NCBI GenBank assembly: GCA_964035545.1
Contig: OZ037766.1
Span: forward strand, 124,001-188,000
Origin: Bugula neritina
Lineage: Eukaryota; Animalia; Bryozoa
Reading direction: 5' to 3'
DNA: 64,000 bases
The notes below the pieces were generated by a model. That model ran no database searches and was not told the origin of the DNA. It worked only from the letters and a program-made list of their open reading frames with translations. The position numbers and the translations under genes were made by a program. The number at the start of each line of letters is the position of its first letter. Position 1 is the stretch's first letter. Positions 1 through 64,000 of the stretch are shown piece after piece.

Positions 1-29
1 AAAGGTTTATCAACTATTACTTTAGTTAC

Positions 30-1884
30 TGCTCTATCTAATAGAACTATATACCTGCTCTATCTAATAGAACTATATACCTGCTCTATCTAATAGAACT
101 ATATACCTGCTCTATCTAATAGAACTACATACCTACTCTATCTAATAGAACTATATACCTGCTCTATCTAATAGAACTACATACCTGCTCTATCTAATAG
201 AACTATATACCTGCTCTATCTAATATAACTATATACCTACTCTATCTAATAGAACTATATACCTTCTCCATCTAATAGAACTATATACCTGCTCTATATA
301 ATATAACTATATACCTACTCTATCTAATAGAACTATATACCTACTCTATCTAATATAACTATATACCTACTCTATCTAATAGAACTATATACCTACTCTA
401 TCTAATAGAACTATATACCTGCTCTATCTAATAGAACTACATACCTGCTCTATCTAATAGAACTATATACCTGCTCTATCTAATATAACTATATACCTAC
501 TCTATCTAATAGAACTATATACCTTCTCCATCTAATAGAACTATATACCTACTCTATCTAATAGAACTATATACCTACTCTATCTAATAGAACTATATAC
601 CTGCTCTATCTAATAGAACTATATACCTGCTCTATCTAATAGAACTATACACCTACTCTATCTAATAGAACTATATACCTGCTCTATCTAATAGAACTAT
701 ATACCTACTCTATCTAATAGAACTATATACCTGCTCTATCTAATAGAACTACATACCTGCTCTATCTAATAGAACTATATACCTGCTCTATCTAATATAA
801 CTATATACCTGCTCTATCTAATAGAACTATATACCTACTCTATCTAATAGAACTATATACCTACTCTATTTAATAGAACTATATACCTACTCTATTTAAT
901 AGAACTATATACCTGCTCTATATAATATAACTATATACCTACTCTATCTAATAGAACTATATACCTACTCTATCTAATAGAACTATATACCTGCTCTATC
1001 TAATAGAACTACATACCTGCTCTATCTAATAGAACTATATACCTGCTCTATCTAATATAACTATATACCTGCTCTATCTAATAGAACTATATACCTACTC
1101 TATCTAATAGAACTATATACCTACTCTATTTAATAGAACTATATACCTGCTCTATCTAATAGAACTATATACCTGCTCTATCTAATAGAACTATATACCT
1201 TCTCCATCTAATAGAACTATATACCTACTCTATTTAATAGAACTATATACCTGCTCTATATAATATAACTATATACCTACTCTATCTAATAGAACTATAT
1301 ACCTACTCTATCTAATAGAACTATATACCTGCTCTATCTAATAGAACTACATACCTGCTCTATCTAATAGAACTATATACCTGCTCTATCTAATATAACT
1401 ATATACCTACTCTATCTAATAGAACTATATACCTGCTCTATCTAATAGAACTATACACCTACTCTATCTAATAGAACTATATACCTACTCTATCTAATAG
1501 AACTATATACCTGCTCTATCTAATAGAACTATATACCTGCTCTATCTAATAGAACTACATACCTGCTCTATCTAATAGAACTACATACCTGCTCTATCTA
1601 ATAGAACTATATGCCTGCTCTATATAATATAACTATATACCTACTCTATCTAATAGAACTATATACCTACTCTATCTAATAGAACTATATACCTGCTCTA
1701 TCTAATAGAACTACATACCTGCTCTATCTAATAGAACTATATGCCTGCTCCATCTAATAGAACTACATACCTGCTCTATCTAATAGAACTACATACCTGC
1801 TCCATCTAATAGAACTACATACCTGCTCTATCTAATAGAACTACATACCTGCTCTATCTAATAGAACTACATACCTTCTCCATC
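30..1884 (-). repeat. 26-bp minisatellite (~70 copies) built from the MMP exon/intron donor junction
   Basis: Sense-strand unit GTAT(A/G)TAGTTCTATTAGATAGAG(C/T)AG; the true junction is GATGGAGAAG|GTATGTAGTTCTATTA at 1875/1874. Confidence 0.95.
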
Positions 1885-4800
1885 GAATCTAGCTTCGTCG
1901 TCGTGATTTTCCCCGACATTGAATGAAAACCTGATGTCGGCCTGCAGCAGGACAGTGATGTCATCAATGAGTTCCGTAAACGTGTAGTCGCTGCCTCCTT
2001 CCCAGAATTCCAGAGCCTTTCGCAGAACTTCATGAACTTTGTTTCTCGTCTCCTCTGATGCGAAGTGGTTCTCGTCATATCGGACAACTCTGAAATCAAG
2101 AAGAGTGACATGGGAAGGTAACTCTTAGTTTTCTGCACCTCAAGAATCTAATGGTTTGACAAGAAAACACAACTACAACTTATTAATAATGGTCATCTGT
2201 CATTTAGCGACACTTCAATGCTATACGGAACAAAGCTGAGACTAGTTATCTCTCCGTGTCATGTCGGAGTTGTCTCTCCGTGTCATGTCGGAGTTGTCTC
2301 TCCGTGTCGCATTGAAGTTGTTTCTCATGTTGAAGCCCTGAGACTCAAGGTTCACTCCATTCATTAAGGTTGTGATGTCATGACTCAGCAACACACCATA
2401 ATGAAAGAGGTAACCTCAAGTCACTTCTCACAGTCCCAAACTTAACAGACTCTTTTCTTTCTCCTTTTTAGAGTAAAATTGTTTGCAATACGGCAAACAT
2501 CAAGTTATAGGAATAAATATTCACTTAAATATCAAAGTTTTGAGGTACTTCATTAGTAATACATAATCCATAGTTCAGGTTTTACTGAACAGGGCAACAC
2601 GTTGCTATTCCTAAGTCATATTTAATCTCAAAGCATAGTATTTTAAGGTCTGCGAACTTACGACCAAGTTAGCTGGGTTTTGGGAAACCCGATGTGTTTA
2701 TTCTGAGCGCCAGATCTCAGTTGCTCTATATCATCAAACACTCCACAACGTGGTGCCACTAGCTTAGCCTCAGTTTCCTCATCAAGTACCCCCGTCTCTG
2801 GTAAACCTGCCAGGAACTGGACGCCCTTGACACTTTGAGAGACTTCCTGGTTGGTGGGAAGTCTTCCATACTCATTTAGAGAACTGGGGAGATATTCATA
2901 TTTCTGTAGCAACTTCTGCAACTATAAGAACAAAGTTGAGCTGAAAATACTTTAATAGTTTCGGTGAAAATACCCTTTGAATAAGTTGTTTACTATAGAA
3001 ATTGAATGTCAACACTAATAGCTAAAGGAGTAACCATGCATGTTTACTCTACACTGATTTGCTTTGATTTGTTACTTTTCTAATGCGAGACAACTCACAA
3101 AAAAGTCTATCAGCCAAATTAAACTTCAGGCTGAAAATCTGGAAGGTATAGACGCACTAAAGACTTGAATCCAACCTACTAAAGCATATTGTGATTAATT
3201 AATCATATAAATATTGCAGTGCATAGTCTACTTACCATCCCATACCTGTAAAATACTTGAGACAAACGAAATAAAATACAAAATATATCTTCTAAAATCT
3301 AAACTATTGCTTTCAGCTAAATGAGTAGTAGCTACTGCATAAATTAATCCATTACAGCCACTCCACTTTGTTGATTCACAAAATACAATACCTTGTTTCA
3401 GGTTGTTATCGCAAGCGCTAAATCTTAATTTTCTATATTTTACAACAGTTTACTAAGTTTACAGATTGCTGTTTAATGACTTACATATAATGGGAATAAT
3501 TTTAAAACTCTTAAAACCTTTCTCTACCTTATTCAAAACATTGTTACCTAAAATTTTCTATTACTTTCTCCTTTTTGAAACACTACCAGCAGACTACCAA
3601 CAGTGTGGAAGGTTCTAGAACACTACCAGCAGACTACCAACAGTGTGGAAGGTTCTAGAACACTACCAGCAGAATACCAACAGTGTGGACCTACCAGGTA
3701 TCAGCGAGGAACACGACTACGACTACTACAGCAGAAAGTCTAGTAACAAATGACTGGAAGTCGTGAGATTATCTCAACAAATGATGAGCTACAGAGTCAT
3801 TGACATTTCGGATGTGTTCACATAGCCCGGATCTACACTCTATAGAAGATTGCTGGAAGGGGGGGGGCAGATATCTATTTCAATCGATTTGGTCTATGCA
3901 GGATTTAACAGCTGAGAGAGATTATATAATAATAGATGATTACATAAGACATCATTATACAGAGATATATTTAGACTGGCATTTTCACATCAAATCTCTG
4001 GAATATTACTAGAAAGAGTTTATAGCATCATACCACGTACTTACAGTGTACCTACAGTGTTTTACAGTGTAGGCTACTTACAGTGTCTTGCAGTGTCTTA
4101 CTGTGTACTTACAGTGTACTTACAGTGTACTTACAGTGTCTTACAGTGTACTTACAGTGTCTTACTGTGTACTTACTGTGTACTTACAGTGTACTTACAG
4201 TGTCTTGCAGTGTACTTACAGTGTACTTACAGTGTCTTGCAGTGTCTTACTGTGTACTTACAGTGTACTTACAGTGTACTTACAGTGTCTTACTACGTAC
4301 TTACAAGAGGATCTAATACACTATTATATAAGTAACAATTACACCTAATAGTTGGCCAATTTAAAGAGTTTGGTCTCCAGTTTTTATATAGCTGCCGAAA
4401 CTGCTGCCAATGCAAAACTAGCAGATGATTTGAACAAACACAAGATTTGCAGGCAAGTCTCACTCTCACAGCTGCCTGACATCTTACATATTCTCAAGTG
4501 ATGATCCCACTGTTAGAGTTATAGCTCTAACTCTAACTCTAACAATAGTTATAGCTCTAACTCTAACTCTAACAATAGTTATAGCTCTAGTTCTAACAAT
4601 AGTTATAGTTCTAACAATAGTTGCTATTCATGATAAGGTAACCTACTATACTCCCATATATACTATACACTAAATCTATGTATGGACCAAAGGCTATACC
4701 TAAGAGTGGTGTGAATCTATGGCTAGGGTGTTACGTAATCACCGGTATATCATGTCATGACAATAACCTCATCAATAATAGGATCAAGTAGCTCTAAAAG

Positions 4801-5342
4801 TCAAAATGCTAGCAGATTCTTCAGAGAGGAGGGTTTTGACCTTCATTATAGAGATAGCAAACAATAGGCACTGTGTTACAGCTGGTAAACCAACTGGGAC
4901 AGTCAACTAAACTCAGCCAACTTCTACAGCTCTCTGTTTAACCTCCCTGAGCTCCCTTATACCACAGCTCTCTGTTTAACCTCCCTGAACTCTATACTAA
5001 GACAAAGGAGATCCCCACTTATGTGATGAACTCTCATATATAATGTGTTTCTAAGCTTATATGCCAAGGAATATTTCATTGATGTTTGGAAAGAGTTGCA
5101 TTGAGTGAAAACAGAACCACAAGCTCACCAGCAACCACAAATTCCCATAATGCAAGCCATGGAAAACATTGAAAAACACTTTTCTATCAAAAATAGTATG
5201 AAATAAAGACATTCGAACTCTTTAGAGGGAAGCTTGCTGCGTGTACACTCACCTCTGTGGTGTTGGTGGAGAGGAGGCTGGCAGAGATTGTCAGTGGGGA
5301 CACTACTCCAAATATCAAGATGAGAAGTCCTTTAATCCGCAT
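1875..5342 (-). CDS. Matrix metalloproteinase (M10A), 5' part; exons 5342-5253, 2921-2662, 2089-1875; continues past the left window edge
   Basis: Signal peptide MRIKGLLILIFGVVSPLTISAS; prodomain LQKYEYL...PRCGVFD (cysteine switch); catalytic N-half ALEFWEGGSDYTFTE...ADIRFSF...HDDEARFDGEG. All junctions are GT-AG with consistent phases (0,2,1). The zinc HExxH motif lies outside the window. Confidence 0.92.
3578..3689. repeat. 40-bp tandem repeat x~3 in MMP intron 1
   Basis: aacactaccagcagactaccaacagtgtggaaggttctag repeated. Confidence 0.85.
4037..4304. repeat. 10/11-bp tandem repeat (ttacagtgtac/ttacagtgtc) in MMP intron 1
   Basis: Directly visible; explains ORFs 4057-4348. Confidence 0.9.
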
Positions 5343-5407
5343 TGCTCCACTCGTAAATTGTTATACTCTATGGGTGCTGTCTAAAATGTTGATCACATAA
5401 CATAGAA

Positions 5408-5625
5408 TACTATAACTATACAGTTTACAGTGAGTTGATACCCTTACTAGTAATATTACTATATAGTATTCAGTGTGTTGATACCCTTACTAATAATATA
5501 ACTATATAGTATACAGTGAGTTGATACCCTTACTAATAATATAACTATATAGTATTCAGTGAGTTGATACCCTTACTAATAATATAACTATATAGTATAC
5601 AGTGAGTTGATACCCTTACTAATAC
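5408..5625. repeat. 43-bp tandem repeat x5
   Basis: gttgatacccttacta recurs with 43-bp period. Confidence 0.85.
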
Positions 5626-5792
5626 TAGTGAGACTTGCTATGAGGTCTACAGGCTCACACTGATGTCTAAGCCATAAGAAAGTAATGAATATAAATAAAT
5701 GCATAAGTGTCAGCGGTGTTCACTTCTCAGAGCAAATATGCTGAATATGCAGGGATTTCTCAGCCTTTTCATGTTTATACTGGAAATCATAG

Positions 5793-6071
5793 CTACACAG
5801 CAAGTGTAAGTTACATAATATATAGTATATATACTACACAGCAAGTGTAAGTTACATAATATTATATAGTATATACTACACAGTAAGTGTAAGTTACATA
5901 ATATATACTACACAGCAAGTGTAAGTTACATAATATATACTACACAGCAAGTGTAAGTTACATAGTATATAGTATATACTACACAGTAAGTGTAAGTTAC
6001 ATAGTATATAGTATATACTACACAGTAAGTGTAAGTTACATAGTATATAGTATATACTACACAGTAAGTGT
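5793..6071. repeat. ~30-40-bp tandem repeat (ctacacag(c/t)aagtgtaagttacata + variable spacer)
   Basis: About 8 copies visible. Confidence 0.85.
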
Positions 6072-6395
6072 ACGATATATACACTTTACAACCCCCAACA
6101 CTTCACCAATAGGAAAGAAATTGACCACACTCACTTTAGAGCAAGCTAACATAGCATTTGGTCAATGTAATAATATTATAAAAAATACTCTTTATTTGTA
6201 ATTAGCTATATCTTAGTTGACTCAGTCTGTTAAGCTTTCATATCAACAGAAAAACATTGACTTTCTTTGTTAAACAAAGCAAATTTATTTAGCTGCTGCA
6301 TTTCTTGTTAACTGGTGATTCATTTTGTAATTTCCTGATTAGATTCTTTTACATATAAACTCCACAGTCAGTCTTTTTTCTGCTTACTAACTTAT

Positions 6396-6693
6396 CAGAG
6401 CAAGTGCCTGTCAACATTGTCAGTACACTGGTACATAGAACTGACACCTAGTCATCACACTACAGAGCAAGTACCTGCCAACATTGTCAGTACACTGGTA
6501 CATAGAACTGACACCTAGTCATCACACTACAGAGCAGGTACCTGTCAACATTGTCAGTACACTGGTACATAGAACTAACACCTAGTCATCACACTACAGA
6601 GCAGGTACCTGTCAACACTGTCAGTACACTGGTACATAGAACTGACACCTAGTCATCACACTACAGAGCAGGTACCTGTCAACATTGTCAGTA
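6396..6693. repeat. 67-bp tandem repeat x~4.5
   Basis: cagagca(a/g)gtacctgtcaacattgtcagtacactggtacatagaactgacacctagtcatcacacta repeated. Confidence 0.9.
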
Positions 6694-6849
6694 TATGTGA
6701 GATATCTCCCACAAGCCTGCTATTCAGTTTCCAACAAGGAAAAATAGCTCAAAGTGTACAGATTTGATCGAAAGCTCTGAAGATTCTCATTGCTATTTAT
6801 TGAAGCTGACATCCTGTGTGTATCATTCAACAAGCTCCCATTAGTTTTA

Positions 6850-7303
6850 TTTACTCTCTATTTACTCTCTATTTACTTTCTACTTACTCTCTACTTACTC
6901 TCTACTTACTCTCTGCTTACTCTCTACTTACTCTCTACTTACTCTCTACTTACTATATACTTACTATATACTTACTCTCTACTTACTCTCTACTTACTCT
7001 CTACTTGCTCTCTACTTACTCTCTACTTACTCTCTACTTACTCTATACATACTCTCTACTTACTTTCTACTTACTCTCTACTTACTCTATACATACTCTC
7101 TACTTACTTTCTACTTACTTTCTACTTACTCTCTACTTACTTTCTACTTACTTTCTACTTACTCTCTACGTACTCTCTACTTACTCTTTACTTACTCTCT
7201 ACCTACTCTCTACTTACTCTGTACTTACTCTCTACTTACTCTCTACTTACTCTTTACTTACTCTCTACTTACTCTCTACTTACTCTCTACTTACTCTCTA
7301 CTC
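6850..7303. repeat. 11-bp minisatellite (ctctctactta)n
   Basis: Directly visible; explains ORFs 6790-7346. Confidence 0.92.
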
Positions 7304-8665
7304 ACAACTAAAGCAGCATAACCTCAACTACAGGAGCCTTTATTAGCAGTGATTTTAGTGAATTTAATTATGTTGTGGTTGTATCAATATAATAAATTAC
7401 TGCCCACAACTCAACAGTTCACACAGCAGTTTCCAGATGATATTATATTTCAGGAGCCTCATAACTGTAGAAGGGTCTGGAGTAGGCAGCAGAGTGGTTA
7501 GAGAGAATATATACTAGTATGGGTGGTACGGCATCACCACACTATAATAACTGGCAGAGGAAGTGCTGTAGCTGTATAAGGTAACTTTCCAGCTATGCGT
7601 AGACAGATAATAAGAGAGGGCAACTCTAAATACAATAGAAACTGTGGGGTTGATGCAAGGACAACTATTGTAACTTTGATACATCTTATATGCCAGTTTG
7701 CCAACAATCTACATGCACACAACATGTATTGAAGAGCGGTAAAGACCTCATCCATGTGTAAAATTAAGAAAAAGTAGGTTTATTGGAATAGCTACGATAT
7801 CTACAATAGCAAGTTAGCCACATTATAACAAAAGACCAATCATTACGCTAAACCTCGATAGTTCTTCTACATTGACACAGCCTGAGTCCTCCATTTGTTG
7901 TAGTTTCAAGTTTTGAACTTTAATTGCAGCCCAAACAGGGAAATATCTAGATTTTCAAGTGACTCGTAAACAGAGTTTGTTGATGTGAGAAACCATCCGG
8001 GAGAATATAAACTAATAGATTTACTTTCATAGGATACAGTATATCTGTTTACTGCTGATAATATTAATAAAACGAAAAATTCGAAATATAATATAAAAAT
8101 ATTAACAACATTGTACTGGCTTTAAGTTTATCTGATGCCCCAAGTGTGGGCAGGTGGAACGAAGTCAGCTGAGAAATAGTTCATACAATGTTGAGCAGAA
8201 GTTGACTCGACTTGAAGTATTCACAGTTATATAAGTTATAACACAAGTTCAACCAGCGCATGGTAATCAGTAATGGTTACTAATAAGAGTATATATAATA
8301 TATGCAACTAGAATAGTAGGGGTTTGTAGTATAATACTATAGTCACCGGAAATTGTCATAATAGAGTGAGTGAGTGACTACAGGTGTCAGTGACTTGAGT
8401 GACAGTCAATAGTACGAGTGAGTATCAACTAACCTGCTGAGTGAATATCTCTCTCAAGTACACACCTCTGCTGTCAGTAATAAGGCAGGTAATTTAGGCG
8501 CTGCTAAAGCAGCACTTTTGGGGTCAGAGGTCATTTTAGTTATTCACCTGATCGTGTTACTGGCACGCCCTGTGGGCCACCCGTGCTAGGTTTATTAAAT
8601 GTGTATTGAAGGCTAAAGATTTGAATAAACAAAAACAGATTTCCTGTTGCCATAATTCAAGTAAT

Positions 8666-11600
8666 TAGTATATATAGACAGTAGTATATAGACAGTAGTA
8701 TATAGAGAGTAGTATATAGAGAGTAGTATATAGACAGTAGTATATAGAGAGTAGTATATAGAGAGTAGTATATAGAGAGTAGTATATAGAGAGTAGTATA
8801 TAGAGAGTAGTATATAGAGAGTAGTATATAGAGAGTAGTATATAGAGAGTAGTATATAGAGAGTAGTATATAGAGAGTAGTATATAGAGAGTAGTATATA
8901 GACAGTAGTATATAGAGAGTAGTATATAGAGAGTAGTATATAGAGAGTAGTATATATGAGATAGTATATAGAGAGTAGTATATAGACAGTAGTATATAGA
9001 GAGTAGTATATAGACAGTAGTATATAGACAGTAGTATACAGAGAGTAGTATATAGAGAGTAGTATATAGACAGTAGTATATAGAGAGTAGTATATAGACA
9101 GTAGTATATAGAGAGTAGTATATAGACAGTAGTATATAGAGAGTAGTATATAGAGAGTAGTATATAGAGAGTAGTATATAGAGAGTAGTATATAGAGAGT
9201 AGTATATATAGAGTAGTATATAGAGAGTAGTATATAGAGAGTAGTATATAGACAGTAGAATATAGAGAGTAGTATATAGAGAGTAGTATATAGAGAGTAG
9301 TATATAGAGAGTAGTATATAGAGAGTAGTATATAGACAGTAGTATACAGAGAGTAGTATATAGAGAGTAGTATATAGAGAGTAGTATATAGACAGTAGTA
9401 TATAGAGAGTAGTATATAGACAGTAGTATATAGAGAGTAGTATATAGAGAGTAGTATATAGAGAGTAGTATATAGAGAGTAGTATATAGACAGTAGTATA
9501 TAGACAGTAGTATATAGAGAGTAGTATATAGAGAGTAGTATATAGACAGTAGTATATAGAGAGTAGTATATAGACAGTAGTATATAGACAGTAGTACATA
9601 GAGAGTAGTATATAGAGAGTAGTATATAGACAGTAGTATATAGAGAGTAGTACATAGAGAGTAGTATATAGAGAGTAGTATATAGACAGTAGTATATAGA
9701 GAGTAGTATATAGACAGTAGTATATAGAGAGTAGTACATAGAGAGTAGTATATAGAGAGTAGTATATAGACAGTAGTATATAGAGAGTAGTATATAGACA
9801 GTAGTATATAGAGAGTAGTATATAGAGAGTAGTATATAGAGAGTAGTATATAGAGAGTAGTATATAGACAGTAGTATATAGAGAGTAGTATATAGAGAGT
9901 AGTATATAGACAGTAGTATATATAGAGAGTAGTATATAGAGAGTAGTATATAGAGAGTAGTACATAGACAGTAGTACATAGACAGTAGTATATAGAGAGT
10001 AGTATATAGAGAGTAGTATATAGACAGTAGTATATAGAGAGTAGTATATAGAGAGTAGTATATAGACAGTAGTATATAGAGAGTAGTATATAGACAGTAG
10101 TATATAGAGAGTAGTATATAGAGAGTAGTATATAGAGAGTAGTATATAGACAGTAGTACATAGAGAGTAGTATATAGAGAGTAGTATATAGACAGTAGTA
10201 TATAGACAGTAGTATATAGAGAGTAGTATATAGAGAGTAGTATATAGACAGTAGTATACAGAGAGTAGTATATAGACAGTAGTATACAGAGAGTAGTATA
10301 TAGAGAGTAGTATATAGAGAGTAGTATATAGACAGTAGTATATAGAGAGTAGTACATAGAGAGTAGTATATAGAGAGTAGTATATAGAGAGTAGTATATA
10401 GAGAGTAGTATATAGAGAGTAGTATATAGAGAGAGTAGTATATAGAGAGTAGTATATAGAGAGTAGTATATAGACAGTAGTATATAGACAGTAGTATATA
10501 GAGAGTAGTATATAGAGAGTAGTATATAGACAGTAGTATATAGAGAGTAGTATATAGACAGTAGTATATAGACAGTAGTACATAGAGAGTAGTATATAGA
10601 GAGTAGTATATAGACAGTAGTATATAGAGAGTAGTACATAGAGAGTAGTATATAGAGAGTAGTATATAGACAGTAGTATATAGAGAGTAGTATATAGACA
10701 GTAGTATATAGAGAGTAGTACATAGAGAGTAGTATATAGAGAGTAGTATATAGACAGTAGTGTATAGAGAGTAGTATATAGAGAGTAGTATATAGACAGT
10801 AGTATATAGAGAGTAGTATATAGAGAGTAGTATATAGACAGTAGTATATATAGAGAGTAGTATATAGAGAGTAGTATATAGAGAGTAGTACATAGACAGT
10901 AGTACATAGACAGTAGTATATAGAGAGTAGTATATAGAGAGTAGTATATAGACAGTAGTATATAGAGAGTAGTATATAGAGAGTAGTATATAGAGAGTAG
11001 TATATAGAGAGTAGTATATAGAGAGTAGTATATAGAGAGTAGTATATAGACAGTAGTACATAGAGAGTAGTATATAGAGAGTAGTATATAGACAGTAGTA
11101 TATAGAGAGTAGTACATAGAGAGTAGTATATAGAGAGTAGTATATAGACAGTAGTATATAGAGAGTAGTATATAGACAGTAGTATATAGAGAGTAGTACA
11201 TAGAGAGTAGTATATAGAGAGTAGTATATAGACAGTAGTATATAGAGAGTAGTATATAGAGAGTAGTATATAGACAGTAGTATATAGAGAGTAGTATATA
11301 GAGAGTAGTATATAGACAGTAGTATATATAGAGAGTAGTATATAGAGAGTAGTATATAGAGAGTAGTACATAGACAGTAGTACATAGACAGTAGTATATA
11401 GAGAGTAGTATATAGAGAGTAGTATATAGACAGTAGTATATAGAGAGTAGTATATAGAGAGTAGTATATAGAGAGTAGTATATAGAGAGTAGTATATAGA
11501 GAGTAGTATATAGAGAGTAGTATATAGAGAGTAGTATATAGAGAGTAGTATATAGAGAGTAGTATATAGAGAGTAGTATATAGAGAGTAGTATATAGAGA

Positions 11601-14600
11601 GTAGTATATAGAGAGTAGTATATAGACAGTAGTATATAGAGAGTAGTATATAGAGAGTAGTATATAGAGAGTAGTATACAGAGAGTAGTATACAGAGAGT
11701 AGTATATATAGAGTAGTATATAGAGAGTAGTATATAGAGACTAGTATATAGAGAGTAGTATATAGACAGTAGTATATAGACAGTAGTATATAGACAGTAG
11801 TATATAGAGAGTAGTATATAGAGAGTAGTATATAGAGAGTAGTATATAGAGAGTAGTATATAGACAGTAGTATATAGAGAGTAGTATATAGACAGTAGTA
11901 TATAGACAGTAGAATATATAGAGTAGTATATAGACAGTAGTATATAGACAGTAGTATATAGAGAGTAGTATATAGAGAGTAGAATATAGACAGTAGTATA
12001 TAGAGAGTAGTATATAGACAGTAGTATATAGAGAGTAGTATATAGAGAGTAGTATATAGAGAGTAGTATACAGAGAGTAGTATATAGAGAGTAGTATATA
12101 GAGAGTAGTATATAGACAGTAGTATATAGAGAGTAGTATATAGACAGTAGTATATAGAGAGTAGTATATAGACAGTAGTATATAGAGAGTAGTATATAGA
12201 GAGTAGTATATAGACAGTAGTATATATAGAGTAGTATATAGAGAGTAGTATATAGAGAGTAGTATATAGAGAGTAGTATATAGACAGTAGTATCTAGACA
12301 GTAGTATATAGAGAGTAGTATATAGAGAGTAGTATATAGACAGTAGTATATAGAGAGTAGTATATAGACAGTGGTATATAGACAGTAGTATATAGACAGT
12401 AGTATATAGACAGTAGTATATAGAGAGTAGTATATAGACAGTAGTATATAGAGAGTAGTATATAGAGAGTAGTATATAGAGAGTAGTATATAGAGAGTAG
12501 TATATAGAGAGTAGTATATAGACAGTAGTATATAGAGAGTAGTATATAGAGAGTAGTATATAGACAGTAGAATATAGAGAGTAGTATATAGACAGTAGTA
12601 TATAGACAGTAGTATATAGAGAGTAGTATATAGACAGTAGTATATAGAGAGTGGTATATAGAGAGTGGTATATAGAGAGTAGAATATAGAGAGTAGTATA
12701 TAGAGAGTGGTATATAGAGAGTGGTATATAGAGAGTAGAATATAGAGAGTAGTATATAGAGAGTAGTATATAGACAGTAGTATATAGGCAGTAGTATATA
12801 GAGAGTAGTATATAGACAGTAGTATATAGAGAGTAGTATATAGACAGTAGTATATAGAGAGTAGTATATAGAGAGTAGTATATAGACAGTAGTATATAGA
12901 CAGTAGTATATAGAGAGTAGTATATAGACAGTAGTATATAGAGAGTGGTATATAGAGAGTGGTATATAGAGAGTAGTATATAGAGAGTAGTATATAGACA
13001 GTAGTATATAGACAGTAGTATATAGAGAGTAGTATATAGACAGTAGTATATAGAGAGTAGTATATAGACAGTAGTATATAGAGAGTAGTATATAGAGAGT
13101 AGTATATAGACAGTAGTATATAGACAGTAGTATATAGAGAGTAGTATATAGACAGTAGTATATAGAGAGTGGTATATAGAGAGTGGTATATAGAGAGTAG
13201 AATATAGAGAGTAGTATATAGAGAGTGGTATATAGAGAGTGGTATATAGAGAGTAGAATATAGAGAGTAGTATATAGAGAGTAGTATATAGAGAGTAGTA
13301 TATAGACAGTGGTATATAGACAGTAGTATATAGACAGTAGTATATAGACAGTAGTATATAGACAGTAGTATATAGAGAGTAGTATATAGAGAGTAGTATA
13401 TAGAGAGTAGTATATAGAGAGTAGTATATAGAGAGTAGTATATAGAGAGTAGTATATAGACAGTAGTATATAGACAGTAGTATATAGAGAGTAGTATATA
13501 GAGAGTAGTATATAGACAGTAGAATATAGAGAGTAGTATATAGAGAGTAGTATATATAGAGTAGTATATAGAGAGTAGTATATAGAGAGTAGTATATAGA
13601 GAGTAGTATATAGAGAGTAGTATATAGAGAGTAGTATATAGACAGTAGTATATAGAGAGTAGTATATAGACAGTAGTATATAGAGAGTAGTATATAGACA
13701 GTAGTATATAGAGAGTAGTATATAGAGAGTAGTATATAGACAGTAGTATATATAGAGTAGTATATAGAGAGTAGTATATAGACAGTAGTATATAGACAGT
13801 AGTATATAGAGAGTAGTATATAGACAGTAGTATATAGAGAGTAGTATATAGACAGTAGTATATAGAGAGTAGTATATAGAGAGTAGTATATATAGAGTAG
13901 TATATAGAGAGTAGTATATAGAGAGTAGTATATAGAGAGTAGTATATAGACAGTAGTATATAGAGAGTAGTATATAGACAGTAGTATATAGAGAGTAGTA
14001 TATAGACAGTAGTATATAGAGAGTAGTATATAGAGAGTAGTATATAGACAGTAGTATATATAGAGTAGTATATAGAGAGTAGTATATAGACAGTAGTATA
14101 TAGACAGTAGTATATAGAGAGTAGTATATAGACAGTAGTATATAGAGAGTAGTATATAGACAGTAGTATATAGAGAGTAGTATATAGAGAGTAGTATATA
14201 GACAGTAGTATATAGACAGTAGTATATAGAGAGTAGTATATAGACAGTAGTATATAGAGAGTGGTATATAGAGAGTGGTATATAGAGAGTAGAATATAGA
14301 GAGTAGTATATAGAGAGTGGTATATAGAGAGTGGTATATAGAGAGTAGAATATAGAGAGTAGTATATAGAGAGTAGTATATAGAGAGTAGTATATAGACA
14401 GTGGTATATAGACAGTAGTATATAGACAGTAGTATATAGACAGTAGTATATAGACAGTAGTATATAGAGAGTAGTATATAGAGAGTAGTATATAGAGAGT
14501 AGTATATAGACAGTAGTATATAGAGAGTAGTATATAGAGAGTAGTATATATAGAGTAGTATATAGAGAGTAGTATATAGAGAGTAGTATATAGAGAGTAG

Positions 14601-17087
14601 TATATAGACAGTAGTATATATAGAGTAGTATATAGAGAGTAGTATATAGACAGTAGTATATAGACAGTAGTATATAGAGAGTAGTATATAGACAGTAGTA
14701 TATAGAGAGTAGTATATAGAGAGTAGTATATAGAGAGTAGTATATAGAGAGTAGTATATAGAGAGTAGTATATAGAGAGTAGTATATAGAGAGTAGTATA
14801 TAGACAGTAGTATATAGAGAGTAGAATATAGAGAGTAGTATATAGACAGTAGTATATAGAGAGTAGTATATAGAGAGTAGTATATAGAGAGTAGTACATA
14901 GACAGTAGTATATAGACAGTAGTATATAGACAGTAGTATATAGAGAGTAGTATATAGAGAGTAGTATATAGAGAGTAGTATATAGAGAGTAGTATATAGA
15001 CAGTAGAATATAGAGAGTAGTATATAGAGAGTAGTATATAGACAGTAGTATATAGAGAGTAGTATATAGACAGTAGTATATAGAGAGTAGTATATAGAGA
15101 GTAGTATATAGAGAGTAGTATATAGAGAGTAGTATATAGAGAGTAGTATATAGAGAGTAGTATATAGACAGTAGTATATATAGAGTAGTATATAGAGAGT
15201 AGTATATAGACAGTAGTATATAGACAGTAGTATATAGAGAGTAGTATATAGACAGTAGTATATAGAGAGTAGTATATAGACAGTAGTATATAGAGAGTAG
15301 TATATAGAGAGTAGTATATAGACAGTAGTATATAGACAGTAGTATATAGAGAGTAGTATATAGACAGTAGTATATAGAGAGTGGTATATAGAGAGTGGTA
15401 TATAGAGAGTGGTATATAGAGAGTAGAATATAGAGAGTAGTATATAGAGAGTGGTATATAGAGAGTGGTATATAGAGAGTAGAATATAGAGAGTAGTATA
15501 TAGACAGTAGTATATAGACAGTAGTATATAGAGAGTAGTATATAGACAGTAGTATATAGAGATTAGTATATATAAAGTAGTATATAGAGAGTAGTATATA
15601 GAGAGTAGTATATAGAGAGTAGTATATAGACAGTAGAATATAGAGAGTAGTATATAGAGAGTAGTATATATAGAGTAGTATATAGAGAGTAGTATATAGA
15701 GAGTAGTATATAGAGAGTAGTATATAGAGAGTAGTATATAGAGAGTAGTATATAGACAGTAGTATATAGAGAGTAGTATATAGACAGTAGTATATAGAGA
15801 GTAGTATATAGACAGTAGTATATAGAGAGTAGTATATAGAGAGTAGTATATAGACAGTAGTATATATAGAGTAGTATATAGAGAGTAGTATATAGACAGT
15901 AGTATATAGACAGTAGTATATAGAGAGTAGTATATAGACAGTAGTATATAGAGAGTAGTATATAGAGAGTAGTATATAGACAGTAGTATATAGAGAGTAG
16001 TATATAGAGAGTAGTACATAGAGAGTAGTATATAGAGAGTAGTATATAGACAGTAGTATATAGAGAGTAGTATATAGACAGTAGTATATAGAGAGTAGTA
16101 TATAGACAGTAGTATATAGAGAGTAGTATATAGAGAGTAGTATATAGACAGTAGTATATAGACAGTAGTATATAGAGAGTAGTATATAGACAGTAGTATA
16201 TAGAGAGTGGTATATAGAGAGTGGTATATAGAGAGTAGAATATAGAGAGTAGTATATAGAGAGTGGTATATAGAGAGTGGTATATAGAGAGTAGAATATA
16301 GAGAGTAGTATATAGAGAGTAGTATATAGAGAGTAGTATATAGACAGTGGTATATAGACAGTAGTATATAGACAGTAGTATATAGACAGTAGTATATAGA
16401 CAGTAGTATATAGACAGTAGTATATAGAGAGTAGTATATAGAGAGTAGTATATAGACAGTAGTATATAGAGAGTAGTATATAGAGAGTAGTATATAGACA
16501 GTAGTATATAGAGAGTAGAATATAGACAGTAGTATATAGAGAGTAGTATATAGACAGTAGTATATAGAGAGTAGTATATAGACAGTAGTATATAGAGAGT
16601 AGTATATAGAGAGTAGTATATATAGAGTAGTATATAGACAGTAGTATATAGAGAGTAGTATATAGAGAGTAGTATATAGACAGTAGTATATAGAGAGTAG
16701 AATATAGACAGTAGTATATAGAGAGTAGTATATAGACAGTAGTATATAGAGAGTAGTATATAGACAGTAGTATATAGAGAGTAGTATATAGACAGTAGTA
16801 TATAGAGAGTAGTATATAGACAGTAGTATATAGAGAGTAGTATATAGAGAGTAGAATATAGAGAGTAGTATATAGAGAGTAGTATATAGAGAGTAGTATA
16901 TAGAGAGTAGTATATAGACAGTAGTATATAGAGAGTAGTATATAGAGAGTAGTATATAGAGAGTAGTATATAGAGAGTAGTATATAGAGAGTAGTATATA
17001 GAGAGTAGTATATAGACAGTAGTATATAGAGAGTAGTATATAGAGAGTAGTATATAGAGAGTAGTATATAGAAATAGTATATATAGA
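8666..17087. repeat. 8.4-kb satellite of a 14-bp unit (tatataga(g/c)agtag)n, ~600 copies, ending at a poly-G run
   Basis: Continuous 14-bp periodicity; explains all the very long Y/L/S/T/I ORFs at 8613-17115. Confidence 0.98.
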
Positions 17088-17570
17088 CGGGGGGGGGGGG
17101 GGGGGAGTATAACATAGGTATTAATGAGTTGATGAGAGAGCTAGCTGTACCACACAGTTACAGTTACAGTTACATGTACGTTACCAGTGTGTAACACATG
17201 AAGATAAGTTCTGATAGCACAGGAATCCTTCCTACTTGGTAAATATCAAATGTGATAACTTTATTGACAATGCCTCCTAGAATTGCTGACTAAATTAGAT
17301 TATTATGTTCCCCAGTAGCGCCTTTTGTACAGGCCTGGTTACTCACCAAATACCTGCCAACAAATGTTACCTTAAGCATGTATACAGGTTGCTCTATTAT
17401 ATTGATGCCAACATGAGGTCGGTCTGTTTTATAAACACATATATGACAAGTCTGGTGAATAATACTATCACCACTTCCATAGATGCTAAATCACTTCCAT
17501 AGGTGTGGAACCAGTAGCAGGTGCTGTCGAATCTGTAACGGTGCTGTCCGAAGACAAGGTTGTACAGGAC

Positions 17571-20500
17571 ATGGCCAAATGGCTGGTATTAGTTGTAGTG
17601 GCTCTGATCACCTTGGTTGAGTCTTACAATGTCTGTAAGTAGCTTATTTAATATTTACATATATAATACTAACTCTACTCTATTTATATCGTACTCTACT
17701 CTATTTATATCATACTCTACTCTATTTATATTATACTCTACTCTATTTATATCATACTCTACTCTATTTATATCATACTCTACTCTATTTATATCATACA
17801 CTACTCTATTTATATCATACTCTACTCTATTTATATCATACTCTACTCTATTTATATCATACTCTACTCTATTTATATCATACACTACTCTATTTATATC
17901 ATACACTACTCTATTTATATCATACTTTCAGATGACTACGAGGAAAACTGTGGACACAGTATTCTTGTCACCAAAACTCAGCCAAATGGAGTTGTTAGAT
18001 TGACCACTGGAAAGAGTGTACAGTCACCATGTGACCTTGAACTTACAGTGAACCAGGAAGGAGCTGCTTTGGAACTAGCATTTGTGGTACGTACTTGGGT
18101 GGTGTTATATACATTATGGTAAGTACTTGGGTGGCGTTATACATGTTGTGGTAAGTACTTGGGTGGTGTTATATATGTTGGTACTGTTCTTATGGCATGA
18201 GATCTGACCTTAAACGCAGTCAGTTTGAAACTTGAATTTTTGAGATATTCCATTCATATGAATAATTTAATTTATTCTGAAATAGAAATATTTTCTGTCT
18301 TTGGTTTATGCCGTTACTACATTTAGAAACTGAACATACAAGATTGTAAATCCACAAGATTGAAGATATATGGGTTTGAGAAAGCAAAAGCAAATGAAGA
18401 CGCTGATGAAAGTGATAACCTGGTGTTTGACACAGAACTGGGTTTCTGTGGTTTCAACATTGACTACGAACCGCCATTGGTCATCTCTCAGCCCCAACCA
18501 AGCGCTCGAATCAGATTCTCCCTTCAGCCACAGACCAACAACTCGACACTGGAGGAGATGTTTGAGTTCCACTACGCTTCATGTAAGTAGTAGGCCATTG
18601 ATAGCATGAAACATGGGTTAGCGATCTCACAAGATAACTGACTGCTTGTTTGTTGCATGCATGTCTTTACCTGCAACGCCAGCTGATGTCTATATTATTT
18701 TGTTTTTAAAATAATTGTTTAAACATTTTGCTTTTTTATATACCTAACCAGAAAATTGATTTTCTAAAATCTTCCTTCTCTAATATAAAGATCCCTAAAA
18801 ATAACAGTTAAATTATATTTTAGATGCAATAAAAGATGGAGACATTGCTTGGCCTGTCGTAACTGCACCTGATCCGAAGACTAGTTCATCAACAGAAGGT
18901 ACAACTACTGGAGGTCCTGTAAAGACCACACAAGATGACGTCAGTCCATCAACAGAAGGTAAAACTACTGGAGGTCCTGTAAAGACCACACAAGATGACG
19001 TCAGTCCATCAACAAAAGGTAAAACTACTGGAGGTCCTGTAAAGACCACACAAGATGTCGTCAGTCCATCAACAGAAGTTAAAACTACTGAAGGTCCTGT
19101 AAAGACCACACAAGGTGACGTCAGTCCATCAACAGAAGGTAAAACTACTGGAGGTCCTGTAAAGACCACACAAGATGACGTCAGTCCATCAACAAAAGGT
19201 AAAACTACTGGAGGTCCTGTAAAGACCACACAAGATGTCGTCAGTCCATCAACAGAAGTTAAAACTACTGAAGGTTCTGTAAAGACCACACAAGGTGACG
19301 TCAGTCCATCAACAGAAGGTAAAACTACTGGAGGTCCTGTAAAGACCACACAAGATGACGTCAGTCCATCAACAGAAGGTAAAACTACTGGAGGTCCTGT
19401 AAAGACCACACCAGATGACGTCAGTCCATCAACAGAAGGTAAAACTACTGGAGGTCCTGTAAAGACCACACAAGATGACGTCAGTTCATCAGCAGAAGGT
19501 AAAACTACTGGAGGTCCTGTAAAGACCACACAAGATGTCGTCAGTCCATCAACAGAAGGTAAAACTACTGGAGGTCCTGTAAAGACCACACAAGATGACG
19601 TCAGTCCATCAACAGAAGGTACAACTACTGGAGGCGCTGCAAAAACCACAGAAGCTGGTTCGATAACTTCTGATGACTCAAAAGTGGATTCAACTACAAA
19701 AAGGCTTCTCACACCAAAAATGTTTACTCTGGCACAAGATGTCACGGTCACAGTAGAAGATATTAAAACTATAAAACCTACAACTGTGATCTTTGAACCC
19801 ACCAAATCATCAACTGCACCAATCAGTAAAATTACCATGACTTTAAAACCAACGACAATTATAGAAAAAACTACAGATGCAGCTACCACAACACCAACTA
19901 CTACAGAAGCAGCTACCACAACATCAACTACTACAGAAGCAGTTACCACAACACCAACTACTACAGAAGCAGTTACTACAACACCAACTACTACAGTAAA
20001 AGTTACCACAACACCAACTACTACAGAAGCAGTTACTACAACACCAACTACCACAGAAGCAATTACCAAAACTTCGCTAAGCAAGGCATCAACTAATCCT
20101 ACAACCATAAAACCCAAGACAACTGAAGTAGTATCGTCAACGAAAGGCACAACAGCTAAAACCACTTATGCAATCAGAAGCCGGTCGTAAGTAGAATTCC
20201 TACAGCCAAGCTCTCTTATATCTCACCAGTGCTGTAGTCTTATTGATCAGTTACCCACTCTGCTTACGCTGGCATAGTCTATAATCAGTACAAATCGACA
20301 AAATTTCAAAGATGAATTTACTTCAAATTTACCAGCCAATAAGGTGACTGCAGGTTAGGGTTAAAGTTCATTGTAAATCTGAAGCTAGTGGTTCTGTACC
20401 CAGATGCTTGAATGTTGAGTCTATAGAAAGTATAGCCTATTTATAGAGAGTAGTATAATATATTTTATAGAGAGTGACCTATTTATAGAAAGTAGCCTAT

Positions 20501-23500
20501 TTATAGAACATGACCTATTTATAGAACGTGACCTATTTATAGAGAGTAGCATATATTTTATAGAGAGTGACCTATTTATAGAAAGTAGCTTACTTATAGA
20601 AAGTGCCCTATTTCTAGAACGTGACCTATTTATAGATGTAAATGTGAACTCTGGGTGAGAGAGTTTGCTAAGGAAACAGAAGAGAAGATAAACTTAAGTT
20701 ACGTGACGTACAACTATTTCAGAGGTTCGGCTGTGGATTCCAATTGTTACGATCACTACAAGTGTGGGCGGTTATGTCGGGAGTATGGTAAGTAGCAACG
20801 TACAGTACATATTATAGTATACATATATTATAGTATATACATTGTATAGTATACACATATTATAGTATGTACATTGTATAGTATACATATATTATAGTAT
20901 ATACATTGTATAGTATACACATATTATAGTATGTACATTGTATAGTATACACATATTATAGTATATACATTGTATAGTATACACATATTATAGTATATAC
21001 ATTGTATAGTATACACATATTATAGTATATACACTGTATAGTATACACATATTATAGTATGTACACTGTATAGTATACACATATTATAGTATGTACACTG
21101 TATAGTATACACATATTATAGTATGTACACTGTATAGTATACACATATTATAGTATGTACACTGTATAGTATACACATATTATAGTATGTACATTGTATA
21201 GTATACACATATTATAGTATGTACATTGTATAGTATACACATATTATAGTATGTACATTGTATAGTATACACATATTATAGTATGTACATTGTATAGTAT
21301 ACACATATTATAGTATGTACATTGTATAGTATACACATATTATAGTATGTACACTGTATAGTATACACATATTATAGTATGTACACTGTATAGTATACAC
21401 ATATTATAGTATGTACACTGTATAGTATACACATATTATAGTATATACACTGTATAGTATACACATATTATAGTATATACACTGTATAGTATACACATAT
21501 TATAGTATATACATTGTATAGTATACACGTATTATAGTATGTACATTGTATAGTATACACATATTATAGTATATACACTGTATAGTATACACGTATTATA
21601 GTATATACACTGTATAGTATACACATATTATAGTATATACATTGTATAGTATACACGTATTATAGTATGTACATTGTATAGTATACACATATTATAGTAT
21701 ATACACTGTATAGTATACACATATTATAGTATATACACTGTATAGTATACACATATTATAGTATATACACTGTATAGTATACACATATTATAGTATATAC
21801 ACTGTATAGTATACACATATTATAGTATGTACATTGTATAGTATACACATATTATAGTATGTACATTGTATAGTATACACGTATTATAGTATGTACATTG
21901 TATAGTATACACATATTATAGTATGTACACTGTATAGTATACACGTATTATAGTATGTACACTGTATAGTATACACATATTATAGTATATACACTGTATA
22001 GTATACACATATTATAGTATGTACACTGTATAGTATACATATATTATAGTATGTACACTGTATAGTATACATATATTATAGTATATACATTGTATAGTAT
22101 ACACATATTATAGTATGTACATTGTATAGTATACATATATTATAGTATATACATTGTATAGTATACACATATTATAGTATGTACATTGTATAGTATACAC
22201 ATATTATAGTATATACACTGTATAGTATACACATATTATAGTATATACACTGTATAGTATACACATATTATAGTATATACACTGTATAGTATACATATAT
22301 TATAGTATATACATTGTATAGTATACACATATTATAGTATGTACATTGTATAGTATACATATATTATAGTATATACATTGTATAGTATACACATATTATA
22401 GTATGTACATTGTATAGTATACACATATTATAGTATATACACTGTATAGTATACACATATTATAGTATATACACTGTATAGTATACACATATTATAGTAT
22501 GTACACTGTATAGTATACACATATTATAGTATATACACTGTATAGTATACACATATTATAGTATGTACACTGTATAGTATACACATATTATAGTATGTAC
22601 ACTGTATAGTATACACATATTATAGTATGTACATTGTATAGTATACACATATTATAGTATGTACACTGTATAGTATACACATATTATAGTATATACACTG
22701 TATAGTATACACGTATTATAGTATATACACTGTATAGTATACACATATTATAGTATGTACATTGTATAGTATACACATATTATAGTATGTACATTGTATA
22801 GTATACACATATTATAGTATGTACATTGTATAGTATACACATATTATAGTATGTACATTGTATAGTATACACATATTATAGTATGTACATATTATAGTAT
22901 ACACATATTATAGTATGTACACTGTATAGTATACACATATTATAGTATATACACTGTATAGTATACACATATTATAGTATGTACATTGTATAGTATACAC
23001 ATATTATAGTATGTACATTGTATAGTATACACATATTATAGTATGTACACTGTATAGTATACACATATTATAGTATGTACACTGTATAGTATACACGTAT
23101 TATAGTATATACACTGTATAGTATACACATATTATAGTATGTACATTGTATAGTATACACATATTATAGTATGTACATTGTATAGTATACACATATTATA
23201 GTATGTACACTGTATAGTATACACATATTATAGTATGTACACTGTATAGTATACACATATTATAGTATGTACATTGTATAGTATACACGTATTATAGTAT
23301 GTACATTGTATAGTATACACATATTATAGTATGTACACTGTATAGTATACACATATTATAGTATATACATTGTATAGTATACACATATTATAGTATGTAC
23401 ATTGTATAGTATACACATATTATAGTATGTACACTGTATAGTATACACATATTATAGTATATACATTGTATAGTATACACGTATTATAGTATGTACATTG

Positions 23501-24387
23501 TATAGTATACACATATTATAGTATGTACACTGTATAGTATACACATATTATAGTATGTACACTGTATAGTATACACATATTATAGTATGTACATTGTATA
23601 GTATACACGTATTATAGTATGTACATTGTATAGTATACACATATTATAGTATGTACACTGTATAGTATACACATATTATAGTATATACATTGTATAGTAT
23701 ACACGTATTATAGTATGTACACTGTATAGTATACACATATTATAGTATGTACACTGTATAGTATACACATATTATAGTATGTACATTGTATAGTATACAC
23801 GTATTATAGTATGTACATTGTATAGTATACACATATTATAGTATGTACACTGTATAGTATACACATATTATAGTATATACATTGTATAGTATACACGTAT
23901 TATAGTATGTACACTGTATAGTATACACATATTATAGTATGTACATTGTATAGTATACACATATTATAGCCCGTAGTCTAACGTCAAAGTTGTCTTCTCT
24001 TGTCTCTTAGCCAACGACCACTTGGGGGAGAATTTGGACACTCTACGTACGAAGTGGGGAACAGAAACTGCAGGTAAGAGTGTTAACTGCACTTAGCCAC
24101 AGTTCCTCTGTTAGTTGTAAGAGCAGTACGGGTGGTGATTAACACCTTTCTTCATGTGACCTATACTGTGAATAAACCTGGTGATTACAGGTGACTACGT
24201 CTGCACTAAGATAAATGAGCCGGTGTTGGCCAATCGGCCAGCCCGGGTGTCTCTGGTGGCGACTATAAGAGGTTGCCCAGGATCCTACAGACTCAGAACT
24301 CTGGACTATAGAATGTGTTGCACCGGCCGCACCCACTCATACAAGAGAGTGGACTGCAGTAGAGCCAGCTCTAACGTCATTGGCTGA
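17571..24387 (+). CDS. Secreted mucin-like protein (~720 aa): signal peptide, CUB-like domain, Thr/Ser/Pro repeats, Cys-rich C-terminus; exons 17571-17634, 17932-18086, 18327-18582, 18824-20186, 20723-20787, 24011-24073, 24191-24387
   Basis: MAKWLVLVVVALITLVES signal peptide; all six introns are GT-AG and the spliced total of 2163 nt is one open frame; ENCGHSI...CDLEL...DC...LKIY...FCG spacing is CUB-like; the C-terminus has YVCTK...GCPGSYRLRTLDYRMCCTG. Confidence 0.82.
17668..17926. repeat. 21-bp intronic minisatellite (tactctactctatttatatca)n running into the acceptor
   Basis: The last unit merges into catactttcag| at 17931. Confidence 0.92.
18885..19633 (+). repeat. Coding 60-bp VNTR (PSTEGKTTGGPVKTTQDDVS x~12.5)
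   Basis: Near-identical 60-bp units in frame within exon 4. Confidence 0.95.
19869..20067 (+). repeat. Coding 30-bp repeat (TTTPTTTEAV x~6)
   Basis: In-frame 10-aa units. Confidence 0.9.
20803..23969. repeat. 32-bp (2x16-bp) intronic satellite, ~99 copies, filling almost the whole intron 20788-24010
   Basis: Unit tatagtatacacatat+tatagtat(g/a)taca(c/t)tg. Confidence 0.96.
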
Positions 24388-24613
24388 AATGTTCAACTTC
24401 CTTAGTACTTGGTTGCCAAGCAACATAAACTAAACAACTCCGTATAAAGACTTTTCTGTAATCATATATTTTGCAGTTTATATTTCACTAATGAACTTAC
24501 AAAGTTCCCTTTTAGTTTCCTGTCAGAATTCTTGTTTCTTTATTGTCAGCAAATAATCAGTCTGCCTCCTCTTTTTAAAACCAAAGTGCAAGTCTCTTAG
24601 GGGTTAGATTGAA

Positions 24614-24805
24614 GGTGGTAGGGGTAGAGGAAGAAGGGGTAGGGGGGAGGAAGGGGTGGAGGAAAGCGTTGATTGAAGTGGGGGTAAGGGTAGGGGAAGA
24701 AGGGGGTAGGGGGTGGAGGAAGGGGGGTAAGGGTGGAGGAAGAAAGGGTAGGGGAAGAAGGGGGTAGGGGCGGAGGAAGGGGGTAGGGGTGGAGGAAGGG
24801 GGTAA
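24614..24805 (+). repeat. G-rich purine tract (ggggtagggg.. / ggaggaagggg..)
   Basis: More than 15 G3-G6 runs between the convergent 3' ends. Confidence 0.85.
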
Positions 24806-25451
24806 GTGATTAATGACATACACTAGTTCCAGGTTCAAGGTCACATAGATAAAAGAATATTAAAGTTTCACACCCAACATGAAAATGGTGTCTCACTGCT
24901 AAGCAAGAGATAGTGGGATATTAGCTCTAGAAACGTGTGGAATAAACAAGGAACATAAAGTGGAAGAGACCAGAGCTATTAGGTAGAGTTATCTTTTCAT
25001 GAACTTCAGAAAACATTGAGGAGAAAACTACCAACATAACAGAAAATATTAAATTAGGATTTTATTTAATTCTCAGAATTTGTGACAATAAAATATAAAA
25101 TGACTGAACATATGGTTGATGATATGAAGATGACTACTGTTACATAACTCTAAAAATAGATTGATTTTATCCTGAATATTGATCTATGGATCAATCAATA
25201 AATAAATTATGCAAAGAAGGTTACATCATCAAAACAATATAAAATAAAATCACTGTATCGAGATATTAAAATATAATGTGACATAATATAATTTATTATA
25301 ACATAATATAATATAACATAACATATTATATTATAATATAATATAATATAATGTATTATAAGATATTATATTAAAACATAATAAAACATAATATATTATA
25401 ACATAATATAAATGAGATTAGCCCGAGATTGCAAGCAGAGAGTGTTATTAA

Positions 25452-28400
25452 CTAATCAACGAGAACGGCGTCTATAATGCAGCCGATTTCTTCCCTAAAT
25501 GTCTCATGGCGATACGCAACCCGCACATCCGGCACATTTGTTCTTGTGATGTCATTTCCTGCTACACCATCCTCTTTGTATGTTGGTCCCAGCCAATGAG
25601 ATTTGATCTGACACAGTATAGTAATACACAGTATAGTAATACACAGTATAGTAATACACAGTATAGTATATACAGTATAGTAATACACAGTATAGTAATA
25701 CACAGTATAGTAATACACAGTATAGTAATACACAGCATAGTAATACACAGTATAGTAATACACAGTATAGTAATACACAGTATAGTATATACAGTATAGT
25801 ATACACAGTATAGTAATACACAGTATAGTAGAGTATAATACAGAGTATAGTAGAGTATAATACAGAGTATAGTAGAGTATAATACAGAGTATAGTAGAGT
25901 ATAATACAGAGTATAGTAGAGTATAATACAGAGTATAGTAGAGTATAATACAGAGTATAGTAGAGTATAATACAGAGTAGAGTAGAGTATAATACAGAGT
26001 ATAGTAGAGTATAATACAGAGTATAGTAGAGTATAATACAGAGTATAGTAGAGTATAATACAGAGTAGAGAGAGTATAATACAGAGTAAGAGCAGAGTAT
26101 AATACAGAGTAGAGAGAGTATAATACAGAGTAGAGAGAGTATAATACAGAGTATAGTAGAGTATAATACAGAGTATAGTAGAGTATAATACAGAGTAGAG
26201 AGAGTATAATACAGAGTATAGTAGAGTATAATACAGAGTATAGTAGAGTATAATACAGAGTATAGTAGAGTAATACCTCGTGAGAAAAGCCACTCTGAGT
26301 GACGCTGTTCCGGGCCAACTCGCACATGTCGGAAGAGCTGAGTTTAAAGACTTGGGCCGCAATGCTGTACTCCTCCATGAGGGGTTCCTTCGTGTAGTGG
26401 AACTGGAGGGGGTCGTCAGTAGACAGGGACACGTTGAGCCCTCTGCCGAAGTACTCGGGGAGGGGGTTCTTCTGGTAGTTGAGAAAGAGGCTGTTGTTGC
26501 TGAGAGGGGAGATTGCGATGCCGATCTGAGCCAGGTAAAACAGGTACTGCAGCACCGGTACCTTGCGCAGCAGCAGGCCGTGGGAGATGCTCTCGGAGAG
26601 GAGAAACCCGGAGACGAGGTGATGGGCAGCTCCGGCCTCCCCGCAATGAGGTCTGAAGATCAGCTTAGGGAGTCCGCGATCACTAAATACAGAGTATACT
26701 AGTAGTAGTAGTCACAGTGATCACTAAGTAGAGAGTATACTAGTAGTAGTAGTAGTATTAGTAATAGTACTAGTAGTAATAGTACTAGTAGTAATAGTAC
26801 TATTACTGCTAGTACTAGTACTAGTAGTACTATTACTAGTACTAGTACTAGTAGTAAGCACACACCTCCTGAAGTGGTTGAGGACGGCAATGTTGGCGTA
26901 CATGTACCAGGCGTAGTAGGAGTAAGGCGGGTTGTCTGGGCCAGTCCAGTCCTTAGGCAGAGGAGAGTCTTTGTCGAATATTGAGTTCTCGGGTTTAGAC
27001 TCGTCATCCACTGAGTCAATCCCAGACACCTACAGTAGTACTTACTATTACTACATCTACTTACTATTACTATACAGTACTTACTATTACTATACAGTAC
27101 TATTACTATACAGTACTTACTATTACTATACAGTACTTACTATTACTATACAGTATTTACTATTACTATACAGTACTTACTATTACTATACAGTACTTAC
27201 TATTACTATACAGTACTTACTATTACTATACAGTACTTACTATTACTATACAGTACTTACTATTACTATACAATACTTACTATTACTATACAGTACTTAC
27301 TATTACTACATCTACTTACTATTACTATACAGTACTTACTATTACTATACAGTACTTACTATTACTATACAGTACTTACTATTACTATACAATACTTACT
27401 ATTACTATACAGTACTTACTATTACTACATCTACTTACTATTACTATACAGTACTTACTATTACTATACAGTACTTACTATTACTATACAGTACTTACTA
27501 TTACTATACAGTACTTACTATTACTATACAGGACTTACTATTACTATACAATACTTACTATTACTATACAGTACTTACTATTACTATACAGTACTTACTA
27601 TTACTATACAGTACCTACTATTACTATACAGTACTTACTATTACTATACAATACTTACTATTACTATACAGTACTTACTATTACTACACAGTACTTACTA
27701 TTACTATACAGTACTTACTATTACTATACAGTACTTACTATTACAATACAGTACTTACTATTACTATACAGTACTATTACTATACAGTACTATTACTATA
27801 CAGTACTTACTATTACTATACAGTACTTACTATTACTATACAGTATTTACTATTACTATACAGTACTTACTATTACTATACAGTACTTACTATTACTATA
27901 CAGTACTTACTATTACTATACAGTACTATTACTATACAGTACTTACTATTACTATACAGTACTTACTATTACTATACAGTACTTACTATTACTATACAGT
28001 ACTTACTATTACTATACAGTACTTACTATTACTATACAGTATTTACTATTACTATACAGTACTTACTATTACTATACAGTACTTACTATTACTATACAGT
28101 ACTTACTATTACTATACAGTACTTACTATTACTATACAGTACTATTACTATACAGTACTATTACTATACAGTACTATTACTATACAGTACTTACTATTAC
28201 TATACAGTGCTTACTATTACTATACAGTACTATTACTATACAGTACTTACTATTACTATACAGTACTTACTATTCCAACATCTATTTACTATTTACACAT
28301 CTATGATATTTTACTATGATAACTTACTATGATAACTTACTATAATAACTTACTATAATAACTTACTATGATAACTTACCATAATAACTTACTATAATAA

Positions 28401-30249
28401 CTTACTATAATAACTTACTATAATAACTTACTATGATAACTTACTATAATAACTTACTATAATAACTTACTATGATAACTTACTATAATAACTTACTATA
28501 ATAACTTACTATGATAACTTACTATAATAACTTACTATAATAACTTACTATGATAACTTACTATAATAACTTACTATAATAACTTACTATACTAACTTAC
28601 TATAATAACTTACTATAATAACTTACTATAATAACTTACATGGTGGAGGAAGGCGTGTAGCTCAGGGTGACTACTAGGATTGCCAGTCACCTCAAAAAGA
28701 GGCAAGAAAATGTTTTCTAGAAGCTCTCCAAAGTTATCCAGCTGTTTGTTAGCCTTGTAGATGTCACTGTAACAGAAGAGCTCAATGGTTGCTGAATATA
28801 TAGTTTACTTGTGAGCAAAACTTTGATTTATTCTAGAAATACGACTAGAATAGCCTCAAAAACTGGACCACTTACTATAGCCTGGGAATCTGCACCATCC
28901 ACACGACGTTGGGGGAGTGAACTTTGTGTCTGATTGCCCACTTGGCAAGGTCGTCCCACTCGTTGCGAGATCTACCGTAGATGGAGAGTCTGAACTCGGC
29001 ATTCTGGTACTTACTCTCTTCCAGATCACTCATCACTTCCTGTGTATACGTATGTAATATATATGACAGAGTGAGTAATATATATATGATATAGTGAGTA
29101 ATATATATGATATAGTGAGTAATATATTTGATATAGTGAGTAATATATATGATATAGTGAGTAATATATATATGATATAGTGAGTAATATATATGATATA
29201 GTGAGTAATATATTTGATATAGTGAGTAATATATTTGATATAGTGAGTAATATATATGATAGAGTGAGTAATATATATGATATAGTGAGTAATATACATG
29301 ATATAGTGAGTAATATATATGATAGAGTGAGTAATATATATGATATAGTGAGTAATATATATATGATATAGTGAGTAATATATATATGATATAGTGAGTA
29401 ATATATATGATATAGTGAGTAATATATATGATATAGTGAGTAATATATATGATAGAGTGAGTAATATATATGATATAGCGAGTAATATAAAAGATGACAC
29501 AGCGAGTAATATAAAAGATGACACACCTTCATCAACTCAGCAAAGTACCTGCCCTGCATGTCATTATTAGTCTTCATGAAAATGTCTCTTACGACAGAAG
29601 CACCAATAGGATTGTACTTGGAGTTGAACTTATCAAATCTGTGAAATGTGTTCTTCCCTCCCTAAAACAAAGAGTTATTCAACCAATAGGAAAATAATAT
29701 ACTTACACAGTGTACATACAGTATATATACTTACACAGTGTACGTACAGTATATATACTTGCACAGTGTACATACAGTATATATACTTACACAGTGTACG
29801 TACAGTATATATACTTACACAGTGTACGTACAGTATATACTTACACAGTGTACGTACAGTATATATACTTACACAGTGTATGTACAGCATATATACTTAC
29901 ACAGTGTACGTACAGTATATATACTTACACAGTGTAAATACAGTATATATACTTACACAGTGTACGTACAGTATATACTTACACAGTGTATGTACAGCAT
30001 ATATACTTACACAGTGTACGTACAGTATATATACTTACACAGTGTAAATACAGTATATATACTTACACAGTGTACGTACAGTATATATACTTACACAGTG
30101 TACGTATAGTATATACTTACACAGTGTACGTCCAGCACATCTACGGACAAGTCAAAGGCACCGACTCCAACACTCTTGAACACCTTACAAATATAATATA
30201 ATATACTATAATATAATATAATAATATAGTGCAATAATATTATTATAAA

Positions 30250-30288
<39 letters not shown>

Positions 30289-33200
30289 ATAATAATAATA
30301 ATAATAACTATAAATTAATATATGTACAAGGAATTTTCAATGCGTGTTACTAATACAGAATTACATTACTATAGTAATACAGATATTATATTACTACAGC
30401 TATACAGATATATTACTACAGCTATACAGATATATTACTATAGTAATACAGATATTATATTACTACAGCTATACAGATATATTACTGCAGCTATACAGAT
30501 ATTATATTACTACAGCTATACAGATATATTACTACAGCTATACAGATATATTACTACAGCTATACAGATATATTACTACAGCTATACAGATATATTACTA
30601 CAGCTATACAGATATATTACTACAGCTATACAGATATATTACTACAGCTATACAGATATATTACTGCAGCTATACAGATATATTACTACAGCTATACAGA
30701 TATATTACTACAGCTATACAGATATATCACTTTAGTAATACAGATATTATATTACTACAGCTATACAGATATATTACTGCAGCTATACAGATATATTACT
30801 GCAGCTATACAGATATATTACTACAGCTATACAGATATATTACTACAGCTATACAGATATATTACTACAGCTATACAGATATATTACTACAGCTATACAG
30901 ATATATTACTACAGCTATACAGATATATTACTACAGCTATACAGATATATTACTACAGCTATACAGATATATTACTATAGCTATACAGATATATTACTAC
31001 AGCTATACAGATATATTACTGCAGCTATACAGATATATTACTACAGCTATACAGATATATTACTATAGCTATACAGATATATTACTACAGCTATACAGAT
31101 ATATTACTGCAGCTATACAGATATATTACTACAGCTATACAGATATTATATTTCTACAGCTATACAGATATATTAGAGCAGGTTGTGTACACACAGCATA
31201 AAGTCATCAGTCACCCGGAGATATAGGCAGCACTAAGGCGCCTCACCCCTCAGCCCACTGACACACGCTGCACCATAATCTAATTATCTCCCCTCTTAAG
31301 TGCCCCAGGCTATGATTAGCTGGTCATAAATCAGATTCATTAACAAAACAATAACCAATAATCTAAACTAGTAGCAACGTGTGAGATGGCTTCAAGTGAG
31401 AGAACAGAATATTCCAGCAGTTAATGCAGAGAGATGAGGGAGGGAGAGAGTGGGAAGAGGAGACACTGAAAATGAACGTGTTTGAATCGGTGGGAATAGC
31501 CTATCTGTGTTTACTGGATGCTATCATTATTAGCGGCAACTTCTTTGTGTTTGGTTTAATTTGTTTCAATCCGAAACTGAGGAACGCTACAGGTGAGGGT
31601 TCAATGTCAGCATATTCTAGACACAGGTTAACATATACATCCGGCTGTGACTAACCATTAGTAACTGACTGAGTGACGGACTGTGAGTGACGGACCGTGA
31701 GTGACGGATTGTGAGTGACGGACTGTGAGTGACGGACTGTGAGTGACGGACTGTGAGTAACTGACTGTGAGTAACGGACTGTGAGTAACTGATTTTATGG
31801 CAGAAACGAGTGATAACCTTTACAGTTCCTTGCATAATACAAGTATAACGCCTGGTTCTGAGAAGTTGCGAGTCAGGGAAGGGGGGGTCACAGGACACCC
31901 GTAATGAGTCCCCAATTCACTGGGACAACAGCAGACAATTATTCTGTTATTTAAATTTTAAGCTCTAAACAGAAATTAGAGAAATTTAGAAGTTGTGTTT
32001 TCCTTTCACTGCTCAGAGTTTATATTATAATGTGCATATATATTATATATTATATTACAATGTCCACAATATATTATATATTATATATTATATAAGGTGA
32101 CTATGCTATTATTCTCACAGGTTTCATCATTGGCAACCTGATGCTGTGTGACCTGATGCTAGGAGCCTTAGTTCCACTGTCTATCAGCACACTGGTGGCG
32201 GGGGAGTGGAGGTTCGGTACCACAGCCTGCACTATAAGTGGATTCAGTGTGACTGTAGCTAACTGCGCTGCCAACTGGGCTCTGTGTCTAGTCAGCGTGG
32301 AGCGTTACTTTGCAATACTACACCCATTCAACCACAGTCTGTACGTGCAGTACATCAAGTACATAAGTTTAGTATTGTGGCTGTTCGTATTGGCTCACAA
32401 CTCGGTAATGTTGCAGTACGCAGACGCATTCATCGTGATAGAAGACATGTACATGTGCGGCCCCAACATGCGAGACTACCCCATGTACATCGTCCTACTC
32501 AACGTCTTTGATCTCCTGCTACCCAACATCATCATAGTCTACACCTACATCAAGATACACCAGGAGGTGCAGAGACACAACAAAGAGATCGCTGTCAACA
32601 CGCTGCGGAGTACGTCTACTCGAGGAGACGAGTTGGATACGCAGCAGACAGCCGAGTGGAAGGCAGCGCTAGTCATCATAGCCATAGTGGGCGTGTTCAA
32701 CGTGTGCTGGGTGCCATTCGGCATAGGTATGCTCGCATACGCCCTCAAGGCGCCCATGCCCTACGGCATAGCGGCGTCTCTATTCTGGATAGCCATGACC
32801 CAGGCGGGGGTCAACCCCCTAGTCTACACAATTCTTAACAGAACTTACCGGAAGGAAATGGTGAGAATGATAAAGTGTCAGCTGCCAATACAAAGAGAGT
32901 TGTCGGCTGTGTCATTGTAACACTAAACCTACCAGCAGCTACGTGTTACTAGTCCACACTAAACCTACCACCAGCTACGTGTTACTACACAACACTAAAC
33001 TTACCACCAGCTACACAGCCGTCTAAGACTGCCAGAGTAAAAGATACTGGAAGCTGTTAGAGCAGACGGCTAACTAATGCCTGCTGCTAGACATACGAGG
33101 AGAAAACTCCAAATAAACCTGCAGCTAAGAGTAGAGTGACTAGACCAACGCGACCTTGAACTAGCAGACTCAGCAAGTAGCAGCTACAAACTGCTCTCTA

Positions 33201-36200
33201 TGCAATCAACTACTTCAGAATGTCTACAGATAAACTTGTTCACAATACTTGCGATGTCTTCAAACAAAGCCAAGACAGAAATTGTTATGTTATCGTATTT
33301 CTGCCAGTTTCTACAAAGGTGTGCATATTATATAATTTATAATCTATAGAATGTCTAATAAATTTGTTTCATGAATATACAAATACAAACTTTTGCTAAG
33401 AGAAGTGAAGATATATGACTGAAATATGATAGTGATATATACCTATATAGCATATGATTGAGACCAACAACTACCAGAAAATACCTTAATGACAAATAGT
33501 GGGTGACAGAGTGAGAGAGTGAGAGAGTGACAGAGTGAGAGAGTGACAGAGTGAGAGAGTAACAGAGTGACAGAGTGACAGAGTGAGAGAGTGAGAGAGT
33601 AACAGAGTGAGAGAGTAACAGAGTAGCAGAGTGACAGAGTGATAGTGAGACAGAGTAACAGAGTGACAGAGTAACAGAGTGACAGAGTGAGAGAGTAACA
33701 GAGTAACAGAGTGACAGAGTGAGAGAGTGAGAGAGTGACAGAGTGTCAGCTGAACTCTGACCTCCCCAAGAGTCATCATCTCGCCGGTAGACTTGTTCCT
33801 CGTCGCGGGAACGTCTGCTTCTGTCTTCATCTTCTTCTTCATGAACCGCAGCAGATGTTTCTGGTTCATACAGGAGGAGGCGTGGATGTGAGTGTCAACC
33901 TGTAATATACTGTGTAATATACTGTGTAATATACTGTGTAATATACTGTGTAATATACTGTGTAATATACTGTGTAATATACTCTGTAATATACTCTGTA
34001 ATATACTGTGTAATATACTCTGTAATATACTCTGTAATATACTGTGTAATATACTGTGTAATATACTCTGTAATATACTGTGTAATATACTCTGTAATAT
34101 ACTGTGTAATATACTGTGTAATATACTCTGTAATATACTGTGTAATATACTGTGTAATATACTGTGTAATATACTCTGTAATATACTCTGTAATATACTG
34201 TGTAATATACTGTGTAATATACTCTGTAATATACTGTGTAATATACTGTGTAATATACTGTGTAATATACTGTGTAATATACTGTGTAATATACTCCGTA
34301 ATATACTGTGTAATATACTCCGTAATATACTGTGTAATATACTCTGTAATATACTGTGTAATATACTGTGTAATATACTCTGTAATATACTGTGTAATAT
34401 ACTCTGTAATATACTGTGTAATATACTGTGTAATATACTCTGTAATATACTCTGTAATATACACTGTAATATACTCTGTAATATACTCTGTAATATACTG
34501 TGTAATATACTCTGTAATATACTGTGTAATATACTGTGTAATATACTGTGTAATATACTGTGTAATATACTGTGTAATATACTCTGTAATATACTGTGTA
34601 ATATACTGTGTAATATACTCTGTAATATACTCTGTAATATACTCTGTAATATACACTGTAATATACTCTGTAATATACTGTGTAATATACTCTGTAATAT
34701 ACACTGTAATATACTCTGTAATATACTCTGTAATATACTGTGTAATATACAGTGATACTCTGTCACTCACTTTACGGATGTTATAGAAATCTCTATGAGG
34801 CACTCTCTTCTGGGCCACAGACTCCAGGTTTTCATTCAACAAGCAGTGAAGGTGGAACTTGGAGCTGAGATACTGGAGTCTTCTGTAGGCAAACGACTTC
34901 CTGTCAAGTAGACAGAGAGAGCACAACTCTGACAACACATTTACACTTACATATAGCAATGTTAGTATTGACTGCTGTTAGCTAGACACGCTGTCAGCTA
35001 GACACGCTGTTAGCTAGACACGCTGTCAGCTAGACACGCTGTCGGCTAGACACGCTGTCAGCTAGACACGCTGTCAGCTAGACACGCCGTTAGCTAGACA
35101 CGCCGTTAGCTAGACACGCTGTCAGCTAGACACGCTGTCGGCTAGACACGCTGTCGGCTAGACACGCTGTCAGCTAGACACGCTGTCAGCTAGACACGCT
35201 GTCAGCTAGACACGCTGTCAGCTAGACACGCTGACTCAACTCACAGAGGGCCGTCGCTGATGAGAGACAGCATGATGTTGAGTTCTGCCAGGTACGACTG
35301 TCTGTCCGGATACGGCCATTCTATTGGCCGACCCTCGGCAGCGCTGCCCTCGTCCTCGTATACGTGCAGCACTCCCTCCACCATGCGGTACGTGAACTTC
35401 AGGTTGCCTAGCAACGGCACGTCAAACGGATCTCCTTCCTTTCTCGGAGGGTGGATGGGGAAATCTGCAGCAGAAGTATACTGTAGTAGAGTGTAATATA
35501 CTGCAGTATAGTGTAATATACTGTAGTATAGTGTAATATACTGTAGTAGTGTAATATACTGTAGTATTTTGTAATATACTGTAGTATAGTGTAATATACT
35601 GTAGTATAGTGTAATATACTGTAGTAGTGTAATATACTGTAGTATAGTGTAATATACTGTAGTATAGTGTAATATACTGTAGTATAGTGTAATATACTGT
35701 AGTAGAGTGTAATATACTGTAGTAGAGTGCAATATACTGTAGTATAGTGTAATATACTGTAGTATAGTGTAATATACTGTAGTATAGTGTAATATACAGC
35801 AAGTATAGTGTAATATACTGTAGTAAAGTGTAATATACTGTAGTAGAGTGTAATATACTGTAGTATAGTGTAATATACTGTAGTAGTGTAGTGTAATATA
35901 CTGTAGTATAGTGTAATATACTGTAGTATAGTGTAATATACTGTAGTAGTGTGTAATATACTGTAGTAGTGTAGTGTAATATACTGTAGTATAGTGTAAT
36001 ATACTGTAGTATAGTGTAATATACTGTAGTAGTGTGTAATATACTGTAGTAGTATAGTGTAATATACTGTAATATAGTGTAATATACTGTAGTATAGTGT
36101 AATATACTGTAGTATTGTGTAATATACTGTAGTATAATGTAATATACTGTAGTATAGTGTAATATACTGTAGTATAGTGTAATATACTGTAGTAGTGTAA

Positions 36201-39200
36201 TATACTGTAGTATTGTGTAATATACTGTAGTATAATGTAATATACTGTAGTATAGTGTAATATACTGTAGTATAGTGTAATATACTGTAGTATAGTGTAA
36301 TATACTGTAGTATAGTGTAATATACTGTAGTATAGTGTAATATACTGTAGTATAGTGTAATATACTGTAGTATAGTGTAATATACTGTAGTAGAGTGTAA
36401 TATACTGTAGTATAGTGTAATATACTGTAGTATAGTGTAATATACTGTAGTATAGTGTAATATACTGTAGTATAGTGTAATATACTGTAGTATAGTGTAA
36501 TATACAGTAGTATAGTGTAATATACTGTAGTATAGTGTAATATACTGTAGTATAGTGTAATATACTGTAGTATAGTGTAATATACCGTAGTATAGTGTAA
36601 TATACTGTAGTATAGTGTAATATACTGTAGTATAGTGTAATATACTGTAGTAGTGTAATATACTGTAGTATAGTGTAATATACTGTAGTATAGTGTAATA
36701 TACTGTAGTATAGTGTAATATACTGTAGTAATGTAAAGCAGCAGAACAGACGGCAGCAGTTGTTAGGTATGAAGCAGCACACAGGAAGTGATCAAATCAA
36801 ACGGCCAATCACACATGGGTATAGAAAATGTTAGCCTATTAGAATAGGCATCACATGAGGTGCTGGCCCACCTTTCCATATTCATGTATAACTTGTTCTT
36901 CACTGTTAAATTTGTGAACAATACTGCACCAATATGTATCATGAGAAGGAAAACCACGCACGAAAGAAGACAATTCCAAGTTGATCTTAGCAAAGAGAAA
37001 GACAACTCCGAGAAAAGCAAAATTAACCATGTAGAATTTAATTGTTAGTGTAACTCTATTTCTCCCCTTCTACATAAGAGAGTATATAATACTACTCTAT
37101 TTCTCTCCTTCTACATACGAGAGTATATAATACTACTCTATTTCTCTCCTTCTACATACGAGAGTATATAATACCAGAGTATATAATACGAGAGTATATA
37201 ATACGAGAGTAGAAAGGTAGCAAGGTATCACTGTGTCTACTGAGTATAAACTAACAGATAAAAAGATAAAAGAACAAAACAGAAACAGAAAACCAAAACT
37301 CAAAGTATATCATTATTTCACCTGCCGTGGAGTTTGTTCTGGGAGGAGTGGAAGTTGGCCCTGTGACGAAACGAAATGAGACAGTTACCTGCGCTATTAC
37401 ACATAGTTACCTGCGCTATTACACAAAGTCACCTGCGCTATTACACACAGCTACCTGCGCTATTACACATAGTTACCTGCGCTATTACACATAGTTACCT
37501 GCGCTATTACACATAGTTACCTGCGCTATTACACATAGTTACCTGCGCTATTACACACAGTTACCTGCGCTATTACACATAGTTACCTGCGCTATTACAC
37601 ATAGTTACCTGCGCTATTACACATAGTTACCTGCGCTATTACACATAGTTACCTGCGCTATTACACACAGTTACCTGCGTTATTACACATAGTTACCTGC
37701 GCTATTACACATAGTTACCTGCGCTATTACACACACCAAACACATGTTTGTTTGTTTGTTTTTATTTTGTCGTAGTCGGGGAAAAAATTAATTGAGAAAA
37801 AATAAACAAAATGACAGGGCCTATGGCGCAATAGCACTGTAGCTAGTCGAGGCACCGAGCCACGAATGGTTGACAGTTATATAATATTTTTGCTTAGGTT
37901 TTTGGAAGTTTTAGCAACTCAAAAAGTATTATTTTTTTATCTGGAAATTTGCCATTAGATGGTCTCTCAGGGCAAGTTTGAAACCAGCCTCCCTCCCCAC
38001 AGCACGAATAGAACTAGGCAATTCATTCCATAGCGTCGAACATTGGAATTCCACTCTTCGTTGACCTGCAGCAGTTGATGATAGAGGAGTTTGTAGGCTG
38101 AACTCTGAAAATCTTGTGGGATAGTTATGTGTGAGATGTGTTAGTTGAGAATAGTAAAGTTTATGTGAGAGCAGTATTAGTTTGAATTTGTGTAGAGTGT
38201 GAATAGGCATGATTGAAGAACTAAGAAACAGTGGTTTAGATGGGGAAAGGTGATGCTTTTTATATATAATTCTCAGTATTTTCTTTTGTAGTAAAAGTAA
38301 TGGTTCAAGATAAATGTTTGCTGCATTACCCCACGATTCTAGGCAATATGTTAATTTAGAATTTACAAAAGAGTTATATATTTGTATTAGAATTTTTCTA
38401 GGTAGGTGATTGGAACATTTACTTATCAAGCCTACTAAGGGCCTTAGGTTTTGACAAAGTTTGCTGCAATGTTGTTGCCAAGAAAGATGTGAATCTATTA
38501 TAATACCTAAGAAGGTAGTTGATTTTACCTCCACTAATTTTTTGTTAAACATTTCTAAGGCAAAGCCATTTAAATCTTGTTTATTTTGCGCTGTTTTGAT
38601 TATCATATAGTTTGTTTTACTCATGTTTACAGTTAATTTATTTTTATTGCACCAATTTTCTATTTTCTTTAATTCACAGTTTATGATGTCCATATTTCAA
38701 TGTCAACACTGACTGCTAATCAATGCACATAGAGAATTTAATATATGGTCTCTCTCTAAGACGTGTAGCCTGAGGGACATGCATGTACCTTTACACGTAA
38801 TGCAGGAGGGATAACCTCTATATAAAGATACTAATGTACCAATCAGCTAGCAGTAAACACAAACTCTGCATACTGAATAAAGTGGCAAATCAGAGCAAGG
38901 GTTATATAGTTGAAGGCGTTAGCTGCACCAATCACACTCAACATCTGTGTCTATAAACATTCAGGTGTCACTCAGTCTTACCGTCTTCATCCTCCATTGC
39001 TACGTCGTATAAGTCTGAGAGAAAGAGACAGACAAAGTAGAGACTACAGAATATTCAATGTAGCATACCCCGGCTACTTCCACCCCTGCTACTTCCACCC
39101 CTGCTACCTCCACCCCTGCTACCTGTACCTTTACTACCTCCACCCCTGCTACCTGTACCCCTGCTACTTCCACCCCTGCTACCTCCACCCCTGCTACTTC

Positions 39201-42200
39201 CACCCCTGCTACCTCCACCCCTGCTACTTCCACCCCTGCTACTTCCACCCCTGCTACTTCCACCCCTGCTACTTCCACCCCTGCTACTTCCACCCCTGCT
39301 ACCTCCACCCCTGCTACTTCCACCCCTGCTACTTCCACCCATACTACACACACACTCAAAGCTCTTAACTCACCAGCAATAGACCTCTTCCTCAGCATGT
39401 TCCCCTCCCCCTCCAACAGTTTCTCATCTTCAAAGATGTTACACACACCGGCATCGCTGACTTTGGCCAACATCTTAGCCACCGGCCGGTAGAACTCCTG
39501 GAGGGAAGCTTTCATGTACCGCTGTCGGAGCAGCAGCGCCTTCACGATCTGCTCGGAGCATCTTTTCAGCTCTTCAGTGGGAACCTGCAAGACATTAGGA
39601 GTTGTCTGTCCACTGTATACTCGCACACACATATATATATATAATACACCAATTATATGACATTCAGTATCTCACCCCGCTGTGGTCCTCCCCGCTAATA
39701 GCCACCCTCTGGAAGTCCAGCTCCAGGTCTCTCGTGTTTTTCATATGGCGAGACGACTCCTGGTCCAGTTGACTGGACGTTGAGGAGCTGGAGTGGAGCG
39801 ACTCAGACATGTCTGGGTCCATAGCAACACTGTAAACAAGTAACCATAGCAACACTGTAAACAAGTAACCATAGCAACACTGTAAACAAGTAACCATAGC
39901 AACACTGTAAACAAGTAACCATAGCAACACTGTAAACAAGTAACCATAGCAACACTGTAAACAAGTAACCATAGCAACACTGTAAACAAGTAACCATAGC
40001 AACACTGTAAACAAGTAACCATAGCAACACTGTAAACAAGTAACCATAGCAACACTAAACAAGTAACCATAGCAACACTGTAAACAAGTAACCATAGCAA
40101 CACTGTAAACAAGTAACCATAGCAACACTTCAAGTATGTAACTACCTGGCAAGAATATCCACATTCTGGAGCAAACTGAGGCGTCATGCAACTGAGAAAC
40201 AGCCAGTGGTAGCGGCAGACACACAGACAGACACACAGACAGACACAAGACTGGCTAGCACATGCTATGATATAACAGAGAGAGGAGACCGTACCTTCTA
40301 ACATGGGATGTGTCGGGGATAGAAGAGGTGTTCTGGGTGGAGTCATGGGCTAGGTCAAGGCTAGTTTGTGCCAGGGTACCAGTTCTACAGACAAACATGG
40401 GCTATGCAGGTAAATCAGTACTCAGGTATGTCAGTATATCAGTACTCAGGGGTCAGGGGTCATGGCAAGGCGAACATTCACACTAAATGCAATTTCACTG
40501 ATGAGATTGCTGTAGAAAATCTGTTAATGTTTCCATAATTATATTATATTCAGAGTCAACAACTACCAATACACTAGCAGCTAAATGTTATTATACTCAC
40601 TATAACATACTAACTATATACTATATACTCACTGTATACTAACTATATACTAACTATATACTAACTATATACTAACTATATACTATATACTCATAGAAAT
40701 ATGTCACATGACCAGTGAAGAGAGAAACAACAAGGAATAACTATCCATCATTAGTAATAACAATACAACAATAATAATATTATAATTACTCAGCAGGTTA
40801 AACAATAGACAGGTCATTATATGCGAGTAGTAGAAATTCTGTCAGTAAATATTGTTTGTTAATTTCATATACAGTAATATACATTATATAATATACAGTA
40901 ATATACATTATATAATATACAGTAATATACATTATATAATATACAGTAATATACATTATATACTATACAGTAATATACATTATATAATATACAGTAATAT
41001 ACATTATATAATATACAGTAATATACATTATATACTATACAGTAATATACATTATATAATATACAGTAATATACATTATATAATATACAGTAATATACAT
41101 TATATAATATACAGTAATATACATTATATACTATACAGTAATATACATTATATAATATACAGTAATATACATTATATAATATACAGTAATATACATTATA
41201 TACTATACAGTAATATACATTATATAATATACAGTAATATACATTATATAATATACAGTAATATACATTATATAATATACAGTAATATACATTATATAAT
41301 ATACAGTAATATACATTATATAATATACAGTAATATACATTATATACTATACAGTAATATACATTATATAATATACAGTAATATACATTATATAATATAC
41401 AGTAATATACATTATATAATATACAGTAATATACATTATATACTATACAGTAATATACATTATATAATATACAGTAATATACATTATATAATATACAGTA
41501 ATATACATTATATAATATACAGTAATATACATTATATAATATACAGTAATATACATTATATACTATACAGTAATATAACATATACTATATACAATAATAT
41601 ATCATATACTATACAGTAATATAACATATACTATACAGTAATATAACATATACTATACAGTAATATAACATATACTTTATATATTGTAGTAAAAATTCTC
41701 ACTTTCGGGATATTTTATCCTCCAGCAACTCACGGTGACGCTTCTTGTCAATGGGGAAATGTGGCATCTCAAAAGGAGTGCAAAGTTCAAACCTACTTGA
41801 GTCCATATCTTCGTTCACCGAGCACAAAGCGCTGCCACTAGTCGAGAACTGCTTCAGTAGATGCTTAGCTTTCTATAAAATATAATTCTAGAACTGAAGA
41901 TGAAATGTGCAGAATATTATACACTGAAGATGAAATGTGCAGAATACACACTGAAGATGAAATGTGCAGAATATACACTGAAGGTGAAATGTGCAGAATA
42001 TATACTGAAGATGAAATGTGCAGAATATATACTGAAGGTGAAATGTGCAGAATATACACTGAAGGTGAAATGTGCAGGATACACACTGAAGACACTAGTT
42101 ACTTCTACAAGTACATCCGACCAGTAAGTATCTCAATACAAGTCAGATGAACACTTTACTAGTAGCCGACAGAAAACTGTGGACATAAGATGCAAAAACT

Positions 42201-45200
42201 TGGTAATTCCGTTTCCTAATATGCAGCAACAGCTGGAAATCCCCACCCAGCTCAACAAACTCTATTCTACCCCCTAGTTTTACCTTATCTTACTCCTAAC
42301 CTACTCTATTCTACCCCCTAGCTTTACCTTATCTTACTCCTAACCTACTCTATTCTACCCCCTAGCTTTACCTTACCTTACTCCTTACCTACTCTATTCT
42401 ACCCCCTAGCTTTACCTTATCTTACTCCTAACCTACTCTACTCTACCCCCTAGCTTTACCTTACCTTACTCCTAACCTACTCTACTCTACCCCCTAGTTT
42501 TCAACTACCCTATTTCACCCTGACATATAACACACTGACCCCTACTATCCCACAAGCACCAGCCAGTCTTGTGTCCCCCTCAGCAATGAACTGGTGAGGC
42601 CAACTGCTTTGTTTAAGTAACAACCTAATCAGCCAATCAGAAGCTTGTTTACAATCTAGTGAGTTGCGTGATTCAATAGTACATCTGTACTTGTACAGTG
42701 TCACAGTACTACAGTGTAACAGTACTACAGTGTCACAGTACTACAGTGTCACAGTACTACAGTGTCACAGTACTACAGTGTAACAGTACTACAGTGTCAC
42801 AGTACTACAGTGTAACAGTACTACAGTGTCACAGTACTACAGTGTCACAGTACTACAGTGTAACAGTACTACAGTGTCACAGTACTACAGTGTCACAGTA
42901 CTACAGTGTAACAGTACTACAGTGTAACAGTACTACAGTATCACAGTACTACAGTGTCACAGTACTACAGTGTAACAGTACTACAGGGTAACAGTACTAC
43001 AGTGTCACAGTACTACAGTGTGACAGTACTACAGTGTCACAGTACTACAGTGTAACAGTACTACAGTGTCACAGTACTACAGTGTAACAGTACTACAGGG
43101 TAACAGTACTACAGTATCACAGTACTACAGTGTCACAGTACTACAGTGTAACAGTACTACAGGGTAACAGTACTACAGTATCACAGTACTACAGTGTCAC
43201 AGTACTACAGTGTCACAGTACTACAGGGTAACAGTAATACAGTGTCACAGTACTACAGTGTCACAGGACTACAGTGTCACAGTACTACAGGGTAACAGTA
43301 ATACAGTGTCACAGTACTACAGTGTAACAGTACTACAGGGTAACAGTACTACAGTATCACAGTACTACAGTGTCACAGTACTACAGTGTCACAGTACTAC
43401 AGTGTCACAGTACTACAGGGTAACAGTACTACAGTATCACAGTACTACAGTGTCACAGTACTACAGTGTCACAGTACTACAGTGTCACAGTACTACAGTG
43501 TCACAGTACTACAGTGTGACAATGTGATATATATTATAACAAGGGGAGGTAACACACAGGTTGTAACATAGCTGAGTACATAGTTCTGTCTCCATATAAT
43601 AATCACGTGGATTGAATGAAATTAAAATCTCTTGACGAATAATAAAATCATATACCAGAAAATAAGGAATATTTATGGAAAGAAATACTGATAGACCAAA
43701 AGACAACAGAGCCAATATTTATCCAATAGAATTGACCTGAGTGAATGATAAACTTATCCCAGCAAAAGGAAGGGAAATCTAAATAAATGCAATATGTGCA
43801 TTACAGAGCAAAAAATCTTAGTAAAACACAGGTTAGCTAGAAGTCTGGAAACACAAACAGCTTTGTGATGGTAGAATCTAGCAAAATAAATGTAAATGAG
43901 GCTAAAAATAGCGAAACATTACATCACTTTCCTTTCACTTTGCATTAATATCGTATTATGACTAACAGCTCCTAGCTTCAACTATATATTATACTCTCTC
44001 ACCTTATCATACTCTATACTCTCTCACCTTATCATACTCTATACTCTCTCACCTTATCATACTGTATACTCTCTCACCTTATCATACTGTATACTCTCTC
44101 ACCTTATCATACTGTATACTCTCTCACCTTATCATACTGTATACTCTCTCACCTTATCATACTGTATACTCTCTCACCTTATCATACTGTATACTCTCTC
44201 ACCTTATCATACTGTATACTCTCTCACCTTATCATACTCTATACTCTCTCACCTTATCATACTGTATACTCTCTCACCTTATCATACTCTATACTCTCTC
44301 ACCTTATCATACTCTATACTCTCTCACCTTATCATACTCTATACTCTCTCACCTTATCATACTCTATACTCTCTCACCTTATCATACTGTATACTCTCTC
44401 ACCTTATCATACTGTATACTCTCTCACCTTATCATACTGTATACTCTCTCACCTTATCATACTCTATACTCTCTCACCTTATCATACTGTATACTCTCTC
44501 ACCTTATCATACTGTATACTCTCTCACCTTATCATACTCTATACTCTCTCACCTTATCATACTCTATACTCTCTCACCTTATCATACTGTATACTCTCTC
44601 ACCTTATCATACTCTATACTCTCTCACCTTATCATACTGTATACTCTCTCACCTTATCATACTGTATACTCTCTCACCTTATCATACTGTATACTCTCTC
44701 ACCTTATCATACTGTATACTCTCTCACCTTATCATACTGTATACTCTCTCACCTTATCATACTGTATACTCTCTCACCTTATCATACTCTATACTCTCTC
44801 ACCTTATCATACTGTATACTCTCTCACCTTATCATACTCTATACTCTCTCACCTTATCATACTCTATACTCTCTCACCTTATCATACTCTATACTCTCTC
44901 ACCTTATCATACTGTATACTCTCTCACCTTATCATACTCTATACTCTCTCACCTTATCATACTGTATACTCTCTCACCTTATCATACTGTATACTCTCTC
45001 ACCTTATCATACTCTATACTCTCTCACCTTATCATACTCTATACTCTCTCACCTTATCATACTGTATACTCTCTCACCTTGTCATACTGTATACTCTCTC
45101 ACCTTATCATACTGTATACTCTCTCACCTTATCATACTGTATACTCTCTCACCTTGTCATACTGTATACTCTCTCACCTTATCATACTGTATACTCTCTC

Positions 45201-48200
45201 ACCTTATCATACTGTATACTCTCTCACCTTATCATACTGTATACTCTCTCACCTTATCATACTGTATACTCTCTCACCTTATCATACTGTATACTCTCTC
45301 ACCTTATCATACTGTATACTCTCTCACCTTATCATACTGTATACTCTCTCACCTTATCATACTGTATACTCTCTCACCTTATCATACTCTATACTCTCTC
45401 ACCTTATCATACTCTATACTCTCTCACCTTATCATACTCTATACTCTCTCACCTTATCATACTGTATACTCTCTCACCTTATCATACTGTATACTCTCTC
45501 ACCTTATCATACTGTATACTCTCTCACCTTATCATACTCTATACTCTCTCACCTTATCATACTCTCTCACCTTATCATACTGTATACTCTCTCACCTTAT
45601 CATACTGTATACTCTCTCACCTTATCATACTGTATACTCTCTCACCTTATCATACTGTATACTCTCTCACCTTATCATACTCTATACTCTCTCACCTTAT
45701 CATACTGTATACTCTCTCACCTTATCATACTCTATACTCTCTCACCTTATCATACTCTATACTCTCTCACCTTATCATACTGTATACTCTCTCACCTTAT
45801 CATACTCTATACTCTCTCACCTTATCATACTGTATACTCTCTCACCTTATCATACTCTATACTCTCTCACCTTATCATACTGTATACTCTCTCACCTTAT
45901 CATACTGTATACTCTCTCACCTTATCATACTGTATACTCTCTCACCTTATCATACTGTATACTCTCTCACCTTGTCATACTGTATACTCTCTCACCTTAT
46001 CATACTCTACACTCTCTCACCTTATCATACTCTATACTCTCTCACCTTATCATACTCTCTCACCTTATCATACTGTATACTCTCTCACCTTGTCATACTG
46101 TATACTCTCTCACCTTATCATACTGTATACTCTCTCACCTTATCATACTCTATACTCTCTCACCTTATCATACTGTATACTCTCTCACCTTATCATACTC
46201 TATACTCTCTCACCTTATCATACTGTATACTCTCTCACCTTATCATACTGTATACTCTCTCACCTTATCATACTGTATACTCTCTCACCTTATCATACTG
46301 TATACTCTCTCACCTTGTCATACTGTATACTCTCTCACCTTATCATACTCTACACTCTCTCACCTTATCATACTCTATACTCTCTCACCTTATCATACTC
46401 TCTCACCTTATCATACTGTATACTCTCTCACCTTATCATACTGTATACTCTCTCACCTTATCATACTCTATACTCTCTCACCTTATCATACTGTATACTC
46501 TCTCACCTTATCATACTGTATACTCTCTCACCTTATCATACTGTATACTCTCTCACCTTATCATACTGTATACTCTCTCACCTTGTCATACTGTATACTC
46601 TCTCACCTTATCATACTCTACACTCTCTCACCTTATCATACTGTATACTCTCTCACCTTATCATACTCTATACTCTCTCACCTTATCATACTGTATACTC
46701 TCTCACCTTATCATACTCTATACTCTCTCACCTTATCATACTGTATACTCTCTCACCTTATCATACTGTATACTCTCTCACCTTATCATACTGTATACTC
46801 TCTCACCTTATCATACTGTATACTCTCTCACCTTGTCATACTGTATACTCTCTCACCTTATCATACTCTACACTCTCTCACCTTATCATACTCTATACTC
46901 TCTCACCTTATCATACTCTCTCACCTTATCATACTGTATACTCTCTCACCTTATCATACTGTATACTCTCTCACCTTATCATACTCTATACTCTCTCACC
47001 TTATCATACTGTATACTCTCTCACCTTATCATACTGTATACTCTCTCACCTTATCATACTGTATACTCTCTCACCTTATCATACTGTATACTCTCTCACC
47101 TTGTCATACTGTATACTCTCTCACCTTATCATACTCTACACTCTCTCACCTTATCATACTGTATACTCTCTCACCTTATCATACTCTCTCACCTTATCAT
47201 ACTGTATACTCTCTCACCTTATCATACTGTATACTCTCTCACCTTATCATACTGTATACTCTCTCACCTTATCATACTGTATACTCTCTCACCTTATCAT
47301 ACTCTATACTCTCTCACCTTATCATACTGTATACTCTCTCACCTTATCATACTCTATACTCTCTCACCTTATCATACTCTATACTCTCTCACCTTATCAT
47401 ACTGTATACTCTCTCACCTTATCATACTCTATACTCTCTCACCTTATCATACTCTATACTCTCTCACCTTATCATACTGTATACTCTCTCACCTTATCAT
47501 ACTCTATACTCTCTCACCTTATCATACTCTATACTCTCTCACCTTATCATACTGTATACTCTCTCACCTTATCATACTGTATACTCTCTCACCTTATCAT
47601 ACTGTATACTCTCTCACCTTATCATACTGTATACTCTCTCACCTTATCATACTCTATACTCTCTCACCTTATCATACTGTATACTCTCTCACCTTATCAT
47701 ACTATATACTCTCTCACCTTATCATACTATATACTCTCTCACCTTATCATACTCTATACTCTCTCACCTTATCATACTGTATACTCTCTCACCTTATCAT
47801 ACTGTATACTCTCTCACCTTATCATACTCTATACTCTCTCACCTTATCATACTGTATACTCTCTCACCTTATCATACTGTATACTCTCTCACCTTATCAT
47901 ACTGTATACTCTCTCACCTTATCATACTCTATACTCTCTCACCTTATCATACTGTATACTCTCTCACCTTATCATACTCTATACTCTCTCACCTTATCAT
48001 ACTGTATACTCTCTCACCTTATCATACTGTATACTCTCTCACCTTATCATACTGTATACTCTCTCACCTTATCATACTCTATACTCTTTCACCTTATCAT
48101 ACTGTATACTCTCTCACCTTATCATACTGTATACTCTCTCACCTTATCATACTCTATACTCTCTCACCTTATCATACTGTATACTCTCTCACCTTATCAT

Positions 48201-51200
48201 ACTCTATACTCTCTCACCTTATCATACTCTATACTCTCTCACCTTATCATACTGTATACTCTCTCACCTTATCATACTGTATACTCTCTCACCTTGTCAT
48301 ACTGTATACTCTCTCACCTTATCATACTGTATACTCTCTCACCTTATCATACTGTATACTCTCTCACCTTATCATACTGTATACTCTCTCACCTTATCAT
48401 ACTGTATACTCTCTCACCTTATCATACTGTATACTCTCTCACCTTATCATACTGTATACTCTCTCACCTTATCATACTGTATACTCTCTCACCTTATCAT
48501 ACTGTATACTCTCTCACCTTATCATACTCTATACTCTCTCACCTTATCATACTCTATACTCTCTCACCTTATCATACTCTATACTCTCTCACCTTATCAT
48601 ACTGTATACTCTCTCACCTTATCATACTGTATACTCTCTCACCTTATCATACTGTATACTCTCTCACCTTATCATACTCTATACTCTCTCACCTTATCAT
48701 ACTGTATACTCTCTCACCTTATCATACTCTATACTCTCTCACCTTATCATACTCTATACTCTCTCACCTTATCATACTCTATACTCTCTCACCTTATCAT
48801 ACTGTATACTCTCTCACCTTATCATACTGTATACTCTCTCACCTTATCATACTCTATACTCTCTCACCTTATCATACTCTATACTCTCTCACCTTATCAT
48901 ACTGTATACTCTCTCACCTTATCATACTGTATACTCTCTCACCTTATCATACTGTATACTCTCTCACCTTATCATACTGTATACTCTCTCACCTTATCAT
49001 ACTGTATACTCTCTCACCTTATCATACTGTATACTCTCTCACCTTGTCATACTGTATACTCTCTCACCTTGTCATATTCCTCGTCCTCGGGGTTGGACAC
49101 GTGTCTCGGGAACTTCTTTCTACTCGGAGAGAAAGGCGTTTTGTTGACGGAGGTGGTGGAAGAGCCGTTGTTCCAGTTAACTGTGCTGTTACTTCCTACC
49201 TCCTCTACAAGAGAATATTATATAATACAGCCACTGTTAGTGCGCATATTGTACCTGAATTACTTCTACAATACTCTACTTCACTGCAACACTAAACCCC
49301 TGATCTTGGAAAGATGCCAGCATCATTCCTGTGATACAAAATATCCTGCAAACAATTTATTTAAACCTTAAAAATTTATCAGAAAAGTATTCAAATAGTT
49401 TGGCAGCCCCTTGTACGCTGAAAAAATAACCAACAGTAATTAAATGCACATCCCTGCTGTTAGCAATAAGACAGCTGGGTGAGATTAGGCAGTTGTGGGA
49501 GAGAGTGAGCAGGAAATGAAACTACCACACTGCATGCTTCCAGGAGAGTAGAGGCAGTGCAATGACAGTGCAGGCAGCGTCAGGGCAGTGCAGGCAGCGT
49601 CAGGGGAGTGTAGACAGTGTCAGGGCAGTGCAGGCAGCGTCAGGGCAGTGGTAAATTAGCAACACAACTTAAACAATGTTTAAATAAATGTGAGTTGTAT
49701 CTTTTCTCTGACTCATATAAAACTGTTTGCCTTACATTTCATTCCATTATGTTACAGACATCTATTACTAGTAATATCTATTTTTAGTAACATATATTCT
49801 TCGAAATTAGCAACATCTGTTATTAGTAAAAAAACAATTGAAAGCTAGCAGTGAGAGTTACTGTTAGTCAGTAGTGACAAAGTGAGAGTTACTGTTAGTC
49901 AGTAGTGACAGAGTGAGAGTTACTGTTAGTCAGTAGTGACAGAGTGAGAGTTACTGTTAGTCAGTAGTGACAGAGTGAGAGTTACTGTTAGTCAGTAGTG
50001 ACAGAGTGAGAGTTACTGTTAGTCAGTAGTGACAGAGTGAGAGTTACTGTTAGTCAGTAGTGACAGAGTGAGAGTTACTGTTAGTCAGTAGTGACAGAGT
50101 GAGAGTTACTGTTAGTCAGTAGTGACAGAGTGAGAGTTACTGTTAGTCAGTAGTGACAGAGTGAGAGTTACTGTTAGTCAGTAGTGACAGAGTGAGAGTT
50201 ACTGTTAGTCAGTAGTGACAGAGTGAGAGTTACTGTTAGTCAGTAGTGACAGAGTGAGAGTTACTGTTAGTCAGTAGTGACAGAGTGAGAGTTACTGTTA
50301 GTCAGTAGTGACAGAGTGAGAGTTACTGTTAGTCAGTAGTGACAGAGTGAGAGTTACTGTTAGTCAGTAGTGACAAAGTGGGAGTTACTGTTAGTCAGTA
50401 GTGACAGAGTGGGAGTATTGTTCTCAGTCAACAAGAGGAGATAATTACTAAATCTGATTACTTGTTTCACAACAAAATAGAATGTAATATGTTAACAGCA
50501 AGCAAGTGGTTCAGGGTCAAAGTTCATAGATAGAAGGGGAGAAAACCCCAACATATCCTGACACTCACCAAAAAACATGTCAATTAAAGCCATTAGAAAC
50601 AGAAATGCGACAATACTTGAAGACGGGTGAGTGTGTGACTGTATAGTAACACACTTTGACTGCAATAAGCTAGAGTCAGTGAACATAACATAACTCTACA
50701 CTGTGTACAGGAAGTATATAAACTCTACACTGTGTACAGGAAGTATATAAACTCTACACTGTGTACAGGAAGTATATAAACTCTACACTGTGTACAGGAA
50801 GTATATAAACTCTACACTGTGTGCAGGAAGTATATAAACTCTACACTGTGTACAGGAAGTATATAAACTCTACACTGTGTACAGGAAGTATATAAACTCT
50901 ACACTGTGTGCAGGAAGTATATAAACTCTACACTGTCTACAGGAAGTATATAAACTCTACACTGTGTACAGGAAGTATATAAACTCTACACTGTGTACAG
51001 GAAGTATATAAACTCTACACTGTGTGCAGGAAGTATATAAACTCTACACTGTCTACAGGAAGTATATAAACTCTACACTGTGTGCAGGAAGTATATAAAC
51101 TCTACACTGTCTACAGGAAGTATATAAACTCTACACTGTGTGCAGGAAGTATATAAACTCTACACTGTGTACAGGAAGTATATAAACTCTACACTGTGTG

Positions 51201-51524
51201 CAGGAAGTATATAAACTCTACACTGTGTGCAGGAAGTATATAAACTCTACACTGTCTACAGGAAGTATATAAACTCTACACTGTGTACAGGAAGTATATA
51301 AACTCTACACTGTGTACAGGAAGTATATAAACTCTACACTGTGTGCAGGAAGTATATAAACTCCACACTGTGTACAGGAAGTATATAAACTCTACACTGT
51401 GTACAGGAAGTATATAAACTCTACACTGTGTACAGGAAGTGATGTAAGCTGAGCGAACTCTCTAACCTGCAGGTGACTTTGAGCTGTTACTTATATCCGA
51501 TAGTCTAATCTTCTTAGAGCTCAT
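25452..51524 (-). CDS. AMPD: AMP deaminase (AMPD2-like), ~810-853 aa; exons 51524-51467, 49204-49068, 41872-41703, [40384-40295], 39829-39676, 39584-39374, [37360-37322], 35464-35245, 34900-34771, 33899-33762, 30183-30121, 29661-29527, 29039-28876, 28766-28640, 27029-26866, 26682-26277, 25607-25452
   Basis: Hallmarks [91 protein letters not shown]. All junctions are GT-AG and the frame is continuous (2562 nt with the bracketed symmetric exons). The two N-terminal exons and bracketed exons are less certain. Confidence 0.96.
25611..26276. repeat. Compound 15-bp + 22-bp minisatellite filling the last AMPD intron from donor to acceptor
   Basis: (acacagtatagtaat)n then (acagagtatagtagagtataat)n; on the sense strand the 22-mer starts with the donor GTATTA. 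Confidence 0.93.
27031..28273. repeat. 20-bp minisatellite (tacagtacttactattacta)n abutting an AMPD acceptor
   Basis: Directly visible; the sense strand contains GTAAGT in most units. Confidence 0.95.
28311..28639 (-). repeat. 13-bp minisatellite of the AMPD donor (GTAAGTTATTATA)n, ~25 copies
   Basis: Starts exactly at intron base 1 (CAT|GTAAGTT, 28640/28639). Confidence 0.93.
29052..29524. repeat. 21-24-bp minisatellite (atatatgatatagtgagtaat)n filling an AMPD intron
   Basis: Begins at the donor (GTGTCATCTTTTATATTACTCGCT x2) and runs to the acceptor. Confidence 0.92.
29697..30131 (-). repeat. 26/28-bp minisatellite (~16 copies) of an AMPD exon/intron junction
   Basis: Sense unit ATACTGTACGTACACTGT|GTAAGTATAT matches exon end GACGTACACTGT|GTAAGT at 30121/30120. 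Confidence 0.95.
30347..31174. repeat. 22-bp minisatellite (tattactacagctatacagata)n
   Basis: Directly visible; lies just upstream of the nested GPCR. Confidence 0.94.
31424..32920 (+). CDS. Orphan rhodopsin-like (class A) GPCR, 322 aa, nested antisense in AMPD intron 30184-33761; exons 31424-31592 and 32121-32920
   Basis: TM1 SGNFFV, TM2 NLMLCD, ECL1 WRFG + C3.25, SVERY, TM6 [10 protein letters not shown]7 NPLVY; phase-1 intron CAG|GTGAG...TCACAG|; 969 nt open. Confidence 0.93.
31664..31792. repeat. 14-bp repeat (gtgagtgacggact)n in the GPCR intron
   Basis: About 9 copies. Confidence 0.88.
33503..33745. repeat. 8-bp repeat (gagtga(c/g)a)n
   Basis: Starts 16 nt from the AMPD donor at 33761. 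Confidence 0.88.
33900..34750. repeat. 12-bp minisatellite (tgtaatatact(g/c))n, ~70 copies, whose last unit forms the AMPD acceptor
   Basis: Sense CAGTATATTACAG|GTTGAC at 33900/33899. Confidence 0.95.
34973..35233. repeat. 16-bp minisatellite (gctagacacgctgtca)n
   Basis: About 16 copies next to the donor at 35244. Confidence 0.93.
35477..36735. repeat. 20-bp minisatellite (tatactgtagtatagtgtaa)n next to an AMPD acceptor
   Basis: Directly visible, ~63 copies. Confidence 0.95.
37381..37735. repeat. 22-bp minisatellite (gttacctgcgctattacacata)n, ~16 copies
   Basis: The AMPD-sense strand carries GCAG|GTAAC in each unit. Confidence 0.93.
37746..38693 (-). mobile_element. 5'-truncated LINE (CR1/L2-group) 3' end: ORF2 C-terminus, 3' UTR and (AAAC)n tail
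   Basis: [36 protein letters not shown] and LWNELP are typical post-YADD motifs; tail AAAATAAAAACAAACAAACAAAC at 37768-37746. Confidence 0.9.
39074..39340. repeat. 15-bp minisatellite (ctacttccacccctg)n
   Basis: About 18 copies near the donor at 39373. Confidence 0.92.
39819..40128 (-). repeat. 25-bp minisatellite (~12 copies) of an AMPD intron/exon acceptor junction; each unit also matches an RFX X-box
   Basis: Sense unit TTACTTGTTTACAG|TGTTGCTATGG; the true acceptor is at 39830/39829; the + strand reads GTAACCATAGCAAC. Confidence 0.94.
40867..41676. repeat. 24-bp minisatellite (tacagtaatatacattatataata)n
   Basis: Directly visible; ends near the donor at 41702. Confidence 0.94.
41893..42092. 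repeat. 27-bp repeat (actgaag(a/g)tgaaatgtgcagaatatac)n x7
   Basis: Next to the acceptor at 41873. Confidence 0.9.
42259..42500. repeat. ~45-bp pyrimidine-rich repeat x5
   Basis: actctattctaccccctagctttaccttatcttactcctaacct repeated. Confidence 0.88.
42693..43520. repeat. 16-bp minisatellite (acagtactacagtgt(c/a))n
   Basis: About 51 copies. Confidence 0.94.
43990..49076 (-). repeat. 5.1-kb satellite, ~200 copies of a 25-bp unit containing the AMPD 5' splice site
   Basis: Sense unit A(C/G)AGTATGA(T/C)AAG|GTGAGAGAGTAT; the true junction is GAATATGACAAG|GTGAGAGAG at 49068/49067. Confidence 0.97.
49850..50416. repeat. 31-bp minisatellite (agagtgagagttactgttagtcagtagtgac)n, ~18 nearly identical copies
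   Basis: Directly visible. Confidence 0.95.
50692..51440. repeat. 29-bp minisatellite (aactctacactgtgtacaggaagtatata)n, ~26 copies
   Basis: Ends ~26 nt from the donor at 51466. Confidence 0.95.
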
Positions 51525-52017
51525 TGCGATACCATAAACCTGCAAAGTATATATTACATGACTACACTGCCACATATGCTACACTCTACAGGAACCCAAC
51601 AATTATGCAATAATATCATACATGAGTGTTAAGTGAGAGATAAATATCATCTTCAAAGTATTTCGATAAGCATAACACTCTCACTCACCGATAAGTGAGA
51701 TGCAATTCTCATATGAAAATTTAATTACTTATTACTAGAATAGAAATTACTAACTAAGAGCAAACATTAATTGAGTGCATACATCAATTTCACTAGACCC
51801 AAATCCTGAAAGTCATTGCAAACCGTTATAACAACAATAACTACAATGAGTAGTAGTATACTATATTTATCCTGATACTCATAGTATATTGATGGTGACT
51901 TTACCCTGGTCCTACGTTATCATTCACATTTAGCATCTTTATCTCAAATACATATCTAGTAAATACTCAAATAGGTTTCACTTTAAAATTGAACCGCAAG
52001 GCTTAAACTTAAAGTTA

Positions 52018-53506
52018 ATAGCCAGATGTCTTGCTCTGATCTACAAAAGTTCCTTAGACACAGGTAAACTGCAAAAACAGTGGAAACTTGCAAATGTCAC
52101 ACCAATACATAAAGGCGGGGACAGTGAATCTCCAAACAACTTTAGGCCCGTATCCCTGACAAGTATTCCCTGTAAAATGATGGAGCACATCGTGCTTCAT
52201 CACCTCAATAAAAAGCTTGACAGTGTGCTTCACCATCGACAGCATGGTTTTAGGAAAGGACTGTCCTGCCAAACTCAACTGTGTGTTACCTACCATGACC
52301 TAGTAAAAGCAGCCGATGAAGGACATACTACCCATGCAGTAGTTATGGATTTCAAAAAGGCTTTTGACAAGGTACCTCACTTTATGTTGCTCCAAAAATT
52401 ACAAGAGATACCGGGTATAAATGGATACCTCCTTAACTGGATACTCGATTTTCTTTCCGACCGACAGCAGTCTGTTGTACTTAGAGGGGCAAGCTCTCAA
52501 AAGTGCCGAGTAACCTCAGGAGTGCCGCAGGGATCTGTGCTAGGCCCAATCCTGTTTTTGTGCTATATAAATGATCTTCCGGATTTGTTGTCATGTAAAG
52601 TCAGCCTCTATGCTGATGACACTCTACTTTACCAAACTGTGAACACCACTAAGGATGCAGAACTATTCCAAACTAACATTAACGCTGTATATGCGTGGTC
52701 TTTAAAATGGAAAATGCCCTTCAATGAACAGAAGTGCCAAGCAATTAATTTTGGTAAGGTAACCCCTATATCACACTACAAACTCGGTACCACATGCCTT
52801 GCGTGGGTACAAAGCACTAAATACCTTGGGGTAACCATCCAGTCAAACCTAAAGTTTGATCAACACATAAATAACAAGTGTACCAAGTCCCGGAAAATTC
52901 TTGGCGGCATCAAGCATTTAATGTATGATGCCCCAAAAGATGCTAAGCTATTGGCTTATACAAGTCTATGTAGGCCTATACTCGATTATGCGGATGTGGT
53001 TTGGGATCCTGCGGCTAGGAGTAAATTGCATGATATAGAGCTGGTCCAGAACAGTGCCATACGATTTATAAGCAATATGAAGGGACGTGCTGACAGTGTT
53101 TCTGAGGCGAGGGATGAGTTAGGACTCCAGTCGCTGGAAGACAGACGAAAAAATCATCGACTGTGTTTGCTGACCCGAATTCTTCAAAATGAGGATCAAC
53201 ACCAGTCTCTATCCAGAGCCTATGACGAAATAATTGAAGGCAGGGAACTTGTAACTGTAACCACTCGAGCGGCTGCCAGAGGAGAGCTTATCTCTATATC
53301 ATCTAGGAAAAACTTATTCCACACTAGTTTTCTACCACGAACAATTCGTGAAATGCGCGGAGAATATAATAACTAATTACAAAACAGCAAATGCTGTAAC
53401 TAGTGCTAACCCTGGTCCAATGTAAGTTTTCACTAGAGGCTTCCCTATAGACTTTCCAGTTGCTGCGGAAGTCCTACCTCAACTGAGGTAATAAACTGAG
53501 GTAATT
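52018..53506 (+). mobile_element. 5'-truncated CR1-group LINE with an uninterrupted reverse transcriptase frame (to 53376) and 3' UTR
   Basis: WKLANVTPIHKGG, NFRPVSLTSIPCKMMEHIV, QHGFRKGLSC, DFKKAFDKVPH, GVPQGSVLGP, YADD, YLGV; the 3' end is a short direct repeat, aactgaggtaat x2. Confidence 0.95.
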
Positions 53507-54000
53507 ATGATTCTACTTAATACTTATCATTAAATTCAACAACTCAATTTAACAGTAAATATGAAGTTAGTACTTAGCTATAAATGATTCTATTAAATTC
53601 AATAATTTTAAATTTTATAAAACTCATAATAAATTAAAATAAAAATATTGATACTAACACTCCTATTTACAGTATTAAGTATAACATTAACATTAACTAT
53701 AAGTATAAGTATAAGTATAACTATAAGTATAAGTCTATAATCTTAAAATAATATTTATGACATAACTATAAGTATACTGTAGGTACATGGCTATTCTCTA
53801 GGGCAAATAAAGGCCAAAGAGTAATTAAACGAAAACTGTAAGCGTTATAGTTATATTAATACTAATACTAATAGTAATACTAATACTAATAGTAATACTA
53901 ATACTAATAGTGTATGTTAATATAATTCGACAAACTCATTTATTATGTTTAAAATTAATGTTCAGCTATATAATCTTCGCGACTAAAGATGTAGACTCAC

Positions 54001-54060
54001 GTAGCTCCTTTAAAAGCAGCGTAAGGATTTTAATACTAAAATCTTACTGACATGTTTTAC
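54001..54060 (-). other. Candidate non-coding first exon of AMPD
   Basis: Strong donor CTAC|GTGAGT at 54001/54000; the ATG exon has its own acceptor (TTTGCAG| at 51540), so an upstream exon is implied. The 5' boundary is unknown. Confidence 0.4.
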
Positions 54061-54070
54061 ATATTTAGAC

Positions 54071-54497
54071 CAGTGTGGTATATTAAGAGTGTTGACTTTA
54101 AACCATGAAAAATCATTATGTCGCTAATGGTACCGCAAGTTTATATAAGTTATAAAGGAAAAATTTTGCCACTTTTGTGATTTTATTTTTTTTTTTATAT
54201 TATGTGTTCATTTTTTTTAGTTTTGTTTATTGGTAAAGTTTTTAAACATATTTTCAATACATATAAAATTTTAAAAAAAATTAAAACTTTATCGTGCACG
54301 TAAATACAAAGCTATAAAGTTTAAGCTTCGCTGTGATTACAATGTGAATATGAATTGAATAATGCTTGCAATAACCATTTTACACAAAACACGTTACAGT
54401 TGCTATAAATGTAAGACTAGTAAATTGGATGCAAATAGGCACGGTAATACTATTTAACTTATGCTATTTTTGAAATTTGTAGTAAATATTCGGCATG

Positions 54498-54589
<92 letters not shown>

Positions 54590-55605
54590 AATATATTATA
54601 TATTTTTATATTATATATTGTCATATTATATATATATTATATGAGTATAATAATATTATATATAATATATATATATATTATAATAATATATTATATAATA
54701 TAATAATAAAATATATTATTATATTATATATTATATTATATATATATTATATATATATAATATCATATAAAATATATTATTATATTATATCATTTACAAA
54801 ATATATATATATATATATTATAATAATATATTATATATTATATATTATATTATTATATATATATTATACAAGTATAATAATATTATATATAATATATATA
54901 TTATAATAATATATATATATATATTATAATAATACATTATATATCATTATATTATATAATATATTATATATTATTATATTATATATTATATTATATATAT
55001 ATTATATATATAATATCATATAAAATATATTATTATATTATATTATTTACAAAATATATATATATATATATATTATAATAATATATTATATATTATATAT
55101 TATATTATTATATATATATTATACAAGTATAATAATATTATATATAATATATATATATTATAATAATATATTATATATTATTATATTATATATTATATTA
55201 TATATATATATTATATATATAATATCATATAAAATATATTATTATATTATATTATTTATAATATATATATATATATTATAATAATATATTAATATATATT
55301 ATATATTATATTATATTATATATATATATTATACAAGTATAATAATATTGTATATAATATATATATATATCTTATAATAATATATATATATATATATTTT
55401 AATAATATATTATATATTATTATATTATATTATATATATATTATATATATAATATCATATATAATATATTATTATATTATATATTATATTATATATGATA
55501 TATATATATATTATAATAATATATTATACATTAATATATTATATATATATAATAATATCATATATAATATATATATATATTATAATATTATATTATATAC
55601 TATAT

Positions 55606-55638
<33 letters not shown>

Positions 55639-55756
55639 ATAATATCATATGTAATATATTATTATATTATATATTATATTATATATATAATAACATCACA
55701 TATAATATATTATTATATTATATATTAAATTATATACATTATATATATAATGATAT

Positions 55757-55798
<42 letters not shown>

Positions 55799-55824
55799 TA
55801 ATATTATATATTATATATATATAA

Positions 55825-55897
<73 letters not shown>

Positions 55898-56335
55898 GCC
55901 AAATATTTACTACAAAATTCAAAAATAGCATAAATTAAGTAGTATTACCGTGCCTATTTGCATCCAATTAACTAGTCTTACATTTATAGCAACTGTAACG
56001 TATTTTGTGTATAATGGTTATTGCAAGCATTATTCAATTCATATTCACATTAAAATCACAGCGAAGCTTTAACTTTATAGCTTTGTATTTATGTGCATGA
56101 TTGAGTTTTAATTTTTCTTTTAATTTTATGTGCATTAAAAATGTGTTTAAAAACTTTACCAATAAAAAAAATTAAAAAAAAATGTACACATAAAATAGAA
56201 AAAAATAAAATAACAAAAGTGGCAAAATTTTTCCTTTATAACTTATATAAACTCGCGGTACCAATCTCGGCATAATGGCGCCCATATGATTCCGTAGGAT
56301 TTGCTAATGGCAACACTCTTAAATATACCACACTG
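54071..56335. mobile_element. Non-autonomous hAT-type DNA transposon / foldback element (2265 bp)
   Basis: Termini CAGTGTGGTATAT(T)TAAGAGTGTTG are inverted; perfect 8-bp TSD ATTTAGAC at 54063-54070 and 56336-56343; ~430-bp inverted arms; TA-rich core 54500-55892; no transposase. Confidence 0.93.
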
Positions 56336-56390
56336 ATTTAGACTAGCCGTTATGTTTAACCCTTTGGTCATAGCAAGGTCAAGGTAAGGT

Positions 56391-56406
56391 GTTGTCACTT
56401 AGCAAC
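56391..56406 (+). promoter_or_regulatory. RFX X-box-like motif upstream of AK8
   Basis: GTTGTCACTTAGCAAC ~90 bp upstream of the ATG; imperfect match to GTNRCC(N0-3)RGYAAC. Confidence 0.5.
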
Positions 56407-56492
56407 GGTACGCTACTGAGTGATCATTCTAATACTTTTTGCAGTCGACAAGTAGTTTATAATACTAGATTGTACTAATTATTTCAACTAAT

Positions 56493-59400
56493 ATGGACGC
56501 TACACAGAGACCTATTCAGATAAATCCTGAGTTTGCCAATTATGCGCAAGAGCATGGCATTTTTGACATGTACAAGGTTAGTGAGCATTGTTGTAATAAT
56601 TGCACAAAGCCAGCCCACATTCAAAGTGACACTCTTGTAAAACTATAGTTATTACTAGTGACTGTGAGTACTCAGAACTGATTGAGTGATGATCACACAC
56701 GATAAATATAGTCACAATAGTAATATAACATAAAATAGAATTAGATGTTTGTAAATTAGTGTCACCATATGCAATATAAATAATCAAATCTAGTATTTAC
56801 AAGTAGAGTAGTAGTGGTGCCAAAACTCAAAATTAATTGTGTTTAGACTAAATAATAAAATTAAGTACTAATAAAAATATAATAATTATCATAATAATTA
56901 CATGATTGCTAAAATTGCTAATTAAATTTTGTGATATAATCATAGTTCTATGGGCTATAATTTTTCTTCAGTATAATTGTCATCTGTTTTAGTTTTTCAG
57001 CGTAAAAATTAACGGAGCACTTTAAGTGTGAAACACCATACACAACGGTCAACCATAATTCTTAAATTTAAATTATTCAAAATTAGTTCAACTATCACTC
57101 AGAATAAATAAGTGCACTAGTTGATACTTAATTTTAAATGTGAAAACAACTGCTCTAAAAATAAGTCTCAAAGTAGGACTAAAAGTATTTTAAATCATTT
57201 CAATTTATGTATTGTTTACTTATCAATCAAAAATCAGCACACTACAAGAGCTGGTAATATTAGAATGTACTTATCAAATGCTAGTTGGCCTAAAGGTAAC
57301 CGAGTTGTATATGAGTTGTATACCTTGACGTCTTCTCTAGAGATTGATGTCAAAGCTGTTGACAGAGATGCCTGAAGATCCTTTAACCTACTTGTATGAA
57401 AAGCTGAAACAAGAAGATGATGATTGTGAGTCACCATTTATCATAATGACTATTTGTTTCTCTTCATATGTTAGAGTCAGTGATAATCAGTCATATGACA
57501 CATAAAATAATTCAAAGCAATAACAGGAAGTAACTCAAAATAATATGAACTAACAGAAACCAATTTGCATTGTTACTAGTTATTACAGTGTCTAGAATGC
57601 ATTGACTTCAAACTGTCCTTATGTACAATTGCATTTTAGTGCCACAAATTGTTGTTCTTGGGCCACCAGTATCTGGCAAATGGTGTGTATCTAACAAAAT
57701 CAGTGCAACTGTGCGGGCACCTCATCTATCCCCTGAAGTGATATTGGTTGATGCCCCCAAGGAACTCCAGCTAGAGGTTGATAGATATGTGAAGGAGAGA
57801 GAGGTAAACTCCCCCTCACTGTAACCAAGACAGTTTGTACTAGTCAAATGTCACTACTTGTATAGCTACAATATATATACATGAAGATACATTATATACG
57901 TGAAGTATACAATATGTACATGAAATATACAATATATTAAATATATATACATGAACTATACAATATATATACATGAAGTATACAATATATATATAAATGA
58001 GCACTTTATATTGCTTTCAGCTTATTCCAGATGAGTTATGGGTTCGTCTTATACAAGAGAGACTTAACAGGTGGGTGAGCTGTCTGTCTGTGTGTCTCTA
58101 CATATGTCTGCCTGTGTGTCTGTTTCATTGAGTACAAACTAGAGAATGACACCATACATAGCAACTAATCATCAGGTAACTTTCAGATATGACTGCAAAA
58201 GGAGAGGCTGGGTAATGGACGGCTTTCCCGAGACACCAGACCAGGCTAAGGCACTGCAAGCTGTTGGCATAATGCCAAAACACGTCATCATCTTGGACGT
58301 CCCTGACACTCTGCTGCTGGAACGCTCTGAGGGGAAGAGAATTGACCCAGAAACCAACGGTAAGGTTGGATGAGTCATTGTATCCTATATGCTTGATAGT
58401 CCGTTATTATTCATAGACTTCTGATGGCAGATGTTGTGTATATTATCTGTTTTAGATACGTTGAATAGGCAAATGATTTACTAAATGCATTTCATATATT
58501 TTGAAATATATTTAAAAAAGGATTGATAAAATTAATTTATTAAAACATTTTGAATACGGATTTTTTGACAAGAGTTGTTACTTGAGTTTGACCGAAAAAC
58601 AGTAAAAATTGTTAATAAGATATAAATTCAATATAATTTAGTAAACTATTTTGCTCTTCATAAATTCTTTAAGACCGCTGAATATTAAATTAACATTGCA
58701 ATCGATTATGATGAGAGTATCAGTGTGTGTGGTCTACATAGTATCAGTGTGTATATGTGTGTCTACACAGTATCAGTGTGTGGTCTACATAGTATCAGTG
58801 TGTGTGGTCTACACAGTATCAGTGTGTGTGGTCTACATAGTATCAGTGTGTGTGGTCTACATAGTATCAGTGTGTGTGGTCTACATAGTATCAGTGTGGT
58901 CTGCATAGTATCAGTGTGTGTGTCTACATAGTATCAGTGTGTGTGTCTACACAGTATCAGTGTGTCTACACAGTATCAGTGTGTGTGGTCTACACAGTAT
59001 CAGTGTGTCTACACAGTATCAGTGTCAGTGTGTCTACACAGTGTCAGTGTGTGTGGTCTACATAGTATCAGTGTGTGTGGTCTACACAGTATCAGTGTGT
59101 GTGGTCTACATAGTATCAGTGTGTGGTCTACATAGTATCAGTGTGAATATGTGTGTCTACACAGTATCAGTGTGTGTGGTCTACATAGTATCAGTATGTG
59201 TGGTCTACATAGTATCAGTGTGTGTGGTCTACAGAGTATTAGTGTGTGTGGTCTACACAGTATCAGTGTGTGTGTCTACATAGTATCAGTGTGTGTGGTC
59301 TACACAGTATCAGTGTGTGCGGTCTACAGAGTATCAGTGTGTGTGGTCTACATAGTATCAGTGTGTGGTCTACATAGTATCAGTGTGAATATGTGTGTCT

Positions 59401-62400
59401 ACACAGTATCAGTGTGTGTGGTCTACATAGTATCAGTATGTGTGGTCTACATAGTATCAGTGTGTGTGGTCTACAGAGTATTAGTGTGCGTGGTCTACAC
59501 AGTATCAGTGTGTGTGGTCTACATAGTATCAGTGTGTGTGGTCTACAGAGTATTAGTGTGTGTGGTCTACACAGTATCAGTGTGTGTGGTCTACATAGTA
59601 TCAGTGTGTGTGGTCTACATAGTATCAGTGTGTGTGGTCTACACAGTATCAGTGTGTGTGTCTACACAGTATCAGTATGTGTGGTCTACATAGTATCAGT
59701 GTGTGGTCTACAGAGTATTAGTGTGTGTGGTCTACACAGTATCAGTGTGTGTGGTCTACATAGTATCAGTGTGTGTGGTCTACATAGTATCAGTGTGTGT
59801 GGTCTACACAGTATCAGTGTGTGTGGTCTACATAGTATCAGTATGTGTGGTCTACATAGTATCAGTGTGTGGTCTACAGAGTATTAGTGTGTCTACACAG
59901 TATCAGTGTGTGTGGTCTACACAGTATCAGTGTGTCTACACAGTATCAGTGTGTGTGGTCTACATAGTATCAGTATGTGTGGTCTACATAGTATCAGTGT
60001 GTGGTCTACAGAGTATTAGTGTGTCTACACAGTATCAGTGTGTGTGGTCTACACAGTATCAGTGTGTCTACACAGTATCAGTGTGTGTGTCTACATAGTA
60101 TCAGTGTGTCTACACAGTATCAGTGTGTCTACACAGTATCAGTGTGTGTGGTCTACATAGTATCAGTATGTGTGTCTACAGAGTATCAGTGTGTGGTCTA
60201 CACAGTATCAGTGTGGTCTACACAGTATCAGTGTGTGTGTCTACACAGTATCAGTGTGTGTGGTCTACATAGTATCAGTGTCAGTGTGTCTACATAGTAT
60301 CAGTGTCAGTGTGTCTACACAGTATCAGTGTGTCTACATAGTATCAGTGTGTGTGTCTGCATAGTATCAGTGTCAGTGTGTGTGGTCTACATAGTATCAG
60401 TGTGTATGTGAGTCTGTAATGTTGCAGAAGTGTGGCACAAGATCTTTGACTACCCGACGGATGCATCTGTACAGGAACGTCTGGTGGAGCCCCCAAACTA
60501 TTCCCAAGAGGTGATAGTTGAGCGGCTAGTAAACTACCACAGATACATTGGGGACATCACGCAGGCTTACCACTCAGTCTACAAGACTGTGAATGGAGAT
60601 CAACCCAAGATTGATGTCTTCTCTCAAGGTACCCAATTAGTATACCACCTGGTATGAATAAATAGCACCTGGTATGAATAAATAGCAACTGGTAGAAGGT
60701 GTATGGAGCATGGTAACATTTCATCTTTAATTTACTTTGAATGAAGTTATATATCAGAGTCTACTCTGAAAATTTTCAATTTTTCAAGCTTATTTCAGCT
60801 CTAGTTGGTCATCTGCTTACAACTGAATGTCAATCCATTTTGAAATTGACAACATAGCTGTACACACGTGAATACGCGCTACTAATAAGGTTATCAGTCT
60901 ATCATGTCCTTATTTCTGAGTCTAACAGAATGACTCATGAATCCTAATAATAATATGTTATGTGTCAGGAGATTGTTTAGTTATTAGTAATAACTTGCAT
61001 TATAGTAGACTGAAAAATGAGAGAAGACAACTTCTCATCACTTTCTAAAATTACTTATTAATCATTTACTAAGTTCATATTAGTCCAGGCTCACTATATA
61101 TCAAAGGTTTAATATATACTAACTTACTTATTTATATCTAAATACAACAGAGTAATATATTACTAGTATAATATATATAAATACTGTGTGTTACTCTTCC
61201 ACTATATATACCATGCTATCTCTTCCCAGCTATTGTTTCACTCCGCTGCGTCTAATGCCTTTCCTTTTCACCACGACTCAGATGGGCGGGGTTTTGTCTA
61301 GGTTCGGCCTACTATTCTGCAACACTAAGAGTCCCAGATACTAATCATCAGCTTCCCTATTGGGCCAACCTACTCATCAGCTCCTCTATTGGGCCAACCT
61401 ACTCACCAGCTTCCCTATTGGGCCAACTATTGTAGTAGTAGTCAGATGTTACCTTAACAGAGTAAATGTGTCATCTCGGAGTAACTCCCTAACTATTTGT
61501 TGCTTGTATTTGCTGCCTGTGTCTGTAGTGAATGCCTACGTGAGTCAAGATGCCAGATCTCACGCCCCGAATACACCGCGGGTTCTGCTCCTCGGACCAA
61601 CTGGAGCTGGCAAAGCGGTGCAAGCAGCTCTCATTGCTTCAAAGTATAACATCATTAATAGTAAGTATTACTCTCTCCCCTTCACAAGAGTATAACATCA
61701 TTAATAGTAAGTATTATTCCCTTCACTTCACAAGAGTATAACATCATTAATAGTAAGTATTATTCCCTCCCCTTCACAAGAGTATAACATTATTAATAGT
61801 AAGTATTATTCCCTCCACTTCACAAGAGTATAACGTCATTAATAGTAAGTATTATTCCCTCCACTTCACAAGAGTATAACATCATTAATAGTAAGTATTA
61901 TTCCCTTCACTTCACAAGAGTATAACATTATTAATAGTAAGTATTATTCCCTCCCCTTCACAAGAGTATAACATTATTAATAGTAAGTATTATTCCCTCC
62001 ACTTCACAAGAGTATAACGTCATTAATAGTAAGTATTATTCCCTTCACTTCACAAGAGTATAACATCATTAATAGTAAGTATTATTCCCTTCACTTCACA
62101 AGAGTATAACATTATTAATAGTAAGTATTATTCCCTCCCCTTCGCAAGAGTATAACATTATTAATAGTAAGTATTACTCCCTCCCCTTCACAAGAGTACC
62201 TTAAATTTTGAATATAAAGTTATTCAACTGATTTCGAAGTAGTTGAGATTCTATTTTAGAAATTTTAACATCAAACCTCTTATTTAGATGTATATTGTAA
62301 TATTATGTTAAACATAATAACTATATTGTTGTAGTCTCAGTCCCTCAACTTGTTCAGCAGGCCATTGAAAGTCAGTCTAAGTTGGGATTGGCTATAAAGC

Positions 62401-64000
62401 CCTACATTGAACAAGACATCACAGGTACATTTCTATGTCTTGCAGTCTCCATAGCAACAGCATACTATCTCCATAGCAACAGCATACTATCTCCATAGCA
62501 ACAGCATACTATCTCCATAGCAACAGCATACTATCTCCATAGCAACAGCATACTATCTCCATAGCAACAGAATACTGTCCCTATAGCAACAGCATACTAT
62601 CTCCATAGCAACAGCCTACTATCTCTTTAGCAACAGCATACTATCTCCATAGCAACAGCATACTATCTCCATAGCAACAGAATACTGTCCCTATAGCAAC
62701 AGCATACTATCTCCATAGCAACAGCCTACTATCTCTTTAGCAACTATGTACTACTATGTTCATAGCAACAACACAGTATTCAGCACGCTACTTATTTCTT
62801 TAGCACCATTATATTGCGTGCTAAGCCCTATGTACCAGTAGTGTAAGATAGCATAACATAGTCATCAGGATATATATATCTGATCCTTCAAACATCACAT
62901 GATCTAAACTATTATGCTACAGTTCAGTACATTGCTGTAACTTTAAGTACTTTAATGTCCTACATGTCTCTACATTCATTTCATCTTCAAATTTAGCTCC
63001 CACTGGATATAGCTTTGTCAAAGGTAAACCCCAAACCCATTTATGAGTGTGCAAAGCTTTCCTTTAACTGAGAACTAATTCTAACAATAACAAAATTAAC
63101 ATTCAGTGTGGCATTGGCTCACGAATTATCTCACATGCCTAACAACTAACCCAAAGTTACATGGTAGTAACGTCTCAAGTCACATGGTAGTAATATCTCA
63201 AGTCACACGGTAGTAATATCTCAAGTCACACGGTAGTAATATCTCAAGTCACAAGGTAGTAATATCTCAAGTCACATGGTAGTACTCAGTACCTCAAGTC
63301 ACATGGTAGTAATACCTCAAGTCACATGGTAGTAATATCTCAAGTCACACAATAGTAATATCTCAAGTCACACGGTAGTAATATCTCAAGTCACACGGTA
63401 GTAATATCTCAAGTCACATGGTAGTACTCAGTACCTCAAGTCACATGGTAGTAATATCTCAAGTCACACGGTAGTAATATCTCAAGTCACAAGGTAGTAA
63501 TATCTCAAGTCACGTGGTAGTACTCAGTACCTCAAGTCACATGGTAGTAATACCTCAAGTCACACGGTAGTAATATCTCAAGTCACAAGGTAGTAATATC
63601 TCAAGTCACGTGGTAGTACTCAGTACCTCAAGTCACATGGTAGTAATACCTCAAGTCACACGGTAGTAATATCTCAAGTCACATGATAGTAATATCTCAA
63701 GTCACATGGTGGTACTAATACTGTGCGTCTCATTGTGTTAGAAATACTCAACTCTTTCTCGCTGAAAGTGCCAGAGCGGTCAGCCCCCACCTGGTGCTCC
63801 AGACTCGCTGTCACAGATGATGACATAACATACAGAACAAGTAACTGCATATTAACTTCAGTAGTTACCTGGTTAATTTGTTGATGAGTTTCTTGTTGAC
63901 TAGTTTGTGTTGTTTATGTTGCCATGGTTACCTATGTTCAGTTCTAACGATTCATACCAACATATTCACAGTCAACAGACTGAAGCTACGAGACATGACA
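56493..64000 (+). CDS. AK8: Adenylate kinase 8 (two AK domains), 5' part; exons 56493-56576, 57341-57425, 57640-57803, 58021-58070, 58187-58359, 60428-60628, 61529-61660, 62335-62424, tentative 63942->64000
   Basis: [14 protein letters not shown]...[22 protein letters not shown] (docking helix); P-loop 1 [11 protein letters not shown]; [14 protein letters not shown]; GKRIDPETN; P-loop 2 [19 protein letters not shown]. Colinear with human AK8 as I recall it; phases are consistent. Confidence 0.93.
58716..60405. repeat. 19-24-bp variable minisatellite (agtatcagtgtgtgtggtctaca(t/c))n in AK8 intron 5
   Basis: Directly visible; ends ~22 nt before the acceptor. Confidence 0.94.
61643..62198 (+). 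repeat. 46-bp minisatellite (12 copies) of the AK8 exon 7/intron 7 junction
   Basis: Unit AGTATAACATCATTAATA|GTAAGTATTATTCCCTCCCCTTCACAAG; the true donor is at 61660/61661. Confidence 0.96.
62445..62770 (+). repeat. 22-bp minisatellite (~14 copies) containing X-box-like (G/A)TCTCCATAGCAAC
   Basis: Unit tctccatagcaacagcatacta; the first copy is GTCTCCATAGCAAC. Confidence 0.92.
63158..63715. repeat. 23-bp minisatellite (ctcaagtcaca(t/c)ggtagtaatat)n
   Basis: Directly visible, with occasional 29-bp variants. Confidence 0.92.
63918..63931. promoter_or_regulatory. Near-consensus RFX X-box GTTGCCATGGTTAC
   Basis: The reverse complement GTAACCATGGCAAC fits GTNRCC-AT-RGYAAC; intronic in AK8. Confidence 0.5.

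What the first reader, a model, noticed from the sequence alone, without database searches (positions are those of the whole stretch)
30..62198. Window-wide pattern: intronic minisatellites that are tandem amplifications of the gene's own splice junctions
Seen: in four unrelated genes the repeat unit spans the real exon/intron boundary and the array extends into the intron only. Donor cases: MMP 1875 (26 bp x~70), mucin-like 18086 (32 bp x3), AMPD 30121 (28 bp x~16), AMPD 49068 (25 bp x~200), AK8 61660 (46 bp x12). Acceptor cases: AMPD 39829 (25 bp x~12) and AMPD 26682 (x2). Other arrays start at intron base 1 or end in the AG (28639, 26276, 29524, 33900). Copy number ranges from 2 to ~200, like stages of one process. 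Established: tandem duplication of AGGT-containing sequence is a proposed intron-gain route, and AG|GT sites underlie recursive splicing. Inference: a junction-seeded expansion process (slippage or repair at sites of co-transcriptional splicing or R-loops) operates here, and the spliceosome must pick one site among tens to hundreds of near-identical decoys. I know of no description of this at such scale.
Basis: partly seen in the sequence, partly recalled or inferred. Interest (0 to 1): 0.92.

Follow-up and report, generated by a model that had tools for sequence, protein, structure and literature searches.

The report
Minisatellites that copy splice junctions
Near the chromosome ends of this animal (probably a bryozoan), most introns are swollen by private tandem repeats; some repeats happen to copy a splice site 2 to 200 times, yet RNA at the one site tested shows only the copy next to the exon is used, which matches the known 'mirage' repeats of amphioxus and humans rather than a new process aimed at splice sites.

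Summary
Observation confirmed: five donor-spanning and two acceptor-spanning arrays lie at the stated junctions of MMP, a mucin-like gene, AMPD and AK8; MMP, AMPD and AK8 models read open. The array tested is not an assembly artefact (about 10x depth in a DNA run; also in a diverged individual). RNA contigs from three studies splice only at the exon-adjacent acceptor 39829. Junction targeting is not supported. Over 296 introns (window, flanks, seven dynein genes), 136 arrays gave 15 donor-spanning against 14.0 expected by uniform placement in collapsed introns (P=0.43) and 5 acceptor-spanning against 14.0 (P=0.002). Better predictors are chromosome position (38/50 introns with arrays 0.7 Mb from an end; 5/42 in an interior paralog with the same 40/40 intron positions) and sequence (purine-pyrimidine alternating, no A-tracts). 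A 2-3x excess within 50 nt of exons remains, with no peak on the junction. No intron gain. The kind is described: amphioxus 'mirages', human F7, CBS, 6-16, LMNB2, PDGFA. Density and copy number (204 decoy donors) exceed the cases I read. This scan has reported the pattern several times on other DNA of this genome.

The parts
29..1888 (-). 26-bp x71.5 array spanning the MMP donor at 1875 (14 exon nt + 12 intron nt per unit; 68 of 70 decoys keep GT)
   Evidence: exon 2089-1875 is Peptidase_M10; next exon begins 4 bases before the window start
1875..5342 (-). MMP exons in the window: 5342-5253 (signal peptide), 2921-2662 (pro-domain), 2089-1875 (catalytic start)
18082..18180 (+). 32-bp x3.1 array over the mucin-like donor 18086 (5 exon nt); both decoys score higher than the first copy, which alone keeps the frame
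   Evidence: frame; gene not homology-supported
25611..26276 (-). last AMPD intron, filled by two arrays (22 bp x21 from the donor, 15 bp x15 to within 3 nt of the acceptor)
26668..26750 (-). degenerate 2-copy 41-bp duplication of the AMPD acceptor at 26682
28311..28639 (-). 13-bp x25 array starting at intron base 1 (unit begins with the donor hexamer, no exon bases)
29470..29525 (-). 24-bp x2.3 duplication starting at intron base 2
29697..30135 (-). 28-bp x15.9 array spanning the AMPD donor at 30121 (11-15 exon nt)
   Evidence: neighbouring exons match AMP_deaminase positions 186-227 and 251-294, leaving room only for the 21-codon exon that ends at the first copy
33901..34754 (-). 12-bp x71 array ending in the acceptor AG at 33900; each unit holds a CAG
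39819..40129 (-). 25-bp x12.5 array spanning the AMPD acceptor at 39829 (11 exon nt); 10 identical upstream decoys plus a variant; no stop codon in any frame
   Evidence: RNA joint 40295 to 39829 in three studies, no other joint
43990..49076 (-). 25-bp x204.9 array spanning the AMPD donor at 49068 (9 exon nt); 204 intact decoy donors over 5.1 kb
25457..51527 (-). AMP deaminase gene, 18 modelled coding exons, 864 aa open frame
61643..62198 (+). 46-bp x12.1 array spanning the AK8 donor at 61660 (18 exon nt); 11 intact decoys
56493..62424 (+). AK8-like adenylate kinase exons in the window (gene continues past the window; 487 aa)
8667..17087 (.). 14-bp x601 array outside any modelled intron: the largest array is not at a junction

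Best explanation
Passive by-product of a strong, sequence-biased minisatellite factory near chromosome ends, filtered by splicing. (1) Shown: array load follows chromosome position, not gene identity. (2) Inferred: short local duplications of 10-50 bp arise, preferentially in purine-pyrimidine-alternating, A-tract-free DNA, and grow by slippage and unequal exchange where recombination is high; unique intron DNA there also shrinks to about 50-120 nt. (3) Shown: in introns that small, a 25-bp unit crosses a junction about one time in five by geometry alone. (4) Shown for one acceptor, inferred from frame and homology elsewhere: the exon-adjacent copy is used, so the extra copies fall in the intron. 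Donor duplications are tolerated (first-donor rule, as in human F7) and survive at the chance rate; acceptor duplications are about threefold depleted, most likely because an upstream AG often wins and shifts the frame, so selection removes them.
For: Uniform null: donors 15 vs 14.0 (P=0.43), acceptors 5 vs 14.0 (P=0.002); same at TRF score 40; independent subtelomeric set 9 vs 6.7-10. Introns with arrays: 38/50 at 0.7 Mb from an end, 11/34 and 8/28 at 2.5 and 6.6 Mb, 0-5 per 18-43 in the interior; GC3 0.60 vs 0.47-0.54. Paralogous dyneins share 40/40 intron positions but differ in array load. Units: GTATA 8.6x, no AAAA/AATT/TTAA, RY alternation 0.64 vs 0.52; copy number rises with RY alternation (rho 0.33, P=5e-4) and the exon side of duplicated junctions is itself more alternating (0.57 vs 0.46, P=0.008, one of three tests). 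RNA joint at the outer acceptor. Recombination-linked subtelomeric satellites are described in frogs (PMC10794172); first-donor selection in F7 (PMC1557585).
Against: Arrays are 2-3x enriched within 50 nt of exons even after adjusting for composition (OR 2.3, P=0.003). If ancestral introns were 150 nt or more when seeded, the donor count becomes marginally high (15 vs 9.4, P=0.04). The sample is about 0.3 Mb with 20 spanning arrays; recombination rate was not measured; unit composition may partly have evolved after expansion; contigs drop rare splice forms; only one junction was tested with RNA.
Confidence: 0.72

Rival explanations
1. Exon-proximal, splicing- or transcription-coupled seeding: breaks, R-loops or crossovers concentrate at exon edges, so arrays start more often at or near junctions, and selection hides part of the excess.
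For: 27 of 61 arrays in collapsed introns of 200 nt or more lie within 50 nt of a junction vs 14.3 expected (P=1e-4; independent set 17 vs 9.1, P=0.002). Donor-spanning OR 2.0-2.4 relative to deep intron. 10.9 arrays per collapsed kb in small introns vs 2.8 in large ones.
Against: No peak at the junction: donor-spanning OR is at or below the OR for the adjacent intron (2.3-3.3). Low-copy (<4) arrays show no exon-proximal excess (OR about 1.5, P about 0.3), which points to age, retention or later deletion of flanks. Exon-proximal intron DNA is itself more unit-like. Many arrays, including the largest (x601), lie outside modelled introns.
Confidence: 0.17
2. The arrays are functional: recursive-splicing ladders, alternative donors or microexons that tune expression.
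For: Decoys are mostly intact and as strong as the real site; several units contain AG followed by GT; human 6-16 and CBS use the next one or two pseudo-sites (PMC1557585).
Against: Only the outer joint is seen in three RNA studies although the 39829 array is stop-free and every third copy would keep the frame. All five window donor units shift the frame. Decoy GT/AG are not significantly more conserved than other unit positions (P=0.13 and 1.0). Units of 20-46 nt are shorter than the repeat-free introns seen here. Units are private to each intron.
Confidence: 0.06
3. Intron gain in progress by tandem duplication of AGGT-containing exon sequence (Rogers model).
For: Some introns consist almost wholly of the array (dynein introns with 17-43 nt left after collapse); one interior dynein acceptor is built from exon-derived sequence.
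Against: In 15/15 donor-spanning arrays the intron start matches the next exon by at most 2 nt. 9/9 testable spanning introns, including the array-only ones, are shared in position and phase with a paralog.
Confidence: 0.03
4. Assembly artefact.
For: Arrays up to 8.4 kb; exact lengths of the long arrays were not checked against raw long reads.
Against: About 10x depth on the 39819 array in a DNA run and diverged copies in another individual; copies differ from each other by 2-15%.
Confidence: 0.02

Closest known systems
'Mirage' minisatellites of amphioxus (Adh3, globins BflGb6 and BflGb9; PMC3087553, citing Canestro et al. 2002)
   Same: [quoted passage not shown]
   Different: Here another phylum (probably a bryozoan); 12 of 50 introns in one subtelomeric gene; copy number to 205; tied to chromosome ends; shown here to occur at or below chance frequency. 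Length or somatic instability was not tested here.
Human junction-spanning VNTRs: F7 IVS7 (37 bp x5-9), 6-16/IFI6 intron 2 (25 pseudo-sites), CBS IVS13 (x15-20), LMNB2 (100 bp x10-15), PDGFA intron 4 (81 bp x16-18) (PMC1557585)
   Same: First unit spans the donor; identical or stronger pseudo-donors follow; the most upstream donor is used (oriented scanning).
   Different: Rare single loci in long-intron genes, all donors. Here many loci, tiny ancestral introns, acceptor cases too, and up to eight times more decoys than the largest case listed there.
Recombination-associated subtelomeric satellites (Xenopus, PMC10794172; human subtelomeric minisatellites, own knowledge)
   Same: Tandem arrays and GC rise toward chromosome ends; local sequence is amplified only there.
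   Different: Units here are RY-alternating and TA-rich rather than TGGG/AGGG-rich, and come from intron or exon sequence; recombination rate was not measured here.
Intron gain by tandem duplication (Rogers model) and recursive splicing
   Same: Tandem copies holding AG and GT.
   Different: Introns are old and units are not purely exonic; no evidence of stepwise removal.

Membership tests
mirage / junction-spanning minisatellite | tandem unit spans a real exon-intron boundary | tested here: met
   boundary 39829 confirmed by RNA, others by frame and Pfam
mirage / junction-spanning minisatellite | locus-specific unit, minisatellite size | tested here: met
   spanning units 20-46 bp (two of 66 and 90); no shared unit family beyond short low-complexity motifs among 75 units
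mirage / junction-spanning minisatellite | copies retain splice signals | tested here: met
   e.g. 204/204, 68/70, 11/11, 14/15 intact GT
mirage / junction-spanning minisatellite | normal splicing at the exon-adjacent copy | tested here: met
   one acceptor by RNA contigs from three studies; donors inferred from frame only; rare forms invisible
mirage / junction-spanning minisatellite | length polymorphism or somatic instability | tested here: inconclusive
   array present and diverged in another individual, but contigs collapse repeats
intron gain by tandem duplication | unit equals exon1 end plus exon2 start | tested here: not met
   0-2 nt match in 15/15
intron gain by tandem duplication | intron position is new | tested here: not met
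   9/9 spanning dynein introns shared with paralog; window genes not tested
recursive splicing | zero-length exons used stepwise (lariats, saw-tooth nascent RNA) | not testable with these tools
   only assembled contigs available
   15 vs 14.0 donors, 5 vs 14.0 acceptors
recombination-driven subtelomeric minisatellites | density rises toward chromosome ends | tested here: met
   8 regions sampled
recombination-driven subtelomeric minisatellites | tracks measured crossover rate | not testable with these tools
   only GC3 as a proxy

The most novel reading that the evidence does not exclude
Exon edges are true germ-line hotspots for short tandem duplication in this genome (crossovers or transcription-linked breaks focused within about 50 nt of exons), giving the measured 2-3x exon-proximal excess, with the junction-spanning share masked by selection; and an unrecognised positional rule lets the spliceosome pick the exon-adjacent copy among up to 204 identical donors or 11 acceptors in introns that were once only about 100 nt long.
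Probability: 0.15. Interest if true: 0.65.

Novelty: new member of a known kind. Interest (0 to 1): 0.33.

Why it matters
It extends 'mirage' repeats to another phylum at high density and tests, as far as I could find for the first time in print terms, whether they need a junction-directed mechanism: they do not. The donor/acceptor asymmetry (15 vs 5) measures how tolerant each site is to duplication. The arrays are a ready natural library for splice-site choice, where sequence is identical and only position differs, including acceptors, which the F7 work did not cover. The paralogous dynein pair with identical intron positions isolates the effect of chromosome position on intron evolution. 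Practically, such arrays can mislead gene prediction and read mapping.

Tried and rejected
Homolog search with an AMPD exon found no same-species or sister-species protein, so orthologous introns were not compared. Canestro 2002 is not held; mirage features are taken from PMC3087553. Hairpin strength of units is not above dinucleotide shuffles (z 0.02, P=0.39), so a fold-back mechanism beyond composition is not supported. Selective decay of decoy GT/AG: not seen. Unit length as a multiple of 3: no preference. Larger copy number at junctions: not seen. Shared dispersed unit family: not seen. One search compared non-overlapping AMPD parts and is uninformative. Spliced models were built only inside scripts; database searches were made exon by exon by reference and the joined search was left out.
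Full report
Setting. The window is G000:C2:124001-188000, 124 kb from the start of a 33.6-Mb contig in a 216-Mb animal assembly. Genome size, a 2016 'symbiont metagenome' RNA run and earlier notes of this scan suggest the bryozoan Bugula neritina; I did not test the name. 61% of the window is tandem repeat.

Gene models. I modelled MMP (minus), a mucin-like gene (plus), AMP deaminase (minus), a GPCR nested in an AMPD intron (plus) and an AK8-like kinase (plus), extended by 10 kb on each side. All 45 introns are GT-AG; MMP, AMPD and AK8 read open for 510, 864 and 487 codons. Exon-by-exon searches confirm Peptidase_M10, AMP_deaminase, ADK and 7tm_1 and about 80% identity to AMP deaminases. The mucin-like gene rests on frame and splice signals only. 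Joined models were kept inside scripts and not sent to search tools.

The observation. Every named case is there. Donor-spanning: 1875 (26 bp x71.5, 14 exon nt), 18086 (32 x3.1, 5 nt, weak), 30121 (28 x15.9, 11-15 nt), 49068 (25 x204.9, 9 nt), 61660 (46 x12.1, 18 nt). Acceptor-spanning: 39829 (25 x12.5, 11 nt) and a degenerate 2-copy duplication at 26682. The four flush arrays are also as described. Decoys are nearly all intact and often score as high as the real site: 203 of 204 at 49068, 11 of 11 at 61660; at 18086 both decoys score higher than the only frame-keeping copy.

Real DNA, and which copy is used. On 38900-40450, DNA run X12 shows depth 942 on the acceptor array against 89-96 on unique DNA, matching about 10-12 copies. 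Run X2, from an individual about 5% diverged in the intron, holds contigs on both ends of the array. RNA contigs from three studies all join 40295 to 39829, the exon-adjacent acceptor, and show no other joint, although the array has no stop in any frame and every third copy would keep the frame. Contigs drop rare forms, so minor use is not excluded. For donors the first copy is inferred: all five window units shift the frame, and at 30121 the neighbouring exons match profile positions 186-227 and 251-294, which fits the 21-codon exon ending at copy one.

Independent sample. I fetched seven dynein heavy-chain loci, took reference proteins, and defined 251 introns with a spliced aligner that ignores repeats. 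The gene 0.7 Mb from the end of C3 repeats the pattern: 38 of 50 introns carry arrays, 9 donor-spanning and 3 acceptor-spanning by the lenient count. So the pattern is regional, not peculiar to the window.

Each array was collapsed to one unit and placed uniformly, junction-crossing positions allowed. Over 136 arrays: 15 donor-spanning vs 14.0 expected (P=0.43); 5 acceptor-spanning vs 14.0 (P=0.002); unchanged at a lower TRF score. Window alone: 5 vs 2.6-3.7 (P 0.1-0.3). With a floor on ancestral intron length of 115 nt, the median of repeat-free subtelomeric introns, donors are 15 vs 10.9 (P=0.12); only at 150 nt does it become marginal (P=0.04). Junction overlap is what small introns and 25-bp units give, and acceptor duplications are under-represented.

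What does predict arrays. Position: introns with arrays fall from 38/50 (0.7 Mb from an end) to 11/34 and 8/28 (2.5 and 6.6 Mb) to 0-5 per gene in the interior, while GC3 falls from 0.60 to 0.47-0.54. The subtelomeric dynein and an interior paralog share 40 of 40 intron positions and phases, yet the paralog has arrays in 5 of 42 introns and longer unique introns (median about 265 nt vs about 118 for repeat-free subtelomeric ones). Sequence: units are rich in GTATA, TACTA and ACAGT (5-9x) and lack AAAA, AATT and TTAA; spanning and non-spanning units look alike; copy number rises with purine-pyrimidine alternation, and the coding side of duplicated junctions is more alternating than that of other junctions (P=0.008, one of three tests).

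Residual signal. In larger introns arrays lie within 50 nt of an exon about twice as often as expected (27 vs 14.3, P=1e-4; 17 vs 9.1 outside the window). In a conditional model the odds are 3.3 (2.3 after composition) for the 50-nt zone, 2.4 (2.0) for donor-spanning and 0.8 (0.7) for acceptor-spanning, relative to deep intron. The junction is thus no hotter than its neighbourhood. Arrays of fewer than four copies show no such excess, which favours age, retention or later deletion of flanking DNA over targeted initiation, but power is low.

Not intron gain. Units are exon end plus intron start; the match to the next exon is 0-2 nt in 15 of 15, and 9 of 9 testable spanning introns are ancestral. 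Some old introns have been almost entirely replaced by their array.

Mechanism. Shown: regional enrichment, compositional bias, chance-level donor overlap, acceptor deficit, outer-copy splicing at one site. Inferred: short local duplication, growth by slippage and unequal exchange where recombination is high (as proposed for frog subtelomeres, PMC10794172), tolerance of donor copies through first-donor selection (PMC1557585) and selective loss of most acceptor duplications.

Known kind. Tandem repeats spanning either boundary, with normal splicing, are the 'mirages' of amphioxus (PMC3087553); human F7, 6-16, CBS, LMNB2 and PDGFA are donor examples. Paper searches found no genome-scale treatment and nothing on bryozoan minisatellites; the library lacks most subscription papers. 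Earlier notes of this scan report the same pattern on several other pieces of this genome; they gave me the word 'mirage', and my statistics were computed independently.

Verdict. Real; new member of a known kind, unusual in density and copy number, and explained without a junction-directed process. Limits: about 0.3 Mb sampled, 20 spanning arrays, one RNA-tested junction, no orthologous introns, no recombination map. Interest 0.33.

Noticed in passing
window 39014-38982 and 37360-37322 (minus): Two small AMPD cassette exons (33 and 39 nt): one RNA run joins 39374 to 39014, two others go from 39374 straight to the exon at 35464, so they are alternatively spliced.
   Followed up: partly
window 31483-32920 (plus): Two-exon rhodopsin-family GPCR nested on the opposite strand inside an AMPD intron.
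   Followed up: partly
window 51934-53373 (plus): 480-codon open frame with a reverse transcriptase domain, a LINE-like element just upstream of the first modelled AMPD coding exon.
   Followed up: partly
window 54071-56335: About 430-bp inverted arms (54071-54498, 55894-56335) around a 1.4-kb TA-rich array: a foldback or MITE-like element between AMPD and AK8.
   Followed up: no
L025 9512-9672 (minus; MMP exon upstream of the window): The MMP zinc motif reads HQIGH instead of HExxH, suggesting a catalytically inactive matrix metalloproteinase (read from the sequence; model).
   Followed up: no
L021/L022 junction, dynein at C3:6.6 Mb (joined position 9978-10115): Acceptor-spanning 34-bp unit of 33 exon nt plus 1 intron nt: the predicted acceptor and its pyrimidine tract are now made of duplicated exon sequence, a splice-site turnover.
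   Followed up: partly
L001, L002 (contigs C193, C125; also C41, C165): Intron-free dynein domains with in-frame TAA/TAG only, typical of the ciliate genetic code: probably ciliate contigs in the assembly.
   Followed up: no
G000 C1, C3-C7: About 20 dynein heavy-chain loci in the host chromosomes, more than the usual animal set as I recall it; one close paralog pair shares 40/40 introns.
   Followed up: partly
window 61643-62198: Each AK8 unit has an AG 18 nt before the decoy GT, i.e. an in-frame pseudo-microexon separated by 28-nt spacers, probably too short to splice.
   Followed up: no
window 18883-20072 (plus): Coding tandem repeats (60 bp x13, 30 bp x7) in the Thr-rich exon of the mucin-like gene; both units are multiples of three, as expected for exonic arrays.
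   Followed up: no
window 8667-17087: 14-bp x601 array (8.4 kb) between divergently transcribed MMP and mucin-like genes.
   Followed up: no
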